The translations under genes were made by a program, and so were the position numbers. 64,000 nt of DNA, from the IMG/VR virus record IMGVR_UViG_3300002334_000064, positions 4,319-68,318 of that record, one strand, 5' to 3'. Numbering within the stretch: the first letter of the stretch is position 1; every line of letters begins with the position of its first letter. Source of the DNA: a virus. This document shows positions 1 through 64,000 of this stretch, one piece after another. Below the pieces are notes generated by a model, which had not been told where the DNA came from, did no database searches, and saw nothing but the letters and a program-made list of their open reading frames with translations.

Positions 1-354
1 GGCATCGAGAACGTATCGAGAGGTTCAAAATTCCGGCGTGAAGAAATGGGCATGTCGTTCGCAGCCGCGCTGATCGGTTCTTACTCATTCGTACGAAAAG
101 GATCAGCAAGTGTAACGCTCGTGACACCGCAACAACATAAGGTGATGTTGTGCCCGAACTGGCACGGTACGAATAAAGTGAATTGGGAAAAGATGGGACG
201 AACCGGGAAATTCAAACGTTCTATGCCAGACAAGATTTCAACAATGTCGGCTTTGTACGCGACACACAAAATCAAAGTCACGAACGACCACGAATCAGAT
301 GCAGCCGCAATAGCTATATACGTTGCGATTAAAAACGGAGGTTTGAAGATATGA
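1..354 (+). CDS. RuvC-like Holliday junction resolvase (5'-truncated by window)
   Basis: Frame open from base 1 (GIENVSRGSK...); acidic IE motif and C-terminal HESDAAAIA typical of the RuvC family; adjacent to RecA. Confidence 0.65.
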   Translation, partial: GIENVSRGSKFRREEMGMSFAAALIGSYSFVRKGSASVTLVTPQQHKVMLCPNWHGTNKVNWEKMGRTGKFKRSMPDKISTMSALYATHKIKVTNDHESDAAAIAIYVAIKNGGLKI

Positions 355-1523
355 GCGAACAACTAAATGCAGCGCTGAAAAGTTTGAACAGAGAAAAGAA
401 AAAGGTTTTGTTCATACCGAACCCGAGACGCGTTATACCGATGCGGCACAAAGAACTAGGACGGCTTCTATCGGGTGACATTGAACCGGGACTACCAACG
501 GGTGTATATATCGAACTACGCGGTGCAGAGCATTCAGGGAAGACCACAACCGCGTTTGCAATGATTGAAGCTGTTATAAATCAGAAGCCGGACAAGTGTT
601 TGAAGTTGGATGAAACTGGGATTGTTGAATCAGATATCCCGAGACGTGTTTTGTTCCTTGATTTTGAACACGCGCTATCATTGCCGTACATGTTCAAAGC
701 TATTCGTGGTGCGATTATTGCACAGTTTAATGAGAAGGGTGATTGCACAAACATTGATGAAGCAAACTTGTTTATACATCAACCCGAGAACATCGAAGAG
801 GGTGGTGATATTCTCAAGTCACTTATGGCAACAGGTGAATTTGGTTTAGTTGTTGTTGATTCTGTAGCCGCTGCTGTTGGGAAAGAAGAACAAGATAAGA
901 CAATGGGCGAGAACACGGTGGGGTTGCAAGCTAGGGCGATGGGTAAATTGTTTCGTAAGGTCACAAATACGATGGCAAAGAACGGTGTAACTATTGTTCT
1001 CGCAAATCAGTTACGAGACAAGATTGGGGTTGTATTTGGTGAGAAGACTTTCGCACCGGGCGGCAGGGCTAAAGATTTTTACGACGCAATCATCATTAAT
1101 ATTTCAGGACGTAGAGATAACCCGTATTTTGAGGACGGCAAAACCGTTGACCTAAGAGCAAAGAAAAACAAGATCACCGGTAAACTTGAAAAGGTTACGT
1201 ACTATTGCGGACGAGCTTGGGGTCTATCTTCGGAGGTCGAACTGTCCGAGCGTGCTTTGTCTTTGGGAATCATCGGGAACAAACGAAGATCAAGTACGGT
1301 TTACCTGTTTCCTGAAAACATGAAAGCAAAGACGATATCGAGCAAGCGCACGTATAAGAATTTTGATACTTGGCTACAGGTGTTGCGGGATAACGATAAG
1401 ATGTTTGAATTGGTATTCAGGCATTGTGAAAGTGCTATTGATAAAGATGGGTGTATTGATAACGGAGATGAAGATGAATTCGTTGATGATTCGCCCGGTA
1501 GAGGAAAGTTGAGTTTCCGATGA
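351..1523 (+). CDS. recA: RecA/UvsX-like recombinase
   Basis: Walker A GAEHSGKTT, DFEHAL, VVVDSVAA, VGLQARAM, NQLRDKIGVVFG, PGGRA motifs. Confidence 0.95.
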   Translation: MSEQLNAALKSLNREKKKVLFIPNPRRVIPMRHKELGRLLSGDIEPGLPTGVYIELRGAEHSGKTTTAFAMIEAVINQKPDKCLKLDETGIVESDIPRRVLFLDFEHALSLPYMFKAIRGAIIAQFNEKGDCTNIDEANLFIHQPENIEEGGDILKSLMATGEFGLVVVDSVAAAVGKEEQDKTMGENTVGLQARAMGKLFRKVTNTMAKNGVTIVLANQLRDKIGVVFGEKTFAPGGRAKDFYDAIIINISGRRDNPYFEDGKTVDLRAKKNKITGKLEKVTYYCGRAWGLSSEVELSERALSLGIIGNKRRSSTVYLFPENMKAKTISSKRTYKNFDTWLQVLRDNDKMFELVFRHCESAIDKDGCIDNGDEDEFVDDSPGRGKLSFR

Positions 1524-2575
1524 AAACCTTACCGAAAAACCCGAAAATCTCCATGATTGCGGCTCGCAATTGCCGCTCTTGGGAAGACCTGAATCTGAAT
1601 TTATCACCCGGTCTAACGGTTATCATTGGCGACAGTGATAGCGGCAAGACAAATATAATCCGCAACATCAACAGCATTCTGAAAAACGATAGCCGCAAGA
1701 GTTTGACAACACACGGAACGGATGAAGACGCATTCGTACAAGTATGTTTTCAAGAAGCAAATGCGTTCGGTAACTTTTTGCCTGAATGGGTTGTTGAGCT
1801 TTCAAAGGGTGAGAAGATTAATTCGTATTGCACGTTTCGTGTTGTTTACAACCAAAGCAGTTACGAAGAACAACCTGAACATGATTTTATAGACAAGTCA
1901 GAGTATGATTCAGTAGGTTCTTCAGTGCCCGACGAGATATCGAAGGTACTTCGGATTGGTCCGGTTGATCTTGGTGGCGAGTCTGTTGATTTCAATGTTG
2001 CGAACCAAAGAGGTGGATTGTTTGGTGTTGACGATACACCCGCAAGGTTTGCAAAGATCATCGGCGCGGTGTCTGGGATATCAACGGTATTCTCGGCAAT
2101 CAAGAGCGGTAACAGTACGTGCCGTGAAATCCGATCAAAGATGAAACACGAAAAAGTTACGCGTGACGAATTGGTTGAAAAGATCGAACAATCGGAAACC
2201 AGTTGGAATGTTGCGGTGACTCAAGAGAACATTGAGACGGCATCGTGTAAGGTCGAAAAGATTGAAGCGATACAGTCAGACATTCAGAAACAAGAAGGTT
2301 GGCGGGATAGATACCGCAAAGGCGTTGAGAAAGGTACACGTTATAGAAAAATCGCAAACGTGAATACAGACAACCTTTCACGCTCGCTCGGCAAGCTCAA
2401 AGTATCAGAAGACAAACTTCATCAAATGATCGACTGGATGAAGCGGCGCGTTAGCCAACATCATTTGATAAATACTACAGCCGAAGAGATCGAGCATATG
2501 AAAAAGAACTTGAAAGACGTACAACAAGAGTTGAGCGAGTTTGAATCTTGCCCACTATGTGGCGGGGAAATATGA
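1520..2575 (+). CDS. SbcC/Rad50-like ATPase, N-terminal half only (ends at zinc hook)
   Basis: LNLSPGLTVIIGDSDSGKTNI Walker A, Q-loop region, coiled coil, terminal CPLCG; no signature or Walker B. Confidence 0.85.
   Translation: MKTLPKNPKISMIAARNCRSWEDLNLNLSPGLTVIIGDSDSGKTNIIRNINSILKNDSRKSLTTHGTDEDAFVQVCFQEANAFGNFLPEWVVELSKGEKINSYCTFRVVYNQSSYEEQPEHDFIDKSEYDSVGSSVPDEISKVLRIGPVDLGGESVDFNVANQRGGLFGVDDTPARFAKIIGAVSGISTVFSAIKSGNSTCREIRSKMKHEKVTRDELVEKIEQSETSWNVAVTQENIETASCKVEKIEAIQSDIQKQEGWRDRYRKGVEKGTRYRKIANVNTDNLSRSLGKLKVSEDKLHQMIDWMKRRVSQHHLINTTAEEIEHMKKNLKDVQQELSEFESCPLCGGEI
1555..1571. repeat. 17-bp palindrome copy (GATTGCGGCTCGCAATT), inside the SbcC-like CDS
   Basis: One mismatch to AATTGCGGCTCGCAATT. 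Confidence 0.85.
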
Positions 2576-3651
2576 TGTTGAAGATTGGTGTATTCGGTGA
2601 CGTGCATATGTCGGAATATGGCCCCGCGTCTCGCAAGAGATATCTAAACTGTCTGATTGAAAAATTCTTTCAGATAGAAGAATTCGATAAACAGTTCAAG
2701 CCCGATGTGTGGGTTTGTCCGGGCGACTGGTTTCACTCTAAGACACGTGCTACTCATTACGAGGTGAGCACCCTTATTGACTGCCTAACCAGTGTGACAG
2801 AGCGTACGGGCGAACCAGTGCTAACCATTGTCGGCAATCACGACTTGGACGGGGATAACCGGCAATCGATAAACAAACAACCGGTGAGTGTCTTAGCCGC
2901 GAGCGGCGTTGTTAAATTTGTGGATATGAAAACTGGCGATCCAAACTACATCGAAAAAGACGGTGAGTCTTACGCGTTCGTTGGGATTCCTTGGGATAGA
3001 AACTTGACGGATTCCGCAGACTTGAGGACCAGAATATCCACGGCGTGTTTGTCAGAAATAGCGGTTGCGAAATCGAACGATATAAATCTTGGCGGCATTA
3101 TTGTTATTTGTCATTGCGACGTGCGACCGTTCAAGACAAAAGATTTTTCGTTGCAAATACCGAATCTTCCGAGCACTGCGAACATACAAGGACGGAATTT
3201 TAAAACGCCCGCTTCTGGAAACAGTATTAACGGCGTGCCAATTATGCTCATCAATGGTCACTTGCACGACCAACAGAAATTTGTATCTGGTGATCGCCTT
3301 TCCGGGCTTTGGACCGGTTCGCTTATGCGTACAAGTCGCAAGGATGACATTGAGCCTACGATATACATGGCAAGGATAAGCGCGAGCAACACGCCATGCA
3401 TGAAGTGTGCTAAAACAATACTTGAGTCTTTGCCTATGGATAAAGCGTTTAGCAGCAAAGTAGACAGTACGGAAGAGATTACCCATAATGGCGGGTTGGA
3501 TGATTTCGCAAACGCGTTGCTAGTAAACGATGATGAAAACAATGAAGACTTATCGGTTACCGTTGACCGAGTATCAAAGCAATTCGATTTTGATGATGAT
3601 GCAGTGAGTACCGCTAAACTTCTTTTGGAATCCGTTGAGATAGTTGGGTAA
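2572..3651 (+). CDS. SbcD/Mre11-like metallophosphoesterase nuclease
   Basis: GDVH, GDWFH, GNHD, NGHLH and GSL motifs; follows the SbcC-like gene. Confidence 0.9.
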   Translation: MMLKIGVFGDVHMSEYGPASRKRYLNCLIEKFFQIEEFDKQFKPDVWVCPGDWFHSKTRATHYEVSTLIDCLTSVTERTGEPVLTIVGNHDLDGDNRQSINKQPVSVLAASGVVKFVDMKTGDPNYIEKDGESYAFVGIPWDRNLTDSADLRTRISTACLSEIAVAKSNDINLGGIIVICHCDVRPFKTKDFSLQIPNLPSTANIQGRNFKTPASGNSINGVPIMLINGHLHDQQKFVSGDRLSGLWTGSLMRTSRKDDIEPTIYMARISASNTPCMKCAKTILESLPMDKAFSSKVDSTEEITHNGGLDDFANALLVNDDENNEDLSVTVDRVSKQFDFDDDAVSTAKLLLESVEIVG

Positions 3652-4277
3652 TGGCTAAACGTAGAAAGAAAGTTGTTTCAAAGAAACGCCGAAGCGTTCG
3701 CGCTGAGGTTGTGGAAAAACCGGTTTCTAAAAAACTTCCGCCTATTGAGTTTTACGTTCCACCAAGTCAACATCGGAAGCTTGGGCGGTACAAGTACGAA
3801 GTTATTGCAGAAGCTTTTTACTTGGAAATGAATCTGAGTCTTCGTGAGTTTTGCGAGAAGTATCATCTGACGTACGAGGTTGTCAGAAAACACCCGCGAC
3901 TTAATCCGAAACTACGAAGCGCTTCCGCGTTCGCTTCTAAGTCAAGGTCTTATCAATCACTACTTGCGTCGGTCAAGATTGATACAGATATTTCGATTGC
4001 ACGGTTTCAGAAACAATTGATAACAAACATGGGCCTTGTTGATGCATTGCAACGATGGTGCGAATCGAAGATCGTGTTGAACACGGACAACGGCAGAGTT
4101 GCAAACACCACATTACCCATAGGTCAAGCCTCAGCCGTTTCGCGGATACTTAAAACATGTTCCGAAGTCATCGTTACAAACTACGAATACATCAACGAAC
4201 TTGAAGCTGATATTGCTACCGAAGAAAAGATCAAACCGAGCTTCGTTGTTGAAGAAAAGAAAAGGATAGAAAAATGA
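3651..4277 (+). CDS. Hypothetical protein with basic N-terminus and HTH-like segment
   Basis: SLREFCEKYHLTYEVVRKH resembles a helix-turn-helix; start overlaps the previous stop. Confidence 0.6.
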   Translation: MAKRRKKVVSKKRRSVRAEVVEKPVSKKLPPIEFYVPPSQHRKLGRYKYEVIAEAFYLEMNLSLREFCEKYHLTYEVVRKHPRLNPKLRSASAFASKSRSYQSLLASVKIDTDISIARFQKQLITNMGLVDALQRWCESKIVLNTDNGRVANTTLPIGQASAVSRILKTCSEVIVTNYEYINELEADIATEEKIKPSFVVEEKKRIEK

Positions 4278-5071
4278 ATATTCAATCAGTAGTAAGCCAG
4301 ATGAAAGACCGCAATTTCGTTGTAAACGCTTGCGGCGGATTGCTCGCGCATCCGTCCAAGCCGAACAAGAAACGGTTCCGATACAACGAAACATCGGATA
4401 AGGCCGGGCAGATTCCGAATGAGCATGAAATATGCGCGGTTGCTTGGTTGGCTCAAAGAGTACATCAAGCAAAGAGACGATCTGGTGACGAATACTACAT
4501 TTCAAACTTGTTAGCGATTGATGATAAGTTTGGCTTGCTCTCGTCCATGTTCTGTATGCAACACTGGTCCAGAATCAAGGATGTTGTGCTTGCATTTTCA
4601 AATATGCCTGAACCGCACGGTATCGGCTTAGGTATGAATGTTGAAAGTGCCGAGGTACGAAATGCGTTTGACAACATCGCAACTTGGGGTGTTGATTCGC
4701 TCGCACCCAAAGGCCACCCATCGAAAACGCTACTGCATCGAATCTGGTTCGGTACTGACCTTGACAAGGTGCATAAGAACGGGCAACAGTTCGATTATGA
4801 ATGGATTATCAGTTGTACGCCTTGGGGTAATTTGATTGTCGATGCACCGTTTAAAATTACTTGGGTTGAAACCAAAGAGTTAGGCGATGAACTGGAAAAG
4901 CAACTTGAACCAAACTTTGACGGTTCAAGCGCCCGCATTCTTGATCGCCTGTTCTTTGAGTATAAAAAAGAGATCGTGAGTACCGAGCCGGGAAAGCTAG
5001 AAAGTTCTGGTACTAGATGGGATGCGGGTATGAGTGTTACTGACGATGAAATTGTTGGAATGGAAGAATAG
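4274..5071 (+). CDS. Hypothetical protein
   Basis: 265-aa ORF with ATGA overlap to the upstream gene. Confidence 0.7.
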   Translation: MNIQSVVSQMKDRNFVVNACGGLLAHPSKPNKKRFRYNETSDKAGQIPNEHEICAVAWLAQRVHQAKRRSGDEYYISNLLAIDDKFGLLSSMFCMQHWSRIKDVVLAFSNMPEPHGIGLGMNVESAEVRNAFDNIATWGVDSLAPKGHPSKTLLHRIWFGTDLDKVHKNGQQFDYEWIISCTPWGNLIVDAPFKITWVETKELGDELEKQLEPNFDGSSARILDRLFFEYKKEIVSTEPGKLESSGTRWDAGMSVTDDEIVGMEE

Positions 5072-5098
5072 AATTTGAAGGACTAAAACAGGCTCGTG

Positions 5099-5115
5099 AA
5101 TTGCGAGCCGCAATT
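5099..5115. repeat. 17-bp palindrome copy (AATTGCGAGCCGCAATT) at the 5' end of thyX
   Basis: Exact consensus. Confidence 0.95.
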
Positions 5116-6057
5116 GTTGATCTGAAAGGTGTTGTTGTGACTGGACAATTAAGAACTGTTGAGCGTATCCACTTAGATAGCGAAGACACGTATGATGTGC
5201 TTTGCTCTAGCGAGTGGGGATACGCACTAGAACGCGGGCAGTACGTCAATCTCGTTGACTGTATGCCTCGACTGGTTGATCTATCAGACGGTCAACCCAA
5301 GACAATCGAGCACGCTATATGCGATGCGGCAAGGGTCTCGTACAGCGGAGGAACAAAGAAGACCCGGAACAACGCCGGGTTGATCCGCTACATGCTGAGA
5401 CACAAACACACTTCACCGTTTGAAATGGTGAAGTTCAAATTCTCTGTCTGTTGTCCTTTGTTTGTTGCCCGCCAATGGGTACGTCACCGAATGTCGAATA
5501 CAAACGAGGAATCTGGTAGATACTCGGAACTTCGGATTGACAATCAATTCTTGCCGATGGAAGTGAGAGCCAACGACGATAAAAACAAACAGGCAACCAG
5601 TCAAATTGTGGGCGAGGGTGACGCTGATTGGTTTGTCCAAAAGCTTATGAGTGTTCAAGAGTACTCTTCTGACTTGTACCTTGAGGCTGTTCGGGAGCGT
5701 GGTATAGCAAGGGAGCAGGCGCGTTGCCTTCTAGGTGTAACGGTGCTCACCCGGTTCGTGTGGTGTATTGATCTTCACAACCTGTTGCACTTCTTGACGC
5801 TGCGACGTGACCCACACGCACAGAAGGAAATCAGAGACTTCGCGGATGGTATCTATTCACTGATTGGTTCGTTGGTGCCTGATACGATCGCGGCGTACGA
5901 GGATTGTATTTTGAATTCAATCACATTAACGCAAACAGAGATCAACGCGATTGTTTCGGTTGGGCTGCAAGACCCGAGCATTCTGAATCAAAAAGGGTTT
6001 GAAGGTCTGAAGACATTGGCAGACAGAACAAGCACGAACAAACAGGAAATTATCTAG
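5101..6057 (+). CDS. thyX: Flavin-dependent thymidylate synthase (start uncertain)
   Basis: AARVSY, RHKHTSPFE, RQWVRHR..NEESGRY signature, REQAR, HAQKEIR. Confidence 0.95.
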   Translation: MRAAIVDLKGVVVTGQLRTVERIHLDSEDTYDVLCSSEWGYALERGQYVNLVDCMPRLVDLSDGQPKTIEHAICDAARVSYSGGTKKTRNNAGLIRYMLRHKHTSPFEMVKFKFSVCCPLFVARQWVRHRMSNTNEESGRYSELRIDNQFLPMEVRANDDKNKQATSQIVGEGDADWFVQKLMSVQEYSSDLYLEAVRERGIAREQARCLLGVTVLTRFVWCIDLHNLLHFLTLRRDPHAQKEIRDFADGIYSLIGSLVPDTIAAYEDCILNSITLTQTEINAIVSVGLQDPSILNQKGFEGLKTLADRTSTNKQEII

Positions 6058-6702
6058 ATGAAAACAATTGCGTTTATCATGGGTTGTACATGTGTCGGTA
6101 AGTCTTCTTTCTTGGAGTACTGCCAATCTCATTATCCGAACAAGGTCGGTCTAGTTGAGGTCGGCAAGACGTTACGAGCGAAGTATCCACCAGAGCACTT
6201 CAAAGGCCAAGCCGCGCCGGAACACACGAAACAAGAGGCTTGGCAGATTTGCGAATCAACCGTCAAGAAGCACGCGAGCGAAGGAAAGCAACTGATACTT
6301 GTTGACGGTCAACCAAGATCAACGCACCAAGTAGAGCAGTGTGTAACGCGGTTCTCTGATTTATGTATGCCGATATGTAAATCAGGAATACCTGTTAATG
6401 ATTGGTTTAGTTTGGAATTTATATACTTTGATGCGTCTTCAGAGCAGCGCGAAGAGCGTATGAAAATAAGACACCCTAGCAATGAACACGCTTACGATTC
6501 GGCTAGTTACGCGCTAACCGCACAAAGACAAGTGAACGACGAGCGTACTTACCTTCGTGTTTTGGTTGATCTAGAAATTCATAATCGAAAATTTACCGTT
6601 GTCAAAGTACCGACGATACAAAGTAAAGCCGATCTTGATGATTTCCATTTTTCTACTATGTGTAATCTTTTTGGTCCCTTTGGACCTGCAAGGCATAATT
6701 GA
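6058..6702 (+). CDS. Nucleoside monophosphate (adenylate kinase-like) kinase
   Basis: P-loop GCTCVGKSS; LVDGQPRS matches the AK DGFPR motif. Confidence 0.7.
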   Translation: MKTIAFIMGCTCVGKSSFLEYCQSHYPNKVGLVEVGKTLRAKYPPEHFKGQAAPEHTKQEAWQICESTVKKHASEGKQLILVDGQPRSTHQVEQCVTRFSDLCMPICKSGIPVNDWFSLEFIYFDASSEQREERMKIRHPSNEHAYDSASYALTAQRQVNDERTYLRVLVDLEIHNRKFTVVKVPTIQSKADLDDFHFSTMCNLFGPFGPARHN

Positions 6703-6703
6703 T

Positions 6704-7168
6704 ATGAACGATACAAAAAAACCAACGCTTCACATGTGCATCGGGTTACCGTATTCCGGTTTCGATGAGTGGGCAAAGCGTACCGGTATGCCAATGGTTC
6801 GACTGGATAGCCTGCGCAACGTGATGCACGGTCAGAAGTTTTGGAAGAACGCCGAGCCTTCGGTATGGTCCAACGCTAAATTGTTTGTGGGTTCTCTTTT
6901 CGATGCGGGGCATTCAGACGTTGTTCTTGTTGCTCCGATGTGGTTGCGTAAACATCGGTCACGTTGGAGTGATACCAGATGGGATCGCACCGCGATACGG
7001 TTTGAGGCAGATTTCTTTGAGTGTCAGAAGCGAGCAGTTGCGGCAGGGAACACCGGCGTTATTCAGGTGATGCAACGTATGGCTAACTCGTTTGATGAGC
7101 CTGATGCGGCGTATGAGGACTTTCTGAGTGTTGAGCGTGTGAGTATGACTAACGCACTCAGAGAATAA
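6704..7168 (+). CDS. AAA_33/PNK-like P-loop protein with degenerate Walker A
   Basis: LHMCIGLPYSGFDEW (GKST replaced), DSLR, LFDAGHSDVVL, CQKRA pattern of small phage kinases. Confidence 0.6.
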   Translation: MNDTKKPTLHMCIGLPYSGFDEWAKRTGMPMVRLDSLRNVMHGQKFWKNAEPSVWSNAKLFVGSLFDAGHSDVVLVAPMWLRKHRSRWSDTRWDRTAIRFEADFFECQKRAVAAGNTGVIQVMQRMANSFDEPDAAYEDFLSVERVSMTNALRE

Positions 7169-7192
7169 TTTCAAAATAGATCATTTCACCCA

Positions 7193-7228
7193 TTGCACTA
7201 CCCGATAAACACGGTAAGGTAGATGTGT
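7193..7228 (+). promoter_or_regulatory. Repeated sigma70-like promoter family, copy 1
   Basis: TTGCAC-16 nt-TAAGGT then AGATGTGT; shares CCGAT..ACGG spacer and downstream AAATGGGT with copies at 18975, 19361, 34782. Confidence 0.7.
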
Positions 7229-7262
7229 GATAAATGGGTATCACAAAATGAAAGGACAACAA

Positions 7263-7604
7263 GTGAGCGAAGATACGACCAAGATGCTAAAGCTTGGTGA
7301 AGAATGGATTGAGATCGGCGTTACCGCCGATACAGGATGTAGCGTATACGTGAAGCCATTCACGACCGTCAACAAATGTGATATTGGATCATCTATCGAA
7401 GACCTAACGGCACACGATCAACTTTGGAGCGCTCAGGATATCGCAGACCAGTTGTTGGTCTTGCAAAACATGAAGAGCGGAACCGCCTTGTACTTTGAAA
7501 CTCGGTATCTCGGTGATCGTGGTAACGGGTTGGTTACAGGTGACGATTGGGCGCAGAAGTCCCGCACATCTTCACGGGTTGCGAGTCTTGGAACGCTGGC
7601 CTAG
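7263..7604 (+). CDS. Hypothetical protein (stand-alone promoter-gene-terminator unit)
   Basis: GTG start after AAAGGAC; bounded by promoter and terminator. Confidence 0.65.
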   Translation: MSEDTTKMLKLGEEWIEIGVTADTGCSVYVKPFTTVNKCDIGSSIEDLTAHDQLWSAQDIADQLLVLQNMKSGTALYFETRYLGDRGNGLVTGDDWAQKSRTSSRVASLGTLA

Positions 7605-7613
7605 TAAGAGGCT

Positions 7614-7649
7614 ACCCGCTAAAGGTTGAGATGCCTTTGGTGGGTTTTT
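7614..7649 (+). terminator. Rho-independent terminator
   Basis: ACCCGCTAAAGG/CCTTTGGTGGGT stem followed by a T tract. Confidence 0.75.
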
Positions 7650-7750
7650 CTTATTGCTATACAACCCAATAGTGTTCAAAGACATTATTGGGTTTTAATT
7701 GGCGCGTGTTGTGCGTGCGACAGATGTTGAGCGTTTGCGAAGGGCACGAA

Positions 7751-8284
7751 ATGGGTAAGGCTAAAAAAGTCTGCGAGTTGCGGGTTGTTACTAAAATCTC
7801 GATTGGAAACTATGAGGACAATCAGATGTGTTTGTCTAGCGATGTGGTTTGGCGGTTGTGCCATCTGACAGCGAGGCCAAAGGAAATCCAACAAGAAAGA
7901 AATGGTGTGCTTGAAACATACCGAACTGCCGTTGTTATCTATTCTTCTGCATACGATCTTTTTCGAGAAATGTTTTCTTTTCCTAAATCGTGCCGCGCTG
8001 AAAATTCGGTTTCGTTTATCACGCTTTATGACGAACCGGTGAAAAACAGTTTGGAACTTACGCTGGTGAGTTCATTGCATTCAGATTTGGTTCACACCCC
8101 TGCGGCAAAAGTCTTGTGTAAACAAGAGCACTTGGAACCCAATTTTCGGAGAGATGGCCCGGTTATATCTATGCGGAGTTTCGGAACCGACGCTTTCACT
8201 CAATGGGTAGGCCGAGCGTTCGAGATTGCCGGTAAGACAGCCAACGGCGACCATATGTACATGTGCTGGGAATATGACGCCTGA
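7751..8284 (+). CDS. Hypothetical protein
   Basis: ORF 7688-8284, likely ATG at 7751. Confidence 0.6.
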   Translation: MGKAKKVCELRVVTKISIGNYEDNQMCLSSDVVWRLCHLTARPKEIQQERNGVLETYRTAVVIYSSAYDLFREMFSFPKSCRAENSVSFITLYDEPVKNSLELTLVSSLHSDLVHTPAAKVLCKQEHLEPNFRRDGPVISMRSFGTDAFTQWVGRAFEIAGKTANGDHMYMCWEYDA

Positions 8285-8300
8285 ATTGCGAGCCGCAATT
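8284..8300. repeat. 17-bp palindrome copy overlapping a TGA stop
   Basis: AATTGCGAGCCGCAATT exact. Confidence 0.95.
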
Positions 8301-8347
8301 GCCTCAGATGTACGGTTCAATACCAAAAGAAATAACAAACCCCAAAG

Positions 8348-8671
8348 GTGAAACGAATGAACGAAGATCAAGTAGAAATCAATCATGCCGTATCGTTGAA
8401 CAAGTATCTTGTAAACGTGGTCCGTAGCGATGGGGGCAACGTTCACACATCACACGAATCGGTACACAATTCTGTACCCCAGAACATGCCAGCGTTGATT
8501 ATTGCGTCGAACCCACAAGACGCAATAGAAGTTGCGCAACGATCGGCGTGTACCCGTCTCAACATTGAGAGATGTATGGTTGATTTCGGGTTCTGCGTAC
8601 TTCTTGACATTGATCTTGATGAGCGTGGTTACTTTGGGCCGATGATCGAGTTTTTGAAACCGTTGTACTAG
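8348..8671 (+). CDS. Hypothetical protein, NxYxVxV paralog family
   Basis: LNKYLVNV...NPQDAIEVA. Confidence 0.65.
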   Translation: MKRMNEDQVEINHAVSLNKYLVNVVRSDGGNVHTSHESVHNSVPQNMPALIIASNPQDAIEVAQRSACTRLNIERCMVDFGFCVLLDIDLDERGYFGPMIEFLKPLY

Positions 8672-8777
8672 GAGTTATCGAATATCTTATGTGACTGATT
8701 CTGAAGGGAATAGACGCAAATTAAGCGGAAGACCTATTAAACACACTACTGTCAGAGCAAATGAAAAGGAAAAAGAA

Positions 8778-9095
8778 ATGGCTACTACACAAATAACTAC
8801 AAAGAATGAAACGACAACCCCATTGAACCGTTATGCGGTTGTGGTTGTGCCGATCAACATCAGCGACATTGAAAACGATAGGGACGCCGAGCGGCACCCG
8901 TACCTTCATCAGCAAATGAGTTTTATCGTTGTGAGTCGTAAAAAGGAACTTGCGGAAGAAGCCGCGATTCGTGCGGCGTCAGAGTACGAATGTTGTAAAC
9001 CTGAAAACTTGAAGATTCTGACGAGATTTATTGTTGACAGTTCGTACGTATTATGCAGTGACGGGATCATGGTTCAACTTATGGATGCTCGGTGA
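8778..9095 (+). CDS. Hypothetical protein, NxYxVxV paralog family
   Basis: LNRYAVVV; AGGA before the ATG at 8778. Confidence 0.65.
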   Translation: MATTQITTKNETTTPLNRYAVVVVPINISDIENDRDAERHPYLHQQMSFIVVSRKKELAEEAAIRAASEYECCKPENLKILTRFIVDSSYVLCSDGIMVQLMDAR

Positions 9096-9120
9096 ATAGA
9101 TAAAAACGAAGGGACCGTCT

Positions 9121-9486
9121 ATGAGTTGGCTACAGAACGGAAACATGATGAGTGTTCTTGATGTTGTGGCGTCGTTCGCGGTAGGTGCCTCAATACTGAT
9201 GATGGTGTTTGAACTGGATATCTGCGTTCAAGGTAGATCACAGTTCAAAGGGCGAAAGAAGGTCAAACGATTCCCGCACGCGGTGATGCTGCTGATGTAT
9301 GCAGTAATCGTATTGTTCGGTTTACAGTTCTTGGATTACGTGGAGCAAGTACAGCGCGGTCCAGACGTTTCAACGGAAGAGACAATCACAGATGAACAAC
9401 GAAACACCAAAGATGAACAGGTATGTTGTGACGGTTCAATCGAAAGCGATTCATGCGGCGGCTCATTACTTGGAGTACTTGGATGA
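9121..9486 (+). CDS. Small membrane protein (2 TM helices)
   Basis: Two hydrophobic segments; leader AAACGAAGGGACCGTCT directly before the ATG. Confidence 0.6.
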   Translation: MSWLQNGNMMSVLDVVASFAVGASILMMVFELDICVQGRSQFKGRKKVKRFPHAVMLLMYAVIVLFGLQFLDYVEQVQRGPDVSTEETITDEQRNTKDEQVCCDGSIESDSCGGSLLGVLG

Positions 9487-9694
9487 TCCTAAGACGTTTG
9501 ATGTTTTCGATGTTAATCCAAACGTGGCGATGAACCGTGCGGTAGAAATGTATTACTTGCAACATTCGATTCCGTCGAAAGAGTTTATCGAGGTATCGTC
9601 ATGCGTAGAGGTCGATAGCGACTTAGCCGGTTTCTTCGGGGTTGGGAGCATAAGCGATTTCTATAATCACGCTCAGTTCTACGTAGAGAGGTAA
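9392..9694 (+). CDS. Hypothetical protein, NxYxVxV paralog family
   Basis: MNRYVVTV...NPNVAMNRA. Confidence 0.6.
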   Translation: MNNETPKMNRYVVTVQSKAIHAAAHYLEYLDDPKTFDVFDVNPNVAMNRAVEMYYLQHSIPSKEFIEVSSCVEVDSDLAGFFGVGSISDFYNHAQFYVER

Positions 9695-9922
9695 TCAGAT
9701 GACAGAGATAACGAACCAGTACGTTCTCACAATCAAGAGAAAAGACAAAGAGAAGACAGGTTGTTTCTCTGTAGCCATCATCTGAGAGGTGCATCAAATA
9801 CCGATGCATGTGCTACTATGGGTGGTCCTGCAAACATCTATTGAAAGTGCATACGCATGTTTCCACAATTCACAAACGATGACGGATACGTAAAGATTGA
9901 TCTATCCTCAGAAGAGATAGAA

Positions 9923-10339
9923 ATGGGCAAGTACAAACTACAAGATGATTGGGTTCTCATCCGTCGAGACGACGACAGTACTCAGTACGGGGAGATTATC
10001 ATCGTTGTAAATAAGACGAGAAAGAACCGAGCGGTTACCGGCGTTGTTGTGCAAACGGGTGAATGTATTCAGGTGACAAAATCGAAAGAAGGAATGAATG
10101 GCGCTGAAAGATGCGGCGTCAAAGGTAAATTCATAGTGAAGTCCGGCGATGGTGTTTTGTTCCATGCTCTAGCCGGACATGACATGTTGACGAATGACGG
10201 TGTGCGATACGTTCAATGCACAGAGCACGACATTCATTTGGTGTTTGAAAACTCAGAAGACAGGTTTGAAGTTGAGCGTATGAAGACAAAGAAGCGGGAA
10301 CCCCTCACGACGAAGCACGTTGAGAAAGTCCGCAAGTAA
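9923..10339 (+). CDS. groES: GroES/Cpn10-like co-chaperonin
   Basis: LQDDWVLIRR, GEIIIV, GVVVQTGE, VKSGDGVLF, DGVRY..EHDI pattern. Confidence 0.8.
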   Translation: MGKYKLQDDWVLIRRDDDSTQYGEIIIVVNKTRKNRAVTGVVVQTGECIQVTKSKEGMNGAERCGVKGKFIVKSGDGVLFHALAGHDMLTNDGVRYVQCTEHDIHLVFENSEDRFEVERMKTKKREPLTTKHVEKVRK

Positions 10340-10379
10340 GCAACCATCAAATCGTAAAATACATTTGGAGAACAGAACA

Positions 10380-12509
10380 TTGACTACAATGAATACAGGT
10401 ACGGTCGGAACAACACGAGCACCAAAGCGGAAACCAACCGCAAGAGCACAAGTGTTGATGGCCCGGACGTATTGCCGCCCATTAGACAATCAAGACGGAA
10501 AAGAAGTGTTCGAGACGTGGGGTGAAACGGTTGACAGAACAATCTCACACCAACGATGGTTATGGGAAAGAGCGAAGGGATCATCGCTCACAAGAGGACA
10601 ACGAGAAGAACTGTATGAGTTGCGAGAGATTCAGCACGAGAGGTTGGGGCTGCTCTCAGGCAGAACGCTTTGGTTAGGCGGGACCGAGGTAGCACGCACG
10701 CGAGAAGCCTCACAATTTAATTGTGCGTTCACGGTGCTCCAAACGGTTTACGATATGGTTGACCTGTACTGGTTGCTTCTCCAAGGATCAGGCGTAGGGT
10801 TCCGCACAAAGGTCGGTAGCCTCTTTGGATTCGCCAAGTACATACCAGAGCTAGAAGTGATCCGTTCAACCCGTAAGGCTAAGGGCGGGCGTAAATCAAA
10901 CAACGAGTGGTTCGATACTGATACAGGTATCTGGACGATCCAGATTGGTGACTCTTCTGAATCATGGGCCAAGGCGCTCGGGAAGCTCGTATCACACAAG
11001 CATGCGAACGTTCAGAAGCTCGTCCTAGACTTCACGCATATCCGAGCGAAGGGCGCAAGGCTCTCGCGGTACGGATGGCAATCATGCGGGGACGAGAAGA
11101 TCGCCAGAGCATTCAAAGAAGTCTTTACGATTATGAATAACAAGGCTGACCAGATGCTCAGCCACCAGAACATCCACGATATAGCGAACCTGTGCGGAAC
11201 AACGCTATCGAATAGACGCGCTGCTGAACTGTCGTTGTTCTATTACGGTGAAGATGGTTGGGAAGACTTCGCAAACTGTAAAACAACGGTCTACAACGAA
11301 GACTTTGGGCCGGGCGAACACTGGTGGCGTGATATGTCCAACAACACGCTTTGCCATAGGACGAAACCGACAAAGCACCAGATACGCAATCAATTACTGA
11401 TGATGGCGAAATCAGGCGGATCGGAACCGGCGTTCCTTAATGAGAAAGAAGCACTGCGCCGAGCACCGTGGTTCAATGGGCCTAATCCGTGCGTCGAAAT
11501 CCTTCTTGCAAACAAGGGCTTCTGCAATCTCGTAACGATCAACCTTGCCGCAAGCGGTCACAGGAATGGCGAATGGTTTAATAGGCTGCTGAGAACCATA
11601 TACATCATGGCGAGAGCGAACTACAGACAGACGTGTGTAGACTTGCGTGATGGGATACTGCAACGGGCATGGCATGACAATAACCAGATGCTAAGGCTTT
11701 GCGGCGTATCGCTTGCGGGGATAGCTCAGCGAACGGACATAACAGCCGAGCAATGGCAGGAGCTAGCACAAGCCGCGAGGTTTGGCGCTAACGAGATGGC
11801 CGACGATCTAGGACTACCGAGACCGAAGAACGTGACGTGCGGTAAACCGGAAGGAACAGCCGCAAAGATCATGGGTTCGACGGTTGACGGTGAGACGTGT
11901 TCGGGTATCCATAATGCTTTAGGACGGTTTGAATTCAACAAGGTCAACTTCGGATCAGATGACCCGATACTTTCGGTTTTATTCGATGCGGGATACAAGG
12001 TAGACAAGCACCCCACAGATCCCCACACGGCACAGGTGACGTTCCCCGTTGACTATGGGGAAAGTGTGCCCGGTGTGGTCCACGAGAGTGCAGTAGAGCA
12101 ACTAGAGCGATACAAAGGGATGATGACCAATTGGTGTGACCAGAATATGAGTTGCACCATCTATTGGACCCCGCCCGGAATGAATCCGATAAATGGAGTG
12201 GACCAGCACTACCATCCGGGCGAGCTTGACGAGATCACCAGTTGGTTAGATGAGAACTGGGATACGATGGTAGCGGTGAGTTTCCTACCCCGTCAGAACG
12301 TGGAAGACTTGACGAAGCCCGAAAAACAGGTGTGTCAGGAAAAAGGTTACGCATATTTGCCGATTCGTATCGTATCTGAGACCGAGTACCGGCAATATAC
12401 AGAGAGGCTGAAACCGATTGATGAGAGCCTGCTATCTGGATCGACTGTACTAACTGTCGAAGCGGATGATGAACAAGGTTGCGATACGGGCGTTTGTCCT
12501 GTAAAGTGA
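10380..12509 (+). CDS. nrdJ: Class II (B12-dependent, monomeric RTPR-type) ribonucleotide reductase
   Basis: RTYCR..ETW, FNCAF, GSGVGF, NRRAAE, NPCVEI, GFCNL, KPEGT and C-terminal CDTGVCPVK redox pair. Confidence 0.93.
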   Translation: MTTMNTGTVGTTRAPKRKPTARAQVLMARTYCRPLDNQDGKEVFETWGETVDRTISHQRWLWERAKGSSLTRGQREELYELREIQHERLGLLSGRTLWLGGTEVARTREASQFNCAFTVLQTVYDMVDLYWLLLQGSGVGFRTKVGSLFGFAKYIPELEVIRSTRKAKGGRKSNNEWFDTDTGIWTIQIGDSSESWAKALGKLVSHKHANVQKLVLDFTHIRAKGARLSRYGWQSCGDEKIARAFKEVFTIMNNKADQMLSHQNIHDIANLCGTTLSNRRAAELSLFYYGEDGWEDFANCKTTVYNEDFGPGEHWWRDMSNNTLCHRTKPTKHQIRNQLLMMAKSGGSEPAFLNEKEALRRAPWFNGPNPCVEILLANKGFCNLVTINLAASGHRNGEWFNRLLRTIYIMARANYRQTCVDLRDGILQRAWHDNNQMLRLCGVSLAGIAQRTDITAEQWQELAQAARFGANEMADDLGLPRPKNVTCGKPEGTAAKIMGSTVDGETCSGIHNALGRFEFNKVNFGSDDPILSVLFDAGYKVDKHPTDPHTAQVTFPVDYGESVPGVVHESAVEQLERYKGMMTNWCDQNMSCTIYWTPPGMNPINGVDQHYHPGELDEITSWLDENWDTMVAVSFLPRQNVEDLTKPEKQVCQEKGYAYLPIRIVSETEYRQYTERLKPIDESLLSGSTVLTVEADDEQGCDTGVCPVK

Positions 12510-12518
12510 TGTTATAAT
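12510..12518 (+). promoter_or_regulatory. Extended -10 promoter (TGTTATAAT)
   Basis: Perfect TGnTATAAT immediately after the nrdJ stop, upstream of a two-hairpin element. Confidence 0.65.
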
Positions 12519-12523
12519 CATGC

Positions 12524-12628
12524 CCAACTTCTGACTCGGGTTGAGTACCCATTCTCCCCGAGTCCGTCGCAACGCCGGTTAGCAGTTTTCAGATGGTCCC
12601 AGCCGTTTAACTGCTAACCGGTTTTTTC
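12524..12628 (+). ncRNA. Candidate two-loop antisense small RNA
   Basis: Stem GACTCGGG/CCCGAGTC (12533-12564), 13-bp stem CCGGTTAGCAGTT/AACTGCTAACCGG (12575-12621) with a 21-nt loop, then T6; loops complementary to phage leader boxes. Confidence 0.65.
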
Positions 12629-12629
12629 A

Positions 12630-13121
12630 TTGAGTGACGAACAACAGAACAAAGGAATTGAAAAGATGTTTGCTACAACCAAGGACGGCAAGAAGGTAAG
12701 AAGCGGGGTTGAAGTCTATTGCCCTGTATGGGTGCTGTTGCAATGCACACCGGGCGAATTCCCCAACAAGAGAAAGCCGCTCTACTCGAAAAGAGATCGG
12801 TCTAAGAATGAACGTATGAGACCAAAGAAGTTCCATCTGATAATTGCGGCTGGCAATTGCGTTGTAGATGACAGTTGGCGCGGTAACGGGTACATCGGAG
12901 CTGGATTATCTGGCGTATCCACAAGTTCAATCGCCTCAAAGCTGAGAGTACCGATGAGTTCGTGCTATGAGGATTACTCTGTTCTGAACGATTTGGTGTG
13001 TAATCCTTCGTTCATGGGAGAGATTGGGAAGCCGCACATCGTGCTAGGCGAGATCATGGAGCCGGACCTACAACACAGTACTAAGTACCTGTTGCAGGTT
13101 GACCGGTCACAAGGGTTTTAA
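12630..13121 (+). CDS. Hypothetical protein (TKDG..V..G..V family)
   Basis: TTKDGKKVRSGVEVY resembles the repeats in the ORF at 15710. Confidence 0.6.
   Translation: MSDEQQNKGIEKMFATTKDGKKVRSGVEVYCPVWVLLQCTPGEFPNKRKPLYSKRDRSKNERMRPKKFHLIIAAGNCVVDDSWRGNGYIGAGLSGVSTSSIASKLRVPMSSCYEDYSVLNDLVCNPSFMGEIGKPHIVLGEIMEPDLQHSTKYLLQVDRSQGF
12842..12858. repeat. 17-bp palindrome variant (AATTGCGGCTGGCAATT), inside a CDS
   Basis: One mismatch to consensus. Confidence 0.8.
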
Positions 13122-13139
13122 TTAATTGAAAAGGAGCAG

Positions 13140-13415
13140 TTGATGAGTAGTGAACTATCAGGACAGATTCAAACAACACGTGGTTTATTGAAAGATCGAC
13201 CGGGTGGGTTTAACGAAACAGATAAGAAAGAGATGTTTCGCGCGTTGGATCGTTGGTTTGATCTTGCGAAAGAGATCGAAGAGAGGATTCGGGTTGCGGA
13301 GGATAAATTGAGAGACATAGAAAGTTACAAACCGGCAGAGCGTAAGAGAGTTGGTGATGCGTGGATAGATGACGTACAAAACGTGAGTGAATCAGGAGAC
13401 ATTAGCAATGCTTGA
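13140..13415 (+). CDS. Hypothetical protein
   Basis: AGGAG ribosome-binding site; coiled-coil-like. Confidence 0.65.
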   Translation: MMSSELSGQIQTTRGLLKDRPGGFNETDKKEMFRALDRWFDLAKEIEERIRVAEDKLRDIESYKPAERKRVGDAWIDDVQNVSESGDISNA

Positions 13416-13791
13416 TGATGGAACAGATGAGCCGAGAGAACTGAGAGACGTGATATTTAATCTAGGCGATCACACAACACACAAAGATAGACCGTTTACA
13501 GGGCAGCCGCATACAGATCAAGGATTGCGCGGCAAACAAGAAGTGTCCGGTATACGGTTTCGAGACGTTGCCGATTGCATTGTGCGTGCGATGATCTACG
13601 GTAACAAAGACGCAACCGATGAAATGCGTAGGCGTGCCGATGACGGTACATTGAACTACAACGATGTTTATGATTTAGATTTTTCAGGCATTGATCCGAT
13701 TGCGATTGTACAGAATGCGATGTGTGAGATTGAGAAAATGATGGGTATATATCCGAATATCCCAGAACCAAAAGAAGGCGATGAAAAGTGA
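13408..13791 (+). CDS. Hypothetical phage protein
   Basis: AGGAG ribosome-binding site before the ATG at 13408. Confidence 0.7.
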   Translation: MLDDGTDEPRELRDVIFNLGDHTTHKDRPFTGQPHTDQGLRGKQEVSGIRFRDVADCIVRAMIYGNKDATDEMRRRADDGTLNYNDVYDLDFSGIDPIAIVQNAMCEIEKMMGIYPNIPEPKEGDEK

Positions 13792-14261
13792 TATACGATC
13801 AATTCAGCGGAATACTTACGTTGGCTTGCATGGTGGCTTGTTTGGTGTTTGGTGTTGCTTTGATGGCGAATTGGTTTGATTGGTTTCGACCGCGAAAAGA
13901 CAAGGAGGATGAAAAGAAAGACGGATATTTCACACCCATCATGGAACTGTACAAAGATGGTAATACGTCCATCCCCATCGGTGTACCGTTAGTATGTGTT
14001 GGCGGAGCGACAACCGAAGAACTACAAGAAGTGTTACGCCGTATGATGGATGCATCTGATTCGGACGGTATCTCAATCCCTTGCGGAGTGACAACCGAAG
14101 AGTTACAAGAAGAGTTACGCCGCATGATGGAACTTCTCAAGTGGGTGCGTCAAGAATCTCTTGATGCCGGTGCTCGTAACGATAAAGAGTCGCATCGTGC
14201 GTGTCTTGCGATACACACAAGGGTTTCAGATACGATTAGAAAAATAGAAAGAGGCGAATGA
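13788..14261 (+). CDS. Membrane protein with internal 27-aa duplication
   Basis: N-terminal TM; GATTEELQEVLRRMM / GVTTEELQEELRRMM. Confidence 0.65.
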   Translation: MIYDQFSGILTLACMVACLVFGVALMANWFDWFRPRKDKEDEKKDGYFTPIMELYKDGNTSIPIGVPLVCVGGATTEELQEVLRRMMDASDSDGISIPCGVTTEELQEELRRMMELLKWVRQESLDAGARNDKESHRACLAIHTRVSDTIRKIERGE

Positions 14262-14656
14262 TGTTGTGGTATGCGTTAGCGATTTTGTGTCTGTGCTTGA
14301 TTGTGTATCTAGGCGTAATTTTTTTGAAATGGTTGGGTGCTTTATCTAGGAACGTTTCACGTCTGATTGAAAGGGACAAAGCACACGAGGAAGCCATACG
14401 GGGATTGTTGGATGCCGGGAAAGACAATGCGGTGATGATGGGTTTACTCAACAGTCAAACCCTAGACATCATTAAGCGATTGGAATCGGTCGAAGGAAAA
14501 GTTGATGTCCTTGAATACAAAGTCGATTTAGGCGGCGAGTCATTTGATGATTGGGTTCAAGAGATAGGTCTACTCATGTCGAAGATAGGCGTGGTTGAAT
14601 CTCGGATATCGCACATTGAGAGCGACCTTGATTCTGACGTGTCTCCAAACGGCTAG
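14258..14656 (+). CDS. Membrane-anchored coiled-coil protein
   Basis: N-terminal TM followed by a heptad pattern. Confidence 0.65.
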   Translation: MMLWYALAILCLCLIVYLGVIFLKWLGALSRNVSRLIERDKAHEEAIRGLLDAGKDNAVMMGLLNSQTLDIIKRLESVEGKVDVLEYKVDLGGESFDDWVQEIGLLMSKIGVVESRISHIESDLDSDVSPNG

Positions 14657-14742
14657 ATCGAGACATGTAAGGGAATGGGCACCAATTCGTCAAGAAAACG
14701 TGTAGGATGCCCGATGAATGGATAAGTTGGCGTTCGGTGTAG

Positions 14743-15417
14743 ATGACTCTACAATACCCATGCGGGCGAACGTATGTTTTAGTTGGCACCGAAAGGATCG
14801 AGAAAATGGGACTCACACAATCTGAAATCAGGCGCGAGAATTTATACAAGTTGTGCCTTGTAAAGATGGCAGAGAGCAACACGACGGAAGAAACTGCTTT
14901 AAATCCTAAAGTGCTTGAAGCTTTGTCTGAAGACTTTACACTTGATGAATATGTTGCGGCGCTAGAAGATTTACATCAAATGGCATCTTTCGGTATCTGG
15001 CGAGGCGTGCATTCGTGGAACCTAGATGGTGATAACAATCTTGTTATCGTCTACAACTATTGGATTCCCAACAAAGAAAAGAAGACCGATCACATCGATA
15101 CCGCGATGATCGAGGGTGTGGTTAAAAATGCTTCACAAGAATTACTTGGCGTCCTTGAAAATATGAATGTGGTTATGAAACGAATCATTGAAGAACGAGA
15201 CAAGGCACGCCAACAGTTAAAAGAGACTCATCTTGAATTGGAAGCGTCACATGTAATCGTGAATCGTTTTATAGATGGTCAGATACATGCTTGGCGTACT
15301 GTTTGCACAAGAGAGAAATCGAATATATCAGACCAATCAAAACTGAGAAATAAGGTGCGGCATACGCTCAATAACCCAAACCCCAACAGTTATTTGATTA
15401 GACCCCACACAAGGTAA
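14743..15417 (+). CDS. Hypothetical protein
   Basis: 224-aa ORF in the co-oriented block. Confidence 0.6.
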   Translation: MTLQYPCGRTYVLVGTERIEKMGLTQSEIRRENLYKLCLVKMAESNTTEETALNPKVLEALSEDFTLDEYVAALEDLHQMASFGIWRGVHSWNLDGDNNLVIVYNYWIPNKEKKTDHIDTAMIEGVVKNASQELLGVLENMNVVMKRIIEERDKARQQLKETHLELEASHVIVNRFIDGQIHAWRTVCTREKSNISDQSKLRNKVRHTLNNPNPNSYLIRPHTR

Positions 15418-15425
15418 AGATTTGT

Positions 15426-15713
15426 ATGACACGCAAGAAAGACCTAAGGCTGAGGCGTAGAGCCGAGAAGCGCCGATGGAAGGACCGAGGTAAGAAGGAT
15501 CGACGCACACAACGCGGCTACCCTTCAACGATCGTCTTCCACGATATCGGGCCGCTCGGTACGGCTGAGGCAGAGCGTGAGTATCAGAGAGGTCGTCACG
15601 GGATAGATTGGCGGGGGTTTGTGACTATTAGCGCGTTCAGGTCACTTGTGAGGGTCACCGGAAGATTGACCAGCAAATTGGGAAGCTTTTTCAGAAGGTA
15701 CGATGACCAATGA
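15426..15713 (+). CDS. Basic hypothetical protein
   Basis: Arg/Lys-rich N-terminus; ATGA overlap with the next gene. Confidence 0.55.
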   Translation: MTRKKDLRLRRRAEKRRWKDRGKKDRRTQRGYPSTIVFHDIGPLGTAEAEREYQRGRHGIDWRGFVTISAFRSLVRVTGRLTSKLGSFFRRYDDQ

Positions 15714-16405
15714 ACGATAAAGAATGTATGGTAGATCAAGAGTTTTTGGAATTGCTCCGAGAACGAAATGAAAAACGGTTTAAAACTGAACTTGAAGGGA
15801 CTTTTGAAATGGGTAACGAAATGGGTAATCCTTGCTTGGATATTGACATTGACACAAGAGACGCGCAATATTCGCGTCGAAGTGCTCAGGTTCAATTTCC
15901 GAAGACGAAAGACGGCGTACAGGTGTTTGCTGGTGACCGCGTGGTGATGCTCCACAACGACAAGTTCTATGGTGCGACGGTGCGAGAGTCACAGGACGAA
16001 TCCTTAAGCAGTCGCGGAGTACAAGCACTTGAGGCGGTAGTGTGTTTTCACAAGGCGTACATGCCCGCGTTAGACGTTTCACAGTTCTATTCGTCAATCG
16101 GGGACGCAACACACGAGAGGAACCGTAGAAGCAATCTACGGTCCTGTGATCGTGTGTACATGACACGTGACGGGTATGACGTGCAAGAGGGCGATATCGT
16201 CTTTGTTTGCGTAAGTGTGAACTACAACAACCGCACAATGCCGAACGGTGAGATTGATAACGGTATCCGTGCGTGTACTGTACGCCGCAATACGGAGTGC
16301 GAGGGTGGCGCGTGCGTTCAAGTGGACAACGTGCAAATAATCGCAATCTCTCAGGTTGAGGCGGACGTTGCGAATCTGATTCTTCGATTTAAAATAGGTT
16401 CATAA
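15710..16405 (+). CDS. Hypothetical protein with two SH3/KOW-like TKDG repeats
   Basis: KTKDGVQVFAGDRV and MTRDGYDVQEGDIV. Confidence 0.65.
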   Translation: MNDKECMVDQEFLELLRERNEKRFKTELEGTFEMGNEMGNPCLDIDIDTRDAQYSRRSAQVQFPKTKDGVQVFAGDRVVMLHNDKFYGATVRESQDESLSSRGVQALEAVVCFHKAYMPALDVSQFYSSIGDATHERNRRSNLRSCDRVYMTRDGYDVQEGDIVFVCVSVNYNNRTMPNGEIDNGIRACTVRRNTECEGGACVQVDNVQIIAISQVEADVANLILRFKIGS

Positions 16406-16412
16406 TCTTCAT

Positions 16413-16429
16413 AATTGCGAGCCGCAATT
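16413..16429. repeat. 17-bp palindrome copy, intergenic
   Basis: Exact consensus. Confidence 0.95.
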
Positions 16430-16455
16430 CAAAATCTCAAGGTCAATATACAGGT

Positions 16456-16722
16456 ATGAACGAAGAACAAACCAATCGTGATATGGAATTGAACTACAGG
16501 GAATGGCAAACCAGACGAGAGAACCGCAAGCGGGTATTTCAAAAGGTCACGGACTCGTGCAAAGGAACACAGAATGCAGTTTCTCATCTAGTCACGACGA
16601 TCGGCGGAATGAGTAAATCGATACGTGATTTCTCTCTAGCCGTTGAAGGGATCGCGTTGGATCAAAAGAACTTCTACCTTCCGGTAAGGTCGGTAGTGTC
16701 TAAGATTGTCGGTCGCAGATAA
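16456..16722 (+). CDS. Hypothetical protein
   Basis: 88-aa ORF. Confidence 0.55.
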   Translation: MNEEQTNRDMELNYREWQTRRENRKRVFQKVTDSCKGTQNAVSHLVTTIGGMSKSIRDFSLAVEGIALDQKNFYLPVRSVVSKIVGRR

Positions 16723-16817
16723 CAGGTAGGGGTGTGAGTGGTGTACGCGGCTTTTTGTTCTGAGTCGTTCCGTGAAAGCGGGTCACATCCCTACCTTTCA
16801 ATACAAGGACGAATGAA

Positions 16818-17033
16818 TTGTTGCGTTTCAATGGGTCTATAATCGAGCGCAAGCCGTGCCCTACGTGTGACGGTAAAGGATCGGTGCCTTGCCCTACAAC
16901 GTATAGCGTGCGAACACAGAACGATCTAGGGCCGTTCCCTCAAGCGAGCGACGGATACCCGATACCTTGCCCCGAATGCGATGGCAAGAAAACAGTTGTA
17001 AATGGGAATGATTCAAAGGTAGAGCAAGAATGA
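16818..17033 (+). CDS. Small DnaJ-type zinc-finger protein
   Basis: CPTCDGKG and CPECDGK repeats. Confidence 0.6.
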   Translation: MLRFNGSIIERKPCPTCDGKGSVPCPTTYSVRTQNDLGPFPQASDGYPIPCPECDGKKTVVNGNDSKVEQE

Positions 17034-17347
17034 AACGCGACCAAGAGAAAGCAATCGTTCAGAAGTTCATCGTGTACCGAATCCTCTTCTGTCGCATATA
17101 CGGTGAAGGGACGCATCCGAGTACGTACAAGATTGTCGGCATGGGTCACGGCACGCTATGGGTAACGGTCAGTGCGAACCTTGCACGCGAGACGTTCCGC
17201 AAACAACTTGTATCCGATATGCTGAAGATGAACGTGACGCGAGAGATTCTAAAACAGGTGTGGCCGAAAGTGTGTTGCGGTGAAAAGAACATCGCAAAGA
17301 CCGCCAAGGAATTCGTACGCGCCATCAAAGAAGTTGAGGACATGTAG
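17030..17347 (+). CDS. Hypothetical protein
   Basis: ATGA overlap with the upstream gene. Confidence 0.6.
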   Translation: MKRDQEKAIVQKFIVYRILFCRIYGEGTHPSTYKIVGMGHGTLWVTVSANLARETFRKQLVSDMLKMNVTREILKQVWPKVCCGEKNIAKTAKEFVRAIKEVEDM

Positions 17348-17641
17348 ATGATTTATATTCAAGCGAGCCGGATTGTTATCTGTATTTCTTCTATCGCAGT
17401 CCTAGTGCTGATTGGTGCTTCTATTTTTGCCATCGCAGACGGATTTCGGGACGCGCAAAACAACAAGCACTTAGAATCAAATACTCTTGTGACTGTCGAG
17501 ATTGAATCGGGTGACGTGCGCGAGTACGAAAACCTGCGATTGAAAGTGAGTACATACCGTGAGTTCAGATATCAGAATGGTGATACAGTGTTCTTCCCGA
17601 TGAATGCGACGATTACGATTACCAAACAAGAGATTGAGTAG
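17348..17641 (+). CDS. Membrane-anchored hypothetical protein
   Basis: N-terminal TM; GAGG ribosome-binding site. Confidence 0.6.
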   Translation: MIYIQASRIVICISSIAVLVLIGASIFAIADGFRDAQNNKHLESNTLVTVEIESGDVREYENLRLKVSTYREFRYQNGDTVFFPMNATITITKQEIE

Positions 17642-18775
17642 ATGACAAAGAACAGATGCAGGGTATTTCGCGGGGATTGCGTAAACCTTGCGTCCAGACT
17701 GCCGGACAACTACGTACACAGTATCGTGACCGATCCGCCCTACGGCATAAAGTTCATGGGGAAAGATTGGGATGGTCCGGGCGGCGTAGCTTTCCAAAAA
17801 GAGACTTGGGAAGAGTTCTTAAGGGTTCTAAAGCCCGGCGGTCACGTGCTCGCGTTCGGCGGAACAAGAATGCATCATCGGTTGATGGTTGCGATTGAAG
17901 ATACCGGGTTTGAGATACGCGATTGTTTGATGTGGTTGTATGGCTCGGGCTTCCCTAAGTCTCACAACGTCAGTAAAGGGATTGACAAAGCGGCGGGGGC
18001 AACCGGAACGAGAGGTTCGCTAAAAAGAGGCGGGGATCGATTAGCGAGTCTTGAAAATGGCAAGCGAGACGGCAAAGGACGATGGGGAGATGAGGTAGGG
18101 AGGAACCCTTATACTACAATTCCCGCAACCGATGCCGCAAAACAATGGGACGGATGGGGCACCGCACTAAAGCCAGCATGGGAACCGATCGTACTCGCCC
18201 GTAAACCGTTCAATGGCACCGTTGCAAAGAACGTACAAGAGCATGGTACGGGCGCAATGAACATTGACGGGTGTAGGGTTGGGACGGATGATAGTCTTGG
18301 TGGTGGAGCCACTAAGGGGAAAACAGTTTGTTCTCATAACGGGGAGGCTTGGGATCGGCCTTGGAAACATAATGATGATGCGAGGGAATCCCACGCATCC
18401 AGAGTTAGAGACAACGTAGTAAAAGCCGAAATGCTTGGCCGCTGGCCCGCAAACCTAATACTTGATGGGGAAGCTGGTGCAATACTTGATGAATCTGTAA
18501 AAGAATCACCATCCCGGTTCTTCTACTGCCCAAAGACGAATAAAAAAGAACGCAATCTAAATGGGTGTGACAACAGACACCCGACCGTTAAGCCGACAGA
18601 GCTTATGCGGTATCTCGTGCGACTCATCACGCCACCGAACGGAATCGTTCTTGATCCGTTTTGCGGATCGGGTTCAACTGGCCTAGCGTGCCAACGCGAA
18701 AATATGCGCTTCATCGGTTTCGACAAAGACATAGAATCCGTGCAATGGGCACGCAAGAGAATGGGGATAGACTAA
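17642..18775 (+). CDS. DNA N4/N6 methyltransferase (beta class)
   Basis: VTDPPYG catalytic motif before HPTVKP and LDPFCGSGSTG SAM motif. Confidence 0.93.
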   Translation: MTKNRCRVFRGDCVNLASRLPDNYVHSIVTDPPYGIKFMGKDWDGPGGVAFQKETWEEFLRVLKPGGHVLAFGGTRMHHRLMVAIEDTGFEIRDCLMWLYGSGFPKSHNVSKGIDKAAGATGTRGSLKRGGDRLASLENGKRDGKGRWGDEVGRNPYTTIPATDAAKQWDGWGTALKPAWEPIVLARKPFNGTVAKNVQEHGTGAMNIDGCRVGTDDSLGGGATKGKTVCSHNGEAWDRPWKHNDDARESHASRVRDNVVKAEMLGRWPANLILDGEAGAILDESVKESPSRFFYCPKTNKKERNLNGCDNRHPTVKPTELMRYLVRLITPPNGIVLDPFCGSGSTGLACQRENMRFIGFDKDIESVQWARKRMGID

Positions 18776-18911
18776 GACATTTCGCCAATTGTCCGTTTGT
18801 GTATCGTCTAAGGGGTCAGGGTTGCCGCGTACTGTACCGGGCGGCATTGTCCCGGTGATTTGACCCTACGACACCGCAAGCGGTTAGAGAGCCGCACAGG
18901 GCTATCGAATT

Positions 18912-18932
18912 ACCCGTCGAAAGGCGGGTTTT
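18912..18932 (+). terminator. Terminator hairpin ACCCGTC-GAAA-GGCGGGT (copy 1)
   Basis: GNRA hairpin plus T tract; identical hairpin at 19297. Confidence 0.75.
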
Positions 18933-18974
18933 CTCATGGGTTGAAAAAATATTCAGAAAAGACAGTGTGAAGGC

Positions 18975-19010
18975 TTGCGTCGGACGATAAAGACGGTAAG
19001 ATAGACGTGT
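18975..19010 (+). promoter_or_regulatory. Repeated promoter family, copy 2
   Basis: TTGCGT-16 nt-TAAGAT-AGACGTGT. Confidence 0.8.
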
Positions 19011-19041
19011 AAAGAGAGCAACAAACAAAGGGACCAGAACA

Positions 19042-19284
19042 ATGAACAACGCAACAACGACCAAGTTTGAAACCGGCAAGACATTCACGGGACGCGCTTC
19101 CAACGATCATAATTGCGTCTGGTCCTTCACCGTCACAAGCCGCACCGAGAAGACAGTAACCGTTGAATGTGATGGGGATAGTTTCCGCCGAGGCGTGTTC
19201 GTGGATGGCGGTACTGAAAAGTTCTTCCCGTTCGGCCGACATTCTCAGTCTGTCGTTGTCAGTGCTGACAAGGTTGACGATTGA
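19042..19284 (+). CDS. Small hypothetical (early-type) protein
   Basis: KFETGKTF..SRTEKTVTV; AAAGGGAC leader. Confidence 0.75.
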   Translation: MNNATTTKFETGKTFTGRASNDHNCVWSFTVTSRTEKTVTVECDGDSFRRGVFVDGGTEKFFPFGRHSQSVVVSADKVDD

Positions 19285-19295
19285 TCGTCATCGGT

Positions 19296-19316
19296 AACCC
19301 GTCGAAAGGCGGGTTT
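19296..19316 (+). terminator. Terminator hairpin (copy 2)
   Basis: ACCCGTCGAAAGGCGGGTTT identical to 18912. Confidence 0.65.
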
Positions 19317-19360
19317 GCCGGTTTTAGAAAAAAAAGATTTGAAATAGATGGCGTGATGGG

Positions 19361-19396
19361 TTGCGTTGACCGATGTAGACGGTAAGATAGACGTGT
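19361..19396 (+). promoter_or_regulatory. Repeated promoter family, copy 3
   Basis: TTGCGT-16 nt-TAAGAT-AGACGTGT then AATGGGTGCT. Confidence 0.8.
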
Positions 19397-19444
19397 AGCA
19401 AATGGGTGCTACGAAACGAACCGCGAAACGAAAAGGGACAAACA

Positions 19445-19717
19445 ATGGCAAAACTGACGAAAAAACAAAGAAATACACTTGATCGAGCACTTTCTGCAAT
19501 AACACAGGCTAGTGAATATATTTTCAGTGACGATGTTGCTGTTTGTTGTAAAAAGGAATCTCAGACAACGACTCAAGATTATATTCGGTTTGATGGTGGT
19601 GGGCCTGTTTTGGCTTGTACTCAACGTGAATATGGATCACACCTTTGCCGCTTGCGTGACGCTGAAAAATTGATTAGAGATATGATTGTTCTCGATCAGA
19701 TATCAAGATTGAAATGA
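19445..19717 (+). CDS. Small hypothetical protein
   Basis: ATG after AAACGAAAAGGGAC. Confidence 0.7.
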   Translation: MAKLTKKQRNTLDRALSAITQASEYIFSDDVAVCCKKESQTTTQDYIRFDGGGPVLACTQREYGSHLCRLRDAEKLIRDMIVLDQISRLK

Positions 19718-19757
19718 CAATCAGACAACCGGGCGGAAACGTCCGGGCGTCCTTTAC

Positions 19758-19774
19758 AATTGCGGCGTGCAATT
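19758..19774. repeat. 17-bp palindrome variant (AATTGCGGCGTGCAATT)
   Basis: Two mismatches; same TTTAC 5' flank as the 20345 copy. Confidence 0.75.
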
Positions 19775-19800
19775 ATTGACGGTGAAACGAAAGGGACAAA

Positions 19801-20304
19801 ATGAAACTTGATGTTGCAACAATGGACTTGGACAAGATCGAAGACCGCAAAAAGATCATGGATGAGTACCTTGCTCGATTCGACAATGAAAGACCTAAAG
19901 ACTGTCCGGTCACCGCTCGTCTTGTTGCGAATCTTACCGATGCCGATACGTACCCGGAAGAACCGCTTGATGCTGACGCGTGCTACATGAATCGTCTTGC
20001 TAACGTGATGGAAGCATTCCCGGTGATTGCGAACGAACAGACCAAACATCCAATGTACTTCGCTCTCAGTCGCACAGATGCGGCTTGGATACCGTGCTAC
20101 AACGCTGAGGTAAAACGGTCCAACGGGTGGGCTATTTGTGGATTCACGAATGACGATGGATCAAAAGAAAATCTTGCGCAGGCAATGTTTGAATGGGCAC
20201 ACGTTGATGCTGATGGCGGCGTATCTATCCCGGTTGTTTTCGAGATGTGCCGTCGCAAACTGACAAAGAACGAGGCTCTTGCAGACGACAGTATCGAATT
20301 CTGA
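19801..20304 (+). CDS. Hypothetical protein
   Basis: AAACGAAAGGGAC leader; flanked by two palindrome copies. Confidence 0.7.
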   Translation: MKLDVATMDLDKIEDRKKIMDEYLARFDNERPKDCPVTARLVANLTDADTYPEEPLDADACYMNRLANVMEAFPVIANEQTKHPMYFALSRTDAAWIPCYNAEVKRSNGWAICGFTNDDGSKENLAQAMFEWAHVDADGGVSIPVVFEMCRRKLTKNEALADDSIEF

Positions 20305-20344
20305 ACACCGCACTGTGATTGGAAACGGTCGCAGTGTGATTTAC

Positions 20345-20361
20345 AATTGCGAGCCGCAATT
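20345..20361. repeat. 17-bp palindrome copy, intergenic
   Basis: Exact consensus. Confidence 0.95.
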
Positions 20362-20448
20362 CTGAGATTGTCACCGGATTCTTCAGAGTCAAGGTCAATA
20401 TACACATAGAGAAACCCGAGAGTACTAACAGCAAGGTGAGATTCTGGA

Positions 20449-20709
20449 ATGTCGAAATGCCAAAAAGTTAAAGAATCAAGCCTTGTTCAAATGAAGTCGA
20501 TCCGCTTCACGAACAACAAGGGGCATCGGTTAGACGTTGAGGTTTACGAGAACACAGATGATGTTGTGATTCGTCTTTTCATTGACGATGTAACTTCAAG
20601 GTTCGTTCTCGATTCAGGTGTAGCGCAACGAGTGATTGATTTCATAGCTGACGGATACGGATCAGAAAACAAGGATGATGATAATGGGCAAAAACAAAAA
20701 AATGGGTAG
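20449..20709 (+). CDS. Hypothetical protein
   Basis: 86-aa ORF. Confidence 0.55.
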   Translation: MSKCQKVKESSLVQMKSIRFTNNKGHRLDVEVYENTDDVVIRLFIDDVTSRFVLDSGVAQRVIDFIADGYGSENKDDDNGQKQKNG

Positions 20710-20896
20710 TCTGGTACTTACGCGTAAACCAATGGAAACGATTTGCGTTGGCGACGATGTACGCGTGACGGTTATTAGGGTAAAAGGGGACCGGGTTCGT
20801 ATCAAGATCGAAGCGCCGATATCGCTCTCAATTGATCGTTTGGAGATCAGAGAGAAGATTGAACAGGAAACAGAAAAGGAGAATGCAAATGAGTGA
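20702..20896 (+). CDS. csrA: Carbon storage regulator CsrA/RsmA-like RNA-binding protein
   Basis: LVLTRKPMETICVGDDVRVTVIRVKGDRVRIKIEAP..IDRLEI matches the CsrA consensus MLVLTRKxGESIxIGDDIxVTVxxVxGxxVRIGIxAPxxVxIxRxE. Confidence 0.9.
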   Translation: MGSLVLTRKPMETICVGDDVRVTVIRVKGDRVRIKIEAPISLSIDRLEIREKIEQETEKENANE

Positions 20897-21056
20897 TAGA
20901 TTTGACAACATAATGAGTGTTGCATTCAAAGAAGCGTCAACCGGCATGTCCGAACTTGACGCGTATGAAGACCTTGAAGATTGGTACGAAGGTCAAAGGA
21001 TGCGACTGCAAGCACTGAGAGATGGAGAAGAGAGAAAAGAACAAGAAGGCGTTTGA
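20889..21056 (+). CDS. Small hypothetical protein
   Basis: AGGAG ribosome-binding site; overlaps the csrA stop. Confidence 0.5.
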   Translation: MSDRFDNIMSVAFKEASTGMSELDAYEDLEDWYEGQRMRLQALRDGEERKEQEGV

Positions 21057-21100
21057 GCGTTTCAAACACGAGTCAATTGAAAAGAAAGAAGGATTTCAAA

Positions 21101-21424
21101 ATGAGTACAAGTATTACTTCAAAAAAAGATCAGTTTTTTAGCGCACCGACTTACACCCCGCGAAATGTGCGTGCCTTGGAGATTACCAAGGCGACTGTCA
21201 ATCCGAATGGGAGTGTTGATCTTTTCTTCGACGATCATCCTTCGGTCAATATCGATCGTTCTGAATCAAGCCCGTTCATAGTTGGGGGTAGATTCGATCC
21301 GTCAACGAATCGCAATCATGTATACCAAGACGGGTATCTTGTTGTTTCTGGTTCTGGTGACGATTGCACAATTGAGCGTTTCGATAAGGACGCATTCAAA
21401 AGGATGTACGAGTTCGGGCACTAA
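21101..21424 (+). CDS. Hypothetical protein
   Basis: AGGA ribosome-binding site; DGYLVV..KDAFKRMYE motif common in small phage proteins. Confidence 0.65.
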   Translation: MSTSITSKKDQFFSAPTYTPRNVRALEITKATVNPNGSVDLFFDDHPSVNIDRSESSPFIVGGRFDPSTNRNHVYQDGYLVVSGSGDDCTIERFDKDAFKRMYEFGH

Positions 21425-21442
21425 GCGTATTGAACAAACTGA

Positions 21443-21478
21443 TTGACACCGCGCCAAACGTGTGAGAGAATACACGTG
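21443..21478 (+). promoter_or_regulatory. Sigma70-like promoter
   Basis: TTGACA-17 nt-GAGAAT followed by ACACGTG. Confidence 0.6.
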
Positions 21479-21672
21479 CTTTGATTAGCCGAGAGGCTTC
21501 GACATTTCGAGTAACTCTTTTGGGAAAGGGTAGAACAATGCTTGAGCTTTAAAACATGGCAACCGAAACAAACAAAACTCTTCTCTCTTTCTCTGTGAAG
21601 TGTCTTAGTTGATACTTCATCGACGAGCGCCCGCAACCAGTAAGGTCGTCTTTAGCTGGTTGCGGGTTTTTC
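21478..21672 (+). ncRNA. Candidate ~190-nt small RNA (or micro-ORF transcript)
   Basis: Lies between a promoter and a strong terminator, has no ORF over 18 aa, and contains several hairpins. Confidence 0.45.
21630..21672 (+). terminator. Rho-independent terminator
   Basis: CCCGCAACCAG/CTGGTTGCGGG stem plus T5. Confidence 0.8.
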
Positions 21673-21699
21673 ATTGCACCAATCACAATCGGATAAACA

Positions 21700-22788
21700 A
21701 TGAGTAAAACAAACCACGGTCAAGGACTTATGGAAGACGTGGGAACTTCTTTCAAGTCGAGCACGTTCCCCGAATACACCGGCGTACCGAACCCGGTACC
21801 AAACTCAATCCTTCCGATATTCCAATCGGCACAACCTGCCAACACCGGTAAGTACTTTGGCGTTCGCGTTGCTTCCCGAAGCGGTAGAAGGTCAGGTAAC
21901 CCATACGGGTACAACAGGCTCGGTATGAAGATACTCCGAGAGGGTTGGGACTGCGAGGATATGAAAGCGGTGATTCGTCACGCGACCGCGAAGGGTTTCA
22001 ATGAAATGTTTGTGTGGCACATTCAGGGGTATCACAAAACAACGAATCACCGGGAAGACGGATCGATGCCCGATTGGGTTCCCGGTGCGACACCACAAGC
22101 GGTAGTAGATTCATGGCACCGTCTGAGAGAGTGGATCAAGATAAACTTTCCATCGTTCAAGCTGAGTATCTACAACGGGCCGACCGTTTCACCGAATTTC
22201 GGGACGTTGGATGATCCAAAGTTTGAGTGGTTGACGATTGCGAATCTTCAGCGCGTCATCGACAAGTACGAGGATTTGATAGACACGATGCAGCCGGATG
22301 GTTTCTGCCTCGACGCGTTCAACTGGATTATGAGTTATCGAGACGAACCGGTTGGTAAGAACTGGAACGATACAGAGCCTTGTAATCCGGGTGACTCTGA
22401 AATCCCAAGAGAGAAGGGGTTGTATCTACGAGCACTTGGGGGTATGTGCGAACTTGCCAAGAGAAAGAACGTTTACCTGTACCAAGAACCCTTTGCTCTT
22501 CACGGCTTCCCCCAGTCGATGGTTGCGTCTATGAAGCTCATGCAATCGGTGAAGGTTGCGAACAGCCCGCAAGGCATGGACGGACGCTACACATTGGACA
22601 GTATGGCACCGCCTGAATTTGAAAGAAGTTTGGTGAAAGATGTTTCTTTGCTGTTCTACATACACGGCAAAGACTGGGAAACCGAAGAGATTCACGAAAC
22701 CGTAACCAAGGGGTTTCAGCAGGGCTACCGGATGGGTATGACCATCAATCACGCGCAACAGGCGTACGGCTTCCCGAAACTCATCTGA
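21700..22788 (+). CDS. Hypothetical protein, possible glycoside-hydrolase-like TIM barrel
   Basis: 362 aa; GFNEMFVW and DGFCLDAF resemble GH barrel strands (weak). Confidence 0.6.
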   Translation: MSKTNHGQGLMEDVGTSFKSSTFPEYTGVPNPVPNSILPIFQSAQPANTGKYFGVRVASRSGRRSGNPYGYNRLGMKILREGWDCEDMKAVIRHATAKGFNEMFVWHIQGYHKTTNHREDGSMPDWVPGATPQAVVDSWHRLREWIKINFPSFKLSIYNGPTVSPNFGTLDDPKFEWLTIANLQRVIDKYEDLIDTMQPDGFCLDAFNWIMSYRDEPVGKNWNDTEPCNPGDSEIPREKGLYLRALGGMCELAKRKNVYLYQEPFALHGFPQSMVASMKLMQSVKVANSPQGMDGRYTLDSMAPPEFERSLVKDVSLLFYIHGKDWETEEIHETVTKGFQQGYRMGMTINHAQQAYGFPKLI

Positions 22789-22804
22789 ATTGCGGCTCGC
22801 AATT
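22788..22804. repeat. 17-bp palindrome copy (reverse core) overlapping a TGA stop
   Basis: AATTGCGGCTCGCAATT. Confidence 0.95.
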
Positions 22805-22897
22805 ATTTTGAGAATTTTCTAGATTGATAGTCGGTTGTTTGTTCCTCAGTGGGAATATACAGATGTACGTAAACAATTTGAAATGAAAGTTGAAAAC

Positions 22898-23104
22898 ATG
22901 GACCCGTCAGAAATCAGTACGTTTATTGAATTCCTCGTGTGGTGCTTTGAATCGCTCCATCGGTTCATCGGCCTGCTATTGCTCTTTTTCCTTGCATCGC
23001 TACTGTTCTCGGTTGGGTTGTCTGAAGGTTTTGGTAAGTTTTGTTTAGTGAGAATCACCAAAAGCCAAGACACAAATAATTATCAATGGAACAAGGATGA
23101 GTAA
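22898..23104 (+). CDS. Small membrane protein
   Basis: Hydrophobic segment; overlaps the next start. Confidence 0.45.
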   Translation: MDPSEISTFIEFLVWCFESLHRFIGLLLLFFLASLLFSVGLSEGFGKFCLVRITKSQDTNNYQWNKDE

Positions 23105-23981
23105 GATTCCGCTATTTGAACCATGTACCGCCAACCACGTTTTAGACAAAACGTCTGAACGTGGTTGGTTTTTTAATCAATTGGTTCTCATAGAAGGGAC
23201 GTTCGGCGCGGGACGATGGGACTGGTGGATTGCTCGAACGATGAAAGACGGAAGGCTCGGGAATCACCAGATACCGCAAATAGAATTCATCGACTCACCA
23301 CAATCTAAACCGGCCCCTAGGATCGGCTGGGACGCGTCGATGTGTGAATTGGCGTCAACACCGGGTGAGACGTTCAAGCTCGCTACAGACGTGTTTGATA
23401 GGCTCATGCGTGACGGTACGAACGTGTCTTGCATCCTCGATTGGTTCCTGTACGCGTGCGGGGACAATTCGGTAGAAAGACCCAAACATCTATCCGGTGA
23501 ACATGAAGTGTTCTTGTATCAAGAGGGTATGTTGATGCTCTCGCGTATGATCGCCAATCCGACCGATTGGGGCCAACACATCGCCGGGTATATTCAGGGT
23601 GGCGGCAAACAGTTTACCGGGTGGTTCCCTACGCCCGTGTGCCTGTCTCGCTTGATGGTTGAAGCGACATTCAACGAACCAGAGAAAAACGATTACCGAT
23701 TGAAAAGTGTTTGCGATCCGTGCGTAGGTACGGGTGTGATGCTGCTACACGCGTCGAACTACTCGCTTGATCTTTACGGACAAGATATCGACGTGGTAAT
23801 GCTGAAGTGGTGTAGATTGAATGGGTATCTATTCGCGCCTTGGATGGTTGCGAAGTGGCACAAGATGTTGGAAGAGTACGAGAATCGACCGGTTGAACAA
23901 TCAACCGACAAATCAAATACGTTCCGTAGGCGCGGCAAAGTCTACAGAGTAAAGAGAAAGAAAAAGGTGATAGCAAGATGA
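23097..23981 (+). CDS. N6-methyltransferase-like protein (SAM motif only)
   Basis: FPTP, VCDPCVGTGVML, YGQDID; no NPPF/Y motif seen. Confidence 0.75.
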   Translation: MSKIPLFEPCTANHVLDKTSERGWFFNQLVLIEGTFGAGRWDWWIARTMKDGRLGNHQIPQIEFIDSPQSKPAPRIGWDASMCELASTPGETFKLATDVFDRLMRDGTNVSCILDWFLYACGDNSVERPKHLSGEHEVFLYQEGMLMLSRMIANPTDWGQHIAGYIQGGGKQFTGWFPTPVCLSRLMVEATFNEPEKNDYRLKSVCDPCVGTGVMLLHASNYSLDLYGQDIDVVMLKWCRLNGYLFAPWMVAKWHKMLEEYENRPVEQSTDKSNTFRRRGKVYRVKRKKKVIAR

Positions 23982-24760
23982 GATTGAAGCCATTTTTCTC
24001 TTACTACGGTTCAAAGTACCGGATAACCGGGCTATACCCGAAACCGAAACATGATCGTATTATTGAACCATTTGCGGGGTCAGCTAATTACGCACTCATG
24101 TATCACGATAGAGATATATTTCTTTGCGACATTGACCCTACGATTGTTCGCATTTGGGATTATTTGATAAACGTTAGCGAAGATCGCATTTTGTCTTTAC
24201 CAGACGTTTGCATAGGTGACCATTTAGATGATGTCAAGTTCGATGGTTTGGTTTGGGCAGAGAGATCGTTGATCGGGTTTTATCTAAATGGCGGCGCGGC
24301 TGTTCCTTGCCGCACACCTTCTAAATGGATGGTTGACCTGATACAAAAAAACAAATTGACAAGTAATTATTGGGGACAATTGGCGAGAGAGAAAATTGCA
24401 AGCCAATTGAAATATATTCGTCATTGGAAAGTACGCATGTGCGGGTATTGGTCAATCGAAACTAAAGCACATGCAACGTGGTTTATTGATCCGCCTTATC
24501 AGAAAGCAGGTATTCATTACAAAGCAAGTTCTGAAACTCTCAACTATGAAAATCTTGCTATTTGGTGTAGGTCTAGAAAAGGTTTAGTTATTGTTTGTGA
24601 GAATCAAGGCGCAAAATGGTTGCCGTTTAGAGATTTTGTAATTTCTAGATCAACCACAAAGAACGGTGCAAACTATTCCAAAGAAGTAATTTGGACCAAT
24701 GATACGTATTCGTTTAAACGTGATGGTAAAATATACGTCACAAAAAAGAAAAGGTGGTAG
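23978..24760 (+). CDS. Dam/D12-class DNA adenine methyltransferase
   Basis: FSYYGSKY, IEPFAGSA, FIDPPY. Confidence 0.88.
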   Translation: MRLKPFFSYYGSKYRITGLYPKPKHDRIIEPFAGSANYALMYHDRDIFLCDIDPTIVRIWDYLINVSEDRILSLPDVCIGDHLDDVKFDGLVWAERSLIGFYLNGGAAVPCRTPSKWMVDLIQKNKLTSNYWGQLAREKIASQLKYIRHWKVRMCGYWSIETKAHATWFIDPPYQKAGIHYKASSETLNYENLAIWCRSRKGLVIVCENQGAKWLPFRDFVISRSTTKNGANYSKEVIWTNDTYSFKRDGKIYVTKKKRW

Positions 24761-24764
24761 TAAG

Positions 24765-24902
24765 ATGAAACCGTTGAACCCGGATACCGTGATCGCTCTT
24801 ATGAAGAAATATTCCTTTAACAGAGGAATTGCCAAAGGCATCATTGCACAACACAAACATTGCGGTATTGAGATGATGATTGATCTTGGGGTTGAATTCT
24901 AA
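24765..24902 (+). CDS. Small hypothetical protein
   Basis: Fills the gap between co-oriented genes. Confidence 0.4.
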   Translation: MKPLNPDTVIALMKKYSFNRGIAKGIIAQHKHCGIEMMIDLGVEF

Positions 24903-24903
24903 A

Positions 24904-25149
24904 ATGCCAAGGCCTACCACAAGAACTGACGGTGACGTTACTATTGTTTTTCATGGTGGGCCTAGGTGTGGCGAGAAACAAAACTTGTCCGAGCTTGGCG
25001 TTCCGAGTGACAGAGTAATAGAAGTGCCCGGATTGTACGGGCAGAGATACGTGTATCGTGTAAACTTGCTGACGCATATTGCACGGTATTTGATAGTTCT
25101 AGAAAAAGAAGATTTCAACCCTTACAGGAGTTGCGAAGATGAGCGATGA
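24904..25149 (+). CDS. Small hypothetical protein
   Basis: FHGGPRCGE...YVYR motif of small phage proteins. Confidence 0.55.
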   Translation: MPRPTTRTDGDVTIVFHGGPRCGEKQNLSELGVPSDRVIEVPGLYGQRYVYRVNLLTHIARYLIVLEKEDFNPYRSCEDER

Positions 25150-25612
25150 CGAATCACAAGACAAAATTGTTGTTGACGAAGGTTGGAAAGAAAAATCGGC
25201 ACGCGAAATGCGAGAGACGGAAGAGGCCGAGGCGAAGAGTGAAGTTCCTGATTTGAAAGAAGCAACGTTCAGTAATGAACTATTGAAAGCATTGGAAACC
25301 GTCCGCGACGAGTGCCATGGGTATATTCTTGGGTTTGTTTCACCGATGTTTGATCTTGACGGTCAACCTATTCTTGATGATGCTGGGGAGCAACGATTAG
25401 GAGGTATGACCGTGAACCACGGACCCGCTCCAATGTTGCACCAGATGATGCCGAGTGTGGTACAGGCAACTGGTGAATATATAGCAAACCAACAAAGAGC
25501 GATGCAGGCGGTAAAAGCCGCAAAGGTTACAGAAGGTGTTCCGAGTAAGAGCACCGAACTTGTTGAAGCCGCTGGTGAAACAAAGAGAGTGGAAGGATGT
25601 GAATCAGAATGA
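25139..25612 (+). CDS. Hypothetical protein with DUF1844-like N-terminus
   Basis: KIVVDEGWKEK..E..ATF resembles the N-terminus of DUF1844 proteins (recalled, not searched). Confidence 0.55.
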   Translation: MSDDESQDKIVVDEGWKEKSAREMRETEEAEAKSEVPDLKEATFSNELLKALETVRDECHGYILGFVSPMFDLDGQPILDDAGEQRLGGMTVNHGPAPMLHQMMPSVVQATGEYIANQQRAMQAVKAAKVTEGVPSKSTELVEAAGETKRVEGCESE

Positions 25613-26235
25613 GTGATACAAAAACAACAGTAGCGCAACGATCCGTGATTCTTAGTGCAATCACCGAAGCACCAAAGGGTCACGACGAACGTATCCGCCG
25701 AATGATGGCTGACCTGTATAAGAATTGCACCGGTCGTAAAAGGATGGATAACAATCGTACGCATTCAGCCGCCGGTTTGTGGCAAGACGGCGCGGGCGGT
25801 CTTGCGATGGTTGGGTTTGGTGAAATTCCAAAACGCATACCCGAGGGTGCGGGTAACGCAGGAACTTCTTTCTACCTTCGCTCGTCTGTTTCAATGATCG
25901 TCAACTCGGCGGCTTCGCAGGTGAGTTCGCAAGACTGTTCGATGGTTGCTATTGGACTTGTTGAAGCTGAAGATATCCCGATGCTTAAAGCGGCTGGTAT
26001 CGTAAACATCGTTTTGCACAAAGACGTATACGAACAGATTGATAAGTTGGATGGTTATTTCAAGCATGATGTTTTCAAAAGCCTTGAGATACTGATTGCG
26101 TCTTGTGCCGCTTGCGGTATTACCGTATGGGGTGTATCTGGTAAGGTTTCGCAGGTTGTTCAACGAAACCTTTCGCAAGATCGTAACTCCAACACGCTAA
26201 CGCATCGTGTGTTTAATCATGTGTGGTATCCCTAA
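25609..26235 (+). CDS. dCMP-deaminase-fold protein lacking zinc ligands
   Basis: Spacing and hydrophobic pattern of dCMP deaminase (GF..IP, AA..vS..d.sm, AGIVNIV, GITV), but HAE and PCxxC are absent. Confidence 0.5.
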   Translation: MSDTKTTVAQRSVILSAITEAPKGHDERIRRMMADLYKNCTGRKRMDNNRTHSAAGLWQDGAGGLAMVGFGEIPKRIPEGAGNAGTSFYLRSSVSMIVNSAASQVSSQDCSMVAIGLVEAEDIPMLKAAGIVNIVLHKDVYEQIDKLDGYFKHDVFKSLEILIASCAACGITVWGVSGKVSQVVQRNLSQDRNSNTLTHRVFNHVWYP

Positions 26236-26311
26236 AAAAGAACACCGCAAGACATTTGAATAAACACCCGCTACAATGCAGCCGTTAGTATCAAACACTA
26301 GCGGCTTTTGC

Positions 26312-26328
26312 AATTGCGAGCCGCAATC
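26312..26328. repeat. 17-bp palindrome copy (AATTGCGAGCCGCAATC)
   Basis: One terminal mismatch. Confidence 0.9.
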
Positions 26329-26343
26329 ATGGAGTATAAAAAA

Positions 26344-26655
26344 ATGGCTGCTACGAATGGCGGAACAATTGCTGTTACCGCAACGTCCCTTGCAACGGCT
26401 GACACCGTATTTTCCAGTAATCTCAATGGCGGTAGTGGTGCGGACGGGTGTAAGGGTATTTCGTTTATCAACGACGGCACGGCTGTTGCCAACGTTTTTT
26501 GCGACGGTGTACATGAGCCCGGCGAGGATACTGAAGGATTCCCTCTTGGTACGGGTGAATCTGTCACATTTGAATCGAATCATATTCGCAGCGTTACGGC
26601 ATGGGTTGCAAGCGGCAGTGCAAGTTTGAGGTTTACGGTTACCAAGATCGGTTAA
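26344..26655 (+). CDS. Small beta-rich, possibly virion-associated protein
   Basis: GGAG ribosome-binding site; T/S/G/A-rich, GFPLGTGESVTF. Confidence 0.65.
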   Translation: MAATNGGTIAVTATSLATADTVFSSNLNGGSGADGCKGISFINDGTAVANVFCDGVHEPGEDTEGFPLGTGESVTFESNHIRSVTAWVASGSASLRFTVTKIG

Positions 26656-26686
26656 ACACAGTTGCTTGATTCGAGGTAAGCGGTTT

Positions 26687-27244
26687 ATGAGTAAAATTCT
26701 AAATCAGCACGAGTTGCTTAAGACTGTCGGTGCAAGTGATGTGCTCGATTACATGTGGAGCCATTCCGTTGGGGGGATGGCTTTTGTTGATCCGAAGGGC
26801 GCATTTCTTTGTGTGAACCCTACGCTCTGTAGTTGGCTCGGGTACGCGCCGAACGAGCTTGAGAATATGACCATCATGGACGTTACCGAACCGGGTGACA
26901 CTAAAGCCGATATGGCCGCGATGGATGACGTGCTCCGAGGGATACGCAACAGTTACACGATGACCAAGCGGTATAAACCGAAGAGCGGCCAACCGTTCGA
27001 TGCAAAGCTTACGGTTCACGGATGGAAGGGCGACGACGGCAAAATAGTTTTGTTCTTTTTCTCGCAGGTTGAGAAACTTGATCTTGTTGAGTACCGACCT
27101 GTTGACGAATTACGCGTTGTTTACAACTTCTTTGTAAACAACAAAAAGATCACACTGATAGCGTTCATAGCTACAGCGCTCGCGGGAGATAGTGCTATCA
27201 AGTGGTTGTTCTCAGTGATAGATATTATTCGCGGTACGTTTTGA
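26687..27244 (+). CDS. Stand-alone PAS-domain protein with C-terminal TM helix
   Basis: GMAFVDPKGAFLCVNPTLCSWLGY..ELE...DVTEPGD...KRYKPKSG PAS/PAC pattern; ITLIAFIATALAG hydrophobic tail. Confidence 0.88.
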   Translation: MSKILNQHELLKTVGASDVLDYMWSHSVGGMAFVDPKGAFLCVNPTLCSWLGYAPNELENMTIMDVTEPGDTKADMAAMDDVLRGIRNSYTMTKRYKPKSGQPFDAKLTVHGWKGDDGKIVLFFFSQVEKLDLVEYRPVDELRVVYNFFVNNKKITLIAFIATALAGDSAIKWLFSVIDIIRGTF

Positions 27245-27276
27245 TGTTTCTAGTTAAATAAAGAAAGGCGGTCTGC

Positions 27277-27543
27277 ATGGACCCACAAAATAAATCGAAG
27301 GTTTGGTATAAGTCGAAAACCATCATCGGTATCATTATCGGTGCGGTGTTCGCAACACTGGCGATGGCAGGCAATCCCGTTCAGGGACTCACCGAAGATC
27401 AGCTTGTAAACCAGATCATGGATTTGGTTGAGGTTGGCGGTGTGGTTGTCGGCAATATCCTTGCCGTGTTCGGTCGTCTCACCGCGTCGAGCGTGATTGT
27501 CGGCAGTGCGAAGAAAGCGGTGAAGTCCCATGAGCCGATTTAA
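27277..27543 (+). CDS. Holin-like small membrane protein
   Basis: KVWYKSKTI, two TM segments, VFGR pattern typical of small phage holin-like proteins. Confidence 0.6.
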   Translation: MDPQNKSKVWYKSKTIIGIIIGAVFATLAMAGNPVQGLTEDQLVNQIMDLVEVGGVVVGNILAVFGRLTASSVIVGSAKKAVKSHEPI

Positions 27544-28285
27544 CAACCGTGCAATCAATTTCATTGTGACGTGTGCTTTGGCCGTTCTTGTGCTTGTAAC
27601 ATTTGCCGCTTCGGTCTCGTGCTCCCCACTTCCGCAAGTATCAGCACAGGTGATCCAGAACAATGCCGATGCAACAATCCGACTCGCAAGCAACGATTCG
27701 GCATTGTTCGGGCTTCTCAAGAAACAAACCGAAGCTATCGCGGGCGCAAAGCGGGAGTTGATGCTAGGCCATATCGAGGCTGATATTATTCTGTCTCGAT
27801 ACGTTGAAGATGGTGTTGTTGATATTGCGAAGATTCAAGGTCACCTTGAGAACGCCGGAATCGTTAGGCCGTATCGAAACGAAATCATTGCACAGATTCG
27901 TAACGGATACTGGACGATTGCCGAGTCTGCTGATTGGCTTGTGCTGCATAGTAGCGTTCGGGCTCTACCTACGGGTTCAACACGCACACAAGCCTTAGAC
28001 AGCACCTTAGCCCGCCTACAAGTGGTTTCAGAGCACGATGTGAACATGTCTTTGATTCTTACAGGTATCGACACGTGGGCAATGGATACGTTCGCCCTAT
28101 GGCAAAGCGTGGACGCGAACAATAAATCGTTGGTTGAGTTCGCAACCACAACGTACGAATCGAATGAATGGTTGACAGATCAGGCGGAATCGTATTGGTC
28201 GGAACTTGTGCTCGGCAGTATCGACAACCCTGAAGTGAAGTCAGATTTGGTCAGGTTCTTCGGAGCCTTGATCCGTAACCAATAA
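27530..28285 (+). CDS. Putative lipoprotein
   Basis: Signal peptide ending ASVS-C. Confidence 0.6.
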   Translation: MSRFNNRAINFIVTCALAVLVLVTFAASVSCSPLPQVSAQVIQNNADATIRLASNDSALFGLLKKQTEAIAGAKRELMLGHIEADIILSRYVEDGVVDIAKIQGHLENAGIVRPYRNEIIAQIRNGYWTIAESADWLVLHSSVRALPTGSTRTQALDSTLARLQVVSEHDVNMSLILTGIDTWAMDTFALWQSVDANNKSLVEFATTTYESNEWLTDQAESYWSELVLGSIDNPEVKSDLVRFFGALIRNQ

Positions 28286-28300
28286 TTGCAAGCCGCAATT
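28284..28300. repeat. 17-bp palindrome copy (AATTGCAAGCCGCAATT) overlapping a TAA stop
   Basis: One mismatch. Confidence 0.9.
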
Positions 28301-28333
28301 CAAACCCCTTTGAAATGAAGAACGGAAAAACAG

Positions 28334-28897
28334 ATGAACGATACAGCAGAAACAAACGCGCCTAGCGACACGGGCGAAACAGTTGAAGAAGAAAAGACGG
28401 CTGAAGTTGAAGCCAGTGAAGAAAGTTTGATTGCGATTGCAGCGAAAGAGAATGCCGCAGAGAATGCCGCAAAACAATGGGACATTGAGCCGCCCGTTGC
28501 AAACGTTGCCGTAACGATCTCTGATCTTCGCAACGTACCGATTACATCGGAACACATCGCTTCTAAACTTCTTTCAGGTGAAGGTCTTGACGAACCCGAG
28601 TTGCGGGTACTTGTTGCGGTGCTTAGTGACTACACGGCCGTATCAATGGCGTTCAACGATCTTGCTGAAGCCTACGGAGTCGTTGCGGGTAGAACGCATG
28701 TTGCAATGGGTATGCTATCTGACGCACAAATGACTGTTACGAATTCGATTGAGGGCTACAATCCTATCCAAGCAAATGTTTTGCTGAGTTCCGATGAGGA
28801 CCGCAAGCAACTTGGTAAGGCCGTGAAGAAGTCTTCTAGTTTGGAAGAAATGATTTCGTCAGTTCTCAGCATGGGTATGCGACTCATGGGACTCTAA
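28334..28897 (+). CDS. Hypothetical acidic protein
   Basis: 187-aa ORF. Confidence 0.65.
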   Translation: MNDTAETNAPSDTGETVEEEKTAEVEASEESLIAIAAKENAAENAAKQWDIEPPVANVAVTISDLRNVPITSEHIASKLLSGEGLDEPELRVLVAVLSDYTAVSMAFNDLAEAYGVVAGRTHVAMGMLSDAQMTVTNSIEGYNPIQANVLLSSDEDRKQLGKAVKKSSSLEEMISSVLSMGMRLMGL

Positions 28898-28978
28898 GAA
28901 CCATCCGCGTTGCACGAAAGCGTTACGCGGATTTTTACAGAAATTACAAACTTCCTTTCACACAAGGGAATTATTGCA

Positions 28979-31900
28979 ATGGAAATTGTAGATTACCGCG
29001 AGCAAAGCAAGCATATCGATATGTTGAGTTTTTCACGAGGTGCTTATACCCGAAAATGGGACGGTGAACATCTTTCGCCTAACGTGAAACGGTTTGCAAG
29101 AAGAAAAGCAATCTGTAGCCGCACACCGATTACCGATTTGGTCACAGATACAATTATACAACACGGGTCGGGGTTTGATGAGATAAGAGCAAGCGGCTAC
29201 GCAAGTGATATGACGCGAATGATTTCTATGAGGGTTACATCCCCGAGGAAATTGAACGATGCGGGTAATGCCGTGCAAGGAACGAACGGCGACGTTCAAA
29301 TATATGTTGGTGATGTTAAAACTATATTTGCAAAAATACAATCTGGTGAATATACGTCCCCTTCACTTGTTAACGGTTACGGTTACGCGTCTTATGACGA
29401 GGGCGAGATATACATGTACGGCGGCGTGTGGCAGGGGTACATGGGTGGTCTAGACGGTGCAGTGGCATCATTGTTTAGTGGAGCGGAACCCGTAAGAACA
29501 TTCGAGGCAATACCCGAATGGCTAGATAAGCCTGATTCTGAAAGTTACGACGGGGCCGTTTCTTTCACACCTGCGTACGGCAGTGTACGGCGCGGTTGTT
29601 TGGTCGCTCAATTCCGAGGTGCCCGGTATGTCGGGAATGTTGATGCGACAGACTCAACGCGTTGGTCGTGTGACGGTACGGGTTATTTCATGTGGCAAGA
29701 ACCGGCAAACAAAGCTTCGCCTGTAGGTCACTGGACAAAGCTTCGAGACCATAACGATTGGGTAAACGTTGGACAGCCGCACGGCGACCTGTTCGGCGAT
29801 GCGTCTAATTACCGATACGATCATTGTGTTGGCAGAATACGAAACTCTGAATGGTCGAGAGTTCGTTGGTCAACACTTGGCGTGCGTAATTCAGAATCCA
29901 TATCGAAGGTTTTTTGTTATGCAGATGACTATATGCACGGCGGTACGATAGATGGTGTTACTGGTAGTAAAGGTGCTGTTCAGTCGCTTTTCTCTATTGA
30001 TTATGACGGCTCTACGTACACGCTATCCTCGAAGGTTGACTTTCACGAATTGTATGACCCGGCATCTGATTCAGACGTTGAAGCTGACGACCAGAGACAT
30101 GGGCACGGCTGTTACCTACATCTGGTTTGGAATGCAGCGAACACTGCTAGGTATATGGTTTTGGTCGTAGCCTCTTCGGACAATCCCTTCGACGGTCTTT
30201 CGGCTATGTACTTGCCGTACAACTATGATCCCAACGATCCAGATGCAGGAACTTGGGAAGCTAATTTCAGTGATCCTACTGAGTGGGTTGGTGATTCTCA
30301 ATCAGACTTTGCAAACAAGATTTGGCTTACAGGCGGCGAATACACCGATGCACTTGCATCAGGTGGACGGTTATTTTCCTTGACGCAAGGACCGAACGAT
30401 GATGAGTTTTTGGCTACATCCGATGCAAACTTCGCACCCGTGACCGTTATTACGTGGACTAAGATTGATGAGCCGCCTACGTTTAGAGCAGCTTTTAACC
30501 AAGCTGACTTTGGACCTAGTTACTCTTTCGATCTTGTACAAGATAAGCCGGGAGACCCTACGAGCAAGATGGCATGTTTGGTTTGGCGTGGCGGACCCAA
30601 CAATGGATACAGTGACTTGTCAGATGATACGTACCGCGCAATGTTGAGTGATGACGGGGGCGACACTTGGGGAATGGGTCATTACCCGTACTTGCCCGGT
30701 AGGTGCTTGGCAATCATTCAGAACCATATCTTGTTTTGTGGGTCTTTCGATATCAAGAAAGCCGAATGGCCGGAAATTATCAAAGGCCCGTTCTTGACGA
30801 TGGCTAGAGGCGGTTTGAATATGGGTGCCTTTGATCCCCCAGCTAGTCGTGATCCAATGTCTATCGGTGAATTCGGTTCACTCACATCACCCGATGTTGA
30901 ATTGGGGTTGGAAAGAGCCGATAGCGGTTCTGGTGTGAATACAAACAATGGCGGGTTCGTACACGATGGCGTCGAGCTTCCACGCGATCCGGGTGATGCT
31001 GTTTTCGCAGGGTTTATTTATACCGGCACTAGTGGCGGAGAATCTATGTTGATAAATCCGTTCTTCCACAATTCAAGCAAGTCGAATGATGGTGAACTTG
31101 TAGACGGCCAAGCTCAGATCACTTATGTAGGTTTGGCTTTACGATCAAATTGGGAGTGGCCCACAAGACAGATCGGCTCGAATACCTTTGCCATTCGTCT
31201 TTATACAGGCGGCGGTGATAATGGTAATGAGTTACCCGAAGATTCGGCGGTCTATGTTCCTGCTGGTTCTGCCCGAGCGTTCTCTTTTGACAGTACAGAA
31301 GAATGGACAGAATTTACCGTGACCTATCCGGCAGGATTTAATTTTGATGACCTTGCAAACAGTATGAGTAATACAGGTTTGCGTTTCAGAATAAAGCCGA
31401 ATGGTAACAATTGGGCTGCCGGTGTTTACTACACGTACGAGCAGGTGTACCAAGGTCCGCATTGGCCGATGTTCCCTACGCCACCCGGCGCAGATAATGA
31501 CTCTTCCGCATTTCCTGAAACGGTTTTACTGAATTGGGTTGTGCCCGTAAATCATGTTATTTTCGGCGCGAGAGTCATCCCGATTTCATTGAACCCGAGA
31601 CTTCTACCTTGGTTCATCAATACCGTTGATTCTAACATGCAAGATGCGGGCGACCCAGCAGCCGTACCGGGTTCAACCGAAGCGCCGCTTCCACAGAATT
31701 ATTATGAACAAAACATGGAGCTTGTTTTCTGTGAAAACGTTATCACCCTTTGCGAGCATGGCGATACAACCAGCGATGATTTCGTAAGGCTTGAAATAAT
31801 CGATCAAGCCGATTCGGATAGTGGTTCGACGATGCCGCCAGTGATTATTAGATTGAGTGGGGAAATGAACGGGGTTCCGTTCTCTTCAGATACCAATCTG

Positions 31901-32272
31901 TCTGACGCTGACGGCAGGCACGTGATGATGACAGGCGGGGACAATATCCTGTTTGCCTTACATGTGCTAAGCTCGGGCGTCTACGCTGCCGTAGAAATTG
32001 GTGGCGTGTTCAAAGCGACGGCTGTTGTAACCGGAACAACGGCAACGATGACTTATATACAAGATGGTGCTAATTTCCAACATGTGAAATCTAAAGCAAT
32101 GGAGTTAGAATATATCTTCACATCGCTTATGACAGAGGCGGAATATGGAAACGACGAAGATAGATTCGCAAGCTTCATTTCTTTGATTCGTGATATTGAT
32201 GTGAACGACTCGGTTGGTATCAGCAAATCAATAGGCGGGCGACACGGAATTACAGTTGTAGAAAGAGTTTAA
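28979..32272 (+). CDS. Large acidic beta-rich protein with Asp-box (putative sialidase-like propeller / receptor-binding protein)
   Basis: About 1100 aa, G/S/D/W-rich, SDDGGDTW Asp-box. Confidence 0.7.
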   Translation: MEIVDYREQSKHIDMLSFSRGAYTRKWDGEHLSPNVKRFARRKAICSRTPITDLVTDTIIQHGSGFDEIRASGYASDMTRMISMRVTSPRKLNDAGNAVQGTNGDVQIYVGDVKTIFAKIQSGEYTSPSLVNGYGYASYDEGEIYMYGGVWQGYMGGLDGAVASLFSGAEPVRTFEAIPEWLDKPDSESYDGAVSFTPAYGSVRRGCLVAQFRGARYVGNVDATDSTRWSCDGTGYFMWQEPANKASPVGHWTKLRDHNDWVNVGQPHGDLFGDASNYRYDHCVGRIRNSEWSRVRWSTLGVRNSESISKVFCYADDYMHGGTIDGVTGSKGAVQSLFSIDYDGSTYTLSSKVDFHELYDPASDSDVEADDQRHGHGCYLHLVWNAANTARYMVLVVASSDNPFDGLSAMYLPYNYDPNDPDAGTWEANFSDPTEWVGDSQSDFANKIWLTGGEYTDALASGGRLFSLTQGPNDDEFLATSDANFAPVTVITWTKIDEPPTFRAAFNQADFGPSYSFDLVQDKPGDPTSKMACLVWRGGPNNGYSDLSDDTYRAMLSDDGGDTWGMGHYPYLPGRCLAIIQNHILFCGSFDIKKAEWPEIIKGPFLTMARGGLNMGAFDPPASRDPMSIGEFGSLTSPDVELGLERADSGSGVNTNNGGFVHDGVELPRDPGDAVFAGFIYTGTSGGESMLINPFFHNSSKSNDGELVDGQAQITYVGLALRSNWEWPTRQIGSNTFAIRLYTGGGDNGNELPEDSAVYVPAGSARAFSFDSTEEWTEFTVTYPAGFNFDDLANSMSNTGLRFRIKPNGNNWAAGVYYTYEQVYQGPHWPMFPTPPGADNDSSAFPETVLLNWVVPVNHVIFGARVIPISLNPRLLPWFINTVDSNMQDAGDPAAVPGSTEAPLPQNYYEQNMELVFCENVITLCEHGDTTSDDFVRLEIIDQADSDSGSTMPPVIIRLSGEMNGVPFSSDTNLSDADGRHVMMTGGDNILFALHVLSSGVYAAVEIGGVFKATAVVTGTTATMTYIQDGANFQHVKSKAMELEYIFTSLMTEAEYGNDEDRFASFISLIRDIDVNDSVGISKSIGGRHGITVVERV

Positions 32273-32315
32273 TTTACTTGTACAGCGTCGAATAATTTTC
32301 GATTGGTAAAATACA

Positions 32316-32819
32316 ATGCCTCAAGAAGAAAACAGTCATCAAGGAGATTCAAATGATATGGAATCCGGTAACCGGGACAAACTCATTGATAATGATTCAG
32401 ATAATGGCAATGATGAACTTGCGCCATGTTTGCAAGAGACTAACGAAGAATACATTTCTAGCAGTATCAAGCTTGCGACCTTTGAACAGTTGTGGGATGA
32501 GTTATCTGGCCGACTATCGCACGCGGTGTTGCTCGCCGAAGCACCGGTCAGAGCCTTCCCTTGGCCTAAAGATCAGATGTTCTCTTCGATAAAGAAACGC
32601 GACAGAGGTGATGATATAGCCTTCGTTGTTTCTTTGAAGGGTTCAAAGTTTGCTTGTTACGGTTTAACAAAACTTGGTGAAGATCGTGTTTCCGGTTATA
32701 TTCGTAATGAACAGTTCTCCGAGAGATGGCAGACTGGGCCGAGTGGAAAAATTGAATATTTCTACGTTGCAAAAGACCAAGATTTAGATGATGGAGAATT
32801 TACCGATGACGATTCATAG
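32316..32819 (+). CDS. Hypothetical protein
   Basis: 167-aa ORF. Confidence 0.6.
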   Translation: MPQEENSHQGDSNDMESGNRDKLIDNDSDNGNDELAPCLQETNEEYISSSIKLATFEQLWDELSGRLSHAVLLAEAPVRAFPWPKDQMFSSIKKRDRGDDIAFVVSLKGSKFACYGLTKLGEDRVSGYIRNEQFSERWQTGPSGKIEYFYVAKDQDLDDGEFTDDDS

Positions 32820-33276
32820 CAGCGATTGGAACATGCCTGTTGGGACATACAGCGTCACAGACGGCGGCATAGCGATAGCAGGTCATACGTGCATGGTGAA
32901 CCCGAACCGGTTCTATCAAGTCACATGCGACACGCTCGGCGCTAGTGATATCATCAATATCGAAGTCAAGCCTAAATACCAAATGTCACTCGGTGTTTTT
33001 GTCCGTCAGATTCAGATAATGAGTTCCAAGCATTACTTCAATAGACGGCACGATCAAAATGTGCTTAGTGCTTTGCGCAATACGTTGAGCCAAACTGAAA
33101 AAGGATTTCTTTCGTCAACCGATCCGACTATCGGCCCGATTCTTAATCTCGGGTATGACGAAACAAAGATGACAGATGAACAGGCAGATCGTTACAGGCG
33201 GGGCGTTACCAAAAGCCTTGACAGCCTTTCAACTGCCAAATCAATTGTTGACGTGACCGCAAAAGAAACAGACTGA
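32788..33276 (+). CDS. Hypothetical protein
   Basis: ORF in the co-oriented block; start uncertain. Confidence 0.55.
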   Translation: MMENLPMTIHSSDWNMPVGTYSVTDGGIAIAGHTCMVNPNRFYQVTCDTLGASDIINIEVKPKYQMSLGVFVRQIQIMSSKHYFNRRHDQNVLSALRNTLSQTEKGFLSSTDPTIGPILNLGYDETKMTDEQADRYRRGVTKSLDSLSTAKSIVDVTAKETD

Positions 33277-33299
33277 GTAGAACCTTTGGAGGGTATGCA

Positions 33300-33797
33300 A
33301 TGCCTGTTAATATGCGTCCGACATTTCTAAATACAATCACCCAACTGATTGAATCTTCAAAAACAGATTCGTGGCGCATGGGATGTTTGCAGAAGACAAA
33401 CCTTGAATGGGAAATTGTGTCGCTATACAAGGCGAACACGTATATATATTCTGTTGACAACACACCAGCTGACAAATGCCCGGACGATTTTGATGATTGG
33501 GATATGCGTTTTCGTTGGACATGGGGGTACCGTCAACTTGAATGGGATAGCGTATTGGTGTCGGTTGCAAAGTCACTCACACACGATCAACCATCGGCTC
33601 TTTTCGTTCTTGAGAAACTACGCACGCATGGTTTGTTGTTTGCAGATGGTCGTATTCATCCACTACTTGAATCTTCTTTGAGATCGCATAACGAAAAAAG
33701 CCTGTTGGCAATTGACGTTGAACGAAATGATTTATTCATAAAGGAAATCGACCAAAGAAATAAAATCAAAGAACTGTCTAAAAGCAAAAAACCCTGA
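33300..33797 (+). CDS. Hypothetical protein
   Basis: GGAGG ribosome-binding site. Confidence 0.65.
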   Translation: MPVNMRPTFLNTITQLIESSKTDSWRMGCLQKTNLEWEIVSLYKANTYIYSVDNTPADKCPDDFDDWDMRFRWTWGYRQLEWDSVLVSVAKSLTHDQPSALFVLEKLRTHGLLFADGRIHPLLESSLRSHNEKSLLAIDVERNDLFIKEIDQRNKIKELSKSKKP

Positions 33798-33810
33798 ACA
33801 GGATTTCAAA

Positions 33811-34107
33811 ATGTCTACAGTTAGAACAATGAAAAAGACTGTTACGATTATTGATTCTGAACCGCACAATACATATACGAGAAGAGCGTATTTATTCCGT
33901 CTTGATTCAAACCGGGTTGCGATAATGGGTGTTGAAGTTTGCGAAGGGTTAGAAGTACATCCTTCGTCTTGTGTTCTCAGAGAGAGTTTGTCACGGTCGA
34001 TTCACCTGTCGCGAAATTGGTGTGACAGAGTAAAACCATTTGATATAGATCAGAGTTTAGTTGTTTGCCTAGCAGGTGTTTTACATGATGAGTCGAAAAA
34101 GGTGTAA
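33811..34107 (+). CDS. Hypothetical protein
   Basis: AGGA ribosome-binding site. Confidence 0.55.
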   Translation: MSTVRTMKKTVTIIDSEPHNTYTRRAYLFRLDSNRVAIMGVEVCEGLEVHPSSCVLRESLSRSIHLSRNWCDRVKPFDIDQSLVVCLAGVLHDESKKV

Positions 34108-34768
34108 AGGAAATACAGCGTTGCACATATCTGAATTGCAAGCCGCAATTGAGGGCAAACGTGTAGCGGTTGTAGGTAACGCCAAACAGACACTTGAGGG
34201 CGAAGGCAGATTACCCATTGACGATTACGATTACGTCATCCGGTTTAATCGTGCGATGGTGGGTACTCGCCTTGGTGCTAAAACAGATTTGCTTGTACTA
34301 GCTCAGATCGGTATTCAACAACACATCCTTTCGACAGTGCGGCCCGAACTAATCTTGTGGACAAGACCGCAAAAGTTCCAAGAGATACCGAAGAGTCACG
34401 ACTACCTGAATCACTGTGACAACGTAATCATCTTGCCCAAAGATTTACTGTTCGGGCTTCACAGCGATTTCGGCACACTAGAGCTGAAATCTGTTGGAAA
34501 TATGATGCTGCCGAAGCGCCGAGTTCCTTCGACCGGGTTTATCGGGTTGTGGTATCTGCTCGAACATTGCTCACCGGCATCGGTTGATATCTGGGGATTC
34601 GATTTTTGGGAGTCTCGGTCAACGTCTTCACCAGAGAGGGCCACACCCGGCCCGCACGATTACGGCTTGGAACGGGCGAAACTGTACGGAATGGGCGGGT
34701 TTAAATTCATTGATCCGAAACACAACGACCCCAATCAGGGCGAGATTGTGAAAAAATATCTGAAATAG
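34076..34768 (+). CDS. GT29/sialyltransferase-like glycosyltransferase
   Basis: RVAVVGNA, IDDYDYVIRFN, GAKTD (sialylmotif L-like), PSTGF..GFDF (motif S-like), HDYGLE (motif VS-like). Confidence 0.8.
   Translation: MFYMMSRKRCKGNTALHISELQAAIEGKRVAVVGNAKQTLEGEGRLPIDDYDYVIRFNRAMVGTRLGAKTDLLVLAQIGIQQHILSTVRPELILWTRPQKFQEIPKSHDYLNHCDNVIILPKDLLFGLHSDFGTLELKSVGNMMLPKRRVPSTGFIGLWYLLEHCSPASVDIWGFDFWESRSTSSPERATPGPHDYGLERAKLYGMGGFKFIDPKHNDPNQGEIVKKYLK
34134..34150. repeat. 17-bp palindrome copy (AATTGCAAGCCGCAATT), inside a CDS
   Basis: One mismatch. Confidence 0.9.
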
Positions 34769-34781
34769 GTGGTGCAAGGGG

Positions 34782-34817
34782 TTGCACGAACCGATTTAGA
34801 CGGTAAGATAGACGTGT
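34782..34817 (+). promoter_or_regulatory. Repeated promoter family, copy 4
   Basis: TTGCAC-16 nt-TAAGAT-AGACGTGT then AAATGGGTGC..AAAGGGAC. Confidence 0.8.
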
Positions 34818-34852
34818 GGCAAATGGGTGCCATAAACAAAGGGACTAGAAAA

Positions 34853-35062
34853 ATGAAAACTGGAAAAACTAAAGCGTGCTTCTCTTTTGACGGTTGCGGA
34901 TTTCATGTTGTTTTTCTCTGTGGGAGTTCTACAACCGGGTTCCGGGGTAACTTCAAAACACTTGACGACCTTTGTTCTGATTTACGGTCTGACGGTCTTG
35001 ATTTAGACTTCCCGAAATTGTCCGATCTTTTGGGCGGGTCATCGTTCACGTGTGCGGCTTAG
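34853..35062 (+). CDS. Small hypothetical protein
   Basis: ATG after the AAAGGGAC leader. Confidence 0.6.
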   Translation: MKTGKTKACFSFDGCGFHVVFLCGSSTTGFRGNFKTLDDLCSDLRSDGLDLDFPKLSDLLGGSSFTCAA

Positions 35063-35175
35063 TTCTTCTAAAAGGATTGAAAAATGAAAAGAATTACGGC
35101 AACAGCCGCGAAAAAAGGACGGTTTCGCTTTGAACGCGTCCTTGAACAAAATACCGAAAAAAACAAGGGTGCTCT

Positions 35176-35613
35176 ATGAATTCAACGTACAACGTACAAC
35201 CACACGCGCGAAAAGGCTCAAGTGCATTTTGGTGGCGGCAATTTACAGACAGTCACAACATCGGCGTTGTGGTTTCTATTGTGTCAATTACCGGTTTTGT
35301 CAAGGGTTCTGAGGATTGTTACGCTACCGTTGAAATCGCTAGTGTCGATCCGTATTCAACACAGGCGAAAACAGTAAATATTGAACGGGAAAGTTCTTCG
35401 TTTTCTGGCGATACATACACGGTAACGGAAATGAAGTATCGTGCCGGTGATATTGTTGATTCGATACCTTTGAAATGTTTGTTTGAGAGCAGGCGTCACG
35501 CGTCAATGTTTGCCGTCGATTACGAGCACAAAAAATTACAAAAAGCCGCTGAATCATACGCGTCAGCGAACAGTTGGTTTAAATCGGTTGTAAAAAAAAC
35601 GAGAGGTGATTGA
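35176..35613 (+). CDS. Hypothetical protein
   Basis: 145-aa ORF. Confidence 0.6.
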   Translation: MNSTYNVQPHARKGSSAFWWRQFTDSHNIGVVVSIVSITGFVKGSEDCYATVEIASVDPYSTQAKTVNIERESSSFSGDTYTVTEMKYRAGDIVDSIPLKCLFESRRHASMFAVDYEHKKLQKAAESYASANSWFKSVVKKTRGD

Positions 35614-36302
35614 TGGGTAAGAGAAAAAGAGTCATCGTGAAAAAGAAGAGACGCGCAACACCGAAGATTACAGAAAGGGTTGCTCGGAAGCCGGGAGTGG
35701 TACGGGCTGAATCTAAACTGCAAACCCACGCGGCGGCGATTGTTCCTACCACAATCAAACCGCGAAGCATGACCGAACGTGATGAGCGGACTATGGGTAT
35801 GTACACGGTTGAAGAGATGTTAACGCGTGGAGTTTCAAACAATCCTTACACTTGGTATGACCCGGCACTCGTTGATTGGATCACTGCCATCGGGTTACCC
35901 GGTGAGGCCGGTAAGATGTTCAGAGGTTCTTTCAATGGCATGTACTCGTACCCGATGAAAAACATCTTATCGAGGGGCACAAGCGATCGTAAAGGTGTTG
36001 AACGCACAGATATGCTTGTTGAGTCCGTACTGAAAACAGCAGCGCCAAAAGTACGATGGCGAAAAGAGGCTCGTAGTATTTGTCATCGATATTGTTTGTT
36101 CGCTTGTGTGGTTCGGTCTAAGGCTTGGCGAAAAATCGGAACACCAAAGGAGTCCAAACGGTTATACGACCTTGCGGCTAAGTGGGTGAAGTTCCCGGTG
36201 AACCTTCTTGATGACTCTGCAAACGAAGGATTGGTCATCATCGAGTTCGAGTGCAATCGAATCAATATTTGTTCGGAAGGGCTAATCACGAGCAATTACT
36301 AA
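35610..36302 (+). CDS. Basic hypothetical protein upstream of TerL (possible terminase small subunit)
   Basis: Position only; Lys/Arg-rich N-terminus. Confidence 0.5.
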   Translation: MMGKRKRVIVKKKRRATPKITERVARKPGVVRAESKLQTHAAAIVPTTIKPRSMTERDERTMGMYTVEEMLTRGVSNNPYTWYDPALVDWITAIGLPGEAGKMFRGSFNGMYSYPMKNILSRGTSDRKGVERTDMLVESVLKTAAPKVRWRKEARSICHRYCLFACVVRSKAWRKIGTPKESKRLYDLAAKWVKFPVNLLDDSANEGLVIIEFECNRINICSEGLITSNY

Positions 36303-36324
36303 TTTGCTTTGTTTGTCAATATCT

Positions 36325-36352
36325 TTGTCTATTCCGGGTGAGGTGCTAGAAT
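36325..36352 (+). promoter_or_regulatory. Putative promoter for terL
   Basis: TTGTCT-16 nt-TAGAAT with extended TG. Confidence 0.45.
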
Positions 36353-36358
36353 GACCGG

Positions 36359-37852
36359 ATGGCAATAGCACCCGGCACATGTTTAACACGCGGCAACAAT
36401 TCAGAATTCGCAAGTTTGGATGTAAGCAATTTTGGCCGAAGTATTATCGAATCGCCGAAACAAGTAGAGGTCAAGATTCGAGAGGTTGAAATTCCGGTGA
36501 TGCCTTGGCAGGGTGATTTACTTGAGGCCGAAGAAGAAATCGTTGCGGCTGTTGGGGGTATCGGTAGCGGCAAGACTTACGGCGGCGCGTTGTACACCGT
36601 TGATAAGATGGCATTCGAGGCTGATACCGGGACCATCGGCGCAGTACTCGCAAACACCTACGAGCAGTTGAGTCAAGCAACACTTCCGAAGCTTTGGGAG
36701 GTGTTCGCTACGCTCGGGATGGAATACGGAACCGACTACGTACAGAATGAAGCGCCGCCGAGAAACTGGCGAGGGTTCAAAAGTCGATTCAAGAAACATC
36801 ACAACGTTGTCAGTGTTCGATGTTGGGGCCAGTTCATTACACGGTCACTTGAGAAGTACAACGCCATTCGCGGCGTGGAACTTGGCTGGTTCTGGTGGGA
36901 TGAAGCACGCGACAGTAAGGAAGAGGCGTTCAAGGTCGTTCTAGGACGCCTCAGATGCCCCAAGGCACACAAGAGAGAGGGAAGGATAACAACATCGCCC
37001 AACGGGTTCGATTGGCTCTATGAGGCGTTTGTAGAGAACGCGGAAGTATTCGGTGAAGGCAAGAGACGCATGATCCACATGCGCACGCGAGACAATATCT
37101 TTCTTGACGAAGAATTCTTTGAACTTCTTGAGAAATCATACGATCCGCTGTTTGCTAAACAGGAACTTGATGGTGAGTTTGTCGCGCTTACGGAGGGTCG
37201 CGTATACCGCAACTTCCAGCGGAAAATACATGTTCGCAAACGCAATTACAATCCAGAGCTTGACCTGTATGTAACCGCTGACTGGAACCGTAACCCGATG
37301 TTGTGGGAAATTTGCCAGTTGATACCGGCAAACTCTTATGACAACAATGAAGACTTTGAAATCTTACACGTGATTGATGAGATTGCGGTGAACGAAGCGG
37401 ATACACCTAGCGTCTGCGAAGAACTAATAAGACGCTACCCGCCTTCGGAACACAAGGGACAAATGCGGTTTTGTGGTGACCCATCAGGACGCAACAAAGA
37501 CACTCGCGGCAACTACACCGATTACAAACTTGTTCGTGAGAGCCTAGAGGCACAAGGCGCGTGGGCCGGTAGATTCGTGAGGATGTGGAAGGCCGCACAA
37601 CCGCCACAAATGAAACGCGTGGCTTCTATCAATGCTATACTTCTCAACACCCGTAAACAGGTGCGTCTTTACATTGATCCGAAATGTAAAGAATTGCATC
37701 GTGACTTTGAACGATGCGTGTGGAAGCCGGGTACGAAATTGATGGACAAAGATACCGATCGATCACGTACGCACGCCTCAGACGCGCTATCGTACTTGAC
37801 ACTCGTAATGTTCCCGCCTTTGACTAGCGGTAGCGGAACAATCACCATATGA
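36359..37852 (+). CDS. terL: Terminase large subunit
   Basis: GGIGSGKT, IRGVELGWFWWDEA, TTSPNG, ADWN, GDPSG, HASDALSY. Confidence 0.95.
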   Translation: MAIAPGTCLTRGNNSEFASLDVSNFGRSIIESPKQVEVKIREVEIPVMPWQGDLLEAEEEIVAAVGGIGSGKTYGGALYTVDKMAFEADTGTIGAVLANTYEQLSQATLPKLWEVFATLGMEYGTDYVQNEAPPRNWRGFKSRFKKHHNVVSVRCWGQFITRSLEKYNAIRGVELGWFWWDEARDSKEEAFKVVLGRLRCPKAHKREGRITTSPNGFDWLYEAFVENAEVFGEGKRRMIHMRTRDNIFLDEEFFELLEKSYDPLFAKQELDGEFVALTEGRVYRNFQRKIHVRKRNYNPELDLYVTADWNRNPMLWEICQLIPANSYDNNEDFEILHVIDEIAVNEADTPSVCEELIRRYPPSEHKGQMRFCGDPSGRNKDTRGNYTDYKLVRESLEAQGAWAGRFVRMWKAAQPPQMKRVASINAILLNTRKQVRLYIDPKCKELHRDFERCVWKPGTKLMDKDTDRSRTHASDALSYLTLVMFPPLTSGSGTITI

Positions 37853-37868
37853 ATTGCAAGCCGCAATT
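37852..37868. repeat. 17-bp palindrome copy overlapping the terL TGA
   Basis: AATTGCAAGCCGCAATT. Confidence 0.9.
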
Positions 37869-37885
37869 GAACAGGATATAGACAA

Positions 37886-39670
37886 ATGGCAAAGATCATT
37901 GCAGAGCAGCAGAACGTATCGGAAAATAAAAGTTCCAACCCTAGTTTTGACGCATACTTTATGGAAGGGTTGCTTGACCGTAAAAGGTTGTTCAACTTTC
38001 TTGATGTTTCGTACCGAGGCGGCAAAGCGTACAAAGAAGGTTGTGATGTTTACGGGTTGCCGCTTCTTATTCCGCACGAGTTGGAACTAAGCGGTTCTGG
38101 TGATTCGCCGCAAACTTTGAACGCAATTATTGCCAATACCGGCAATTCGGAAGATAACCGTTTCTTACGTCGTCTACGTACATCGTCGTATAAGAACTTC
38201 ACCAAGCCGATTATTTCTAGGTTCGCGGCATACGTCACCCGTAACGATCCAAAGCGGTATGACACGGACGAGCTTGATCGGATCAAGATTAAACCGTTCA
38301 TTGATGAAATGATTTTGGAGGGGTTGAAGCTTACAGAAGTATGGGTTGGGTACGATACCGTCCAGCTTGACGAATTTGATGAAGATGGCAGTTTGATCTC
38401 TTATACGGAGAACGATATTGCTGTTCTTGATCCAGAACATCAAGGCAGGCCATACCCTGTAATGATCGATGCTAGAAACGTTGTTGATTTTGATGAGGAC
38501 GAAAACGGTGTTATTCATCGTGTTGTATTTGAAGAGATTGAAGAATTCAAAGATTCATTCACTGCTAAAAAGTCAAAGGTTACAAACTACAAAGAGTGGA
38601 CAACAACCGGTTGGAAAACTTATCGCAAGGTGAAATCAGGCGATAGTAAAAATTCGTTCAATCAAGAAAAAACTTCAACGATCACCAACACGCTAACCGG
38701 CTCATCTGTTCGAGTTGAGTTGATTAGTGAGGGTTCGCATTCATTCGAGGAAGTCCCTTTTAGACCGTTCCGGCCAAGGTTCCCTACCGAAGACCTTGCG
38801 GATTTGAACAGGCTTCTGTTCAACATCGAATCACTTGTTGATGAAGAGTTGTTTTCATCGACGTTCACCCAGAAAGTGATTACAGGCGCGAGCGCTGACG
38901 AAGTGAAGACGGCTACAACAGGGTCAGGTAATACGCTCGTTATCGAGAACCAAGATGCAACGCTTGATGTTATTGGTTCTATCGAGGGTCAAGCTGCAAG
39001 TCTCATGGACCGGTGTAGACATATCGTCGAGGATATTTACCGTCTAACAGCTATGGATAGCGGGCAAAAGAATGTTGCTGAAGCGGCAGAGAAAAAGAAA
39101 CGAGACTTGGAAGCGCTTTACACCTTGCTAATTCAGGTGGCCAAAGACGCGGAGATTGTAGAGAACGAATTGCTTATCGGCATGGGTATCATCGAAGCGG
39201 GTGATACAAATCAGCTTTCTGTTTATGATCGCAAGTTTGATATTGCAAGTATCGCCGAAATGCTTGAAGAGCTTGAAAGTTTAGGACGTATGCCGTTCGT
39301 ACCCGGATCGTTTAAACGTATGAAGGCGTTGCAGATTATGCGGAGGCTCGATACCCATAACGAGTTTAAAGACTACAAAACTTCGGAAGACATGATTGAC
39401 ACTACAACCGAAATGGTGGAAGCCATTGAAGTACTGCTACGTATGGGCATAGTTACCCCGGAAGCTATCGCAACAGCGCTAGGTTTGCCGACTACGCCTG
39501 AAATCATCAAGATGATTCAAGAGAAGATGAGCAGTCACCGCGAAGCCGATGATGTGTTTGGTGATGATGAAGCCGCGCAAGAGTTTGAGGATGATAAAAA
39601 TGGCAAAGAAGATAGTGTTATCGAAGATGAAGGGTTTGAATCTAAAGGAAATCAAAGCGAAGATAAGTGA
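37886..39670 (+). CDS. Portal protein
   Basis: Follows TerL; YRGG, RRLRTSSYKNFTKPII, HSFEEVPF pattern of SPP1-like portals. Confidence 0.85.
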   Translation: MAKIIAEQQNVSENKSSNPSFDAYFMEGLLDRKRLFNFLDVSYRGGKAYKEGCDVYGLPLLIPHELELSGSGDSPQTLNAIIANTGNSEDNRFLRRLRTSSYKNFTKPIISRFAAYVTRNDPKRYDTDELDRIKIKPFIDEMILEGLKLTEVWVGYDTVQLDEFDEDGSLISYTENDIAVLDPEHQGRPYPVMIDARNVVDFDEDENGVIHRVVFEEIEEFKDSFTAKKSKVTNYKEWTTTGWKTYRKVKSGDSKNSFNQEKTSTITNTLTGSSVRVELISEGSHSFEEVPFRPFRPRFPTEDLADLNRLLFNIESLVDEELFSSTFTQKVITGASADEVKTATTGSGNTLVIENQDATLDVIGSIEGQAASLMDRCRHIVEDIYRLTAMDSGQKNVAEAAEKKKRDLEALYTLLIQVAKDAEIVENELLIGMGIIEAGDTNQLSVYDRKFDIASIAEMLEELESLGRMPFVPGSFKRMKALQIMRRLDTHNEFKDYKTSEDMIDTTTEMVEAIEVLLRMGIVTPEAIATALGLPTTPEIIKMIQEKMSSHREADDVFGDDEAAQEFEDDKNGKEDSVIEDEGFESKGNQSEDK

Positions 39671-39911
39671 TGTGATCGGATCGAGATCGAAAGAAGACGA
39701 GCCGGAAATTCATCCGGTAGAAATACGTGGCGACGATCCGAGAAACAACAACAACCCGTATGTAATCATGGCGAAGATGAAAAAGATCATGGACGCAAAC
39801 CCGCGAGGGTTAAAGACGGGATCGCTTGAGGCGTTGAAGTTTGACCGGTTGAAAATTCGTTTAGAAAAAATACAGAATGCCGAACAAATCAAAGAAGTTG
39901 ACACTTCGTGA
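39600..39911 (+). CDS. Small hypothetical protein
   Basis: Fills the portal-to-head gap; start uncertain. Confidence 0.45.
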   Translation: MAKKIVLSKMKGLNLKEIKAKISDVIGSRSKEDEPEIHPVEIRGDDPRNNNNPYVIMAKMKKIMDANPRGLKTGSLEALKFDRLKIRLEKIQNAEQIKEVDTS

Positions 39912-41010
39912 AGAGATACTTGATAACCGCGCAAGGCTCATCAAGCACGAAAAAGAAATTGTTGCTGCTGCTGATTTGTTCTTTGTTGGTCTTGAACGTG
40001 AGTGGAAAAAAGAAATCAATCGAACGATTCGTACGGCTTCTCCGAATCGAAGTGTTTCGGCAACACAAGAGGCATTGCTAAGACGTAAAGTAATGATATT
40101 GCGAAGAGTGAACGCGATAACAGACAAAAAGGTTGCTGAAGTTCAGAAGTGGCTCGGTACGAGGGTTCAGCAGATCGGACTAAGGGAATCGGTAAGGGTT
40201 CAATCGATCCTTGACACTCAGATATCTCGCAGTCTCGTTACGACAGGGCGAACCGTACCGAATGCGGGGTTTACAAACGTCAAGTTTCAAGGGATTGGCA
40301 GGGGTTCGATACAGTCTGCTCTAGGTTCTGATCTTGTTGGGCACAAACAACTGAAGTCGTTCGAGCACATAAGCAAGACTGTAAAAGAGAAGATGAAGAA
40401 AGAGCTTGCGCAGACCATCGCAGACGGCAAAGGGCCGGACGATCTAATCAAGAAATGGACGCGGGGATCAGGATCGGCACATCGCAAGTTTAAGAACGAT
40501 GTACGGGCACTTGCTAGAACTTCCCTACATGCCGCTTCAAACGCCGCACACGAGGCCGTATACCGTCAGAACGCAGTGCTAATACCACGTGTCAGATGGG
40601 AAGCTACATTTGACAGCGTAACTTGCATGGTGTGCGGGGGATATCACGGCACAGAGTACGCGGTCAACAACGCACCCGCGATACCCGCACATCTAAATTG
40701 TCGATGTATCTTGATTCCGATATTCGGTGACCCGTTGCTGAACAGTGATTTGAACAGCCTTGAAGCGTACGTTGATAAAGGCGTGACGAGATACCGACAA
40801 GCCGATAGATCGTTTGATAACTGGTTGCGTGTAAGGGCGACCGAAGCACAGAAGAACGACTTCTTTCAAAGTAAATTTAAACGAGCGGCATGGCAGGATA
40901 AAAAAGTAAAACTTGAACAGATGGTGACACCTACGAACCATGTACTGACAGATGGTCAGATATCAAGATTGATTACCGATAGCAATTGGTTAAAAGCACA
41001 CCCCATTTGA
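39877..41010 (+). CDS. Minor head / head morphogenesis protein (SPP1 gp7 / Mu F-like)
   Basis: LART, WEATFDSVTCMVC, PAHLNCRCILIP. Confidence 0.9.
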   Translation: MPNKSKKLTLREEILDNRARLIKHEKEIVAAADLFFVGLEREWKKEINRTIRTASPNRSVSATQEALLRRKVMILRRVNAITDKKVAEVQKWLGTRVQQIGLRESVRVQSILDTQISRSLVTTGRTVPNAGFTNVKFQGIGRGSIQSALGSDLVGHKQLKSFEHISKTVKEKMKKELAQTIADGKGPDDLIKKWTRGSGSAHRKFKNDVRALARTSLHAASNAAHEAVYRQNAVLIPRVRWEATFDSVTCMVCGGYHGTEYAVNNAPAIPAHLNCRCILIPIFGDPLLNSDLNSLEAYVDKGVTRYRQADRSFDNWLRVRATEAQKNDFFQSKFKRAAWQDKKVKLEQMVTPTNHVLTDGQISRLITDSNWLKAHPI

Positions 41011-41026
41011 ATTGCGGCTCGCAATT
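41010..41026. repeat. 17-bp palindrome copy (reverse core) overlapping a TGA stop
   Basis: AATTGCGGCTCGCAATT. Confidence 0.95.
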
Positions 41027-41041
41027 CAGGAGATAAATACA

Positions 41042-41572
41042 ATGGCTTTGAATACAGATATAGCGGGAACGGCTACCGACTCATACGTAACGCTTGCCGA
41101 ATTCTCAACGATTGGTGCAACGCTCGTTGAGCTTGTGCAATACGGTATCGACCAAGCCGATCTAACGGCATTTGAGGCCGCTTCTGTTGCCACACAAGAA
41201 GAAGTTGCAAGGCTTTCAGCAAATAACATCGATACAGCCGCATACGACGGTGTGAAATTCACGGACGCACAAATAAGAGAGTGGCCGAGAACAAGAACAC
41301 GTAGACCCGATTTGCGCGAGGGGACTATTGTACCGCGTGAGGTTCTTCTGGCACAGGTCGCAGATGGGCTGAAGGCGTTTGCATTGAAGAGTGACAACCA
41401 AGAAGCACTTGATAGTAACATCGCTTCGTTCTCGCTTGCCGAACAATCCGTTTCGTTCAACACTAAAAACGCTTTTAAGAATGCGAATATTCACAATTCG
41501 GCAAAGAACATTTTAGAGAAGGGTAATTTGCTTCGCGGCGGTGTTTCTTCCGTGCGAATGCGTAGAGGTTGA
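41042..41572 (+). CDS. Head-tail connector (DnaT-like family)
   Basis: DSYVTLAE, ID..YDGVK..QIREWPR, VPREV..AQ. Confidence 0.75.
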   Translation: MALNTDIAGTATDSYVTLAEFSTIGATLVELVQYGIDQADLTAFEAASVATQEEVARLSANNIDTAAYDGVKFTDAQIREWPRTRTRRPDLREGTIVPREVLLAQVADGLKAFALKSDNQEALDSNIASFSLAEQSVSFNTKNAFKNANIHNSAKNILEKGNLLRGGVSSVRMRRG

Positions 41573-41604
41573 ACTGATATAGGAATTGTTTTGTTGTTTA
41601 TTGT

Positions 41605-41640
41605 TTGACATTCCTAAATTGCTTCCGTATTCTACACGTG
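41605..41640 (+). promoter_or_regulatory. Sigma70-like promoter for scaffold/capsid genes
   Basis: TTGACA-17 nt-TATTCT then ACACGTG; AT-rich upstream. Confidence 0.7.
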
Positions 41641-41812
41641 TCGTCTTACTCGAAAGAGTTGGGCGATAATTCCAAAGTTGGCGGTCTTGTTATAGATCGC
41701 ACTATGAGTGATTCAAAGTTGCTCAGATGAAGAGAACGGAAGTGCATACCCGTTTTCCGCGTTGACTGCGAAAGGTCAGAAAAAAACACTCCCGACCATA
41801 GGAGGTAATCCC

Positions 41813-42715
41813 ATGTTGATTACTGCTAATTCAATCGTTCGTAATTGTGGCGTCGGTCCTACATTTGATGCGGGTTCACCTGATCCGTTTCGCCCATTTG
41901 GTGCTTGTCACTTCTCGGGCGATCGCTTTGGCGGTCCTTTGTTTGTACCGGATGCTGATGAAGGCAGTGGTTCAGAAGAAGAAACTGTTGAAGAGACTGT
42001 TGTAGAAGAAGGCGAAGAAGTCGTAGAAGCAACAATTCCAAAAAGGCAGTACGACAGTGTTATGAAGGAAACGAGACAGCGGAAGAGAACCATTGCTGAA
42101 CGAGACGTTGAGATCGTAAGACTTACAGGTCTCGTTCCGAACGAAGATGAGCTTGCGGAGTTTCGTGACTTCCAATCGAATAAAGAAAACGAAGAAGTTG
42201 AAAAGAAAAAGAGTGCGGGTCGTTTTGAAGAATTGCTTTCGACTGCGAACAAGAAGCACGCAGCAGAAATTGGTGCTCTTGACAAGACGGTTGCGGGTCT
42301 TACGGCTCGGCTTGGCGCAACAACTGTTCGTAGTGCTCTTGCGTCAGTTATCCCGCAATACACAGGCGCACCGGTTGCCGATGTGATTGCAATGATTGGT
42401 GACGGTGTTTCGTTTGATGCTGAAGAAGACGCAATCGTCTTGAAAGGCCCGGACGGTGAATGGCCGTTGAACGATAGCGGCAAAACCCAAAGCCTTGAAG
42501 AATTTGTTGAAAAGTTCATTGCAGGTAAGTCGTACCTAGTCAAAGTCGAGCCGCTTGGTGGTTCTGGCGGGAAAAACCAAAGAGTATCGGGTAAGACAGG
42601 TGCGAGATTGACAGGGGCACAGATCAACGCTCTACCGTTGGATGAAAAAAGATCAGTGCTGAAGTCGATTCGTGAAGGCAACGAGAATGCAATCGAAGCC
42701 TTCAAGCGTAACTAA
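41813..42715 (+). CDS. Capsid scaffolding protein
   Basis: GGAGG ribosome-binding site; acidic coiled coil, GGSGG C-terminal linker; precedes the major capsid gene. Confidence 0.8.
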   Translation: MLITANSIVRNCGVGPTFDAGSPDPFRPFGACHFSGDRFGGPLFVPDADEGSGSEEETVEETVVEEGEEVVEATIPKRQYDSVMKETRQRKRTIAERDVEIVRLTGLVPNEDELAEFRDFQSNKENEEVEKKKSAGRFEELLSTANKKHAAEIGALDKTVAGLTARLGATTVRSALASVIPQYTGAPVADVIAMIGDGVSFDAEEDAIVLKGPDGEWPLNDSGKTQSLEEFVEKFIAGKSYLVKVEPLGGSGGKNQRVSGKTGARLTGAQINALPLDEKRSVLKSIREGNENAIEAFKRN

Positions 42716-42822
42716 GAAAACCTTTGAGCCGGAATAGCTTTGTAATTGTTGTGAAGCGGGTTTGAAGGGTAGTAGAAAAAATACCTTGTTGCAAAGCAGG
42801 GTTTCAATTTGGAGAATGAAAA

Positions 42823-43743
42823 ATGGCAAATACCCTTACTGCCTATACGCCCGAACTTTGGGCGGAAACCAATGTTCAGATTCTTCGTGAGAAGATCGTA
42901 CTTCCGAACCTTGTTCGGCGTGACTTCTCAGCCGATCTTGCTGAGGCTGGCGATACGGTCAACACACGTAGACCTGCGAAGCTGACAACCAACAACTTCA
43001 CAAGTGCCGGTCAGGTTACTACTCAGAACCTTACCGCTGCGAACATTCCGGTTACCTTGAACCAACACAAGGAAGTTACTTTCGAGGTTACCGACCGCGA
43101 AGCTTCCCGTTCGTTCAAGAACATCATCGAAGAGTTCATGGACCCGTCTATGCTCGCAATCTCCAACGACGTTGATACGGCGATCGCTTCCGAGTACGCC
43201 AACTTCGACGTTTCCGCAACGGTTGCATCGGCTGCCGGTTGGGATGCTGCTATTCGAGCCGCTCGCACCACGCTGAACAACCAGCTTGTTCCTGAAGATG
43301 GCCGCTCGCTCGTGCTTAGCAATGACGACGAAGGTTCGCTTCTTGCCGATGACAAATTTGTCAAAGTCAACGAGTCCGGCGATGGCGGGCAGGCTTTGCG
43401 TAACGGTATGGTTGGTCGCCTGTACGGTTTCGATATCTTCCGTGCAACGAACATTCAATCTGTTGGTTCGCCAGTGCTTCGTAAGAACATGGCGATTCAC
43501 AAGAACGCAATTGCAATGGTTATCCGTCCGATGGCTACTGCTGACAGTTCCACACCCGGCGTTAATCAGGCGATTGGTTCTGACGACGAAGCCAGTCTTG
43601 CCGTTCGTATGACTATGAGTTACCAGCACCTCTACTTGAAGACACTGGTAACCTTTGACATTCTTTACGGCATCAAAACGCTGGAAGATGTTTCGGGTAT
43701 CACTCAGGTCGATTCGGCTATGGTTCTTAACGCCGGTTTCTAA
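42823..43743 (+). CDS. Major capsid protein (P22 coat-like, HK97 fold)
   Basis: MANTL..PELWA, LVRRDF, GDTVN, GRLYGFDIF, FDILYG. Confidence 0.92.
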   Translation: MANTLTAYTPELWAETNVQILREKIVLPNLVRRDFSADLAEAGDTVNTRRPAKLTTNNFTSAGQVTTQNLTAANIPVTLNQHKEVTFEVTDREASRSFKNIIEEFMDPSMLAISNDVDTAIASEYANFDVSATVASAAGWDAAIRAARTTLNNQLVPEDGRSLVLSNDDEGSLLADDKFVKVNESGDGGQALRNGMVGRLYGFDIFRATNIQSVGSPVLRKNMAIHKNAIAMVIRPMATADSSTPGVNQAIGSDDEASLAVRMTMSYQHLYLKTLVTFDILYGIKTLEDVSGITQVDSAMVLNAGF

Positions 43744-43772
43744 ACCGATGATTTGAATCTACAAGCAACACT

Positions 43773-43795
43773 AAACCCCCTAGCGGGGGTTTTTT
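43773..43795 (+). terminator. Rho-independent terminator after the major capsid gene
   Basis: AAACCCCC-TAGC-GGGGGTTTTTT. Confidence 0.85.
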
Positions 43796-43822
43796 AGTTT
43801 TCAAAGTTGATGTTTGGATCAC

Positions 43823-43839
43823 AATTGCGAGCCGCAATT
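43823..43839. repeat. 17-bp palindrome copy, intergenic
   Basis: Exact consensus. Confidence 0.95.
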
Positions 43840-43841
43840 CA

Positions 43842-44501
43842 ATGAGGTTAAAAATGGAACCATCAAGATACGAAGAGATTTACGAACCGGCTTATCGGGG
43901 CGGGTATCACCGCGACGGGAGTTACACACACTCAAAGCCTCTTCTAACGCGCGTGCTTGAAATGTATCCAAACACCAAGTCAGCTATTGATTTCGGGGCG
44001 TCTAACGGTGCCGCTATCCGATGGTTGCAAAGTCGGAACGTGATAGCGACGGGGATTGAGATATCAAGCACCGCTGTTGCGATTGCCGCGAATCACAGAA
44101 CAATGATTGCGAACGGTTCGATATGTGAACCAAACGACTTCAAAACGAATGTTGTTGAACTGGCATACTCGACGGATGTAATGGAGCACTTATCCGTTGA
44201 AGATATTGACAAGTGCATATCTGAACAGGTGCGGGTTTCAAATCATCTAGTTGCGGCGAAGATTGCCACAAAGAAGGCTCGCGTACTTCAGCCGTTCCGG
44301 CATATGGGGGCCGGGTTCAATCCTCATTTGACAGTTCAATCAATACGCTGGTGGTGGGCAAAGTATATGCAACAAGGACTTGAATTGATTTGGACGGATG
44401 GTAATGACAGTGCGATATTCCGCAAGATCGACAGACCACAACCTTCTGAACTGATTACGAACGTTTCTGAGAGCCTAGATACATCCTTGGAGGTGTCGTA
44501 G
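43842..44501 (+). CDS. Class I SAM-dependent methyltransferase (non-DNA type)
   Basis: AIDFGASNG, GIEIS, STDVMEHL, HLTVQ..WW. Confidence 0.85.
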   Translation: MRLKMEPSRYEEIYEPAYRGGYHRDGSYTHSKPLLTRVLEMYPNTKSAIDFGASNGAAIRWLQSRNVIATGIEISSTAVAIAANHRTMIANGSICEPNDFKTNVVELAYSTDVMEHLSVEDIDKCISEQVRVSNHLVAAKIATKKARVLQPFRHMGAGFNPHLTVQSIRWWWAKYMQQGLELIWTDGNDSAIFRKIDRPQPSELITNVSESLDTSLEVS

Positions 44502-44505
44502 GTCT

Positions 44506-45168
44506 ATGACACACACGTACGACCATAAAGATCAGGTTGCTCTTATAGTGGCTTCAGGGCCGTCGTCGGGAATGATTACGCAACAGTACCTTGAGAAGTT
44601 CCGAGAGCACTATAAGGAACAAGGTACGGTCATCATCGGAACAAACAACGTGTGGAACGTTGCGAGCGGGTCGCCATTGTTTGCGGATTACGGGGTGATC
44701 CTTGACCGCGACTTCTTGGCAAAGAACCAAGGGCCGATGAATACTTACCGTAAACTCAATCCGGCGTTCATTCCGGTGTTGGGATTCAAACCGCGCAACG
44801 ATGTTTTAGGCAAGTGGCACCAAATAAACATCCTCACGGATCGAACGGCAGAGTTTGAACCGGCGTATGAATTCGGGCAGTATTTCCACGGGTTATCTTC
44901 CGGTGTTGCTGCTATACAATTCGCGCTACATTGCGGGGTTTCAAAGATACTTTTGATTGGGCATGATCTTTGTTGTCACGAAGGAAAGACACACGGAAAC
45001 GGCAAGAGAAATAATATCGAGTTAGATAAGAATTACCCGCAAGGCCGTGATATGATGATTGGGTACATGTGGGTGTACGAACAGGCAAAGAGTCTAGGTG
45101 TAGACGTTCTGAATCTTTCACCTATTTCTGAATTAAACTTTATCCCAAAACCAGTAAACGCGGAGTAG
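44506..45168 (+). CDS. Maf/DUF115-like (nonulosonate-transferase-related) Rossmann protein
   Basis: ALIVASGPS, IIGTNN, SSGVAAIQFALHCGVSKILLIGHD, VLNLS. Confidence 0.7.
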   Translation: MTHTYDHKDQVALIVASGPSSGMITQQYLEKFREHYKEQGTVIIGTNNVWNVASGSPLFADYGVILDRDFLAKNQGPMNTYRKLNPAFIPVLGFKPRNDVLGKWHQINILTDRTAEFEPAYEFGQYFHGLSSGVAAIQFALHCGVSKILLIGHDLCCHEGKTHGNGKRNNIELDKNYPQGRDMMIGYMWVYEQAKSLGVDVLNLSPISELNFIPKPVNAE

Positions 45169-45174
45169 TTGGAA

Positions 45175-45774
45175 ATGGCTAAGAAAACAACAAGCAAGAG
45201 AACGATCGTTCGTCGTCCTAAGTCCACAATTTCAGGATCAACGCCCAAGAAGAAAACAACGACTAAGAAAACGCCAGCACGCAAGCCAAAGGCTTCAAGT
45301 GTCAAGCGGAAAGTGCAAGACGTGCCCGCTCTTACCCTTGCACCTGTTATTGATATTCAAAGTAACGCTCGCGGTATCAGTTTTAACCCGGCGGCGTTCA
45401 ACACCGAAGACGACGATGAAGCAACTGCTCTTGCGGCATCGGCACATGGTACAGCGTTCGTGCGGATGCTTCATCCAAAGGGCACTGTCAAAGGGGTTAC
45501 CGCAACGTCTGTTATCGCACGGCTTATGGAAGGTTGGAGGTTCTTGGTAATGGAACCGGCAACGCCTCGATATGTCGGAGTTGGTGACGTGTGCGATATG
45601 GCGGAAGAAGAAAACTTCACGCACGATGTTCGAGATGCAAGAGTTCCCCAAACAATCGAGCAAGCCGAAATGTCGTGGGAAATCGCAATGTCTCAAGACC
45701 TGTCAGTGTTCCCTAATCACCCTGATCTTCTTAGAGGTTTTAACGCGTCACATACTCGCAAGTCAAACCTTTAA
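45175..45774 (+). CDS. Hypothetical protein with histone-like basic N-terminus
   Basis: K/T/P-rich first 45 aa. Confidence 0.6.
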   Translation: MAKKTTSKRTIVRRPKSTISGSTPKKKTTTKKTPARKPKASSVKRKVQDVPALTLAPVIDIQSNARGISFNPAAFNTEDDDEATALAASAHGTAFVRMLHPKGTVKGVTATSVIARLMEGWRFLVMEPATPRYVGVGDVCDMAEEENFTHDVRDARVPQTIEQAEMSWEIAMSQDLSVFPNHPDLLRGFNASHTRKSNL

Positions 45775-45794
45775 CTGGAAAGGAATTCTGAACT

Positions 45795-46223
45795 ATGTCG
45801 TTACCGATGATGACAAAAGATAGAGCTACGTTTCAACGTGTGAACGTGACAGGTGACGAATTTGTAAACGCCATAAGAAAAAACGAGTATGGAGAAATCG
45901 ATACTTCCCAGATTGGCGGTCAGGACATACTTGATACTATTTGCACAGACTGCAAAGGGAACTGGCAACCGGGAAATCAAATCGAAGTACCTTCTAACAG
46001 CGGACCCGGACGAACAAAGCTTGACGGCGCTTTCTTTGCAGACAGTTTTCACGATGGAAAACTTGGCGACCTAGTTTATTTCAACGGTGATGCGACTGAA
46101 GTTTATCGGGTTGCACGCGTCACACCGCGAAAAGACCCGTTCAAGAGTTCAGTCACAAAGTTCACGCGCTACGATTTCGTGAAACAAGACCCGGTAGCCG
46201 TCCGAGATAACACTGAGGATTAA
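45795..46223 (+). CDS. Putative head closure protein
   Basis: Position and NEYGE..GDLV..YRV pattern. Confidence 0.55.
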   Translation: MSLPMMTKDRATFQRVNVTGDEFVNAIRKNEYGEIDTSQIGGQDILDTICTDCKGNWQPGNQIEVPSNSGPGRTKLDGAFFADSFHDGKLGDLVYFNGDATEVYRVARVTPRKDPFKSSVTKFTRYDFVKQDPVAVRDNTED

Positions 46224-46228
46224 AGCGA

Positions 46229-46798
46229 GTGCCCCCACAATCAGTATCATTTAAATTCGTTGGGGGTGATCCGCGCCGGAACGTGGTAAAGATCGAAGAC
46301 GCTGTTATCTCGGGCGTGTACGACGGCGTTACGTCTATCGGTGAGTTTGTAAAGGCGAGAGCACAACAAAACGTGACGGACCTAAGCAAAGTAGACCGAG
46401 GGACATTGCGAGCGAGCATAACAAGCGAAGTTTCTTCAGATACAAAAGGTATCACGGCATCAATATTCCCAACGGTTGCTTATGGCGTGTGGGTTGAGTT
46501 CGGTCGGTTAGGTGCTCTCTCTTCACCGGCTGGCACTGGTAAAGATTCGGCAAAGTCTGCATTTCCACCAGTGCAAGTTATCCGTGATTGGGTTCTTCGC
46601 AACCGGGTAAAACTTGCTGTTGCAAGCGGCGATATAAACAGCGTGGCATTCTTGATCGCTCGTAAAATCTTTCGGTACGGGATCGAACCAAAACCGTTCA
46701 TGCGTCCCGCTTTCGATCTTGGTGCAACACATTTTGAGCGCGTCGTAAAAGACAATGTTGATAAACAGGTTCGTTCATTCAAGAAGGTGAAAAGATGA
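46229..46798 (+). CDS. HK97 gp10-like neck/tail completion protein
   Basis: VDRGTLRASI, YGVWVEFG, GIEPKPFMRPAF. Confidence 0.85.
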   Translation: MPPQSVSFKFVGGDPRRNVVKIEDAVISGVYDGVTSIGEFVKARAQQNVTDLSKVDRGTLRASITSEVSSDTKGITASIFPTVAYGVWVEFGRLGALSSPAGTGKDSAKSAFPPVQVIRDWVLRNRVKLAVASGDINSVAFLIARKIFRYGIEPKPFMRPAFDLGATHFERVVKDNVDKQVRSFKKVKR

Positions 46799-47289
46799 CA
46801 CACGTACATGAGCCGATAGCGGGTAGGGTTCTCACATGGGCTTTGCGGTATCTGGATACCGAAATTGTGACCGCTGCCGGTCTTGCGAGTGTCACGTATC
46901 CAACACTTAGAAAAATCGCAACGCAAGAAATGCCAACAGCTGAAGGTGTTTACCTTTCGATTGGGAACGAAGTAAGGGTTGACGATTTTACTTCGACGTG
47001 CTCGTTTATGATAGAGGTCGTTTTGAGCGACGGGGGTAGTTCTCGCGGATACCTAGTGCGTGATTTGATTGTCAATGAATTTGATAAATATCGTCCGGGT
47101 ATTGCTGGGATTGATACAGACCTACGCGTTATGTTTGGGCTTCGATTGAAATCATTGAAGCGAAGTTTACTTCAACCTTGTTCACCGTACGGTAATCAGC
47201 CAAGTGCCAACGAGCAGATTGTTGGCACCCGGTCGATTATCGGGTACACTTTCAAAGGGTCACGCGATTCAAACCTTGTGACCCCATAA
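46795..47289 (+). CDS. Putative tail terminator protein
   Basis: Synteny between the gp10-like and major tail genes. Confidence 0.55.
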   Translation: MTHVHEPIAGRVLTWALRYLDTEIVTAAGLASVTYPTLRKIATQEMPTAEGVYLSIGNEVRVDDFTSTCSFMIEVVLSDGGSSRGYLVRDLIVNEFDKYRPGIAGIDTDLRVMFGLRLKSLKRSLLQPCSPYGNQPSANEQIVGTRSIIGYTFKGSRDSNLVTP

Positions 47290-47403
47290 TAAAATTGTTT
47301 CGTATGTCCGCCAACATACACCCAAACCAGTTGTTTTTATTGATGTTGCTCAGACAGGTTTCTTGTGAAGCCTGTTGTTCTCTTCTCTTTTTGGAGCTAC
47401 ACA

Positions 47404-47919
47404 ATGGCAACGCATACCATTACCGAAGCAAAGGACGGCGATAGTGTCATTCTTGGTTTGGGTCTTTTTGGAACTAAGGCGTTTGGGTCAGGCGGCAGTT
47501 TTACGGATGTTGGTTACGTCAAGGGAATTTCTCTGACGTACACACGCGAACTTGTTGAGTTCGAGTCTGCCGGTTTGCTTGTAAAACGTCTTGCGTTCCG
47601 CGACCGTATGAGCATGGAAGTTGAGATGGCTGAGGTTTCGATTGCGAACCTTGCTCTTATTATTCCCGGCACTTCATCGTCTACTCAGATCACCTTTGGT
47701 GGCGACAAGACAATCACGCGCCTTGCAGTTCGTTTCGAACATCTTCGAGACGACAACAAGATTATTCAAGTTGACATGTACAAGACGGTTGCGTCTGGTG
47801 AAGTCAGTCTTGAATTCGCGGAAGAGGAATTCATCACCTTCCCGACCACGTTTGAAGCAGAGCTTGATACCAGCCAAACATCGGGCGAGCAGTACGGGAT
47901 CATTCAGATCGTCACGTAA
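47404..47919 (+). CDS. Major tail (tube) protein
   Basis: ILGLG, DVGYVKGISL, E..I.NLAL, FPTTFEA..D; followed by a terminator. Confidence 0.8.
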   Translation: MATHTITEAKDGDSVILGLGLFGTKAFGSGGSFTDVGYVKGISLTYTRELVEFESAGLLVKRLAFRDRMSMEVEMAEVSIANLALIIPGTSSSTQITFGGDKTITRLAVRFEHLRDDNKIIQVDMYKTVASGEVSLEFAEEEFITFPTTFEAELDTSQTSGEQYGIIQIVT

Positions 47920-47946
47920 GCCCGTCAATGCGTAAACATGCGCGGG

Positions 47947-47980
47947 CGGGATGTTTCTTGATTGAAACATCCCGTTTTTT
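47947..47980 (+). terminator. Rho-independent terminator
   Basis: CGGGATGTTTC/GAAACATCCCG plus T6. Confidence 0.85.
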
Positions 47981-48017
47981 ACAACCTGTTTCTCAAAGTT
48001 GAATGCAAAGGAAATTT

Positions 48018-48578
48018 ATGACAGACGAACAAGTAACGGAAGTGGAAGCGGTCGAAGAAGTAGACACTTCAAAAGCGGATGCGTTTAGAGAACGACTTAA
48101 GCACTTCAGGAAAGAAGGTAATTCGGTTGTACTTGCTGAAAAGAGCGTATCAGACGCAAGCGAGTGTGTACGGTTGGGCCTTGACGATATCCTTCTCGGT
48201 GAAGTAGATATTATCTTCGATGATGAAACCACGATCCGGCTAAAACCTGTCACAGTTCGCACGGTTGGCAAGATTCAAGACTACGAATACGAAACCGAGA
48301 AGCGGCTTAAGGGAATGAAAGAGGGAGCCGTTAGACCGAGTAATCTAAGTGATGTTCATCGTAGTTACATGCTTTTCATGTTCATTGCTAATCAACACCG
48401 AGGCGAAAAAGGCGACGGGCAAGAACCGTTTACGATTGATGAGATTTTGGACTTGCTTGATATCGAGATGATGCCAACTATCTCGGCGTTGACGAATGCG
48501 GCGCTCAACCCTTTACCCGAAGGCTTCGGAAACAAAGACGAAGCCGAAACGGAAACGGAAACGACGAACGAGACTTAA
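48018..48578 (+). CDS. Tail assembly chaperone (G)
   Basis: Between major tail and tape measure genes; ends after an NPL slippery site. Confidence 0.75.
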   Translation: MTDEQVTEVEAVEEVDTSKADAFRERLKHFRKEGNSVVLAEKSVSDASECVRLGLDDILLGEVDIIFDDETTIRLKPVTVRTVGKIQDYEYETEKRLKGMKEGAVRPSNLSDVHRSYMLFMFIANQHRGEKGDGQEPFTIDEILDLLDIEMMPTISALTNAALNPLPEGFGNKDEAETETETTNET

Positions 48579-48886
48579 ACAAAAGTTTTTGGCCTGTAAT
48601 CTTCTATCAGTTTGCGAAAACCTTTGGGTGGACGCCTGAACAAGTTGGAGATTTAACGCTAATTCAACTCACGATGTACCTTGAAGAAATTTCGTATGAA
48701 GCCGAACAGATCGAGGCGAGCAGTAAGAAGAAGAGTCGCAAGGGCGGGAAGTTCGGCAAGACTGACAAAAGCAAAAACGCACACAAGCCAAGTAAGAACT
48801 GGCAAGGTAAAGACATTTCAAATGCAAGCGAAAAAGACTTGTTTGATATGTTTGGCGGTTCCAGTGTTGGTACTGGTAAAAAATAA
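48509..48886 (+). CDS. Tail assembly chaperone -1 frameshift extension (GT)
   Basis: Heptamer CCCTTTA at 48509-48515; the -1 frame is open to 48886 and encodes FGWTPEQVGDLTLIQL. Confidence 0.75.
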   Translation, partial: PFTRRLRKQRRSRNGNGNDERDLNKSFWPVIFYQFAKTFGWTPEQVGDLTLIQLTMYLEEISYEAEQIEASSKKKSRKGGKFGKTDKSKNAHKPSKNWQGKDISNASEKDLFDMFGGSSVGTGKK

Positions 48887-48906
48887 CGAACTTGTTTCCA
48901 AACCTG

Positions 48907-48923
48907 AATTGCGAGTCGCAATT
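48907..48923. repeat. 17-bp palindrome copy (AATTGCGAGTCGCAATT)
   Basis: Core AGT variant, intergenic before the tape measure gene. Confidence 0.9.
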
Positions 48924-48940
48924 ATAGAGGGACGTTAAAA

Positions 48941-51900
48941 ATGCCATCCGAAGCAGATGCAGGCAGTGTAGTTGTTAGCTTTAGGGCGGATGTGCGTAAA
49001 GCACTTTCGTCCTTTGAAGAATATAATCGTGGATTGCGGAAATCTACAGAGCAGACAAAGAGGTCTGTTAAATCGATTCGTGCCCAACTAGATAGTGTGA
49101 ATACTAGCGGTGCCATCGGTGCCGGTGCTGCCGCTGCCGGTAATGGTCAAGGTATCGCGTCACTCGGTGCTAGTCTCGCCATAGCTCGACGTGTGGGCGG
49201 TGTAACAGACGGCATCGTCAATAACTTCCAGACACTAACCATCGTTGCCGATCAAGCATTCGAGGCGGCTGGTACTTCGGTCAATGGATATTCGAGAGCA
49301 TTGACCGAAGCTGGTGAAAAGTCACGCCTTGCGTTGACCGTAATGAATCGTTCGATTGCTTTACTTCCCGCCGGTGTAAGTTCTAGCGTTCAACAATCTC
49401 GTGTTTCGTTCACCAAGTTCAACAAAGACTTCGGTGAATTGGCATCGAAGACACAAACAAACGTCACGAAAATACGCAAGAGTTTGAACACCCTGAACTT
49501 GATCGTTGCGGCTGGTGTCGGTGTGGGTGTGCTGAAACTTGGCTCAGACTTTGATAAGGCGATAACGGCGGTTCGTTCGGTTACAAAAGAAACGGTTGAA
49601 GAGTTCGAGTCTGTACGTCAGAGCGTGATTGCGATTGCGAACGATGTAGGCGTTTCCGCTGTTGATGCTGCCGTTGGTTTGAATGATATTGTGCAATCCG
49701 GGTTTGAGGGTCAAGAAGCGTTTGACCTACTCACGGCTTCCGCTCAAACAGCACGTGCGGGCCTGATTGAAACGTCACTCGCAACGAGCGTGCTTGTGGG
49801 TACGTTGAACGCGTACCAGTTATCCGGTAGTGATGCCGCCGAAGTATCTGGTAAGCTCATCAAAGCCGTTGACGTTGGTATCTTCACGTTCCAAGAACTG
49901 GCAACGAGTATCGGCAACGTCACGCCGATTGCGTTTGCTGCCGGTGTCGAACTTGAAGAGCTTCTAGCTATCTTGTCATCGCTCACTTTGAGTGGTCTAG
50001 GATTCACCGAAGCAACCACGCAGTTGCGAGCCGCAATTGTCGCACTGCTGAAACCACAAGAACAAGCGGCTAAGAGAATCAAGGAGGTTCTTGGTGTATC
50101 CGCTGAAGCCGCAATTCGTGTCAACGGTTTCGCTGACACGTTGCAACGTCTGGTTGAATCGGCCAATGGTTCCAACGAAGCGCTTGCGAAAATCTTCCCG
50201 AACATCCGAGCGTTGCAAGGTCTTGTTTCTCTTGCCGCTACAGGGTTTAAAGACCTGAACAGCACCATTGAAGTACTTGGCAATTCTGGTGCGGCTTCAC
50301 TCAAGCGTGTTCTTGAGATTCAATCCGGTTCGTTCTCTCAGCTTGCGGGTGAGATTCGTAGACAACTCGGCAACCAGTTGATTAAGGTGTTTGAGAAAAA
50401 CAGAAAAACAATCGTTGGTATGACAGCAAGTGTTCTTGAGTTTACGAAAGCAAACCGTGATAGCGTGTTTGCACTCGTTGCGATTGGCGCTGCCATTGGT
50501 GTCGTGGCGGTTGGGCTGCTCGTATTGAAGGGTGCGTTGTTTGTAACTGAGGTTGCACTAGCTGGTGTAGTAAGAGTGTCGAAAACCCTTGCGGCCATTC
50601 AGAGCGGCGAGCTTGCAAAGTCGTTTGCTTCAACCGCTTTAAAGCTTCGCAATTTGGTCTTCTCTCAAACCGCGTACGCTGCAAACTCTGCCGTTCTGTT
50701 GTCTAGCACTAAGGGACTTTCAAGAGCGTTCCCTGTATTTACCAAAGCCGCGATCCAATCAACCAATGCTATCAAGGCTCTAAATATTGCGCAGATCGCA
50801 TCCAATCTTTCTTTCAAGGTTGGAACGGCAAGAGTAATTGCACACGCAACCGCACTTAAAGCCGCTGCCGTTGCCGCTGTTATTGCAACTGGTAATTTCC
50901 TTGCAATGAGTGTTGCCGCTGCCGCTGCTGTTTCACCTATTGCCGTGATTGCATTAGCGGCAGGCACCGCGTTGGTTGCGTTCAATATCGGTCGTTGGTT
51001 ATCGCCTTGGAAACGAGCTAACGATGAAGCTGAAAAACAGATTGAAGCACTAGAAAAAATCAGTGATATTCAAGACGGGATACAACAAAGACTCAGTAGG
51101 CGCGGTGCTATTACTCCCGAATCTGATACCGCTATTCGGCAAATTAAAACCATTCAAGAACTTCGTAATGAACTGGCCGATGCTCTTACGGCGTACAATG
51201 TAGGTATTGATGGTGCCGCTGCCAAGGTCACAGGGTTGCGAAACGAGCTTGCAAAAGTTGGTGAGACATTTAATAGCGATGACCTTCGCAAAGTTCTCGG
51301 TGATCGGATCGAAGGTCTTACCCAGATTGTTATAACTGAACGCGCGAAACTTGCGGAAGCGGCTGGTGAGGCTATCGCTTCATCCGCATCTTCGCAGGTA
51401 CTACTTGTAAGCGCGGGGTTTAAAGAAGGTGACATATTAAAGGCAACAAAAGCGTTGCGTGATCTTGATTTGATATTGACACAGATGGCCGAAGATTCTA
51501 ATAAAAGTACTGCGAATCTCGAACAGTTCGCCGCACTGCTCGCAGAGACAGAGACAAATACGCTCGGTGCTCGTGATGCTCTTGATAGTTTCGTTGACAG
51601 TCTGAGAACTGCGAACCTTTCACCGTTCCAACAATCTTTGAAATCCGTAATGGAAGACGAACAGCAGCTTGAAAAAGAATTCGAGAATCTAGCGAGTCAA
51701 CTACGCAACACGCTTGAGAATATCATCCCGCCCGAGACAATCAATCAACTGATTCCGAAGATTGCACCGAACCCGGACATTGCACAACGTCTGTTGTTGG
51801 GTGGAACGAAAGAAGAGATTTCAAAATTCTTGCTTGACGCAATCGTTGCGTCCCGAGACGATATCAAATCGCTCTTTGATTTCTTGCGTCTGGAAATCAC

Positions 51901-53608
51901 AAATTCGCAGATTGATTCGATCAAGAACATCCTGAAGAGTTACGACCTTTTACAAAGCGGTTTTCTTGAAGTAGAGACGGCACTAACCGATATCGTTTCT
52001 GAAGAATCCGATAAGCGTACCGAAGTCGCTATCGAGGCCAACGAGAAGTTGATATCACTTCAGATTGAACGGTTGCGGCTTGAAGGTAAAGAACTTGAGT
52101 CTTCTTTGCTACAGGTAGAACGTAGGTACAAGAACGAACAGAAACGTATTCGTGAAACCGGGAACCTTGCTAAGAGAATCCGAGCGGCTGAAGGTCAGAT
52201 TATCGAAGCGCAGGCCGAAGGTGAAGCCGCAAGAGTTCAGCAACTTAGAGCCGAAATTGATGCACTTACACAATTGCAGGCAGATCAGATATCCGAACTT
52301 GATCGCTTGCGTGACGCTTCGCTTGATAAGGAAATGAAACGCGAGAAGAATCGGATTGAAAATACCGAAGACGGACGTAAAGCCAAGAAGAAAGCACAAC
52401 AAGAAGAACGGGTAGGTGAGCTTGAGTCACAACGCGTAGAACTGAAGGGGCAGATTGCAAAGGCCAAGGAAAATGGTTTACTCAGAACCGAACTTGTGTT
52501 GAAGCAAAAACTGATCGAAACAGAACGCGAGATTGTTAACATCACAGATCAACGAATCGAAGATGAGCTTGATTTGATTGAATCTTCTGACAGGGTGCTT
52601 GAAAATCTCAGAGCACAGTTTGAAACACTCCGAAGAATCAACGGATCACGCGAGGAATACAACGACCTGTTGAAAGATGCAGAGCGTAAGCTGGTCGGAA
52701 CCAACAGTGTGCTTGATGCCCGTGAGGCTATCCGTGGACGGCTTGAGGACGCGGATACCGTGGATGAGGCCGATAGTTTCAAGAAGGCGGCAGGGAGCGT
52801 TCTACGGTCTCGCGGTCAATCACTGCAAACCAGACGCGGAGAGCTTCAGAACGAGCTTGGGCGTACGAAAGATTCAGGACGTAGAGAAGAAATTCTTACG
52901 GAGCTTGAAGCGGTTGATAAAGAACTTCGGAACCTTGTTGAGAAGCTTCGGATTCTTGATGACGAGTACGACCGAACGATTGAAGTACTCAAGAAAGAAC
53001 AGGCAGAGCGCGAGCGTCAGGTACAAGAGAAGAGCATTCGTGAGCGTGGTAAAGACGCGGGACTCACGGACGAGGAAATTGATGAAGAGGTAGACAAGAG
53101 AACCGGTAAGGACTTAAAGCCAATCTCTGATAAACAGAAAGAACGCACGGAAAGGAACCTTCGCAAGCGCGGTGATCTAGAAGACGATGAAGAGGTCATC
53201 GGTATCAAGAACGGTCGCCCGGTCATAGGTAAGAAACTCGCACCGGAACGTGAAGAAGGTTTACAGGTGCCTGAAGTTGGGACAGACGATTTGCAACCGG
53301 GCGGAACAGACAACATTCCCGGTATCCGAGACGTTCCGATTTCACCGGGTGCTGTTCCCACAACACCGGACGCGGTTAGAGGTATTGAGAAAACAACCGA
53401 TAGTCTTGAGAAAATCGGAACACAAATCGAATCCGGGATTTCGGCGTTCCAAGACTCCCTTAATTCTTTACAGACAACGGCAGTTGATACGTTTACAATC
53501 ATCAACGGCAAGCTTGAAGAACTTGCGGCAGTGACAAACGAGCACACGACGCAACTTGAAGAACAGAGATCGCGGGCCGAGTCCGTGAGGATCGAAGGGA
53601 GAAGATAA
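48941..53608 (+). CDS. Tail tape measure protein (TP901-type core)
   Basis: 1555 aa, Ala-rich; FDKAITAVRSV, LNAYQL, EATTQLRAAI; long coiled coils. Confidence 0.92.
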   Translation: MPSEADAGSVVVSFRADVRKALSSFEEYNRGLRKSTEQTKRSVKSIRAQLDSVNTSGAIGAGAAAAGNGQGIASLGASLAIARRVGGVTDGIVNNFQTLTIVADQAFEAAGTSVNGYSRALTEAGEKSRLALTVMNRSIALLPAGVSSSVQQSRVSFTKFNKDFGELASKTQTNVTKIRKSLNTLNLIVAAGVGVGVLKLGSDFDKAITAVRSVTKETVEEFESVRQSVIAIANDVGVSAVDAAVGLNDIVQSGFEGQEAFDLLTASAQTARAGLIETSLATSVLVGTLNAYQLSGSDAAEVSGKLIKAVDVGIFTFQELATSIGNVTPIAFAAGVELEELLAILSSLTLSGLGFTEATTQLRAAIVALLKPQEQAAKRIKEVLGVSAEAAIRVNGFADTLQRLVESANGSNEALAKIFPNIRALQGLVSLAATGFKDLNSTIEVLGNSGAASLKRVLEIQSGSFSQLAGEIRRQLGNQLIKVFEKNRKTIVGMTASVLEFTKANRDSVFALVAIGAAIGVVAVGLLVLKGALFVTEVALAGVVRVSKTLAAIQSGELAKSFASTALKLRNLVFSQTAYAANSAVLLSSTKGLSRAFPVFTKAAIQSTNAIKALNIAQIASNLSFKVGTARVIAHATALKAAAVAAVIATGNFLAMSVAAAAAVSPIAVIALAAGTALVAFNIGRWLSPWKRANDEAEKQIEALEKISDIQDGIQQRLSRRGAITPESDTAIRQIKTIQELRNELADALTAYNVGIDGAAAKVTGLRNELAKVGETFNSDDLRKVLGDRIEGLTQIVITERAKLAEAAGEAIASSASSQVLLVSAGFKEGDILKATKALRDLDLILTQMAEDSNKSTANLEQFAALLAETETNTLGARDALDSFVDSLRTANLSPFQQSLKSVMEDEQQLEKEFENLASQLRNTLENIIPPETINQLIPKIAPNPDIAQRLLLGGTKEEISKFLLDAIVASRDDIKSLFDFLRLEITNSQIDSIKNILKSYDLLQSGFLEVETALTDIVSEESDKRTEVAIEANEKLISLQIERLRLEGKELESSLLQVERRYKNEQKRIRETGNLAKRIRAAEGQIIEAQAEGEAARVQQLRAEIDALTQLQADQISELDRLRDASLDKEMKREKNRIENTEDGRKAKKKAQQEERVGELESQRVELKGQIAKAKENGLLRTELVLKQKLIETEREIVNITDQRIEDELDLIESSDRVLENLRAQFETLRRINGSREEYNDLLKDAERKLVGTNSVLDAREAIRGRLEDADTVDEADSFKKAAGSVLRSRGQSLQTRRGELQNELGRTKDSGRREEILTELEAVDKELRNLVEKLRILDDEYDRTIEVLKKEQAERERQVQEKSIRERGKDAGLTDEEIDEEVDKRTGKDLKPISDKQKERTERNLRKRGDLEDDEEVIGIKNGRPVIGKKLAPEREEGLQVPEVGTDDLQPGGTDNIPGIRDVPISPGAVPTTPDAVRGIEKTTDSLEKIGTQIESGISAFQDSLNSLQTTAVDTFTIINGKLEELAAVTNEHTTQLEEQRSRAESVRIEGRR
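50022..50038. repeat. 17-bp palindrome copy (AGTTGCGAGCCGCAATT), inside the tape measure gene
   Basis: One mismatch. Confidence 0.8.
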
Positions 53609-53609
53609 G

Positions 53610-54134
53610 ATGGCTTCGGTGGTTCCATATCTATTGACGTTCAAAGGGAATTGGGCGGGGTCTACTGAAGTCGCACTTTCCTTTGAAAACGGTTCACACG
53701 AATCTGTTTCGGGTGGGGGTCTTCCCGCGTTTATCACTCCGCAACAAAACCCGGTTGGTGTGTACTATTGGAACATCAAAGGTTTCTTCGCGGAAACAGA
53801 GAGCCAAGTACACGACAATGCGGCACAGACACAAGCTCTTGTTGTAAGTGAATTGGGTTTAGCTGACACAATAACGGAACATTTGGGTTTCTTCCCGCCG
53901 ATTGAAAAGCGGTTAGCACGCGGTGGTGTTACGCTTTGGTCACCACATGATAACGCCGGTTCACTGAAGCTCTATCGAGGCCCAACAGGTGACTACGCGG
54001 GCGGGAACGCGGTAACCCTTTCGAGCGAATGTTGGTTGAAAAAATACAACGCGACTACAGGCGGAAGAAACGGGATTGCAACAATTGATTACCAATTTGT
54101 TTCAAGTAGAAACCCCGTCGATTACATTGTCTGA
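53610..54134 (+). CDS. Putative distal tail protein
   Basis: Synteny after the tape measure gene. Confidence 0.55.
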   Translation: MASVVPYLLTFKGNWAGSTEVALSFENGSHESVSGGGLPAFITPQQNPVGVYYWNIKGFFAETESQVHDNAAQTQALVVSELGLADTITEHLGFFPPIEKRLARGGVTLWSPHDNAGSLKLYRGPTGDYAGGNAVTLSSECWLKKYNATTGGRNGIATIDYQFVSSRNPVDYIV

Positions 54135-54150
54135 ATTGCGACTCGCAATT
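54134..54150. repeat. 17-bp palindrome copy (AATTGCGACTCGCAATT) overlapping a TGA stop
   Basis: Core ACT variant. Confidence 0.9.
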
Positions 54151-54166
54151 ACCCGAGGAAAACAAA

Positions 54167-57100
54167 ATGTCTACTGAGTTGAACGTTGACGGTATTGAAG
54201 TTCTCGAACTAAGTTGGCAGATGTCCCGCGCTTCTAAGTGCCGATTTACGGTAACCGGGCGAGGCGGTGATGATTCTGGAACAGGTCCGCAATTCGCGGC
54301 TAGGGATGTTGTGACGTTCAACGTTCCGAGGGGCGGCGGCGAGGTATGCTTGTTCGTGGGGGTAGTGCTGCCGTCGAGGCGTATCATTTCCGCAACGGAA
54401 GATTCGATTGAGTACGTAGCCGCTGATATCTTGGAGTATCTAGGCAACAACCCTATCGATGTTGTGAACAAGCGGTACAATCCTATCGGCTCTTCCCCGC
54501 TGCTCGAATACCCTTCGGGTGATACGGTCACGTTTCAGTACATCCTTGAAACAGAATTCGATTCACTTATTCAAGACGGAACCATCGGCGGGTTTGATTA
54601 CTCTGAATCGAACAGTCTTGAAGAATTGATTTTGTACGACGTACAAATAACCGGTTTGACTTGGCTTGAATTGATTGATGAACTGCTCACACAAGTACCT
54701 TCGCTTGGTTACTGGTACGAACCCGATTCGGCTGATTGGGCTTCTGGTTCTCACAAGGGCGGTACAATTCATTTCTACGACCTGTCAACGGTTCCAACAT
54801 CGCCAACGGCTGATTTTGTCTTGCCGAGTACGGTCGATGACACGCTTGTAGAAAACATTCTTGAATTGGATATCAATCTTGATATCAGCCGTGCGTATGA
54901 CACTGTTACGATTAATGGGTTCGGCAATTTCTACGAAACAAGCGAACAGCTAAACACCGCATGGACCAATTTAGAGGCCGGTAATTCTCGCGGATTGTTT
55001 GCAATCTATGGAACGGTTGTAGCGGACGAGCACGTACTAAGAGATAACCCGGACGGCGTATCAAGGCCACAGTATTACAGCAGCTTTGGATCATGGTCTA
55101 CACTACCAGCGTCAATCGGAACAACTGCGCGACCGTGGTACCCGGAAGCGGAAAACTCAAACGCACAAAGAGCTTTCAGGCGGTTCTCTGTAAACGAAAC
55201 TGTGAATATAAGCGCGTTCGCAGGTTTGCCGGTTGGTGCTCTTTATGGGGGCACACAGGACCAAGAAGTGTTTGACTTGAAACTGAGATCAACCCAAGAG
55301 GGTAGCAATTCGCAGTTGTACAGAGTCTCGCCTGCAATCAGCATTCAAGGGTTGTTTCATCGTTGGTACGGTGGTGAAATCGTGGGCACCATTGGCGATG
55401 ATGACTACCTAGGTTCTATATCGAATGGTGTGAAAATATTTGTCTTCAGTGACGGTATCTTTGACGACTGGGGCGAGTTTGTACCAAACACCGTACTGTA
55501 CGAAAATCAGCTTCCAAATGGTCCGTTTGCACCGTTGAGAGATTACGGGCCACCGCAATCTGTATCCGAAAACTTTGTTTGGTTGTCTGTCGCGCTAGTC
55601 AACAGAACCAATTACTTTTTCACAAGCAATGTTTCAGGGAATACTTTTTATGACGATATGGTAGATCAGTTGATCTACATGTACTGGCCGATCGTAGGGT
55701 TCGAGGCTTTGGGTGATTGGAACGACCCGCAAGTGTGGTGCAATTACACATTGAAAGCACCTTTTTATCACAGTCTTTCAAACGGGTCTTTAGGTTATGA
55801 CAAGTCCCTCGTCCTTTATGATAATCGATTGCTTCGATATACAGATAAAGATGATAATGTGATTCGTGACGATCACGACTTACTCGTACAACTTACACAA
55901 ATCATTTTTGATTCAGTATCACGCCCGCGAGTGTTCGGTACATGCTCAGTAGATATTGAATCGTTTGAAACTGGCGACGTGTATTCTGACTGGTTAGAAG
56001 AGGCGATGGTAACAATCGGGTCGGCTGTTCGTTTCCGACACTGGGGAGGCGGAACTGTTGGGGATAATTTCTTGCCAGAGACAAGGATTCAATCAATTAG
56101 ACTTGAAAAAATTATTAGCGAAGGGTCTATCACTGTTGGGTTTGACAATGACACAACTTTTGAGAATATCGAGAAGATTACTGATCGTCTCGCGTTTAGA
56201 AGTGACCAGAATTTAGAGATAGGTCTTAATACTCAGTTCCCCGCTGTTGATAGTCCGGTTGTCGGGGATGATTGCACGGATGACGGAATCATCAATGTTA
56301 TTACTACAGACGGAGACGGCGGCGGAGGTAGCGGAGGGGGAGGCGGCGGAGGTGGCGGCGGAGGCGGCGGAGGGGGAGGCGGTACTGATACCGGCGATGA
56401 AGAGTGCCCTACAATTGAATGGTTGCTTTCATTCCAGCAATACATTGCACTGAGTGAACGATGCCGCGAATTGCTTTTTCCAGATGGTGGTTTTATTGGT
56501 CCGGGCGGGTTTTATGAATCTGAAACACAAGAAGCTTTAGCGTCTGATTGCGGCGTAAGTCTTCCTGATTATGAAGTCGTGCCTTTCTATGATTCGTACG
56601 ATATGGGTATTGCGGTGATCGCAGAATACGAGGTTGAACACACTCTTGATTCCACAGGTATGGTTAATGAAGAGACCCCGTATTTCTTTACGGGCGGGAA
56701 GTCGGTAACCACAACCGCAAATATCAGTGAGTCTAAAAATGTTGGTCATAATTCGTTTTGCACACGCGCTGTTTTCCCCGGCCCAACAGCGCAGTCAAAA
56801 GCGATAGGTGTAAATACCGGTGATTACGTTGGAGACAGTACAGCCGACGGGGTAGTTGCGATACGATCGAGCGTGACTCAGTACTTCGATATGAATCTAA
56901 ACAAATTCGTAATTGCGGTGTTTATTCATTTTGTTGATCTCGGCTCTACGCTCCATTTTCAGAACCTTACGATGAGAATATTCGGAATCGTCGAATTGGA
57001 TGGAACGGTAAACGTTGCGGACTTTGCGACCGGTGTAACAGGGTCGGTAGGCTTTGAACCGCATCCCGCTGAACCGTCTCAAAGGGAAGAAGTTCTTTCT

Positions 57101-57388
57101 TGGATTCGTGGTTACAAAAACATGTTGATTGATCCCAACTTCAACAACGAGACGAGCGATTCAACAGAACATGAATCACATGCGATAACAGCGTCCGTAA
57201 GCGTGGTATATCTTGAAGATGGGTACGTGTTTGAGATCAGCGGCGTAAGTACTTACAAAAAAGTAACCGACGCGGATAGCCCTTACGCCATCGATCAGAG
57301 AACACACACGCAGGAGCACACTTCAACATATAATGCAACGGTTACGGTAACCGCTATGACAACCAATCCGAATTTTGTTGCGAGTTAA
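54167..57388 (+). CDS. Large tail tip/hub protein with poly-glycine linker
   Basis: 1073 aa; N-terminal LFVG..YVAADILEYL hub pattern; Gly run at about 56318-56383. Confidence 0.75.
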   Translation: MSTELNVDGIEVLELSWQMSRASKCRFTVTGRGGDDSGTGPQFAARDVVTFNVPRGGGEVCLFVGVVLPSRRIISATEDSIEYVAADILEYLGNNPIDVVNKRYNPIGSSPLLEYPSGDTVTFQYILETEFDSLIQDGTIGGFDYSESNSLEELILYDVQITGLTWLELIDELLTQVPSLGYWYEPDSADWASGSHKGGTIHFYDLSTVPTSPTADFVLPSTVDDTLVENILELDINLDISRAYDTVTINGFGNFYETSEQLNTAWTNLEAGNSRGLFAIYGTVVADEHVLRDNPDGVSRPQYYSSFGSWSTLPASIGTTARPWYPEAENSNAQRAFRRFSVNETVNISAFAGLPVGALYGGTQDQEVFDLKLRSTQEGSNSQLYRVSPAISIQGLFHRWYGGEIVGTIGDDDYLGSISNGVKIFVFSDGIFDDWGEFVPNTVLYENQLPNGPFAPLRDYGPPQSVSENFVWLSVALVNRTNYFFTSNVSGNTFYDDMVDQLIYMYWPIVGFEALGDWNDPQVWCNYTLKAPFYHSLSNGSLGYDKSLVLYDNRLLRYTDKDDNVIRDDHDLLVQLTQIIFDSVSRPRVFGTCSVDIESFETGDVYSDWLEEAMVTIGSAVRFRHWGGGTVGDNFLPETRIQSIRLEKIISEGSITVGFDNDTTFENIEKITDRLAFRSDQNLEIGLNTQFPAVDSPVVGDDCTDDGIINVITTDGDGGGGSGGGGGGGGGGGGGGGGGTDTGDEECPTIEWLLSFQQYIALSERCRELLFPDGGFIGPGGFYESETQEALASDCGVSLPDYEVVPFYDSYDMGIAVIAEYEVEHTLDSTGMVNEETPYFFTGGKSVTTTANISESKNVGHNSFCTRAVFPGPTAQSKAIGVNTGDYVGDSTADGVVAIRSSVTQYFDMNLNKFVIAVFIHFVDLGSTLHFQNLTMRIFGIVELDGTVNVADFATGVTGSVGFEPHPAEPSQREEVLSWIRGYKNMLIDPNFNNETSDSTEHESHAITASVSVVYLEDGYVFEISGVSTYKKVTDADSPYAIDQRTHTQEHTSTYNATVTVTAMTTNPNFVAS

Positions 57389-57391
57389 AAA

Positions 57392-58690
57392 ATGATTCAG
57401 AAAAATCCTAGAACTTCAGATGTTGACAAATGGAATAATTTGAGCGAAGACGAGCGGGTAGATATTTGTTTACCTATCTGGGAAGACCGTAATGAATGGG
57501 GATACAATATTGATAAACCCGCACACCATACAACGGTTGCGAAAAGAAGATCGTCGTGCGACTCTTGCAATCACCAGACAGATGTTGATGGCGGCAGTTA
57601 TTGCAATTTGATTGCGAGTCGTTCAGGAACGATTCAGTTTCTAGATGACGATCTTCTCAGAACACCAAAACTTGATTGCCCTGTGCGTGCAAAGGGGTTT
57701 TCAAACAACTTCAAAGATAACCCGTCTGTTTCACTCGTCATTGCTTGCTTGAATGAGGGAAGCGATCTAGAAGCAACGATTGCGACAGTACTAGCCGCCA
57801 ATACAAAGCCGGATGAAATCTTGCTCGTTGACGACGGGTCAGTTGAACCTTGTAATCATCGGGTTGCGCAAATGATCGCGTATGCAAACGTTGATTTTAA
57901 GTACATCCGGCATACGAAAAGAATGGGTTCGTCAGTATCCAAGAACGTAGGGTGTGCGAAGTCTTACGGCGACGTTGTGATTGTGGTTGATTCTCATATG
58001 CGGTTCCCGTTGAACTGGTTGGATATGATGTTGGCCGACTTGAGAGAAAACCCTACATCGATAATTGCCGCTGCATCAATCCCGATGGATTCGATATCTA
58101 AATGCCGGGTGCTCGCGGGTACGGATTGGACGTACGATGACGACACCGCCAACTATAAACTCAGGTGGTCATTAAGCCACATCAGAGCGAACGCACCTTA
58201 CCGCCAGCCGGGTTTGATGGGTGCTTGCTATGGAATGACCAGAGATACGCTAGATTGGCTTGAGGGCTATGCTCCCGGCCTCACAGGGTACGGTATCGAA
58301 GAAGAGTGGTTATCTTACCGCGCTCATCTGCTCGGGATCGGCATACGGTTTAGTAGACAGTGCAAAGTAGAGCACAAATATAGTCGCACACCGAACCGAT
58401 TGGATTGTCAAGGCACACAACCGCCTATGTGGGAAATGTACTGGAACCGTCTGGTGCTCATGTGGGGCATAAGCGGTTTCCCGCCCGAACCAAACGCCGG
58501 TTACTTTGACAACATGCTTGATGCACTATCGACCAATGGGGACAAAACGATGAGCGACCAACTCATTAAATGCGTTGAAGAGAACTTCTTGAATATCCGA
58601 GAAATGATGTATCGGCTCAACGCCAAGGTCAATCGAATCGATCCAGAACGACGAAAACACATCAACAAAGAACAGTTTGAAGAGGTCTGA
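57392..58690 (+). CDS. GT2/GT-A glycosyltransferase (ppGalNAc-T-like motifs) with N-terminal Cys-rich domain
   Basis: VSLVIACLNEG, EILLVDDGS, VVDSHM (DxH), GYGIEEEWLSYR; N-terminal CDSC..C..CP. Confidence 0.85.
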   Translation: MIQKNPRTSDVDKWNNLSEDERVDICLPIWEDRNEWGYNIDKPAHHTTVAKRRSSCDSCNHQTDVDGGSYCNLIASRSGTIQFLDDDLLRTPKLDCPVRAKGFSNNFKDNPSVSLVIACLNEGSDLEATIATVLAANTKPDEILLVDDGSVEPCNHRVAQMIAYANVDFKYIRHTKRMGSSVSKNVGCAKSYGDVVIVVDSHMRFPLNWLDMMLADLRENPTSIIAAASIPMDSISKCRVLAGTDWTYDDDTANYKLRWSLSHIRANAPYRQPGLMGACYGMTRDTLDWLEGYAPGLTGYGIEEEWLSYRAHLLGIGIRFSRQCKVEHKYSRTPNRLDCQGTQPPMWEMYWNRLVLMWGISGFPPEPNAGYFDNMLDALSTNGDKTMSDQLIKCVEENFLNIREMMYRLNAKVNRIDPERRKHINKEQFEEV

Positions 58691-58696
58691 GAGCCT

Positions 58697-58719
58697 AAAA
58701 CCCCGCAAAGGGGTTTTTT
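58697..58719 (+). terminator. Rho-independent terminator ending the late operon
   Basis: AAAACCCC-GCAAA-GGGGTTTTTT. Confidence 0.8.
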
Positions 58720-58824
58720 ATTGGAAAAAATCACAAAAGGGTTCAGATTGACACGTATTTCTGACCGATGAAAGGGCAATATATAGTGTCTATGCCAGAG
58801 ATATAAAGTAAAGAAAGAACAACG

Positions 58825-59121
58825 ATGACAAAGCAAGCGGAAATAAAGATCGTGTCGAAACCAATCGATTGGAAAAAACGGGTCAAAGAAGCGAACGAAA
58901 TGTTTCGACGTTCTGACAATATCCGAAAAATGGCTATGGAGAAATTCCTATCCGCGTTCCCGGTAGGTTGCGACGTGACTTGGATGCACGGACCCTACCC
59001 GCAACGCGGACAAGTCTTGGAGCATATCGAATGTCACGGCGATTTATGGGTAAAAAACAGCAATACAGGAAAGACTGTAAAGGTTTCGGCGTACAACATG
59101 ACACAGTTTATTGAGCGATGA
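58825..59121 (+). CDS. Hypothetical protein
   Basis: FPVGCDVTW..WVKNSNTGK SH3-like pattern. Confidence 0.65.
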   Translation: MTKQAEIKIVSKPIDWKKRVKEANEMFRRSDNIRKMAMEKFLSAFPVGCDVTWMHGPYPQRGQVLEHIECHGDLWVKNSNTGKTVKVSAYNMTQFIER

Positions 59122-59351
59122 AAAATCCGATGAAAAACGTACTCACCAGCCCGGCCTTCTATATCATCATTTGTGCGTTCGTGTTTAGCGTTAGCGCTGC
59201 GTTTAAACTAGACGCGTGGGGAGCTACGATCGTCGTAAAGGTTTGGGTGCCAGTAATGACGTGGTTGATTATCGCTTCGATGGCGATGTTCGTAGATGCC
59301 GATACCAAAGCGACAATTGCGACTCGCAATTCAAAAGAACGGAGACGATAA
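59118..59351 (+). CDS. Small membrane protein
   Basis: Two TM segments; ATGA overlap. Confidence 0.6.
   Translation: MKNPMKNVLTSPAFYIIICAFVFSVSAAFKLDAWGATIVVKVWVPVMTWLIIASMAMFVDADTKATIATRNSKERRR
59315..59331. repeat. 17-bp palindrome copy (AATTGCGACTCGCAATT), inside a CDS 3' end
   Basis: Core ACT variant. Confidence 0.9.
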
Positions 59352-59354
59352 ATT

Positions 59355-60086
59355 ATGGCCTACACAAACACCAAAGTAATCGACGCGATCATCGTTGGCG
59401 CTGACAAGCACCGCGAGGCCGACGATTTTATCAAGGGCACATACGCGAAATTTGAAGAATACGGCTTCCGTGGTTGCGCGATCGGCTGCGCCATCCACGA
59501 CGCGAAGCAGGCGGGGCATCTGCCCGAGTCGTTAGAAGATGGTGACCACGCGGGCTTATCAGCCGCGACCGGCATACCAGAAACGCTGCTCCGTCTTGAG
59601 GATTCAATTTACGAAGGGTTGGCAACAAACACGTCATGGCCGGGAAGGTTCGCCCGCGCCGCACGGCATCGTGATCTAACGATGGCGTGGCCTCGATTCG
59701 CATTGTGGCTTCTATCGGATGAGACAAGCCCAATGTGGAAATCAGCGCAAGATTCAATTGTCAAACAAACGATTGATGGCGTGGTTTCGCTTTATAACGA
59801 GTGGATTGACACGGGAGAAATACCATCAGAAGATAAGTGGGTTGCTGCGAGGGATTCTACGGATGCTGTTGCTGATGTTGCGGATGCAGATGCAGCGTGG
59901 GCAGCTGCATCGGCTGCTGCGCGGGCTGCTGCGCGGAATGCGGGGGTTGCAGCGGGGATTGCTGCGCGGAATGCATCGGCTGCTACGCGGGTTGCTGCGG
60001 GGGTTGCGCGGGTTGCTGCGTGGGTCACAATGTCCGACAAGCTCATCGAGATCATGGAAACGTGCCCGGAAGGTGGTGAATCGTGA
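59355..60086 (+). CDS. Phage protein with Ala-rich low-complexity C-terminus
   Basis: GCAIGC, LEDSIYEGL, AAWAAASAAARAAA repeats. Confidence 0.75.
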   Translation: MAYTNTKVIDAIIVGADKHREADDFIKGTYAKFEEYGFRGCAIGCAIHDAKQAGHLPESLEDGDHAGLSAATGIPETLLRLEDSIYEGLATNTSWPGRFARAARHRDLTMAWPRFALWLLSDETSPMWKSAQDSIVKQTIDGVVSLYNEWIDTGEIPSEDKWVAARDSTDAVADVADADAAWAAASAAARAAARNAGVAAGIAARNASAATRVAAGVARVAAWVTMSDKLIEIMETCPEGGES

Positions 60087-60132
60087 GCGTCAATATCGCC
60101 GGATTGACGACCCCAACACCGAGAGGTAACAC

Positions 60133-60453
60133 ATGAAAGCGTTGAAACTTAGCCTAGGAGCCGATGATGAATCAGTTATTTTCTATTGCCCGGCGTGCAA
60201 AACCGCCCATCGTATCACCGTTGGTTCTGGAAAATGGATTTACAACGACGATAGCGAACAGCCGACGATTCACCCGAGCATTGACGCAAGATTGATGGTT
60301 GACCGCAAACAGGTAAGGTGTCATTCGTTCGTGGTCAACGGTCAGATTCGGTTCTGCAAAGATTCATCGCACACGATGGCAGGCCAAAGAATCATGCTCC
60401 CACACATCCCGCAAGACATTGCTGATTTCTGGAACGGGTGCGTAAAAGATTGA
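60133..60453 (+). CDS. DUF6527-like Cys/His protein
   Basis: FYCPACKTAH, W.YN....PT..PSI, CHSFV..GQIRFC.DS.H. Confidence 0.75.
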   Translation: MKALKLSLGADDESVIFYCPACKTAHRITVGSGKWIYNDDSEQPTIHPSIDARLMVDRKQVRCHSFVVNGQIRFCKDSSHTMAGQRIMLPHIPQDIADFWNGCVKD

Positions 60454-62204
60454 AACTCGCACTTGCTAAAAATTCAAAGATCACCCGTCAAGGTATCGTT
60501 CAATTAATACCGGATCGCGGGCGGCGTGATCTAAAAATCGTTGACCGGTTTCCTTGGCCGTACCAGATGGAAGACGGCAAGATTTACATTCACGTTTCGC
60601 TTGTTCCCGTGATGATGATGGCTAGTTGGTGGGGCGGGTTTCAAGACGACAGAGCGAAGCGGTACGTACACGCGTATATCCGTGACCTGAAATCAACGTA
60701 CTCCGCGCAGAAAACAAAGCGAAGGTCAAAGTACGATTGGTCGAAACATTTCCGCGATGACTGGATTTCGATACCCTACCAACTCGCGGGTATGGACTAC
60801 ATCTACGAACGAAACAAGCTTTGGGATGTGGGGCAACTGCTCGGCGATGACGTGGGACTCGGTAAGACGATTCAGGCGATCGGGTGTCTTGCTAGGTGGT
60901 TTGAAGAGGGTACGATTACGTTTGAACACCCGGTTATAATCTCTTGCACGTCCGCGCTTAAATCCCAATGGGCCGATGAGATTGCACGTTTCTGGAAACA
61001 TCCCAAAGGTATAATCGTTACACAGATCGACGGCGTAGCGAAAGAACGCAAGAAGCGGATTGAAATACCGTCACACATCTACATTCTGAACTGGGATATG
61101 TTCTCACGCGGCATGTATGACGAGATGCTTGAGACGTTCTATACCGACAGAACGCCGAGTGTGCTTCTCATGGATGAGACGCAGAAGATTACAAACCCAC
61201 ACGCACGATGCACGCAACGGGCGTTGAAACTCGCGTCTTGTTCTAAGTGTTCGATATCGTTCAATGCGACACCACTAGAAAATAGCTTGCAAGATTTGTG
61301 GTCGTTGTTTTTCTCATCCGATCCGAACATCATCGGTGGGTTCGAGAACTTCGCTAAACGATATCTTGTCTATGACGGATACGGGCGGGTGAGAAAAGCG
61401 ATAAACCTGCGAGAGTTGAAAAAGCGAATCGGTATCTTGTACATCCGGCGAACGCGTAACGAGATTGAGGCTGATTTGCCGGGTGTTATTCCGATGTTGC
61501 GACGGGTCGAAATGTCAGAGCACCAGACGAAGGCATACAGCCAAGCCGTGAACCAGTTCATCGCGTCAGGGGAAGGTGGAGCCGTTGGCTTAGGTCTTCT
61601 CGCTCGTGCGCAACGTGCGGCGTTCTGTGCGGACTTTGAGGACGGGTACAACCCGCACTCTGCGAAGATCGATGATTTAAAATCTCTTCTTGATGGCGAA
61701 CTATCAGGAGAGCGAATGGTGTTGTTCACGAGGTTCCGACAGATTGCGGTACGCGCGGCTGAACTGTTAGAGCAATACAAGCCGTTGATGATTCACGGGC
61801 AGATCACGCCAAAGGTTCGCAATCTGAATCGAAGACTATTCACGCAAGAAAACAATCATCAGATTCTCATTTGTACCGAAGCGGGTGACCGAGGGTTAAA
61901 TCTGCAATCTGCTGGTGTGGTTGTGAATCTCGATCTACCTTGGAACCCTTCTAAGTTGCGTCAACGGGTGGGCCGCATTGCGCGTCACGGTCAGACAAAG
62001 AAGAACGTTCTATGTGTGAACTACGTTGCGGGTCGCTGGAAATCGAACGACCACAAGACCATTGATGATTATTTTCTAAACATCATCCAACGAAAGCGGG
62101 TTGCGTTCAACGACATGTTTGGCGATGATGGCGTTGACGAGATCGGTGATACAAAATCAGACAAGATCGACGTATCGGCACTGAAAGATTTTTTGATAAA
62201 CTGA
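60438..62204 (+). CDS. SNF2-family helicase
   Basis: GDDVGLGKT, MDETQ, ATPLEN, RGLNLQSA, PWNP..QRVGRIAR.GQ. Confidence 0.93.
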   Translation: MRKRLKLALAKNSKITRQGIVQLIPDRGRRDLKIVDRFPWPYQMEDGKIYIHVSLVPVMMMASWWGGFQDDRAKRYVHAYIRDLKSTYSAQKTKRRSKYDWSKHFRDDWISIPYQLAGMDYIYERNKLWDVGQLLGDDVGLGKTIQAIGCLARWFEEGTITFEHPVIISCTSALKSQWADEIARFWKHPKGIIVTQIDGVAKERKKRIEIPSHIYILNWDMFSRGMYDEMLETFYTDRTPSVLLMDETQKITNPHARCTQRALKLASCSKCSISFNATPLENSLQDLWSLFFSSDPNIIGGFENFAKRYLVYDGYGRVRKAINLRELKKRIGILYIRRTRNEIEADLPGVIPMLRRVEMSEHQTKAYSQAVNQFIASGEGGAVGLGLLARAQRAAFCADFEDGYNPHSAKIDDLKSLLDGELSGERMVLFTRFRQIAVRAAELLEQYKPLMIHGQITPKVRNLNRRLFTQENNHQILICTEAGDRGLNLQSAGVVVNLDLPWNPSKLRQRVGRIARHGQTKKNVLCVNYVAGRWKSNDHKTIDDYFLNIIQRKRVAFNDMFGDDGVDEIGDTKSDKIDVSALKDFLIN

Positions 62205-62235
62205 TATTATTGTCACGGTAAACCGGTTCGTTCAA

Positions 62236-63123
62236 GTGGAATATATAGGTATGGAAACCAATATCAAAATACACGCTTTGAATCTTTGGGAGCGTGAGAA
62301 CTTCCGCCCGAACAAACGCGTTGCAGAAAACTTTGTTTATCGGTTAAACTCTCATTGTTTGAGAATTGGGAAAACCGATAAGGACGCGCTGAGTTACAAA
62401 GACAACCCGGATGACGGTTTACCGGTTGATACATTCACCGTTGAATTAATGTATGACGCATTCGATTTTTATATGTCTTCGTGCGGTAAAAATCTTGATT
62501 ACTCAACAGATCATTTGACACGCGGTGCTATTGCGAGGGGTGTTTCTACAATCGTTATGAGTACCCTTTCGCAACTTTCTGCTGCTAGAGGGTTTGCTAA
62601 GCCGTTTTTGGCTTTCTATACCGGTGATGTTCATGCCGAGAAATCGGAAACCGATGATTGTGACAGTTCATATATAATTGATTGCAAAATTCGTAAATCA
62701 GAATACAGTTTAGCGTTTCCTATTATTTCAATCGAAAGCACTCACATCGCACCGTTCGGATTTCTTTTTAAGTCCGCTTTTTACCGAGGTATGATTAAGA
62801 GAATATCTGAAGGTAAATATTACTGTTTCGGTGAAAACGATACGGCGGAACAGGCGACGTTCAAACTTATCACGGCAATTTCTAGCATGGACAATCGGAT
62901 GATTCCAATGTCTGTTGCAGATTGGCCGGTTCAGCACTGGGATGATTGGACATACAACGATTCAAATATGTCTTTTTCCCACGATCACAAGGCCGCGCAC
63001 AACAGAGAAGTAGTTAAGAACGTTGCACTCAGTAACGTTATTGAAATGTTCGGCGTGTTGAGGTTGCAGAGCCGACTTGTTGAAAGTCGATTAATGATGG
63101 ATGAGGTTGAAAGTCATGCATGA
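62236..63123 (+). CDS. Hypothetical protein
   Basis: 295-aa ORF, AT-richer than its neighbours. Confidence 0.6.
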   Translation: MEYIGMETNIKIHALNLWERENFRPNKRVAENFVYRLNSHCLRIGKTDKDALSYKDNPDDGLPVDTFTVELMYDAFDFYMSSCGKNLDYSTDHLTRGAIARGVSTIVMSTLSQLSAARGFAKPFLAFYTGDVHAEKSETDDCDSSYIIDCKIRKSEYSLAFPIISIESTHIAPFGFLFKSAFYRGMIKRISEGKYYCFGENDTAEQATFKLITAISSMDNRMIPMSVADWPVQHWDDWTYNDSNMSFSHDHKAAHNREVVKNVALSNVIEMFGVLRLQSRLVESRLMMDEVESHA

Positions 63124-64000
63124 AAATAATCCGTACCGTTCTTTAGCTCGGCGAGAATACCCAAAAGATTCAACGATTGTTCTCGTTGATTCTCAACACG
63201 CCGCATACCGTGCGTTCCATACGCGAGACCTGCGAACGCATGACGGTATCCCAACGTCTGTACTTCACGGTGTGCTTGAAATGCTAGGCGGCACGCTCGC
63301 ACTCGCAAACACGACGCGGTTTCTTCTTTGCTGGGACGGGCAACATGGTAACGATTACCGACGTGCCATCTACTCGCAATACAAGGCTCGACATTTCCGA
63401 GATAGGAATGACGAAGAACAAGCAAGTATGATTGCAACCAGCGAGGCAATTGATGTTGCAATTGAAGGACTTGGTTCGCTCGGTATGCCGCAACTGCAAT
63501 TTAACCGTATTGACGGTGATGATTTGCTCGGTGTGTGTGCGAACCGTCTAGCGAAGATTGACAGAATCAAACGGGTTCTGATTCTGTCGGATGATAAAGA
63601 TTATCTGCAATTAGTCACGAACAAGATTCATGTTTACCGTGCGGGTCAAGACGATTACGTGGACCCGGAAGTGTTCTTTGAGCAACACGGGTTCGAGCCT
63701 AGTTTGTATGTGGATTACAAAGCACTCGTTGGCGAAGGGAAGACGGGGGATAATATTCCCGGCGTTCAGGGTGTGGGCGATAAGACGGCTTGTACGTTGA
63801 TTCAGAAGTACGGCGGTATCGAGAACGTGATTAAAGCATGTGTTGCGAATAGCAAAGAGCCCGGTGCTCGGATGTTTGAGAAGAGAGTTGCACAGAGCCA
63901 ACAGGCGGCGCGTGATTCTTACAAACTCTCAAAGATATTCAGAAACGTGTTTGACATAACCAACAGTGAGGCTTTGATTGGTCCGAGATCGGAAGAGCAC
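63116..64000 (+). CDS. 5'-3' exonuclease / flap endonuclease (PolA N-terminal-like), 3'-truncated by window
   Basis: Translated by hand from the ATG at 63116: IVLVDSQHAAYRAFH, CWDG, YKAR, DGDDLLG, SDDKDYLQLV, DNIPGVQGVGDKTA; absent from the ORF track because it has no stop in the window. Confidence 0.9.
   Translation, partial: MHENNPYRSLARREYPKDSTIVLVDSQHAAYRAFHTRDLRTHDGIPTSVLHGVLEMLGGTLALANTTRFLLCWDGQHGNDYRRAIYSQYKARHFRDRNDEEQASMIATSEAIDVAIEGLGSLGMPQLQFNRIDGDDLLGVCANRLAKIDRIKRVLILSDDKDYLQLVTNKIHVYRAGQDDYVDPEVFFEQHGFEPSLYVDYKALVGEGKTGDNIPGVQGVGDKTACTLIQKYGGIENVIKACVANSKEPGARMFEKRVAQSQQAARDSYKLSKIFRNVFDITNSEALIGPRSEEH

What the first reader, a model, noticed from the sequence alone, without database searches (positions are those of the whole stretch)
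1555..59331. Genome-wide, near-periodic array of a 17-bp palindrome AATTGCG-NNN-CGCAATT (18 copies, about one per 3.4 kb)
Seen: copies start at 1555, 5099, 8284, 12842, 16413, 19758, 20345, 22788, 26312, 28284, 34134, 37852, 41010, 43823, 48907, 50022, 54134 and 59315. The arms are a 7-bp inverted repeat, and the 3-nt core (AGC/AGT vs GCT/ACT) occurs in both orientations although all genes are on +. Six copies overlap a stop codon, six are intergenic, and six sit inside or at the start of CDSs, where they dictate peptides such as LRAAI, LQAAI and IAARN. Seven of 17 gaps fall between 3.1 and 3.75 kb; my hand-computed CV of the gaps is about 0.4, versus about 1 for random placement. Inference: orientation independence, even spacing and no consistent link to promoters point to a DNA-level site for a dimeric protein acting along the whole genome rather than an ordinary operator. 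Candidates are genome compaction or partition (parS/matS-like), stoperator-like roadblocks, protection from host nucleases or SMC-type defences, or nick/pause sites for packaging or ejection.
Basis: partly seen in the sequence, partly recalled or inferred. Interest (0 to 1): 0.88.

Follow-up and report, generated by a model that had tools for sequence, protein, structure and literature searches.

The report
Evenly spaced ParB-type palindromes in phage
An uncultured bacterial virus carries the same 17-letter DNA palindrome about every 3.4 kb along its genome, most likely as docking sites for its own ParB/Noc-type DNA-binding protein, a whole-genome layout hardly described for viruses.

Summary
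All 18 copies are at the stated coordinates: 10 exact, 8 with one mismatch, against 0.57 expected. A 19th lies upstream in the 68.3-kb virus record.

Spacing is far too even for chance: gap CV 0.40, P 2e-5 to 5e-5, also against a null restricted to gene junctions.

Five related uncultured siphovirus lineages carry the same kind of array, and spacing is just as even in the two with long records (G004, G005). Two keep the same arms. Three have their own 7-3-7 palindrome at the same gene junctions.

No site shows a compensatory arm change, and the hairpin is weak, so an RNA role is unlikely.

The three long genomes encode a ParB/Noc-family protein (profile vs Noc E 4.5e-25). No ParA was found in the four records searched, which do not include G005. 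In G004 and G005 the arms are one base from parS.

Best reading (0.6): parS-like loading sites for an orphan phage ParB. Binding is untested, and the window's own arms are only loosely parS-like. What the system is for is unknown.

This scan has noted the same pairing in at least 8 other phage genomes.

The parts
1555..1571 (.). palindrome copy, 1 mismatch (GATTGCG GCT CGCAATT), 32 nt after the UvsX-like gene stop, inside the 5' end of the exonuclease ORF
5099..5115 (.). exact copy (centre AGC), intergenic, 28 nt after a stop and 21 nt before GTG 5137 of the ThyX gene
8284..8300 (.). exact copy (AGC) overlapping the TGA stop at 8282-8284; next start 47-56 nt downstream
12842..12858 (.). copy with 1 mismatch (centre GCT), inside a 163-codon ORF
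16413..16429 (.). exact copy (AGC), intergenic, 8 nt after a stop and 26 nt before ATG 16456
19758..19774 (.). copy with 1 mismatch (centre GCG), intergenic, 26 nt before ATG 19801
20345..20361 (.). exact copy (AGC), intergenic, 41 nt after the stop of the same 167-aa gene and 87 nt before ATG 20449
22788..22804 (.). exact copy (GCT) overlapping the TGA stop; next candidate start 30 nt downstream
26312..26328 (.). copy with 1 mismatch (AGC), 77 nt after a stop; ATG 26329 follows directly, ATG 26344 has a GGAG
28284..28300 (.). copy with 1 mismatch (AATTGCA arm), overlapping a TAA stop; ATG 28334 lies 33 nt downstream
34134..34150 (.). copy with 1 mismatch (AATTGCA arm), 27 nt after a stop, within codons 20-25 of the GT29-like ORF
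37852..37868 (.). copy with 1 mismatch (AATTGCA arm) overlapping the terminase TGA stop; portal ATG 17 nt downstream
41010..41026 (.). exact copy (GCT) overlapping the MuF-like gene stop, 15 nt before the DnaT_2-like gene; a site sits at this junction in all six lineages
43823..43839 (.). exact copy (AGC), after the capsid gene and its terminator-like hairpin (43773-43792), 14 nt before ATG 43854
48907..48923 (.). exact copy (AGT), 17 nt before the tape-measure ATG 48941; a site sits at this junction in lineages A, B, C, E and F
50022..50038 (.). copy with 1 mismatch (AGTTGCG arm) inside the tape-measure gene, read as QLRAAI
54134..54150 (.). exact copy (ACT) overlapping a TGA stop, 16 nt before ATG 54167 of the 1073-aa tail protein
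59315..59331 (.). exact copy (ACT), within the last codons of a 77-codon ORF, 23 nt before ATG 59355

Best explanation
The 17-bp palindromes are double-stranded DNA sites at which dimers of the phage's own ParB/Noc/KorB-family protein bind. That protein is encoded at record positions 6-773, about 3.5 kb upstream of the window, and its first ~118 residues are cut off by the contig end. By analogy with ParB, Noc and KorB, the protein would nucleate at each site, close into a clamp and slide or spread over the flanking DNA. With a site every ~3.4 kb and no gap above 5.9 kb, the whole genome would be within reach. No ParA partner was found, so this is not a classical partition system. It is closer to an orphan ParB such as Noc (many scattered sites on one chromosome) or KorB (many operators on one plasmid, acting over kilobases). 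Most sites sit in the short gaps between genes because a fixed 17-mer costs least there. A few are written into long genes. Shown: the array, its even spacing, its conservation and turnover in relatives, the conserved junctions, and the family of the protein. Inferred: that this protein binds these sites, that it spreads, and what the coating is for. My guess is genome-wide control of transcription or marking and organising of phage DNA.
For: (1) The array is real and non-random.

(2) Six lineages carry arrays. A is this record, with 19 sites. B (G002/G003/L123/L131) and C (L122) have the same arms AATTGCG..CGCAATT but other centres, although the portal is only ~41% identical and GC is 47-58%. 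D (G001/L125) has GGATTTG-TCA-CAAATCC. E (G004) has TATTTCA-CCA-TGAAATA at 31 sites. F (G005) has TGTTTCT-NNN-AGAAACA at 15 sites.

(3) Spacing is even in all three long records: CV 0.40, 0.57 and 0.41, with P 5e-5, 5e-4 and 2.4e-4.

(4) Sites are syntenic although the motif differs. A site lies upstream of the DnaT_2-like gene in all six lineages and upstream of the tape-measure gene in A, B, C, E and F.

(5) Recognition is of sequence, not of an RNA fold. Among 86 sites there are 59 broken arm pairs and no compensatory change, with A.C at 22 against G.U at 9 on the coding strand. The hairpin is about -6 kcal/mol with z -0.15 to -1.2. There is no Rfam match.

(6) G004 encodes a 373-aa protein whose family profile matches Noc at 4.5e-25, Spo0J at 7.8e-22 and KorB at 2e-6, over both the ParB_N and HTH regions. 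Its AlphaFold model (pLDDT 82) finds Noc, ParB and KorB first. The window record's first ORF is its homologue (27% identity, E 8e-18, aligned from G004 residue 119) and gives weak ParB-type HTH matches. G005 has one 62% identical to G004's.

(7) parS is TGTTTCAC-GTGAAACA and NBS is TATTTCCC-GGGAAATA (PMC7383237, passages). The arms of E (TATTTCA) and F (TGTTTCT) each differ from the parS arm TGTTTCA at one base. Those are the two positions that separate parS from NBS. E and F have 73% identical capsid proteins, yet their ParB-like recognition-helix regions differ at six positions.

(8) G005 was reached through the ParB alignment and proved to carry an array. It is close kin of G004, so this is weak independent support.

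(9) 80 ORFs of this record scanned against Pfam gave no other sequence-specific dsDNA-binding domain.

(10) In G004 and G005 a palindrome sits beside the promoter-like module that heads the operon with the ParB-like gene.
Against: No binding data exist. The window's own arm AATTGCG shares only 4 of 7 positions with TATTTCA, and lineage D's site does not line up well with parS. All phage sites are 7-3-7 whereas parS is 7-2-7, so the half-sites are one base pair further apart. The box that reads GERRxRA in canonical ParB (recalled) reads GNTR in this family, with only G and the last R invariant, so CTP binding is uncertain. The G000 protein is known only from residue ~119 on, and its matches to ParB and Noc taken alone are weak (E 0.02-0.8; HTH_ParB 15.4 bits, under the cut-off). 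The ParB gene could not be checked in lineages B, C and D because their contigs do not reach that region. The centre triplet is strongly biased to one orientation in G004 (24:2), which a symmetric homodimer on dsDNA does not by itself explain. 12 of 18 sites lie 0-33 nt upstream of a start codon, which would also suit a role in gene expression. Only one ParA family (PF13614) was searched in six frames, and G005 was not in that search. Many small ORFs have no family at all and could hide another binder.
Confidence: 0.6

Rival explanations
1. The palindromes are operators of a different, still unrecognised dimeric phage regulator, for example one of the many small ORFans. It would act on transcription at gene starts, and the ParB-like protein would be unrelated.
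For: 12 of 18 sites lie 0-33 nt upstream of a start codon. Three sites (12842, 16413, 20345) coincide with sigma-70-like matches whose second hexamer ends on the AAT of the motif. In G004 three sites, and in G005 two, sit next to conserved promoter-like modules. Most small ORFs have no family.
Against: Promoter-like matches are no more frequent than in shuffles. Most late-region sites have no -10 or -35. Even spacing, and sites written into long genes (the tape-measure gene here, the MuF fusion and portal genes in lineage B), are not expected of operators. No other DNA-binding domain was found in 80 ORFs. The parS likeness in E and F would be coincidence.
Confidence: 0.15
2. The sites are bound by a host protein, such as the host's ParB, Noc or another global regulator, and each phage lineage copies its own host's motif.
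For: phi29 carries five parS sites that are used by the host's Spo0J (PMC2731898, passages). The motifs of E and F are close to bacterial parS and NBS. Motif turnover could follow host switches.
Against: Lineages A, B and C keep identical arms at GC 47%, 48-49% and 58%, which suggests different hosts. E and F are close kin at similar GC (64% and 68%) yet differ in motif, and their own ParB-like recognition helices differ too. The 7-3-7 spacing differs from bacterial parS and NBS. All three long genomes carry their own ParB-family gene.
Confidence: 0.08
3. The element works as an RNA hairpin in the polycistronic mRNA, as a processing site, a 5' or 3' stabiliser, a translational operator or a boxB-like antitermination site.
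For: The position between a stop codon and the next ribosome-binding site fits. The centre is biased to one orientation in G004, 24:2. All genes are on one strand. A 95-aa arginine-rich protein (15426-15713) could be an RNA binder.
Against: There are no compensatory changes in 86 sites, and A.C mismatches (22) outnumber G.U (9) on the mRNA strand. The stems are weak, with no excess stability over shuffles. The stem is AT-rich in the 64% GC genome G004. Both loop orientations occur at orthologous junctions. The centre is free in G005, with 11 triplets in 15 sites. There is no U-tract and no Rfam family. The arginine-rich protein has no PDB or Pfam match.
Confidence: 0.07
4. The sites are DNA-level marks for another process: nicks, initiation of recombination-dependent replication, cruciform cutting by the phage's SbcCD- or RuvC-like nucleases, a methylation target, linkers for module exchange, or hairpin promoters of an unrecognised RNA polymerase.
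For: The phage encodes UvsX-, SbcC-, SbcD- and RuvC-like proteins, an exonuclease, a flap nuclease and three DNA methyltransferases. The 7-bp stem with a 3-nt loop resembles the promoter hairpin recalled for N4 virion RNA polymerase.
Against: No RNA polymerase was found. The 1120-aa ORF has no Pfam, PHROG or PDB match, and its Atlas hits scored 0.77, which is the noise range. A 7-bp arm is short for cruciform extrusion. The Cluster O authors saw few if any rearrangements at their repeats. Nothing ties any of these enzymes to this sequence.
Confidence: 0.07

Closest known systems
Noc and its NBS sites in Bacillus subtilis (orphan ParB paralogue)
   Same: A ParB-family protein with ParB_N and HTH regions and no ParA partner, and many palindromic sites scattered along one replicon. 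Noc is the best sequence and fold match of the phage protein family. The arm in lineage E, TATTTCA, is one base from the NBS arm TATTTCC.
   Different: NBS is 16 bp (7-2-7) and the phage sites are 17 bp (7-3-7). Noc has an N-terminal membrane helix (PMC8429893, abstract in a search listing only). The phage proteins instead start with a lysine-rich then acidic tail that the model predicts with low confidence. The replicon is a 55-89 kb virus, with even spacing of about 3 kb.
KorB and its OB operators on IncP plasmid RK2
   Same: A ParB-CTPase family protein on a mobile element that loads at a short palindrome present many times around a ~60-kb replicon (number of sites recalled) and slides to act up to 1.5 kb away (PMC11790492, abstract and passages). 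KorB structures are among the fold and profile hits.
   Different: KorB also serves partition with IncC (recalled) and needs KorA to lock at promoters. No KorA-like partner was looked for here. The OB sequence differs, and even spacing is not a described feature of OB sites.
17-bp dyad repeat of Cluster O mycobacteriophages (Corndog; TGTTCGG-NNN-CCGAACA)
   Same: The same 7-3-7 architecture. More than 30 copies lie through a ~70-kb siphovirus genome, many intergenic and some in genes, with the centre in both orientations. The function is unknown and the authors predicted a dimeric DNA-binding protein acting in something other than transcription initiation (PMC4351075, passages). Corndog gp90, annotated as a ParB-like nuclease domain protein, matches the phage ParB family profile over ParB_N plus HTH (hhalign probability 93%, E 3.4e-7).
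   Different: There is no detectable relatedness of the phages: the portal finds only Rhizobium phages at 23% identity among cultured phages. The Cluster O sites are denser towards one genome end rather than evenly spaced. The authors did not link the repeats to gp90.
18-bp inverted repeats of Microbacterium Cluster EG phages (GATCAACC-NN-GGTTGATC)
   Same: Short inverted repeats in short intergenic gaps, typically 14-22 bp upstream of start codons and conserved across diverged genomes (PMC7302621, passages; PMC9224216, passages). Here 12 of 18 sites lie 0-33 nt upstream of a start.
   Different: Only 8-10 copies, confined to the right genome end, with no spacing regularity reported. I did not check those phages for a ParB-type protein.
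parS sites of phage phi29 used by host Spo0J
   Same: Several ParB-type sites on a lytic-type phage genome (five; PMC2731898, passages).
   Different: Those are host-type sites read by the host's ParB for spore entrapment. Here the phage brings its own ParB-family protein, the sites are private to each lineage, and they are 3-6 times more numerous.

Membership tests
ParB-parS type systems (ParB, Noc, KorB and their palindromic sites) | A protein with the ParB N-terminal (nucleotide-binding) domain followed by the ParB-type helix-turn-helix | tested here: met
   The family profile A4 matches Noc at 4.5e-25, Spo0J at 7.8e-22, ParB at 6.7e-21 and KorB at 2e-6 over profile positions 89-320. Foldseek places Noc, ParB and KorB first. 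The G000 ORF is homologous from the GxxR box onward. Its N-terminal part is missing from the record.
ParB-parS type systems (ParB, Noc, KorB and their palindromic sites) | Short palindromic sites with half-sites of the parS/NBS kind | tested here: inconclusive
   Lineages E (TATTTCA) and F (TGTTTCT) are one base from the parS arm TGTTTCA. The window's arm AATTGCG shares 4 of 7 positions with TATTTCA. All phage sites carry one extra central base pair (7-3-7 against 7-2-7).
ParB-parS type systems (ParB, Noc, KorB and their palindromic sites) | The protein binds the sites specifically | not testable with these tools
   No protein-DNA assay or predictor was available. The only support is co-occurrence in three genomes and the parS likeness.
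ParB-parS type systems (ParB, Noc, KorB and their palindromic sites) | Nucleotide (CTP) binding motifs GxxR and ENxxR, with clamp closure | tested here: inconclusive
   G122, R125 and A128 are invariant, and N165 and R168 nearly so, in 27 sequences. The box reads GNTR rather than GERR, and G000 has DNLVR where G004 has ENLVR. The motif names and roles are recalled, not taken from a call.
ParABS partition system | A ParA ATPase partner encoded with ParB | tested here: not met
   PF13614 gave no match in six frames of G000, G004, G001 and G002, while 14 of 14 control genomes matched. G005 was not searched. No ParA-type hit appeared in 80 Pfam-scanned ORFs of G000. Only this one ParA family was searched in six frames.
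Cluster O type 17-bp dyad repeats | A 7-3-7 dyad, tens of copies through the genome, centre in either orientation, not tied to promoters | tested here: met
   compared with the paper's passages. This is the same kind of feature, not common descent.
Stoperators of Cluster A mycobacteriophages | Asymmetric sites oriented with transcription and bound by the immunity repressor of a temperate phage | tested here: not met
   The sites are palindromic and their centres occur in both orientations. No integrase or repressor family was found in 80 ORFs. No relative was found in 185,579 species genomes.
Intrinsic terminators or structured RNA elements | A stable stem-loop, a U-tract or covariation | tested here: not met
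   About -6 kcal/mol with z -0.15 to -1.2. None of the palindromes is among the terminator-like sites. No compensatory changes. No Rfam family.
N4-type hairpin promoters | A virion or phage single-subunit RNA polymerase that reads a 5-7 bp stem, 3-nt loop DNA hairpin (recalled) | tested here: inconclusive
   The hairpin geometry fits. No RNA polymerase was detected by Pfam, PHROGs or PDB sequence search for the large ORFs. Such enzymes can escape sequence searches, and the 1120-aa ORF was not folded.

The most novel reading that the evidence does not exclude
A clade of lytic-type siphoviruses tiles its whole chromosome with private parS-like sites. An orphan ParB-type clamp, with no ParA, can then coat the entire viral genome. 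This would build a virus-specific nucleoprotein state that tells phage DNA from host DNA and controls its transcription, protection or handling. Site sequence and reader would co-evolve fast, since the motif changed between relatives with 73% identical capsids. The same logic may explain the unexplained 17-bp repeats of Cluster O mycobacteriophages.
Probability: 0.3. Interest if true: 0.9.

Novelty: new variant of a known kind. Interest (0 to 1): 0.8.

Why it matters
ParB-family clamps are known from chromosome and plasmid partition, nucleoid occlusion (Noc) and plasmid gene silencing (KorB). A virus that has no partition ATPase but carries 15-31 evenly spaced sites for its own ParB-type protein would be a new use of this switch. 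It would give the field a natural system in which the distance between loading sites appears to be under selection.

It also offers a testable answer to a puzzle open since 2015: what the 17-bp dyad repeats of Cluster O mycobacteriophages are for. Those phages are cultured, and their gp90 matches the same protein family.

The rapid change of motif between close relatives, at the very positions that separate parS from NBS, makes these phages a natural experiment in how DNA-binding specificity evolves.

In my searches of the held library I found no paper describing such a layout in a phage.

Tried and rejected
**Relatives by DNA and by collection.**
- A near-identity DNA search of 20 kb against cultured phages found no match.
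- A protein search with the portal gave only three Rhizobium phages at 23% identity.
- A protein search with the G004 ParB-like protein gave one weak hit under a methyltransferase.
Every locus listed (L005-L084) held a single site, counted once per strand. It was not useful for finding relatives, although three of the loci later proved to be lineage B contigs.
- Ten of the longest such records were rechecked whole and have one copy each.
- A portal single-protein scan of viral contigs found nothing. The portal alignment then found 4 loci and 5 metagenome loci.
- Both genome-contig scans found nothing.
- Scans for ParB relatives in viral contigs gave only G004, G005 and two weak loci. The G000 fragment alone found none.
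- A word-based homologue search with the G000 fragment found none.
- G006, a weak ParB hit over 30 residues, has no array.

**Relatives without an array.**
- Of 80 loci related by capsid protein, 67 had no exactly repeated 6-base-arm palindrome, 10 had two copies, 2 had three, and 1 (a G004 piece) had six.
- L124, L132 and L133 have no array by palindrome or 10-mer counts. L124 covers only 12 kb.

**Expression and RNA.**
- Sequencing runs: none was listed and no RNA holder was listed.
- Rfam gave no match.

**The 1120-aa ORF as a possible RNA polymerase.** It has no Pfam, PHROG or PDB match. Its Atlas hits scored 0.77, which is noise level.

**The arginine-rich 95-aa protein as an N-like RNA binder.** It has no PDB match at E up to 10 and no Pfam hit. 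I dropped this idea.

**Other candidate binders.** Ten small candidate binders were scanned against PHROGs with no hits. HTH_3 in six frames gave only a weak hit inside the ParB-like ORF itself.

**Sigma-70 promoters and terminators.** Their numbers equal those in shuffles. Only three palindromes overlap a promoter-like match.

**Specificity residues.** I tried to map the parS/NBS specificity residues of PMC7383237 onto the phage recognition helices by eye, but it did not transfer cleanly. I make no claim from it beyond the six differences between the G004 and G005 helices.

Full report
**What the window is.** The window is bases 4319-68318 of a 68,318-bp IMG/VR virus record. CheckV estimates it as 100% complete. 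All large ORFs are on the + strand.

Family scans identify it as a siphovirus-type phage. It has a large terminase, a MuF-like protein, a weak scaffold match (under the family cut-off) and a 1555-aa tape-measure protein. It also has an SNF2 helicase and a class II ribonucleotide reductase. The 594-aa ORF at 37886-39670 has no Pfam hit. I call it the portal because its database relatives are annotated so. Further scans found ThyX, a GroES-like protein, CsrA and three DNA methyltransferases. They also found a flap endonuclease and UvsX-, SbcC-, SbcD- and RuvC-like recombination proteins.

It has no close cultured relative. The DNA search found nothing, and the portal finds only Rhizobium phages at 23% identity.

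**The observation.** The pattern AATTGCG-NNN-CGCAATT occurs 10 times exactly, with none in 100 shuffles. The whole record holds a 19th copy at record position 2716, and the reversed-pattern control gives 0.

The gaps have a CV of 0.40. Uniform placement gives a mean CV of 0.95 and reaches the observed value in 2.5e-5 to 5e-5 of simulations. A null that draws 19 of the 86 crude gene ends gives P = 2e-5. The largest gap, 5,850 bp, has P 0.0015-0.003.

Ten unrelated viral records of 56-90 kb that contain a chance match hold exactly one copy each at up to one mismatch.

**Where the copies sit.**
- Fourteen of the 19 begin within -2 to +80 nt of the end of a + strand gene. That zone makes up 10.4% of the record (binomial P 1.3e-10).
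- Six overlap a stop codon.
- Twelve of the window's 18 have a plausible start codon 0-33 nt downstream. Nine of those starts have a Shine-Dalgarno-like word between the site and the start (5099, 19758, 26312, 37852, 41010, 43823, 48907, 54134, 59315).
- Clearly intragenic copies are 50022 (tape measure), 12842, 34134 and 1555. All of these carry a mismatch, whereas the 10 exact copies are all in gaps or at gene ends.

Sigma-70-like and terminator-like matches are as frequent as in shuffles, and only three palindromes overlap a promoter-like match. But there is a strong link to gene junctions.

**Relatives.** Portal and capsid alignments reached five further lineages.
- Lineage B (G002, G003, L123, L131; GC 48-49%) and lineage C (L122; GC 58%) have portals about 41% identical to the window's. 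Yet they carry the same arms AATTGCG..CGCAATT with other centres: CGG/CGA in B and TGA in C. B has 10 distinct sites over its overlapping contigs. C has 6 exact sites in 21.7 kb.
- Lineage D (G001, L125; GC 58-59%) has GGATTTG-TCA-CAAATCC, with 5 sites in 17.6 kb.
- Lineage E (G004; 88.8 kb, GC 64%) has TATTTCA-CCA-TGAAATA at 31 sites.
- Lineage F (G005; 55.5 kb, GC 68%; capsid 73% identical to G004's) has TGTTTCT-NNN-AGAAACA at 15 sites, against none in 20 shuffles.

Spacing is again even. G004 has CV 0.57, with P 5e-4 under the uniform null and 1e-3 under the junction null, and a largest gap of 5,433 bp (P 3e-4). G005 has CV 0.41 (P 2.4e-4).

More distant capsid relatives mostly lack arrays. 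Of 80 loci, 67 had no exactly repeated palindrome. L124, L132 and L133 have none.

**Synteny with motif turnover.** A site lies immediately upstream of the DnaT_2-like gene of the head module in all six lineages. Another lies immediately upstream of the tape-measure gene in A, B, C, E and F. The positions are kept while the sequence of the site changes. That is what one expects if sites and a trans-acting reader co-evolve.

Sites also occur inside unusually long genes: the tape-measure gene here, and the 1322-aa MuF fusion and the portal in lineage B. This fits selection for coverage of the DNA rather than for gene starts.

**DNA or RNA.** Among 86 sites in the six lineages, 59 arm pairs are broken and none is restored by a compensatory change. 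On the mRNA strand, A.C mismatches (22) outnumber G.U wobbles (9).

The hairpin is worth about -6 kcal/mol. Six site contexts fold no better than shuffles, with z from -0.15 to -1.2. In the 64% GC genome G004 the stem is AT-rich. Rfam has no match.

The centre triplet occurs in both orientations here (AGY 11, RCT 6) and flips at orthologous junctions. In G005 it is nearly free, with 11 different triplets in 15 sites. In G004 it is strongly biased, with CCA 24 and TGG 2. I cannot explain that bias. It may reflect copying among sites, or a polar reading.

Overall the arms behave as a sequence read on double-stranded DNA.

**The candidate reader.** Eighty ORFs of the record scanned against Pfam gave no classical repressor-type domain.

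A six-frame search for ParB_N found two proteins in G004. One is a ParB_N-methyltransferase fusion. The other is a 373-aa protein that matches Noc (E 3.4e-5) and ParB (4.7e-4) across ParB_N and the HTH.

The first ORF of the window's own record (positions 6-773) runs off the contig's 5' end. It aligns from its first residue to residue 119 of that protein (27% identity, E 8e-18). Its best PDB matches, though weak, are Noc, Spo0J and ParB on the HTH: six of nine hits, at E 0.02-0.8. HTH_ParB scores E 9e-4 per genome.

A full HMMER search found 28 full-length family members at E below 1e-30 and 1,883 at E up to 1e-3. The 27-sequence alignment keeps G122, R125 and A128 of the GxxR box, and N165 and R168 of the ENxxR box. 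Its profile matches Noc at 4.5e-25, Spo0J at 7.8e-22 and KorB at 2e-6. An AlphaFold model (mean pLDDT 82.3) finds Noc, ParB and KorB structures first.

No ParA (PF13614) is present in G000, G004, G001 or G002. The family has no relative in 185,579 species genomes by the pattern scan, nor in cultured phages.

**Link between reader and sites.** The consensus parS is TGTTTCAC-GTGAAACA and the consensus NBS is TATTTCCC-GGGAAATA. They differ at two positions per half-site (PMC7383237, passages).

Written as 7-2-7, the parS arm is TGTTTCA. Lineage F has TGTTTCT and lineage E has TATTTCA. Each is one base away from parS, and the changes fall at those same two positions. The phage sites have one extra central base pair. 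The window's arm AATTGCG shares positions 2, 3, 4 and 6 with TATTTCA, at the same 7-3-7 spacing.

The ParB-like proteins of E and F are 62% identical overall. They differ at six positions of the recognition-helix stretch, STSILNRSVTIA against STPIISKAVAIA.

G005 was found through the ParB alignment and then turned out to carry an array. Because it is close kin of G004, this is only weak independent support.

In G004 and G005 a palindrome flanks the conserved promoter-like module that heads the operon containing the ParB-like gene. That would suit autoregulation.

**Mechanism proposed.** Dimers of the phage ParB-type protein nucleate at each palindrome. By analogy with ParB, Noc and KorB they would then clamp and slide over neighbouring DNA. 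KorB reaches promoters up to 1.5 kb from its site (PMC11790492, abstract).

Sites about 3 kb apart, with no gap above about 6-7 kb in three genomes, would keep the whole chromosome within reach. That would explain selection for even spacing.

What the coating does is not known. The options are global control of transcription (KorB-like), tethering or organising of phage DNA (Noc- or ParB-like), or shielding from host systems.

Shown: the array, its spacing, its turnover, the synteny and the protein family. Inferred: binding, spreading and purpose. I put 0.6 on the ParB-site reading and about 0.8 on the wider statement that these are dsDNA sites for a dimeric protein.

**Comparison with what is known.** The closest in kind are the 17-bp 7-3-7 repeats of Cluster O mycobacteriophages, with more than 30 copies and unknown function. 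Their authors predicted a dimeric DNA-binding protein acting outside transcription initiation, and noted ParB-like domain proteins without linking the two (PMC4351075, passages). I find that Corndog gp90 matches the present family profile over ParB_N plus HTH (93% probability, E 3.4e-7). The right 24.8 kb of Corndog holds 23 repeats.

Microbacterium Cluster EG phages have 8-10 inverted repeats of 18 bp, 14-22 bp upstream of starts. phi29 carries five host-type parS sites. A 2025 survey shows that the ParB fold is common in phages, mostly as fusions (PMC12704722, passages). A 2026 paper describes phage ParB-like activators of thymine dioxygenases that lack a DNA-binding domain (PMC13229309, abstract). 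Neither describes site arrays.

phiC31's conserved inverted repeats and N15's dispersed centromere sites are further analogues that I only recall.

This scan itself has reported the same pairing, an evenly spaced private palindrome with a partner-less ParB, in at least eight other phage genomes. I read those notes after forming my own reading. They are AI notes, not independent evidence.

**Verdict.** The finding is real and non-random. It is a new variant of a known kind, namely ParB-family protein plus palindromic sites, and its function is open.

Noticed in passing
window 63986-64000 and record positions 1-776: The record ends in letters that look like an Illumina adapter (recalled). Both ends cut open reading frames: the ParB-like ORF at the 5' end and the flap-endonuclease ORF (63101-64000) at the 3' end. 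The record is therefore not complete, despite the 100% estimate.
   Followed up: partly
window 17642-18775, 23097-23981, 23978-24760: Three DNA methyltransferase genes (N6_N4_Mtase, N6_Mtase and D12 class). G004 has homologues, including a ParB_N-methyltransferase fusion. Their targets are unknown.
   Followed up: no
window 20675-20896: A phage-encoded CsrA homologue (PF02599, E 9e-18), as a first-stage note also said.
   Followed up: partly
window 15426-15713: A 95-aa protein with pI 11.6 and an arginine-rich N-terminus, reminiscent of N-type antiterminators (recalled). It has no Pfam or PDB match.
   Followed up: partly
window 16441, 20393, 22853: A second short motif, GGTCAATATACA (twice) or GAATATACA (once), lies 11-48 nt downstream of three palindromes, near the next gene start.
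   Followed up: no
G004 (reverse strand) 2512, 70549, 76150; G005 39064, 43618: In the relatives, a few palindromes are embedded in near-identical promoter-like modules. One module in each genome heads the operon with the ParB-like gene. G005's modules also hold an NBS-like word, ATTCCGGGAAATAT.
   Followed up: partly
window 34076-34768, 43842-44501, 44506-45168, 57392-58690: Glycosylation-type genes sit inside the virion module: GT29-like, a methyltransferase, an MptE-like protein and GT2. The layout recalls the one described for Cluster O phages.
   Followed up: no
loci L204, L175, L197, L155: More distant capsid relatives (about 32% identity) carry 2-3 copies of a GC-rich 7-3-7 palindrome, TCCGAGC-NNN-GCTCGGA, in 10-15 kb. 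I did not examine whether it is an array or a terminator.
   Followed up: no
record positions 1047-7969 (window up to 3651): A recombination module comprising an SbcC-like ATPase, MazG, a RuvC-like resolvase, a UvsX-like recombinase, an exonuclease and an SbcD-like nuclease. It is conserved in G004 and G005. No DNA polymerase was recognised.
   Followed up: no
L218 9425-10933 (Mycobacterium phage Corndog gp90): The ParB-like protein of a Cluster O phage matches the new phage ParB family over ParB_N and the HTH. This suggests it may read the unexplained 17-bp repeats of that cluster.
   Followed up: partly

Follow-up and report, generated by a model that had tools for sequence, protein, structure and literature searches.

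Small RNAs of the 3′-UTR type, such as DapZ and MicL, have a promoter of their own where the upstream gene ends, and they finish at a terminator that they have in common with that gene. In phage P4, the small CI RNA is processed from a leader, pairs with repeated leader boxes, and brings about premature termination on its own operon. Antisense RNAs of the CopA/CopT and RNAI/RNAII systems engage their partners by loop–loop kissing; they are cis-encoded and fully complementary to those partners. At lambda PR′-tR′, a constitutive promoter is followed after a short distance by a strong terminator and then by a long co-directional block. Lambda 6S is counted among the phage small RNAs in the sections available from one account (PMC12197685). 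The same sections describe c4 of P1/P7, an RNA of 77 nt, as acting in trans by binding to complementary regions around a ribosome binding site, with the complementary sequences probably located in loops (PMC12197685). Trans-acting small RNAs that regulate a phage's own genes are few, and those listed there are c4, sar, and a handful more (PMC12197685).

Here, we describe a phage locus that can be set beside these systems. The window, meaning the whole 64,000-nt stretch of DNA that was analyzed, corresponds to bases 4319-68318 of a virus record that is 68,318 bp long and is rated complete. A preliminary description of positions 12510-12628 (+ strand) had proposed a trans-acting antisense RNA with two exposed loops, which would silence a dispersed early regulon by pairing with two conserved leader boxes. 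The reading that we favor, at a probability of roughly 0.4, is dual use: the element, which is the terminator of the nrdJ unit, would also contain a nested small RNA that acts via the loop of its first hairpin (loop 1).

The entire chain of long ORFs (ORFs of at least 100 aa that form the gene chain) is carried by the + strand. Products encoded in its left part include a UvsX-like recombinase, an exonuclease, an SbcD-like nuclease, and thymidylate synthase, followed by a GroES-like protein and then by nrdJ (10458-12509, + strand; P0001, Pfam PF21995), a class II (adenosylcobalamin-dependent) ribonucleotide reductase. The nrdJ ORF is open from 10320 (10320-12509, 729 codons) and closes with a TGA at 12507-12509; the start at 10458 is implied by the database protein P0001 (683 aa, 100% identical). 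Gene starts were taken from our own crude caller, which is wrong for some genes, e.g., nrdJ and 23097-23981.

Judged by sequence comparison, the phage appears to be an orphan lineage. A tblastn search with nrdJ returned 1078 phage records, all below 60% identity with the best at 48%, and the nearest NrdJ proteins in a large collection, P0003 and P0002, are 59% and 51% identical, respectively; P0001 itself is carried by 6 contigs, counting the record of this window. TerL reaches at most 26% identity to GenBank phages, no match was found for a 1097-aa protein, and a "distant" blastn search of 12300-12900 against phages likewise gave no match. Viral contigs searched with nrdJ, P0003, TerL, and alignment A1 contained no confirmed relative, and the same kind of contigs yielded 0 matches to the hairpin 1 word and to the promoter word; metagenome contigs searched with P0003 gave none. 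A degenerate form of the promoter word retrieved 38 loci in metagenome contigs and 36 in genome contigs, all of them single matches; in their flanks, at most 32 of 90 positions agree with the module, which is chance level.

The region behind nrdJ is strongly structured: the 111 nt from 12518 fold with −47.8 kcal/mol, compared with −23.8 ± 3.3 for shuffled sequences (z = −7.4; 0 of 200 as good). The two hairpins and the T6 tract that had been reported are all present. Hairpin 1 (12533-12564; −16.9 kcal/mol alone) consists of a 16-nt loop (12541-12556) on an 8-bp stem (12533-12540 paired to 12557-12564); within the loop, a weak inner helix, GAGU/AUUC, is predicted. It is followed, in the fold predicted for the short RNA, by the single-stranded linker CCGUCGCAA (12565-12573), which is predicted to be able to pair with 12477-12485 in a read-through nrdJ transcript. 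Hairpin 2 (12574-12622; −29.2 kcal/mol alone), the intrinsic terminator stem, lies 64 nt behind the nrdJ stop codon and runs directly into the T6 tract (12622-12627). In its predicted structure, 14 bp lead to a 3-nt bulge (12588-12590), beyond which a 7-bp inner helix, AGAUGGU/GCCGUUU (12591-12597 paired to 12602-12608), is closed by the loop CCCA (12598-12601). The terminator had been credited with an unusually large loop of 21 nt; the inner helix and its 4-nt loop are predicted in that place, and the long two-tier design of the hairpin is found again in the terminators ending at 21667 and 23169.

With a stable hairpin, an immediate U tract, and a position at the end of a transcription unit, 12574-12627 is certainly a terminator, and the element occupies the position at which the nrdJ unit would be expected to terminate. 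A simple scan missed it because only uninterrupted stems and loops of 3–8 nt were allowed. The hairpin 2 region (−29.7 kcal/mol) is the third strongest among 50 T-run sites on the + strand, where the nine most stable intergenic T-run hairpins are those at 21667, 47975, 12622, 7645, 23169, 28932, 43790, 47388, and 58714. An extra upstream hairpin also accompanies the terminators at 7645, 47975, and 21667. Two-tier or double-hairpin ends thus recur at several units, and the two-hairpin design is therefore the normal unit end of this phage; with accessory hairpins and two-tier terminators so common in the genome, the architecture needs no small-RNA explanation. Accordingly, the element may be an ordinary terminator and nothing else, with hairpin 2 and U6 ending the nrdJ unit, hairpin 1 protecting the 3′ end, and the extended −10 and both complementarities being coincidences without function. 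We regard this as a serious possibility at less than even odds: the position directly after the stop codon suits a unit end, and the unit ends at 7645, 21667, 23169, and 47975 display a comparably strong two-tier or double-hairpin design.

Directly after the nrdJ TGA lies TGTTATAAT (12510-12518, + strand), which is the perfect extended −10 that had been reported. No recognizable −35 was seen with it, and the predicted RNA start falls at about 12525-12526, 7–8 nt past the extended −10. The word TGNTATAAT is present in a single copy in the window, both strands included (128 kb), making this the only perfect extended −10. The expected count is 1.33 ± 1.06, and at least one copy occurs in 76 of 100 shuffles; the count is therefore not unusual, as the ordinary-terminator reading would have it, and only its position is notable. 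That position is within the 23 nt that separate the stop codon from the structured, terminated 100-nt stretch. By our own estimate, the chance that a single TGNTATAAT falls at most about 30 nt upstream of one of some 10 terminator modules is a few per thousand, which argues against coincidence and hence against the ordinary-terminator reading.

The extended −10 at 12510-12518 may act as a promoter. Host polymerase reads sigma-70-type signals in this phage, given its four strong promoters of that type. A second unit consisting of a promoter, ∼190 nt of noncoding sequence, and a strong terminator is found at 21443-21672, with a gene following 28 nt later; units of this kind are therefore a feature of the genome. 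As there is one terminator only between the nrdJ stop and the next gene, the candidate RNA has its terminator in common with the nrdJ mRNA. A ∼100-nt RNA made from its own promoter probably exists.

The candidate targets lie in the leaders of a promoter module that is present in four copies, with −35 hexamers at 7193, 18975, 19361, and 34782. The module is composed of an A-rich upstream part, TTGC(A/G)(C/T), 16 nt, TAAG(A/G)T, and then AGA(C/T)GTGT; a search allowing up to 3 mismatches returned 4 matches versus 0.03 expected. Predicted transcripts of three modules begin with a 6-bp hairpin in which the loop is always AAUGGG. These hairpins are located on the + strand at 7227-7244 (stem GUGAUA/UAUCAC), behind TTGCAC-16-TAAGGT (7193-7220); at 19395-19412 (stem GUAGCA/UGCUAC), behind the module at 19361-19388; and at 34816-34833 (stem GUGGCA/UGCCAU), behind the module at 34782-34809. 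Compensatory changes are seen at 3 of the 6 stem pairs, with 20 of 20 cells paired and the loop constant, and the AAUGGG leader hairpin is a real RNA-type hairpin. A reading of box A (AAUGGGU in these hairpins) as an operator in double-stranded DNA is unlikely, given that the flanks covary as a stem around a constant center. The AAUGGG loops are predicted to be open, with unpaired probabilities of 0.34, 0.85 (19395), and 0.94 (34816). As a word, AATGGGT is over-represented (21 sites on both strands, 18 of them on +, versus 8.0 ± 2.8 expected), and the extra copies reside mostly in coding sequence, in all frames; this counts against a more than chance complementarity.

The fourth module (18975) is without the AAUGGG hairpin and carries GGGACCA in its leader (19030-19036, + strand). 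Ribosome-binding leaders of the form AAAC(G/A)AA(A)GGGAC recur before 9121, 19042, 19445, 19801, and 34853; they include AAACGAAGGGACCGUCU directly before the ATG at 9121 (9104-9120), AAACGAAAAGGGAC of the gene at 19445 (19426-19439), and AAACGAAAGGGAC of the gene at 19801 (19785-19797), all on the + strand. Apart from csrA, which lies further down the 19361 unit, the genes behind the promoter modules belong to no family. The proposed targets had been grouped as an early regulon, a timing that is partly doubtful since one of the four modules (34782) heads the terminase and structural (packaging) block; calling all module genes early is an assumption.

Loop 1 contains ACCCAUU (12547-12553, + strand), the complement of the AAUGGGU box in the three leader hairpins. 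The longer word AGTACCCATT that had been assigned to this loop is present at 12544-12553, and so are its reported targets, AATGGGT at 7233, 19401, and 34822 as well as AATGGGTA at 20701. ACCCAUU has a predicted unpaired probability of 0.148 and an opening cost of 1.2 kcal/mol. Among 786 simple + strand hairpins (dG ≤ −4), hairpin 1 is the only one to present CCCAUU in its loop, and it is also the sole case among 134 intergenic hairpins. Loop 1 does complement box A, and such a match is rare; its uniqueness among the 786 hairpins is a point against an ordinary terminator. When hybrids only are considered, loop 1 scores −14.0 against the three box A hairpins, compared with −6.8 ± 1.9 for shuffles, 0.3% of 2000 being as good. 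The contact between loop and box would involve 6–7 bp, or up to 9–10 bp if the target stem opens, with hybrids of −12.3 to −15.2; these loop–loop energies are plain hybrids, as the energy tools used do not treat kissing interactions.

The second complementary segment, AGAUGGUCCCAGCCGUUU (12591-12608, + strand), forms the apex of hairpin 2 and is complementary to the AAACG-N-GGGAC(C) leaders. The reported segment AGATGGTCCCAGCCGTTT is indeed located at 12591-12608, and each of its targets could be traced: GGGACCGTCT, preceded by AAACG, in front of the ATG at 9121, AAACGAAA(A)GGGAC before 19445 and 19801, and GGGACCA before 19042. The best match is 9104-9120, with 10 bp (one G-U) plus a further 5 bp, a hybrid of −19.5, and a net energy of −6.4 kcal/mol. 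In hybrid-only calculations, the apex scores −13.3 against the six box B leaders versus −7.9 ± 1.6 for shuffles, 0.6% of 2000 being as good. On the + strand of the 68-kb genome, the bipartite complement GTCCC-N2-5-CGTTT is found at a single place, the hairpin 2 apex, a uniqueness that also counts against an ordinary terminator; AAACG-N2-5-GGGAC occurs 4 times on that strand. The claim that this segment is a second exposed loop is not supported, as AGAUGGUCCC at the apex is predicted to be paired within hairpin 2, with an unpaired probability of 6.3 × 10⁻⁶ and an opening cost of 7.4 kcal/mol; for 12591-12608, the probability is 5.8 × 10⁻⁶. In the sections available from a study of fepA control, small-RNA terminator loops are assigned a role that is "likely without base-pairing"; that study lends no support to pairing of the apex here (PMC11979758).

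When the whole RNA was considered, the accessibility-corrected ranks of the six leaders among 83 starts were 5, 6, 8, 11, 16, and 28. Their mean rank is 12.3, whereas loop shuffles average 33.7 ± 10.5 (1.6% of 317 as good), a result at odds with an ordinary terminator. The summed accessibility-corrected energy for the six leaders was −26.0 versus −23.0 ± 8.9 for loop shuffles, of which 36% of 250 were as good, in part because shuffling frees the apex. The prediction that the targets would rank better than with shuffled loops was thus borne out by rank and not by summed energy, where equality with shuffles had been set in advance as an outcome counting against the proposal; energies no better than those of shuffles are what an ordinary terminator would give. 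The six leaders were chosen after the matches had been seen and have motifs in common, so they do not amount to six independent tests and the p-values overstate independence.

Comparison with the rest of the genome is similarly divided. An unbiased scan that set every 100-nt window of either strand against the six leaders placed the candidate in the top 0.52%; it ranks fifth of the 5 distinct + strand loci that score at its level or below, and 4 minus-strand loci are equal or better. Eight other genomic loci therefore match the six leaders as well as the candidate does, and 2 of 9 natural terminator-proximal decoys, those at 47388 and 21667, match or surpass its summed energy via CU-rich tracts; both results favor an ordinary terminator. 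The best predicted target of all is an unrelated site outside the proposed set, 23323-23339 (net −12.6 kcal/mol). By our own estimate, ∼0.6 exact 10-mers are expected by chance in 6.6 kb of start regions, and the site at 23323 is such a case, again as an ordinary terminator would predict. Runs of duplexfold on whole 100-nt windows were set aside, since the program allows huge interior loops. Overall, the significance of the complementarity is moderate and mixed.

In the dual-use reading, hairpin 2 and U6 form the Rho-independent terminator of the unit that ends with nrdJ, and hairpin 1 is its accessory 3′ hairpin. Transcription from the extended −10 next to the nrdJ stop would begin at about 12526 and end at the common terminator, giving a ∼100-nt product in which a 5′ tail of 7 nt precedes hairpin 1, a linker of 9 nt joins it to hairpin 2, and a U tail follows. 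The accessible ACCCAUU of loop 1 would then kiss the invariant AAUGGG loops at 7227, 19395, and 34816, which are predicted to cap the 5′ ends of sigma-70-type phage transcripts. Alternatively, loop 1 may pair with A-AUG-GG start regions, e.g., those of csrA at 20683 and 20701. The GUCCC...CGUUU segment would contribute only once the weak inner helix opens. Because the target hairpins are situated at the extreme 5′ end, the RNA would be equally likely to act on mRNA stability and on translation. What the analysis shows are the sequences, the predicted folds, and the complementarity; from these we infer promoter activity, the RNA itself, and whatever it would do to its targets, in either direction.

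Of the trans-acting small RNA originally proposed, a self-contained RNA of ∼100 nt is plausible and the loop 1/box A complement is rare, whereas the second loop is predicted to be paired. Action of loop 1 in trans on the AAUGGG 5′ hairpins is a tentative proposal that we rate at somewhat better than one chance in three. The fuller version is unlikely: here, a ∼100-nt riboregulator from the nrdJ 3′ end would kiss the AAUGGG loops with loop 1 and pair with the AAACRAARGGGAC leaders through its opened apex, forming an RNA-only switch that works in trans on dispersed modules. If true, such a switch would shut down or destabilize the dispersed phage leader modules.

A different use of the same promoter and terminator, which we consider rather improbable, is promoter-proximal attenuation in the manner of lambda PR′-tR′ and 6S. 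The extended −10 would then drive 12666-18775, read-through would need a phage antitermination factor, and the short RNA would be a by-product. Consistent with this reading, the 38 nt that separate the terminator from the next start (12628-12665) contain no sigma-70-like promoter, a matching layout of promoter, ∼190 nt of noncoding sequence, terminator, and gene is seen in the unit at 21443-21672, and the genes behind the terminator at 7645 are likewise without a recognizable promoter. Against it, the downstream genes may instead be served by a −10-like hexamer at 12839-12844, which lies beside a palindrome copy. The best pairing between the 5′ part and the left arm reaches −14.2 kcal/mol versus −29.2 kcal/mol for the terminator; an anti-terminator alternative fold was rejected, as no fold competing with hairpin 2 was found. 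Among 40 proteins scanned with PHROGs and Pfam, none was identified as an antiterminator, although many ORFs are without a family.

More doubtful still is an immunity or switch RNA of the C4/CI kind, in which two exposed loops would act on boxes A and B at once and silence a dispersed early regulon. Both complementary segments do exist, with only 0.3% and 0.6% of the hybrid-only shuffles as good, but the second one is predicted to be paired. Rfam holds a C4 model, and the whole window gave 0 Rfam matches at the gathering score; at E ≤ 10, there was none over 12510-12628, and the 4 matches within 12400-12700 are snoRNA-type chance matches that all lie at 12415-12493. Kinship with C4 or CI, which had been suggested by analogy, is thus not supported, nor is membership in the C4 family or in any other RNA family described. 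The order of anti-A and anti-B is not collinear with A followed by B, as a continuous antiparallel duplex would need; the 34782 module heads packaging genes, leaving a target set that is not clearly early; and neither an integrase nor a repressor turned up in the 40 scanned proteins, a non-exhaustive set. Two further ideas can be dismissed: a CsrA sponge, as the candidate RNA contains no GGA, and an origin by inverted duplication of a leader module, as similarity extends over only 8–18 nt and the segment order differs.

If the dual-use reading is correct, the phage would coordinate several dispersed promoter-leader modules through one RNA loop, and the conserved AAUGGG hairpin would gain a function. 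If it is not, the locus is a normal terminator, and purine-rich ribosome-binding leaders easily find short complements in pyrimidine-containing terminator hairpins.

Set against the described systems, the candidate resembles c4 in that c4 is a phage trans-acting RNA with complements probably in its loops and the candidate is proposed to act similarly (PMC12197685, in the sections available). The candidate differs from c4 in having no Rfam match, a second segment that is predicted to be helical, and dispersed targets instead of one operon. With P4 CI, it would have in common that a small phage RNA pairs with repeated leader boxes, which for the candidate is a proposal. Like terminators with an accessory upstream hairpin, it has a G+C-rich hairpin and U tract that directly follow a stop codon and close a co-directional block; unlike ordinary terminators, it has an extended −10 between the stop and the hairpins, and both apices are complementary to leader motifs. 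The predicted promoter near a strong terminator, before a long co-directional gene block, recalls lambda 6S, whereas no Q-like factor or pause element was identified here and the downstream genes are not late genes. As in CopA/CopT and RNAI/RNAII, a loop–loop complement of 6–7 nt would be the first contact, although the partners of the candidate are trans-encoded and the complement spans only 7–10 nt. By analogy, the architecture appears closest to that of 3′-UTR-type small RNAs with their own promoter: in common with DapZ and MicL, the candidate would have a promoter (predicted here) at the coding end, a length of ∼100 nt, and a terminator that also serves the mRNA, while its proposed seed would lie in a hairpin loop and not in a single-stranded 5′ region.

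Three of the four repeated promoters are followed by a 5′-terminal hairpin that presents AAUGGG in its loop (7227-7244, 19395-19412, and 34816-34833). The loop is invariant among these leaders, and compensatory pairs occupy three of the six positions in the stem. The fourth promoter module (18975) carries AAAGAGAGCAAC in place of the AAUGGG hairpin. The corresponding DNA word, AATGGGT, is enriched in the window, with 21 sites on both strands (18 of them on the plus strand) vs 8.0 ± 2.8 expected. Besides the copies in the three leaders, at the 7751 start, and at the 5′ end of csrA, the remaining occurrences lie within coding sequence, in all three reading frames.

The candidate element (12510-12628, plus strand), which includes hairpin 1, immediately follows nrdJ. 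If nrdJ transcripts read through into it, 12477-12485 is predicted to pair over a distance with 12565-12573 (GUUGCGAU with GUCGCAAC) in a helix of 8 bp. Such a helix would close around hairpin 1 and mask the linker downstream of it, which would be free in the short RNA proposed for the candidate element. Antisense to the 3′ end of nrdJ runs a 105-codon ORF (12235-12552, minus strand) whose start falls exactly at the AATGGGT complement within hairpin 1; this ORF is probably spurious. Among the database relatives of the nrdJ protein, the nearest (P0003) displays no similarity past residue 530 of 565, a loss suggestive of a frameshift or misassembly. In the second relative (P0002), the N-terminal 100 residues are unrelated and precede a conserved core.

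The best predicted partner for the apex of hairpin 2 is a 14-bp pairing at 23323-23339, which probably reflects chance. This site lies within a 294-codon ORF (23097-23981) encoding a methyltransferase-like protein. Because a strong terminator hairpin ending at 23169-23173 falls within the 5′ part of this ORF, the gene probably starts further downstream, at 23241 or 23340.

A second promoter-terminator unit in the window, apparently noncoding, was observed at 21443-21672. Its predicted promoter (TTGACA-17-GAGAAT, with TG) precedes a body of ~190 nt with no ORFs larger than micro-ORFs, in which a CU-rich tract at about 21578-21596 is unpaired. The terminator closing the unit is the strongest in the window (−31.4 kcal/mol), and the next gene starts 28 nt past it. 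When the six proposed target leaders were paired with the final 100 nt of this unit, the summed energy (−32.0) was as good as that of the candidate element.

Another repeated motif is a 17-bp palindrome, AATTGCG-NNN-CGCAATT, found at 18 sites across 1555-59331 when up to three mismatches are allowed. Its copies frequently overlap a gene's stop codon and lie 15-40 nt upstream of the following start, and a −10-like hexamer ends in the first bases of the copies at 12842, 16413, and 20345. The copy at 12842 is located within the ORF immediately downstream of the candidate element.

The phage also encodes a csrA homologue (20684-20896; Pfam CsrA, 8.5e-18), the start of which carries two AAUGGG words, at 20683 and 20701. 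The trinucleotide GGA, present inside the GGGAC leaders, is the core of known CsrA sites.
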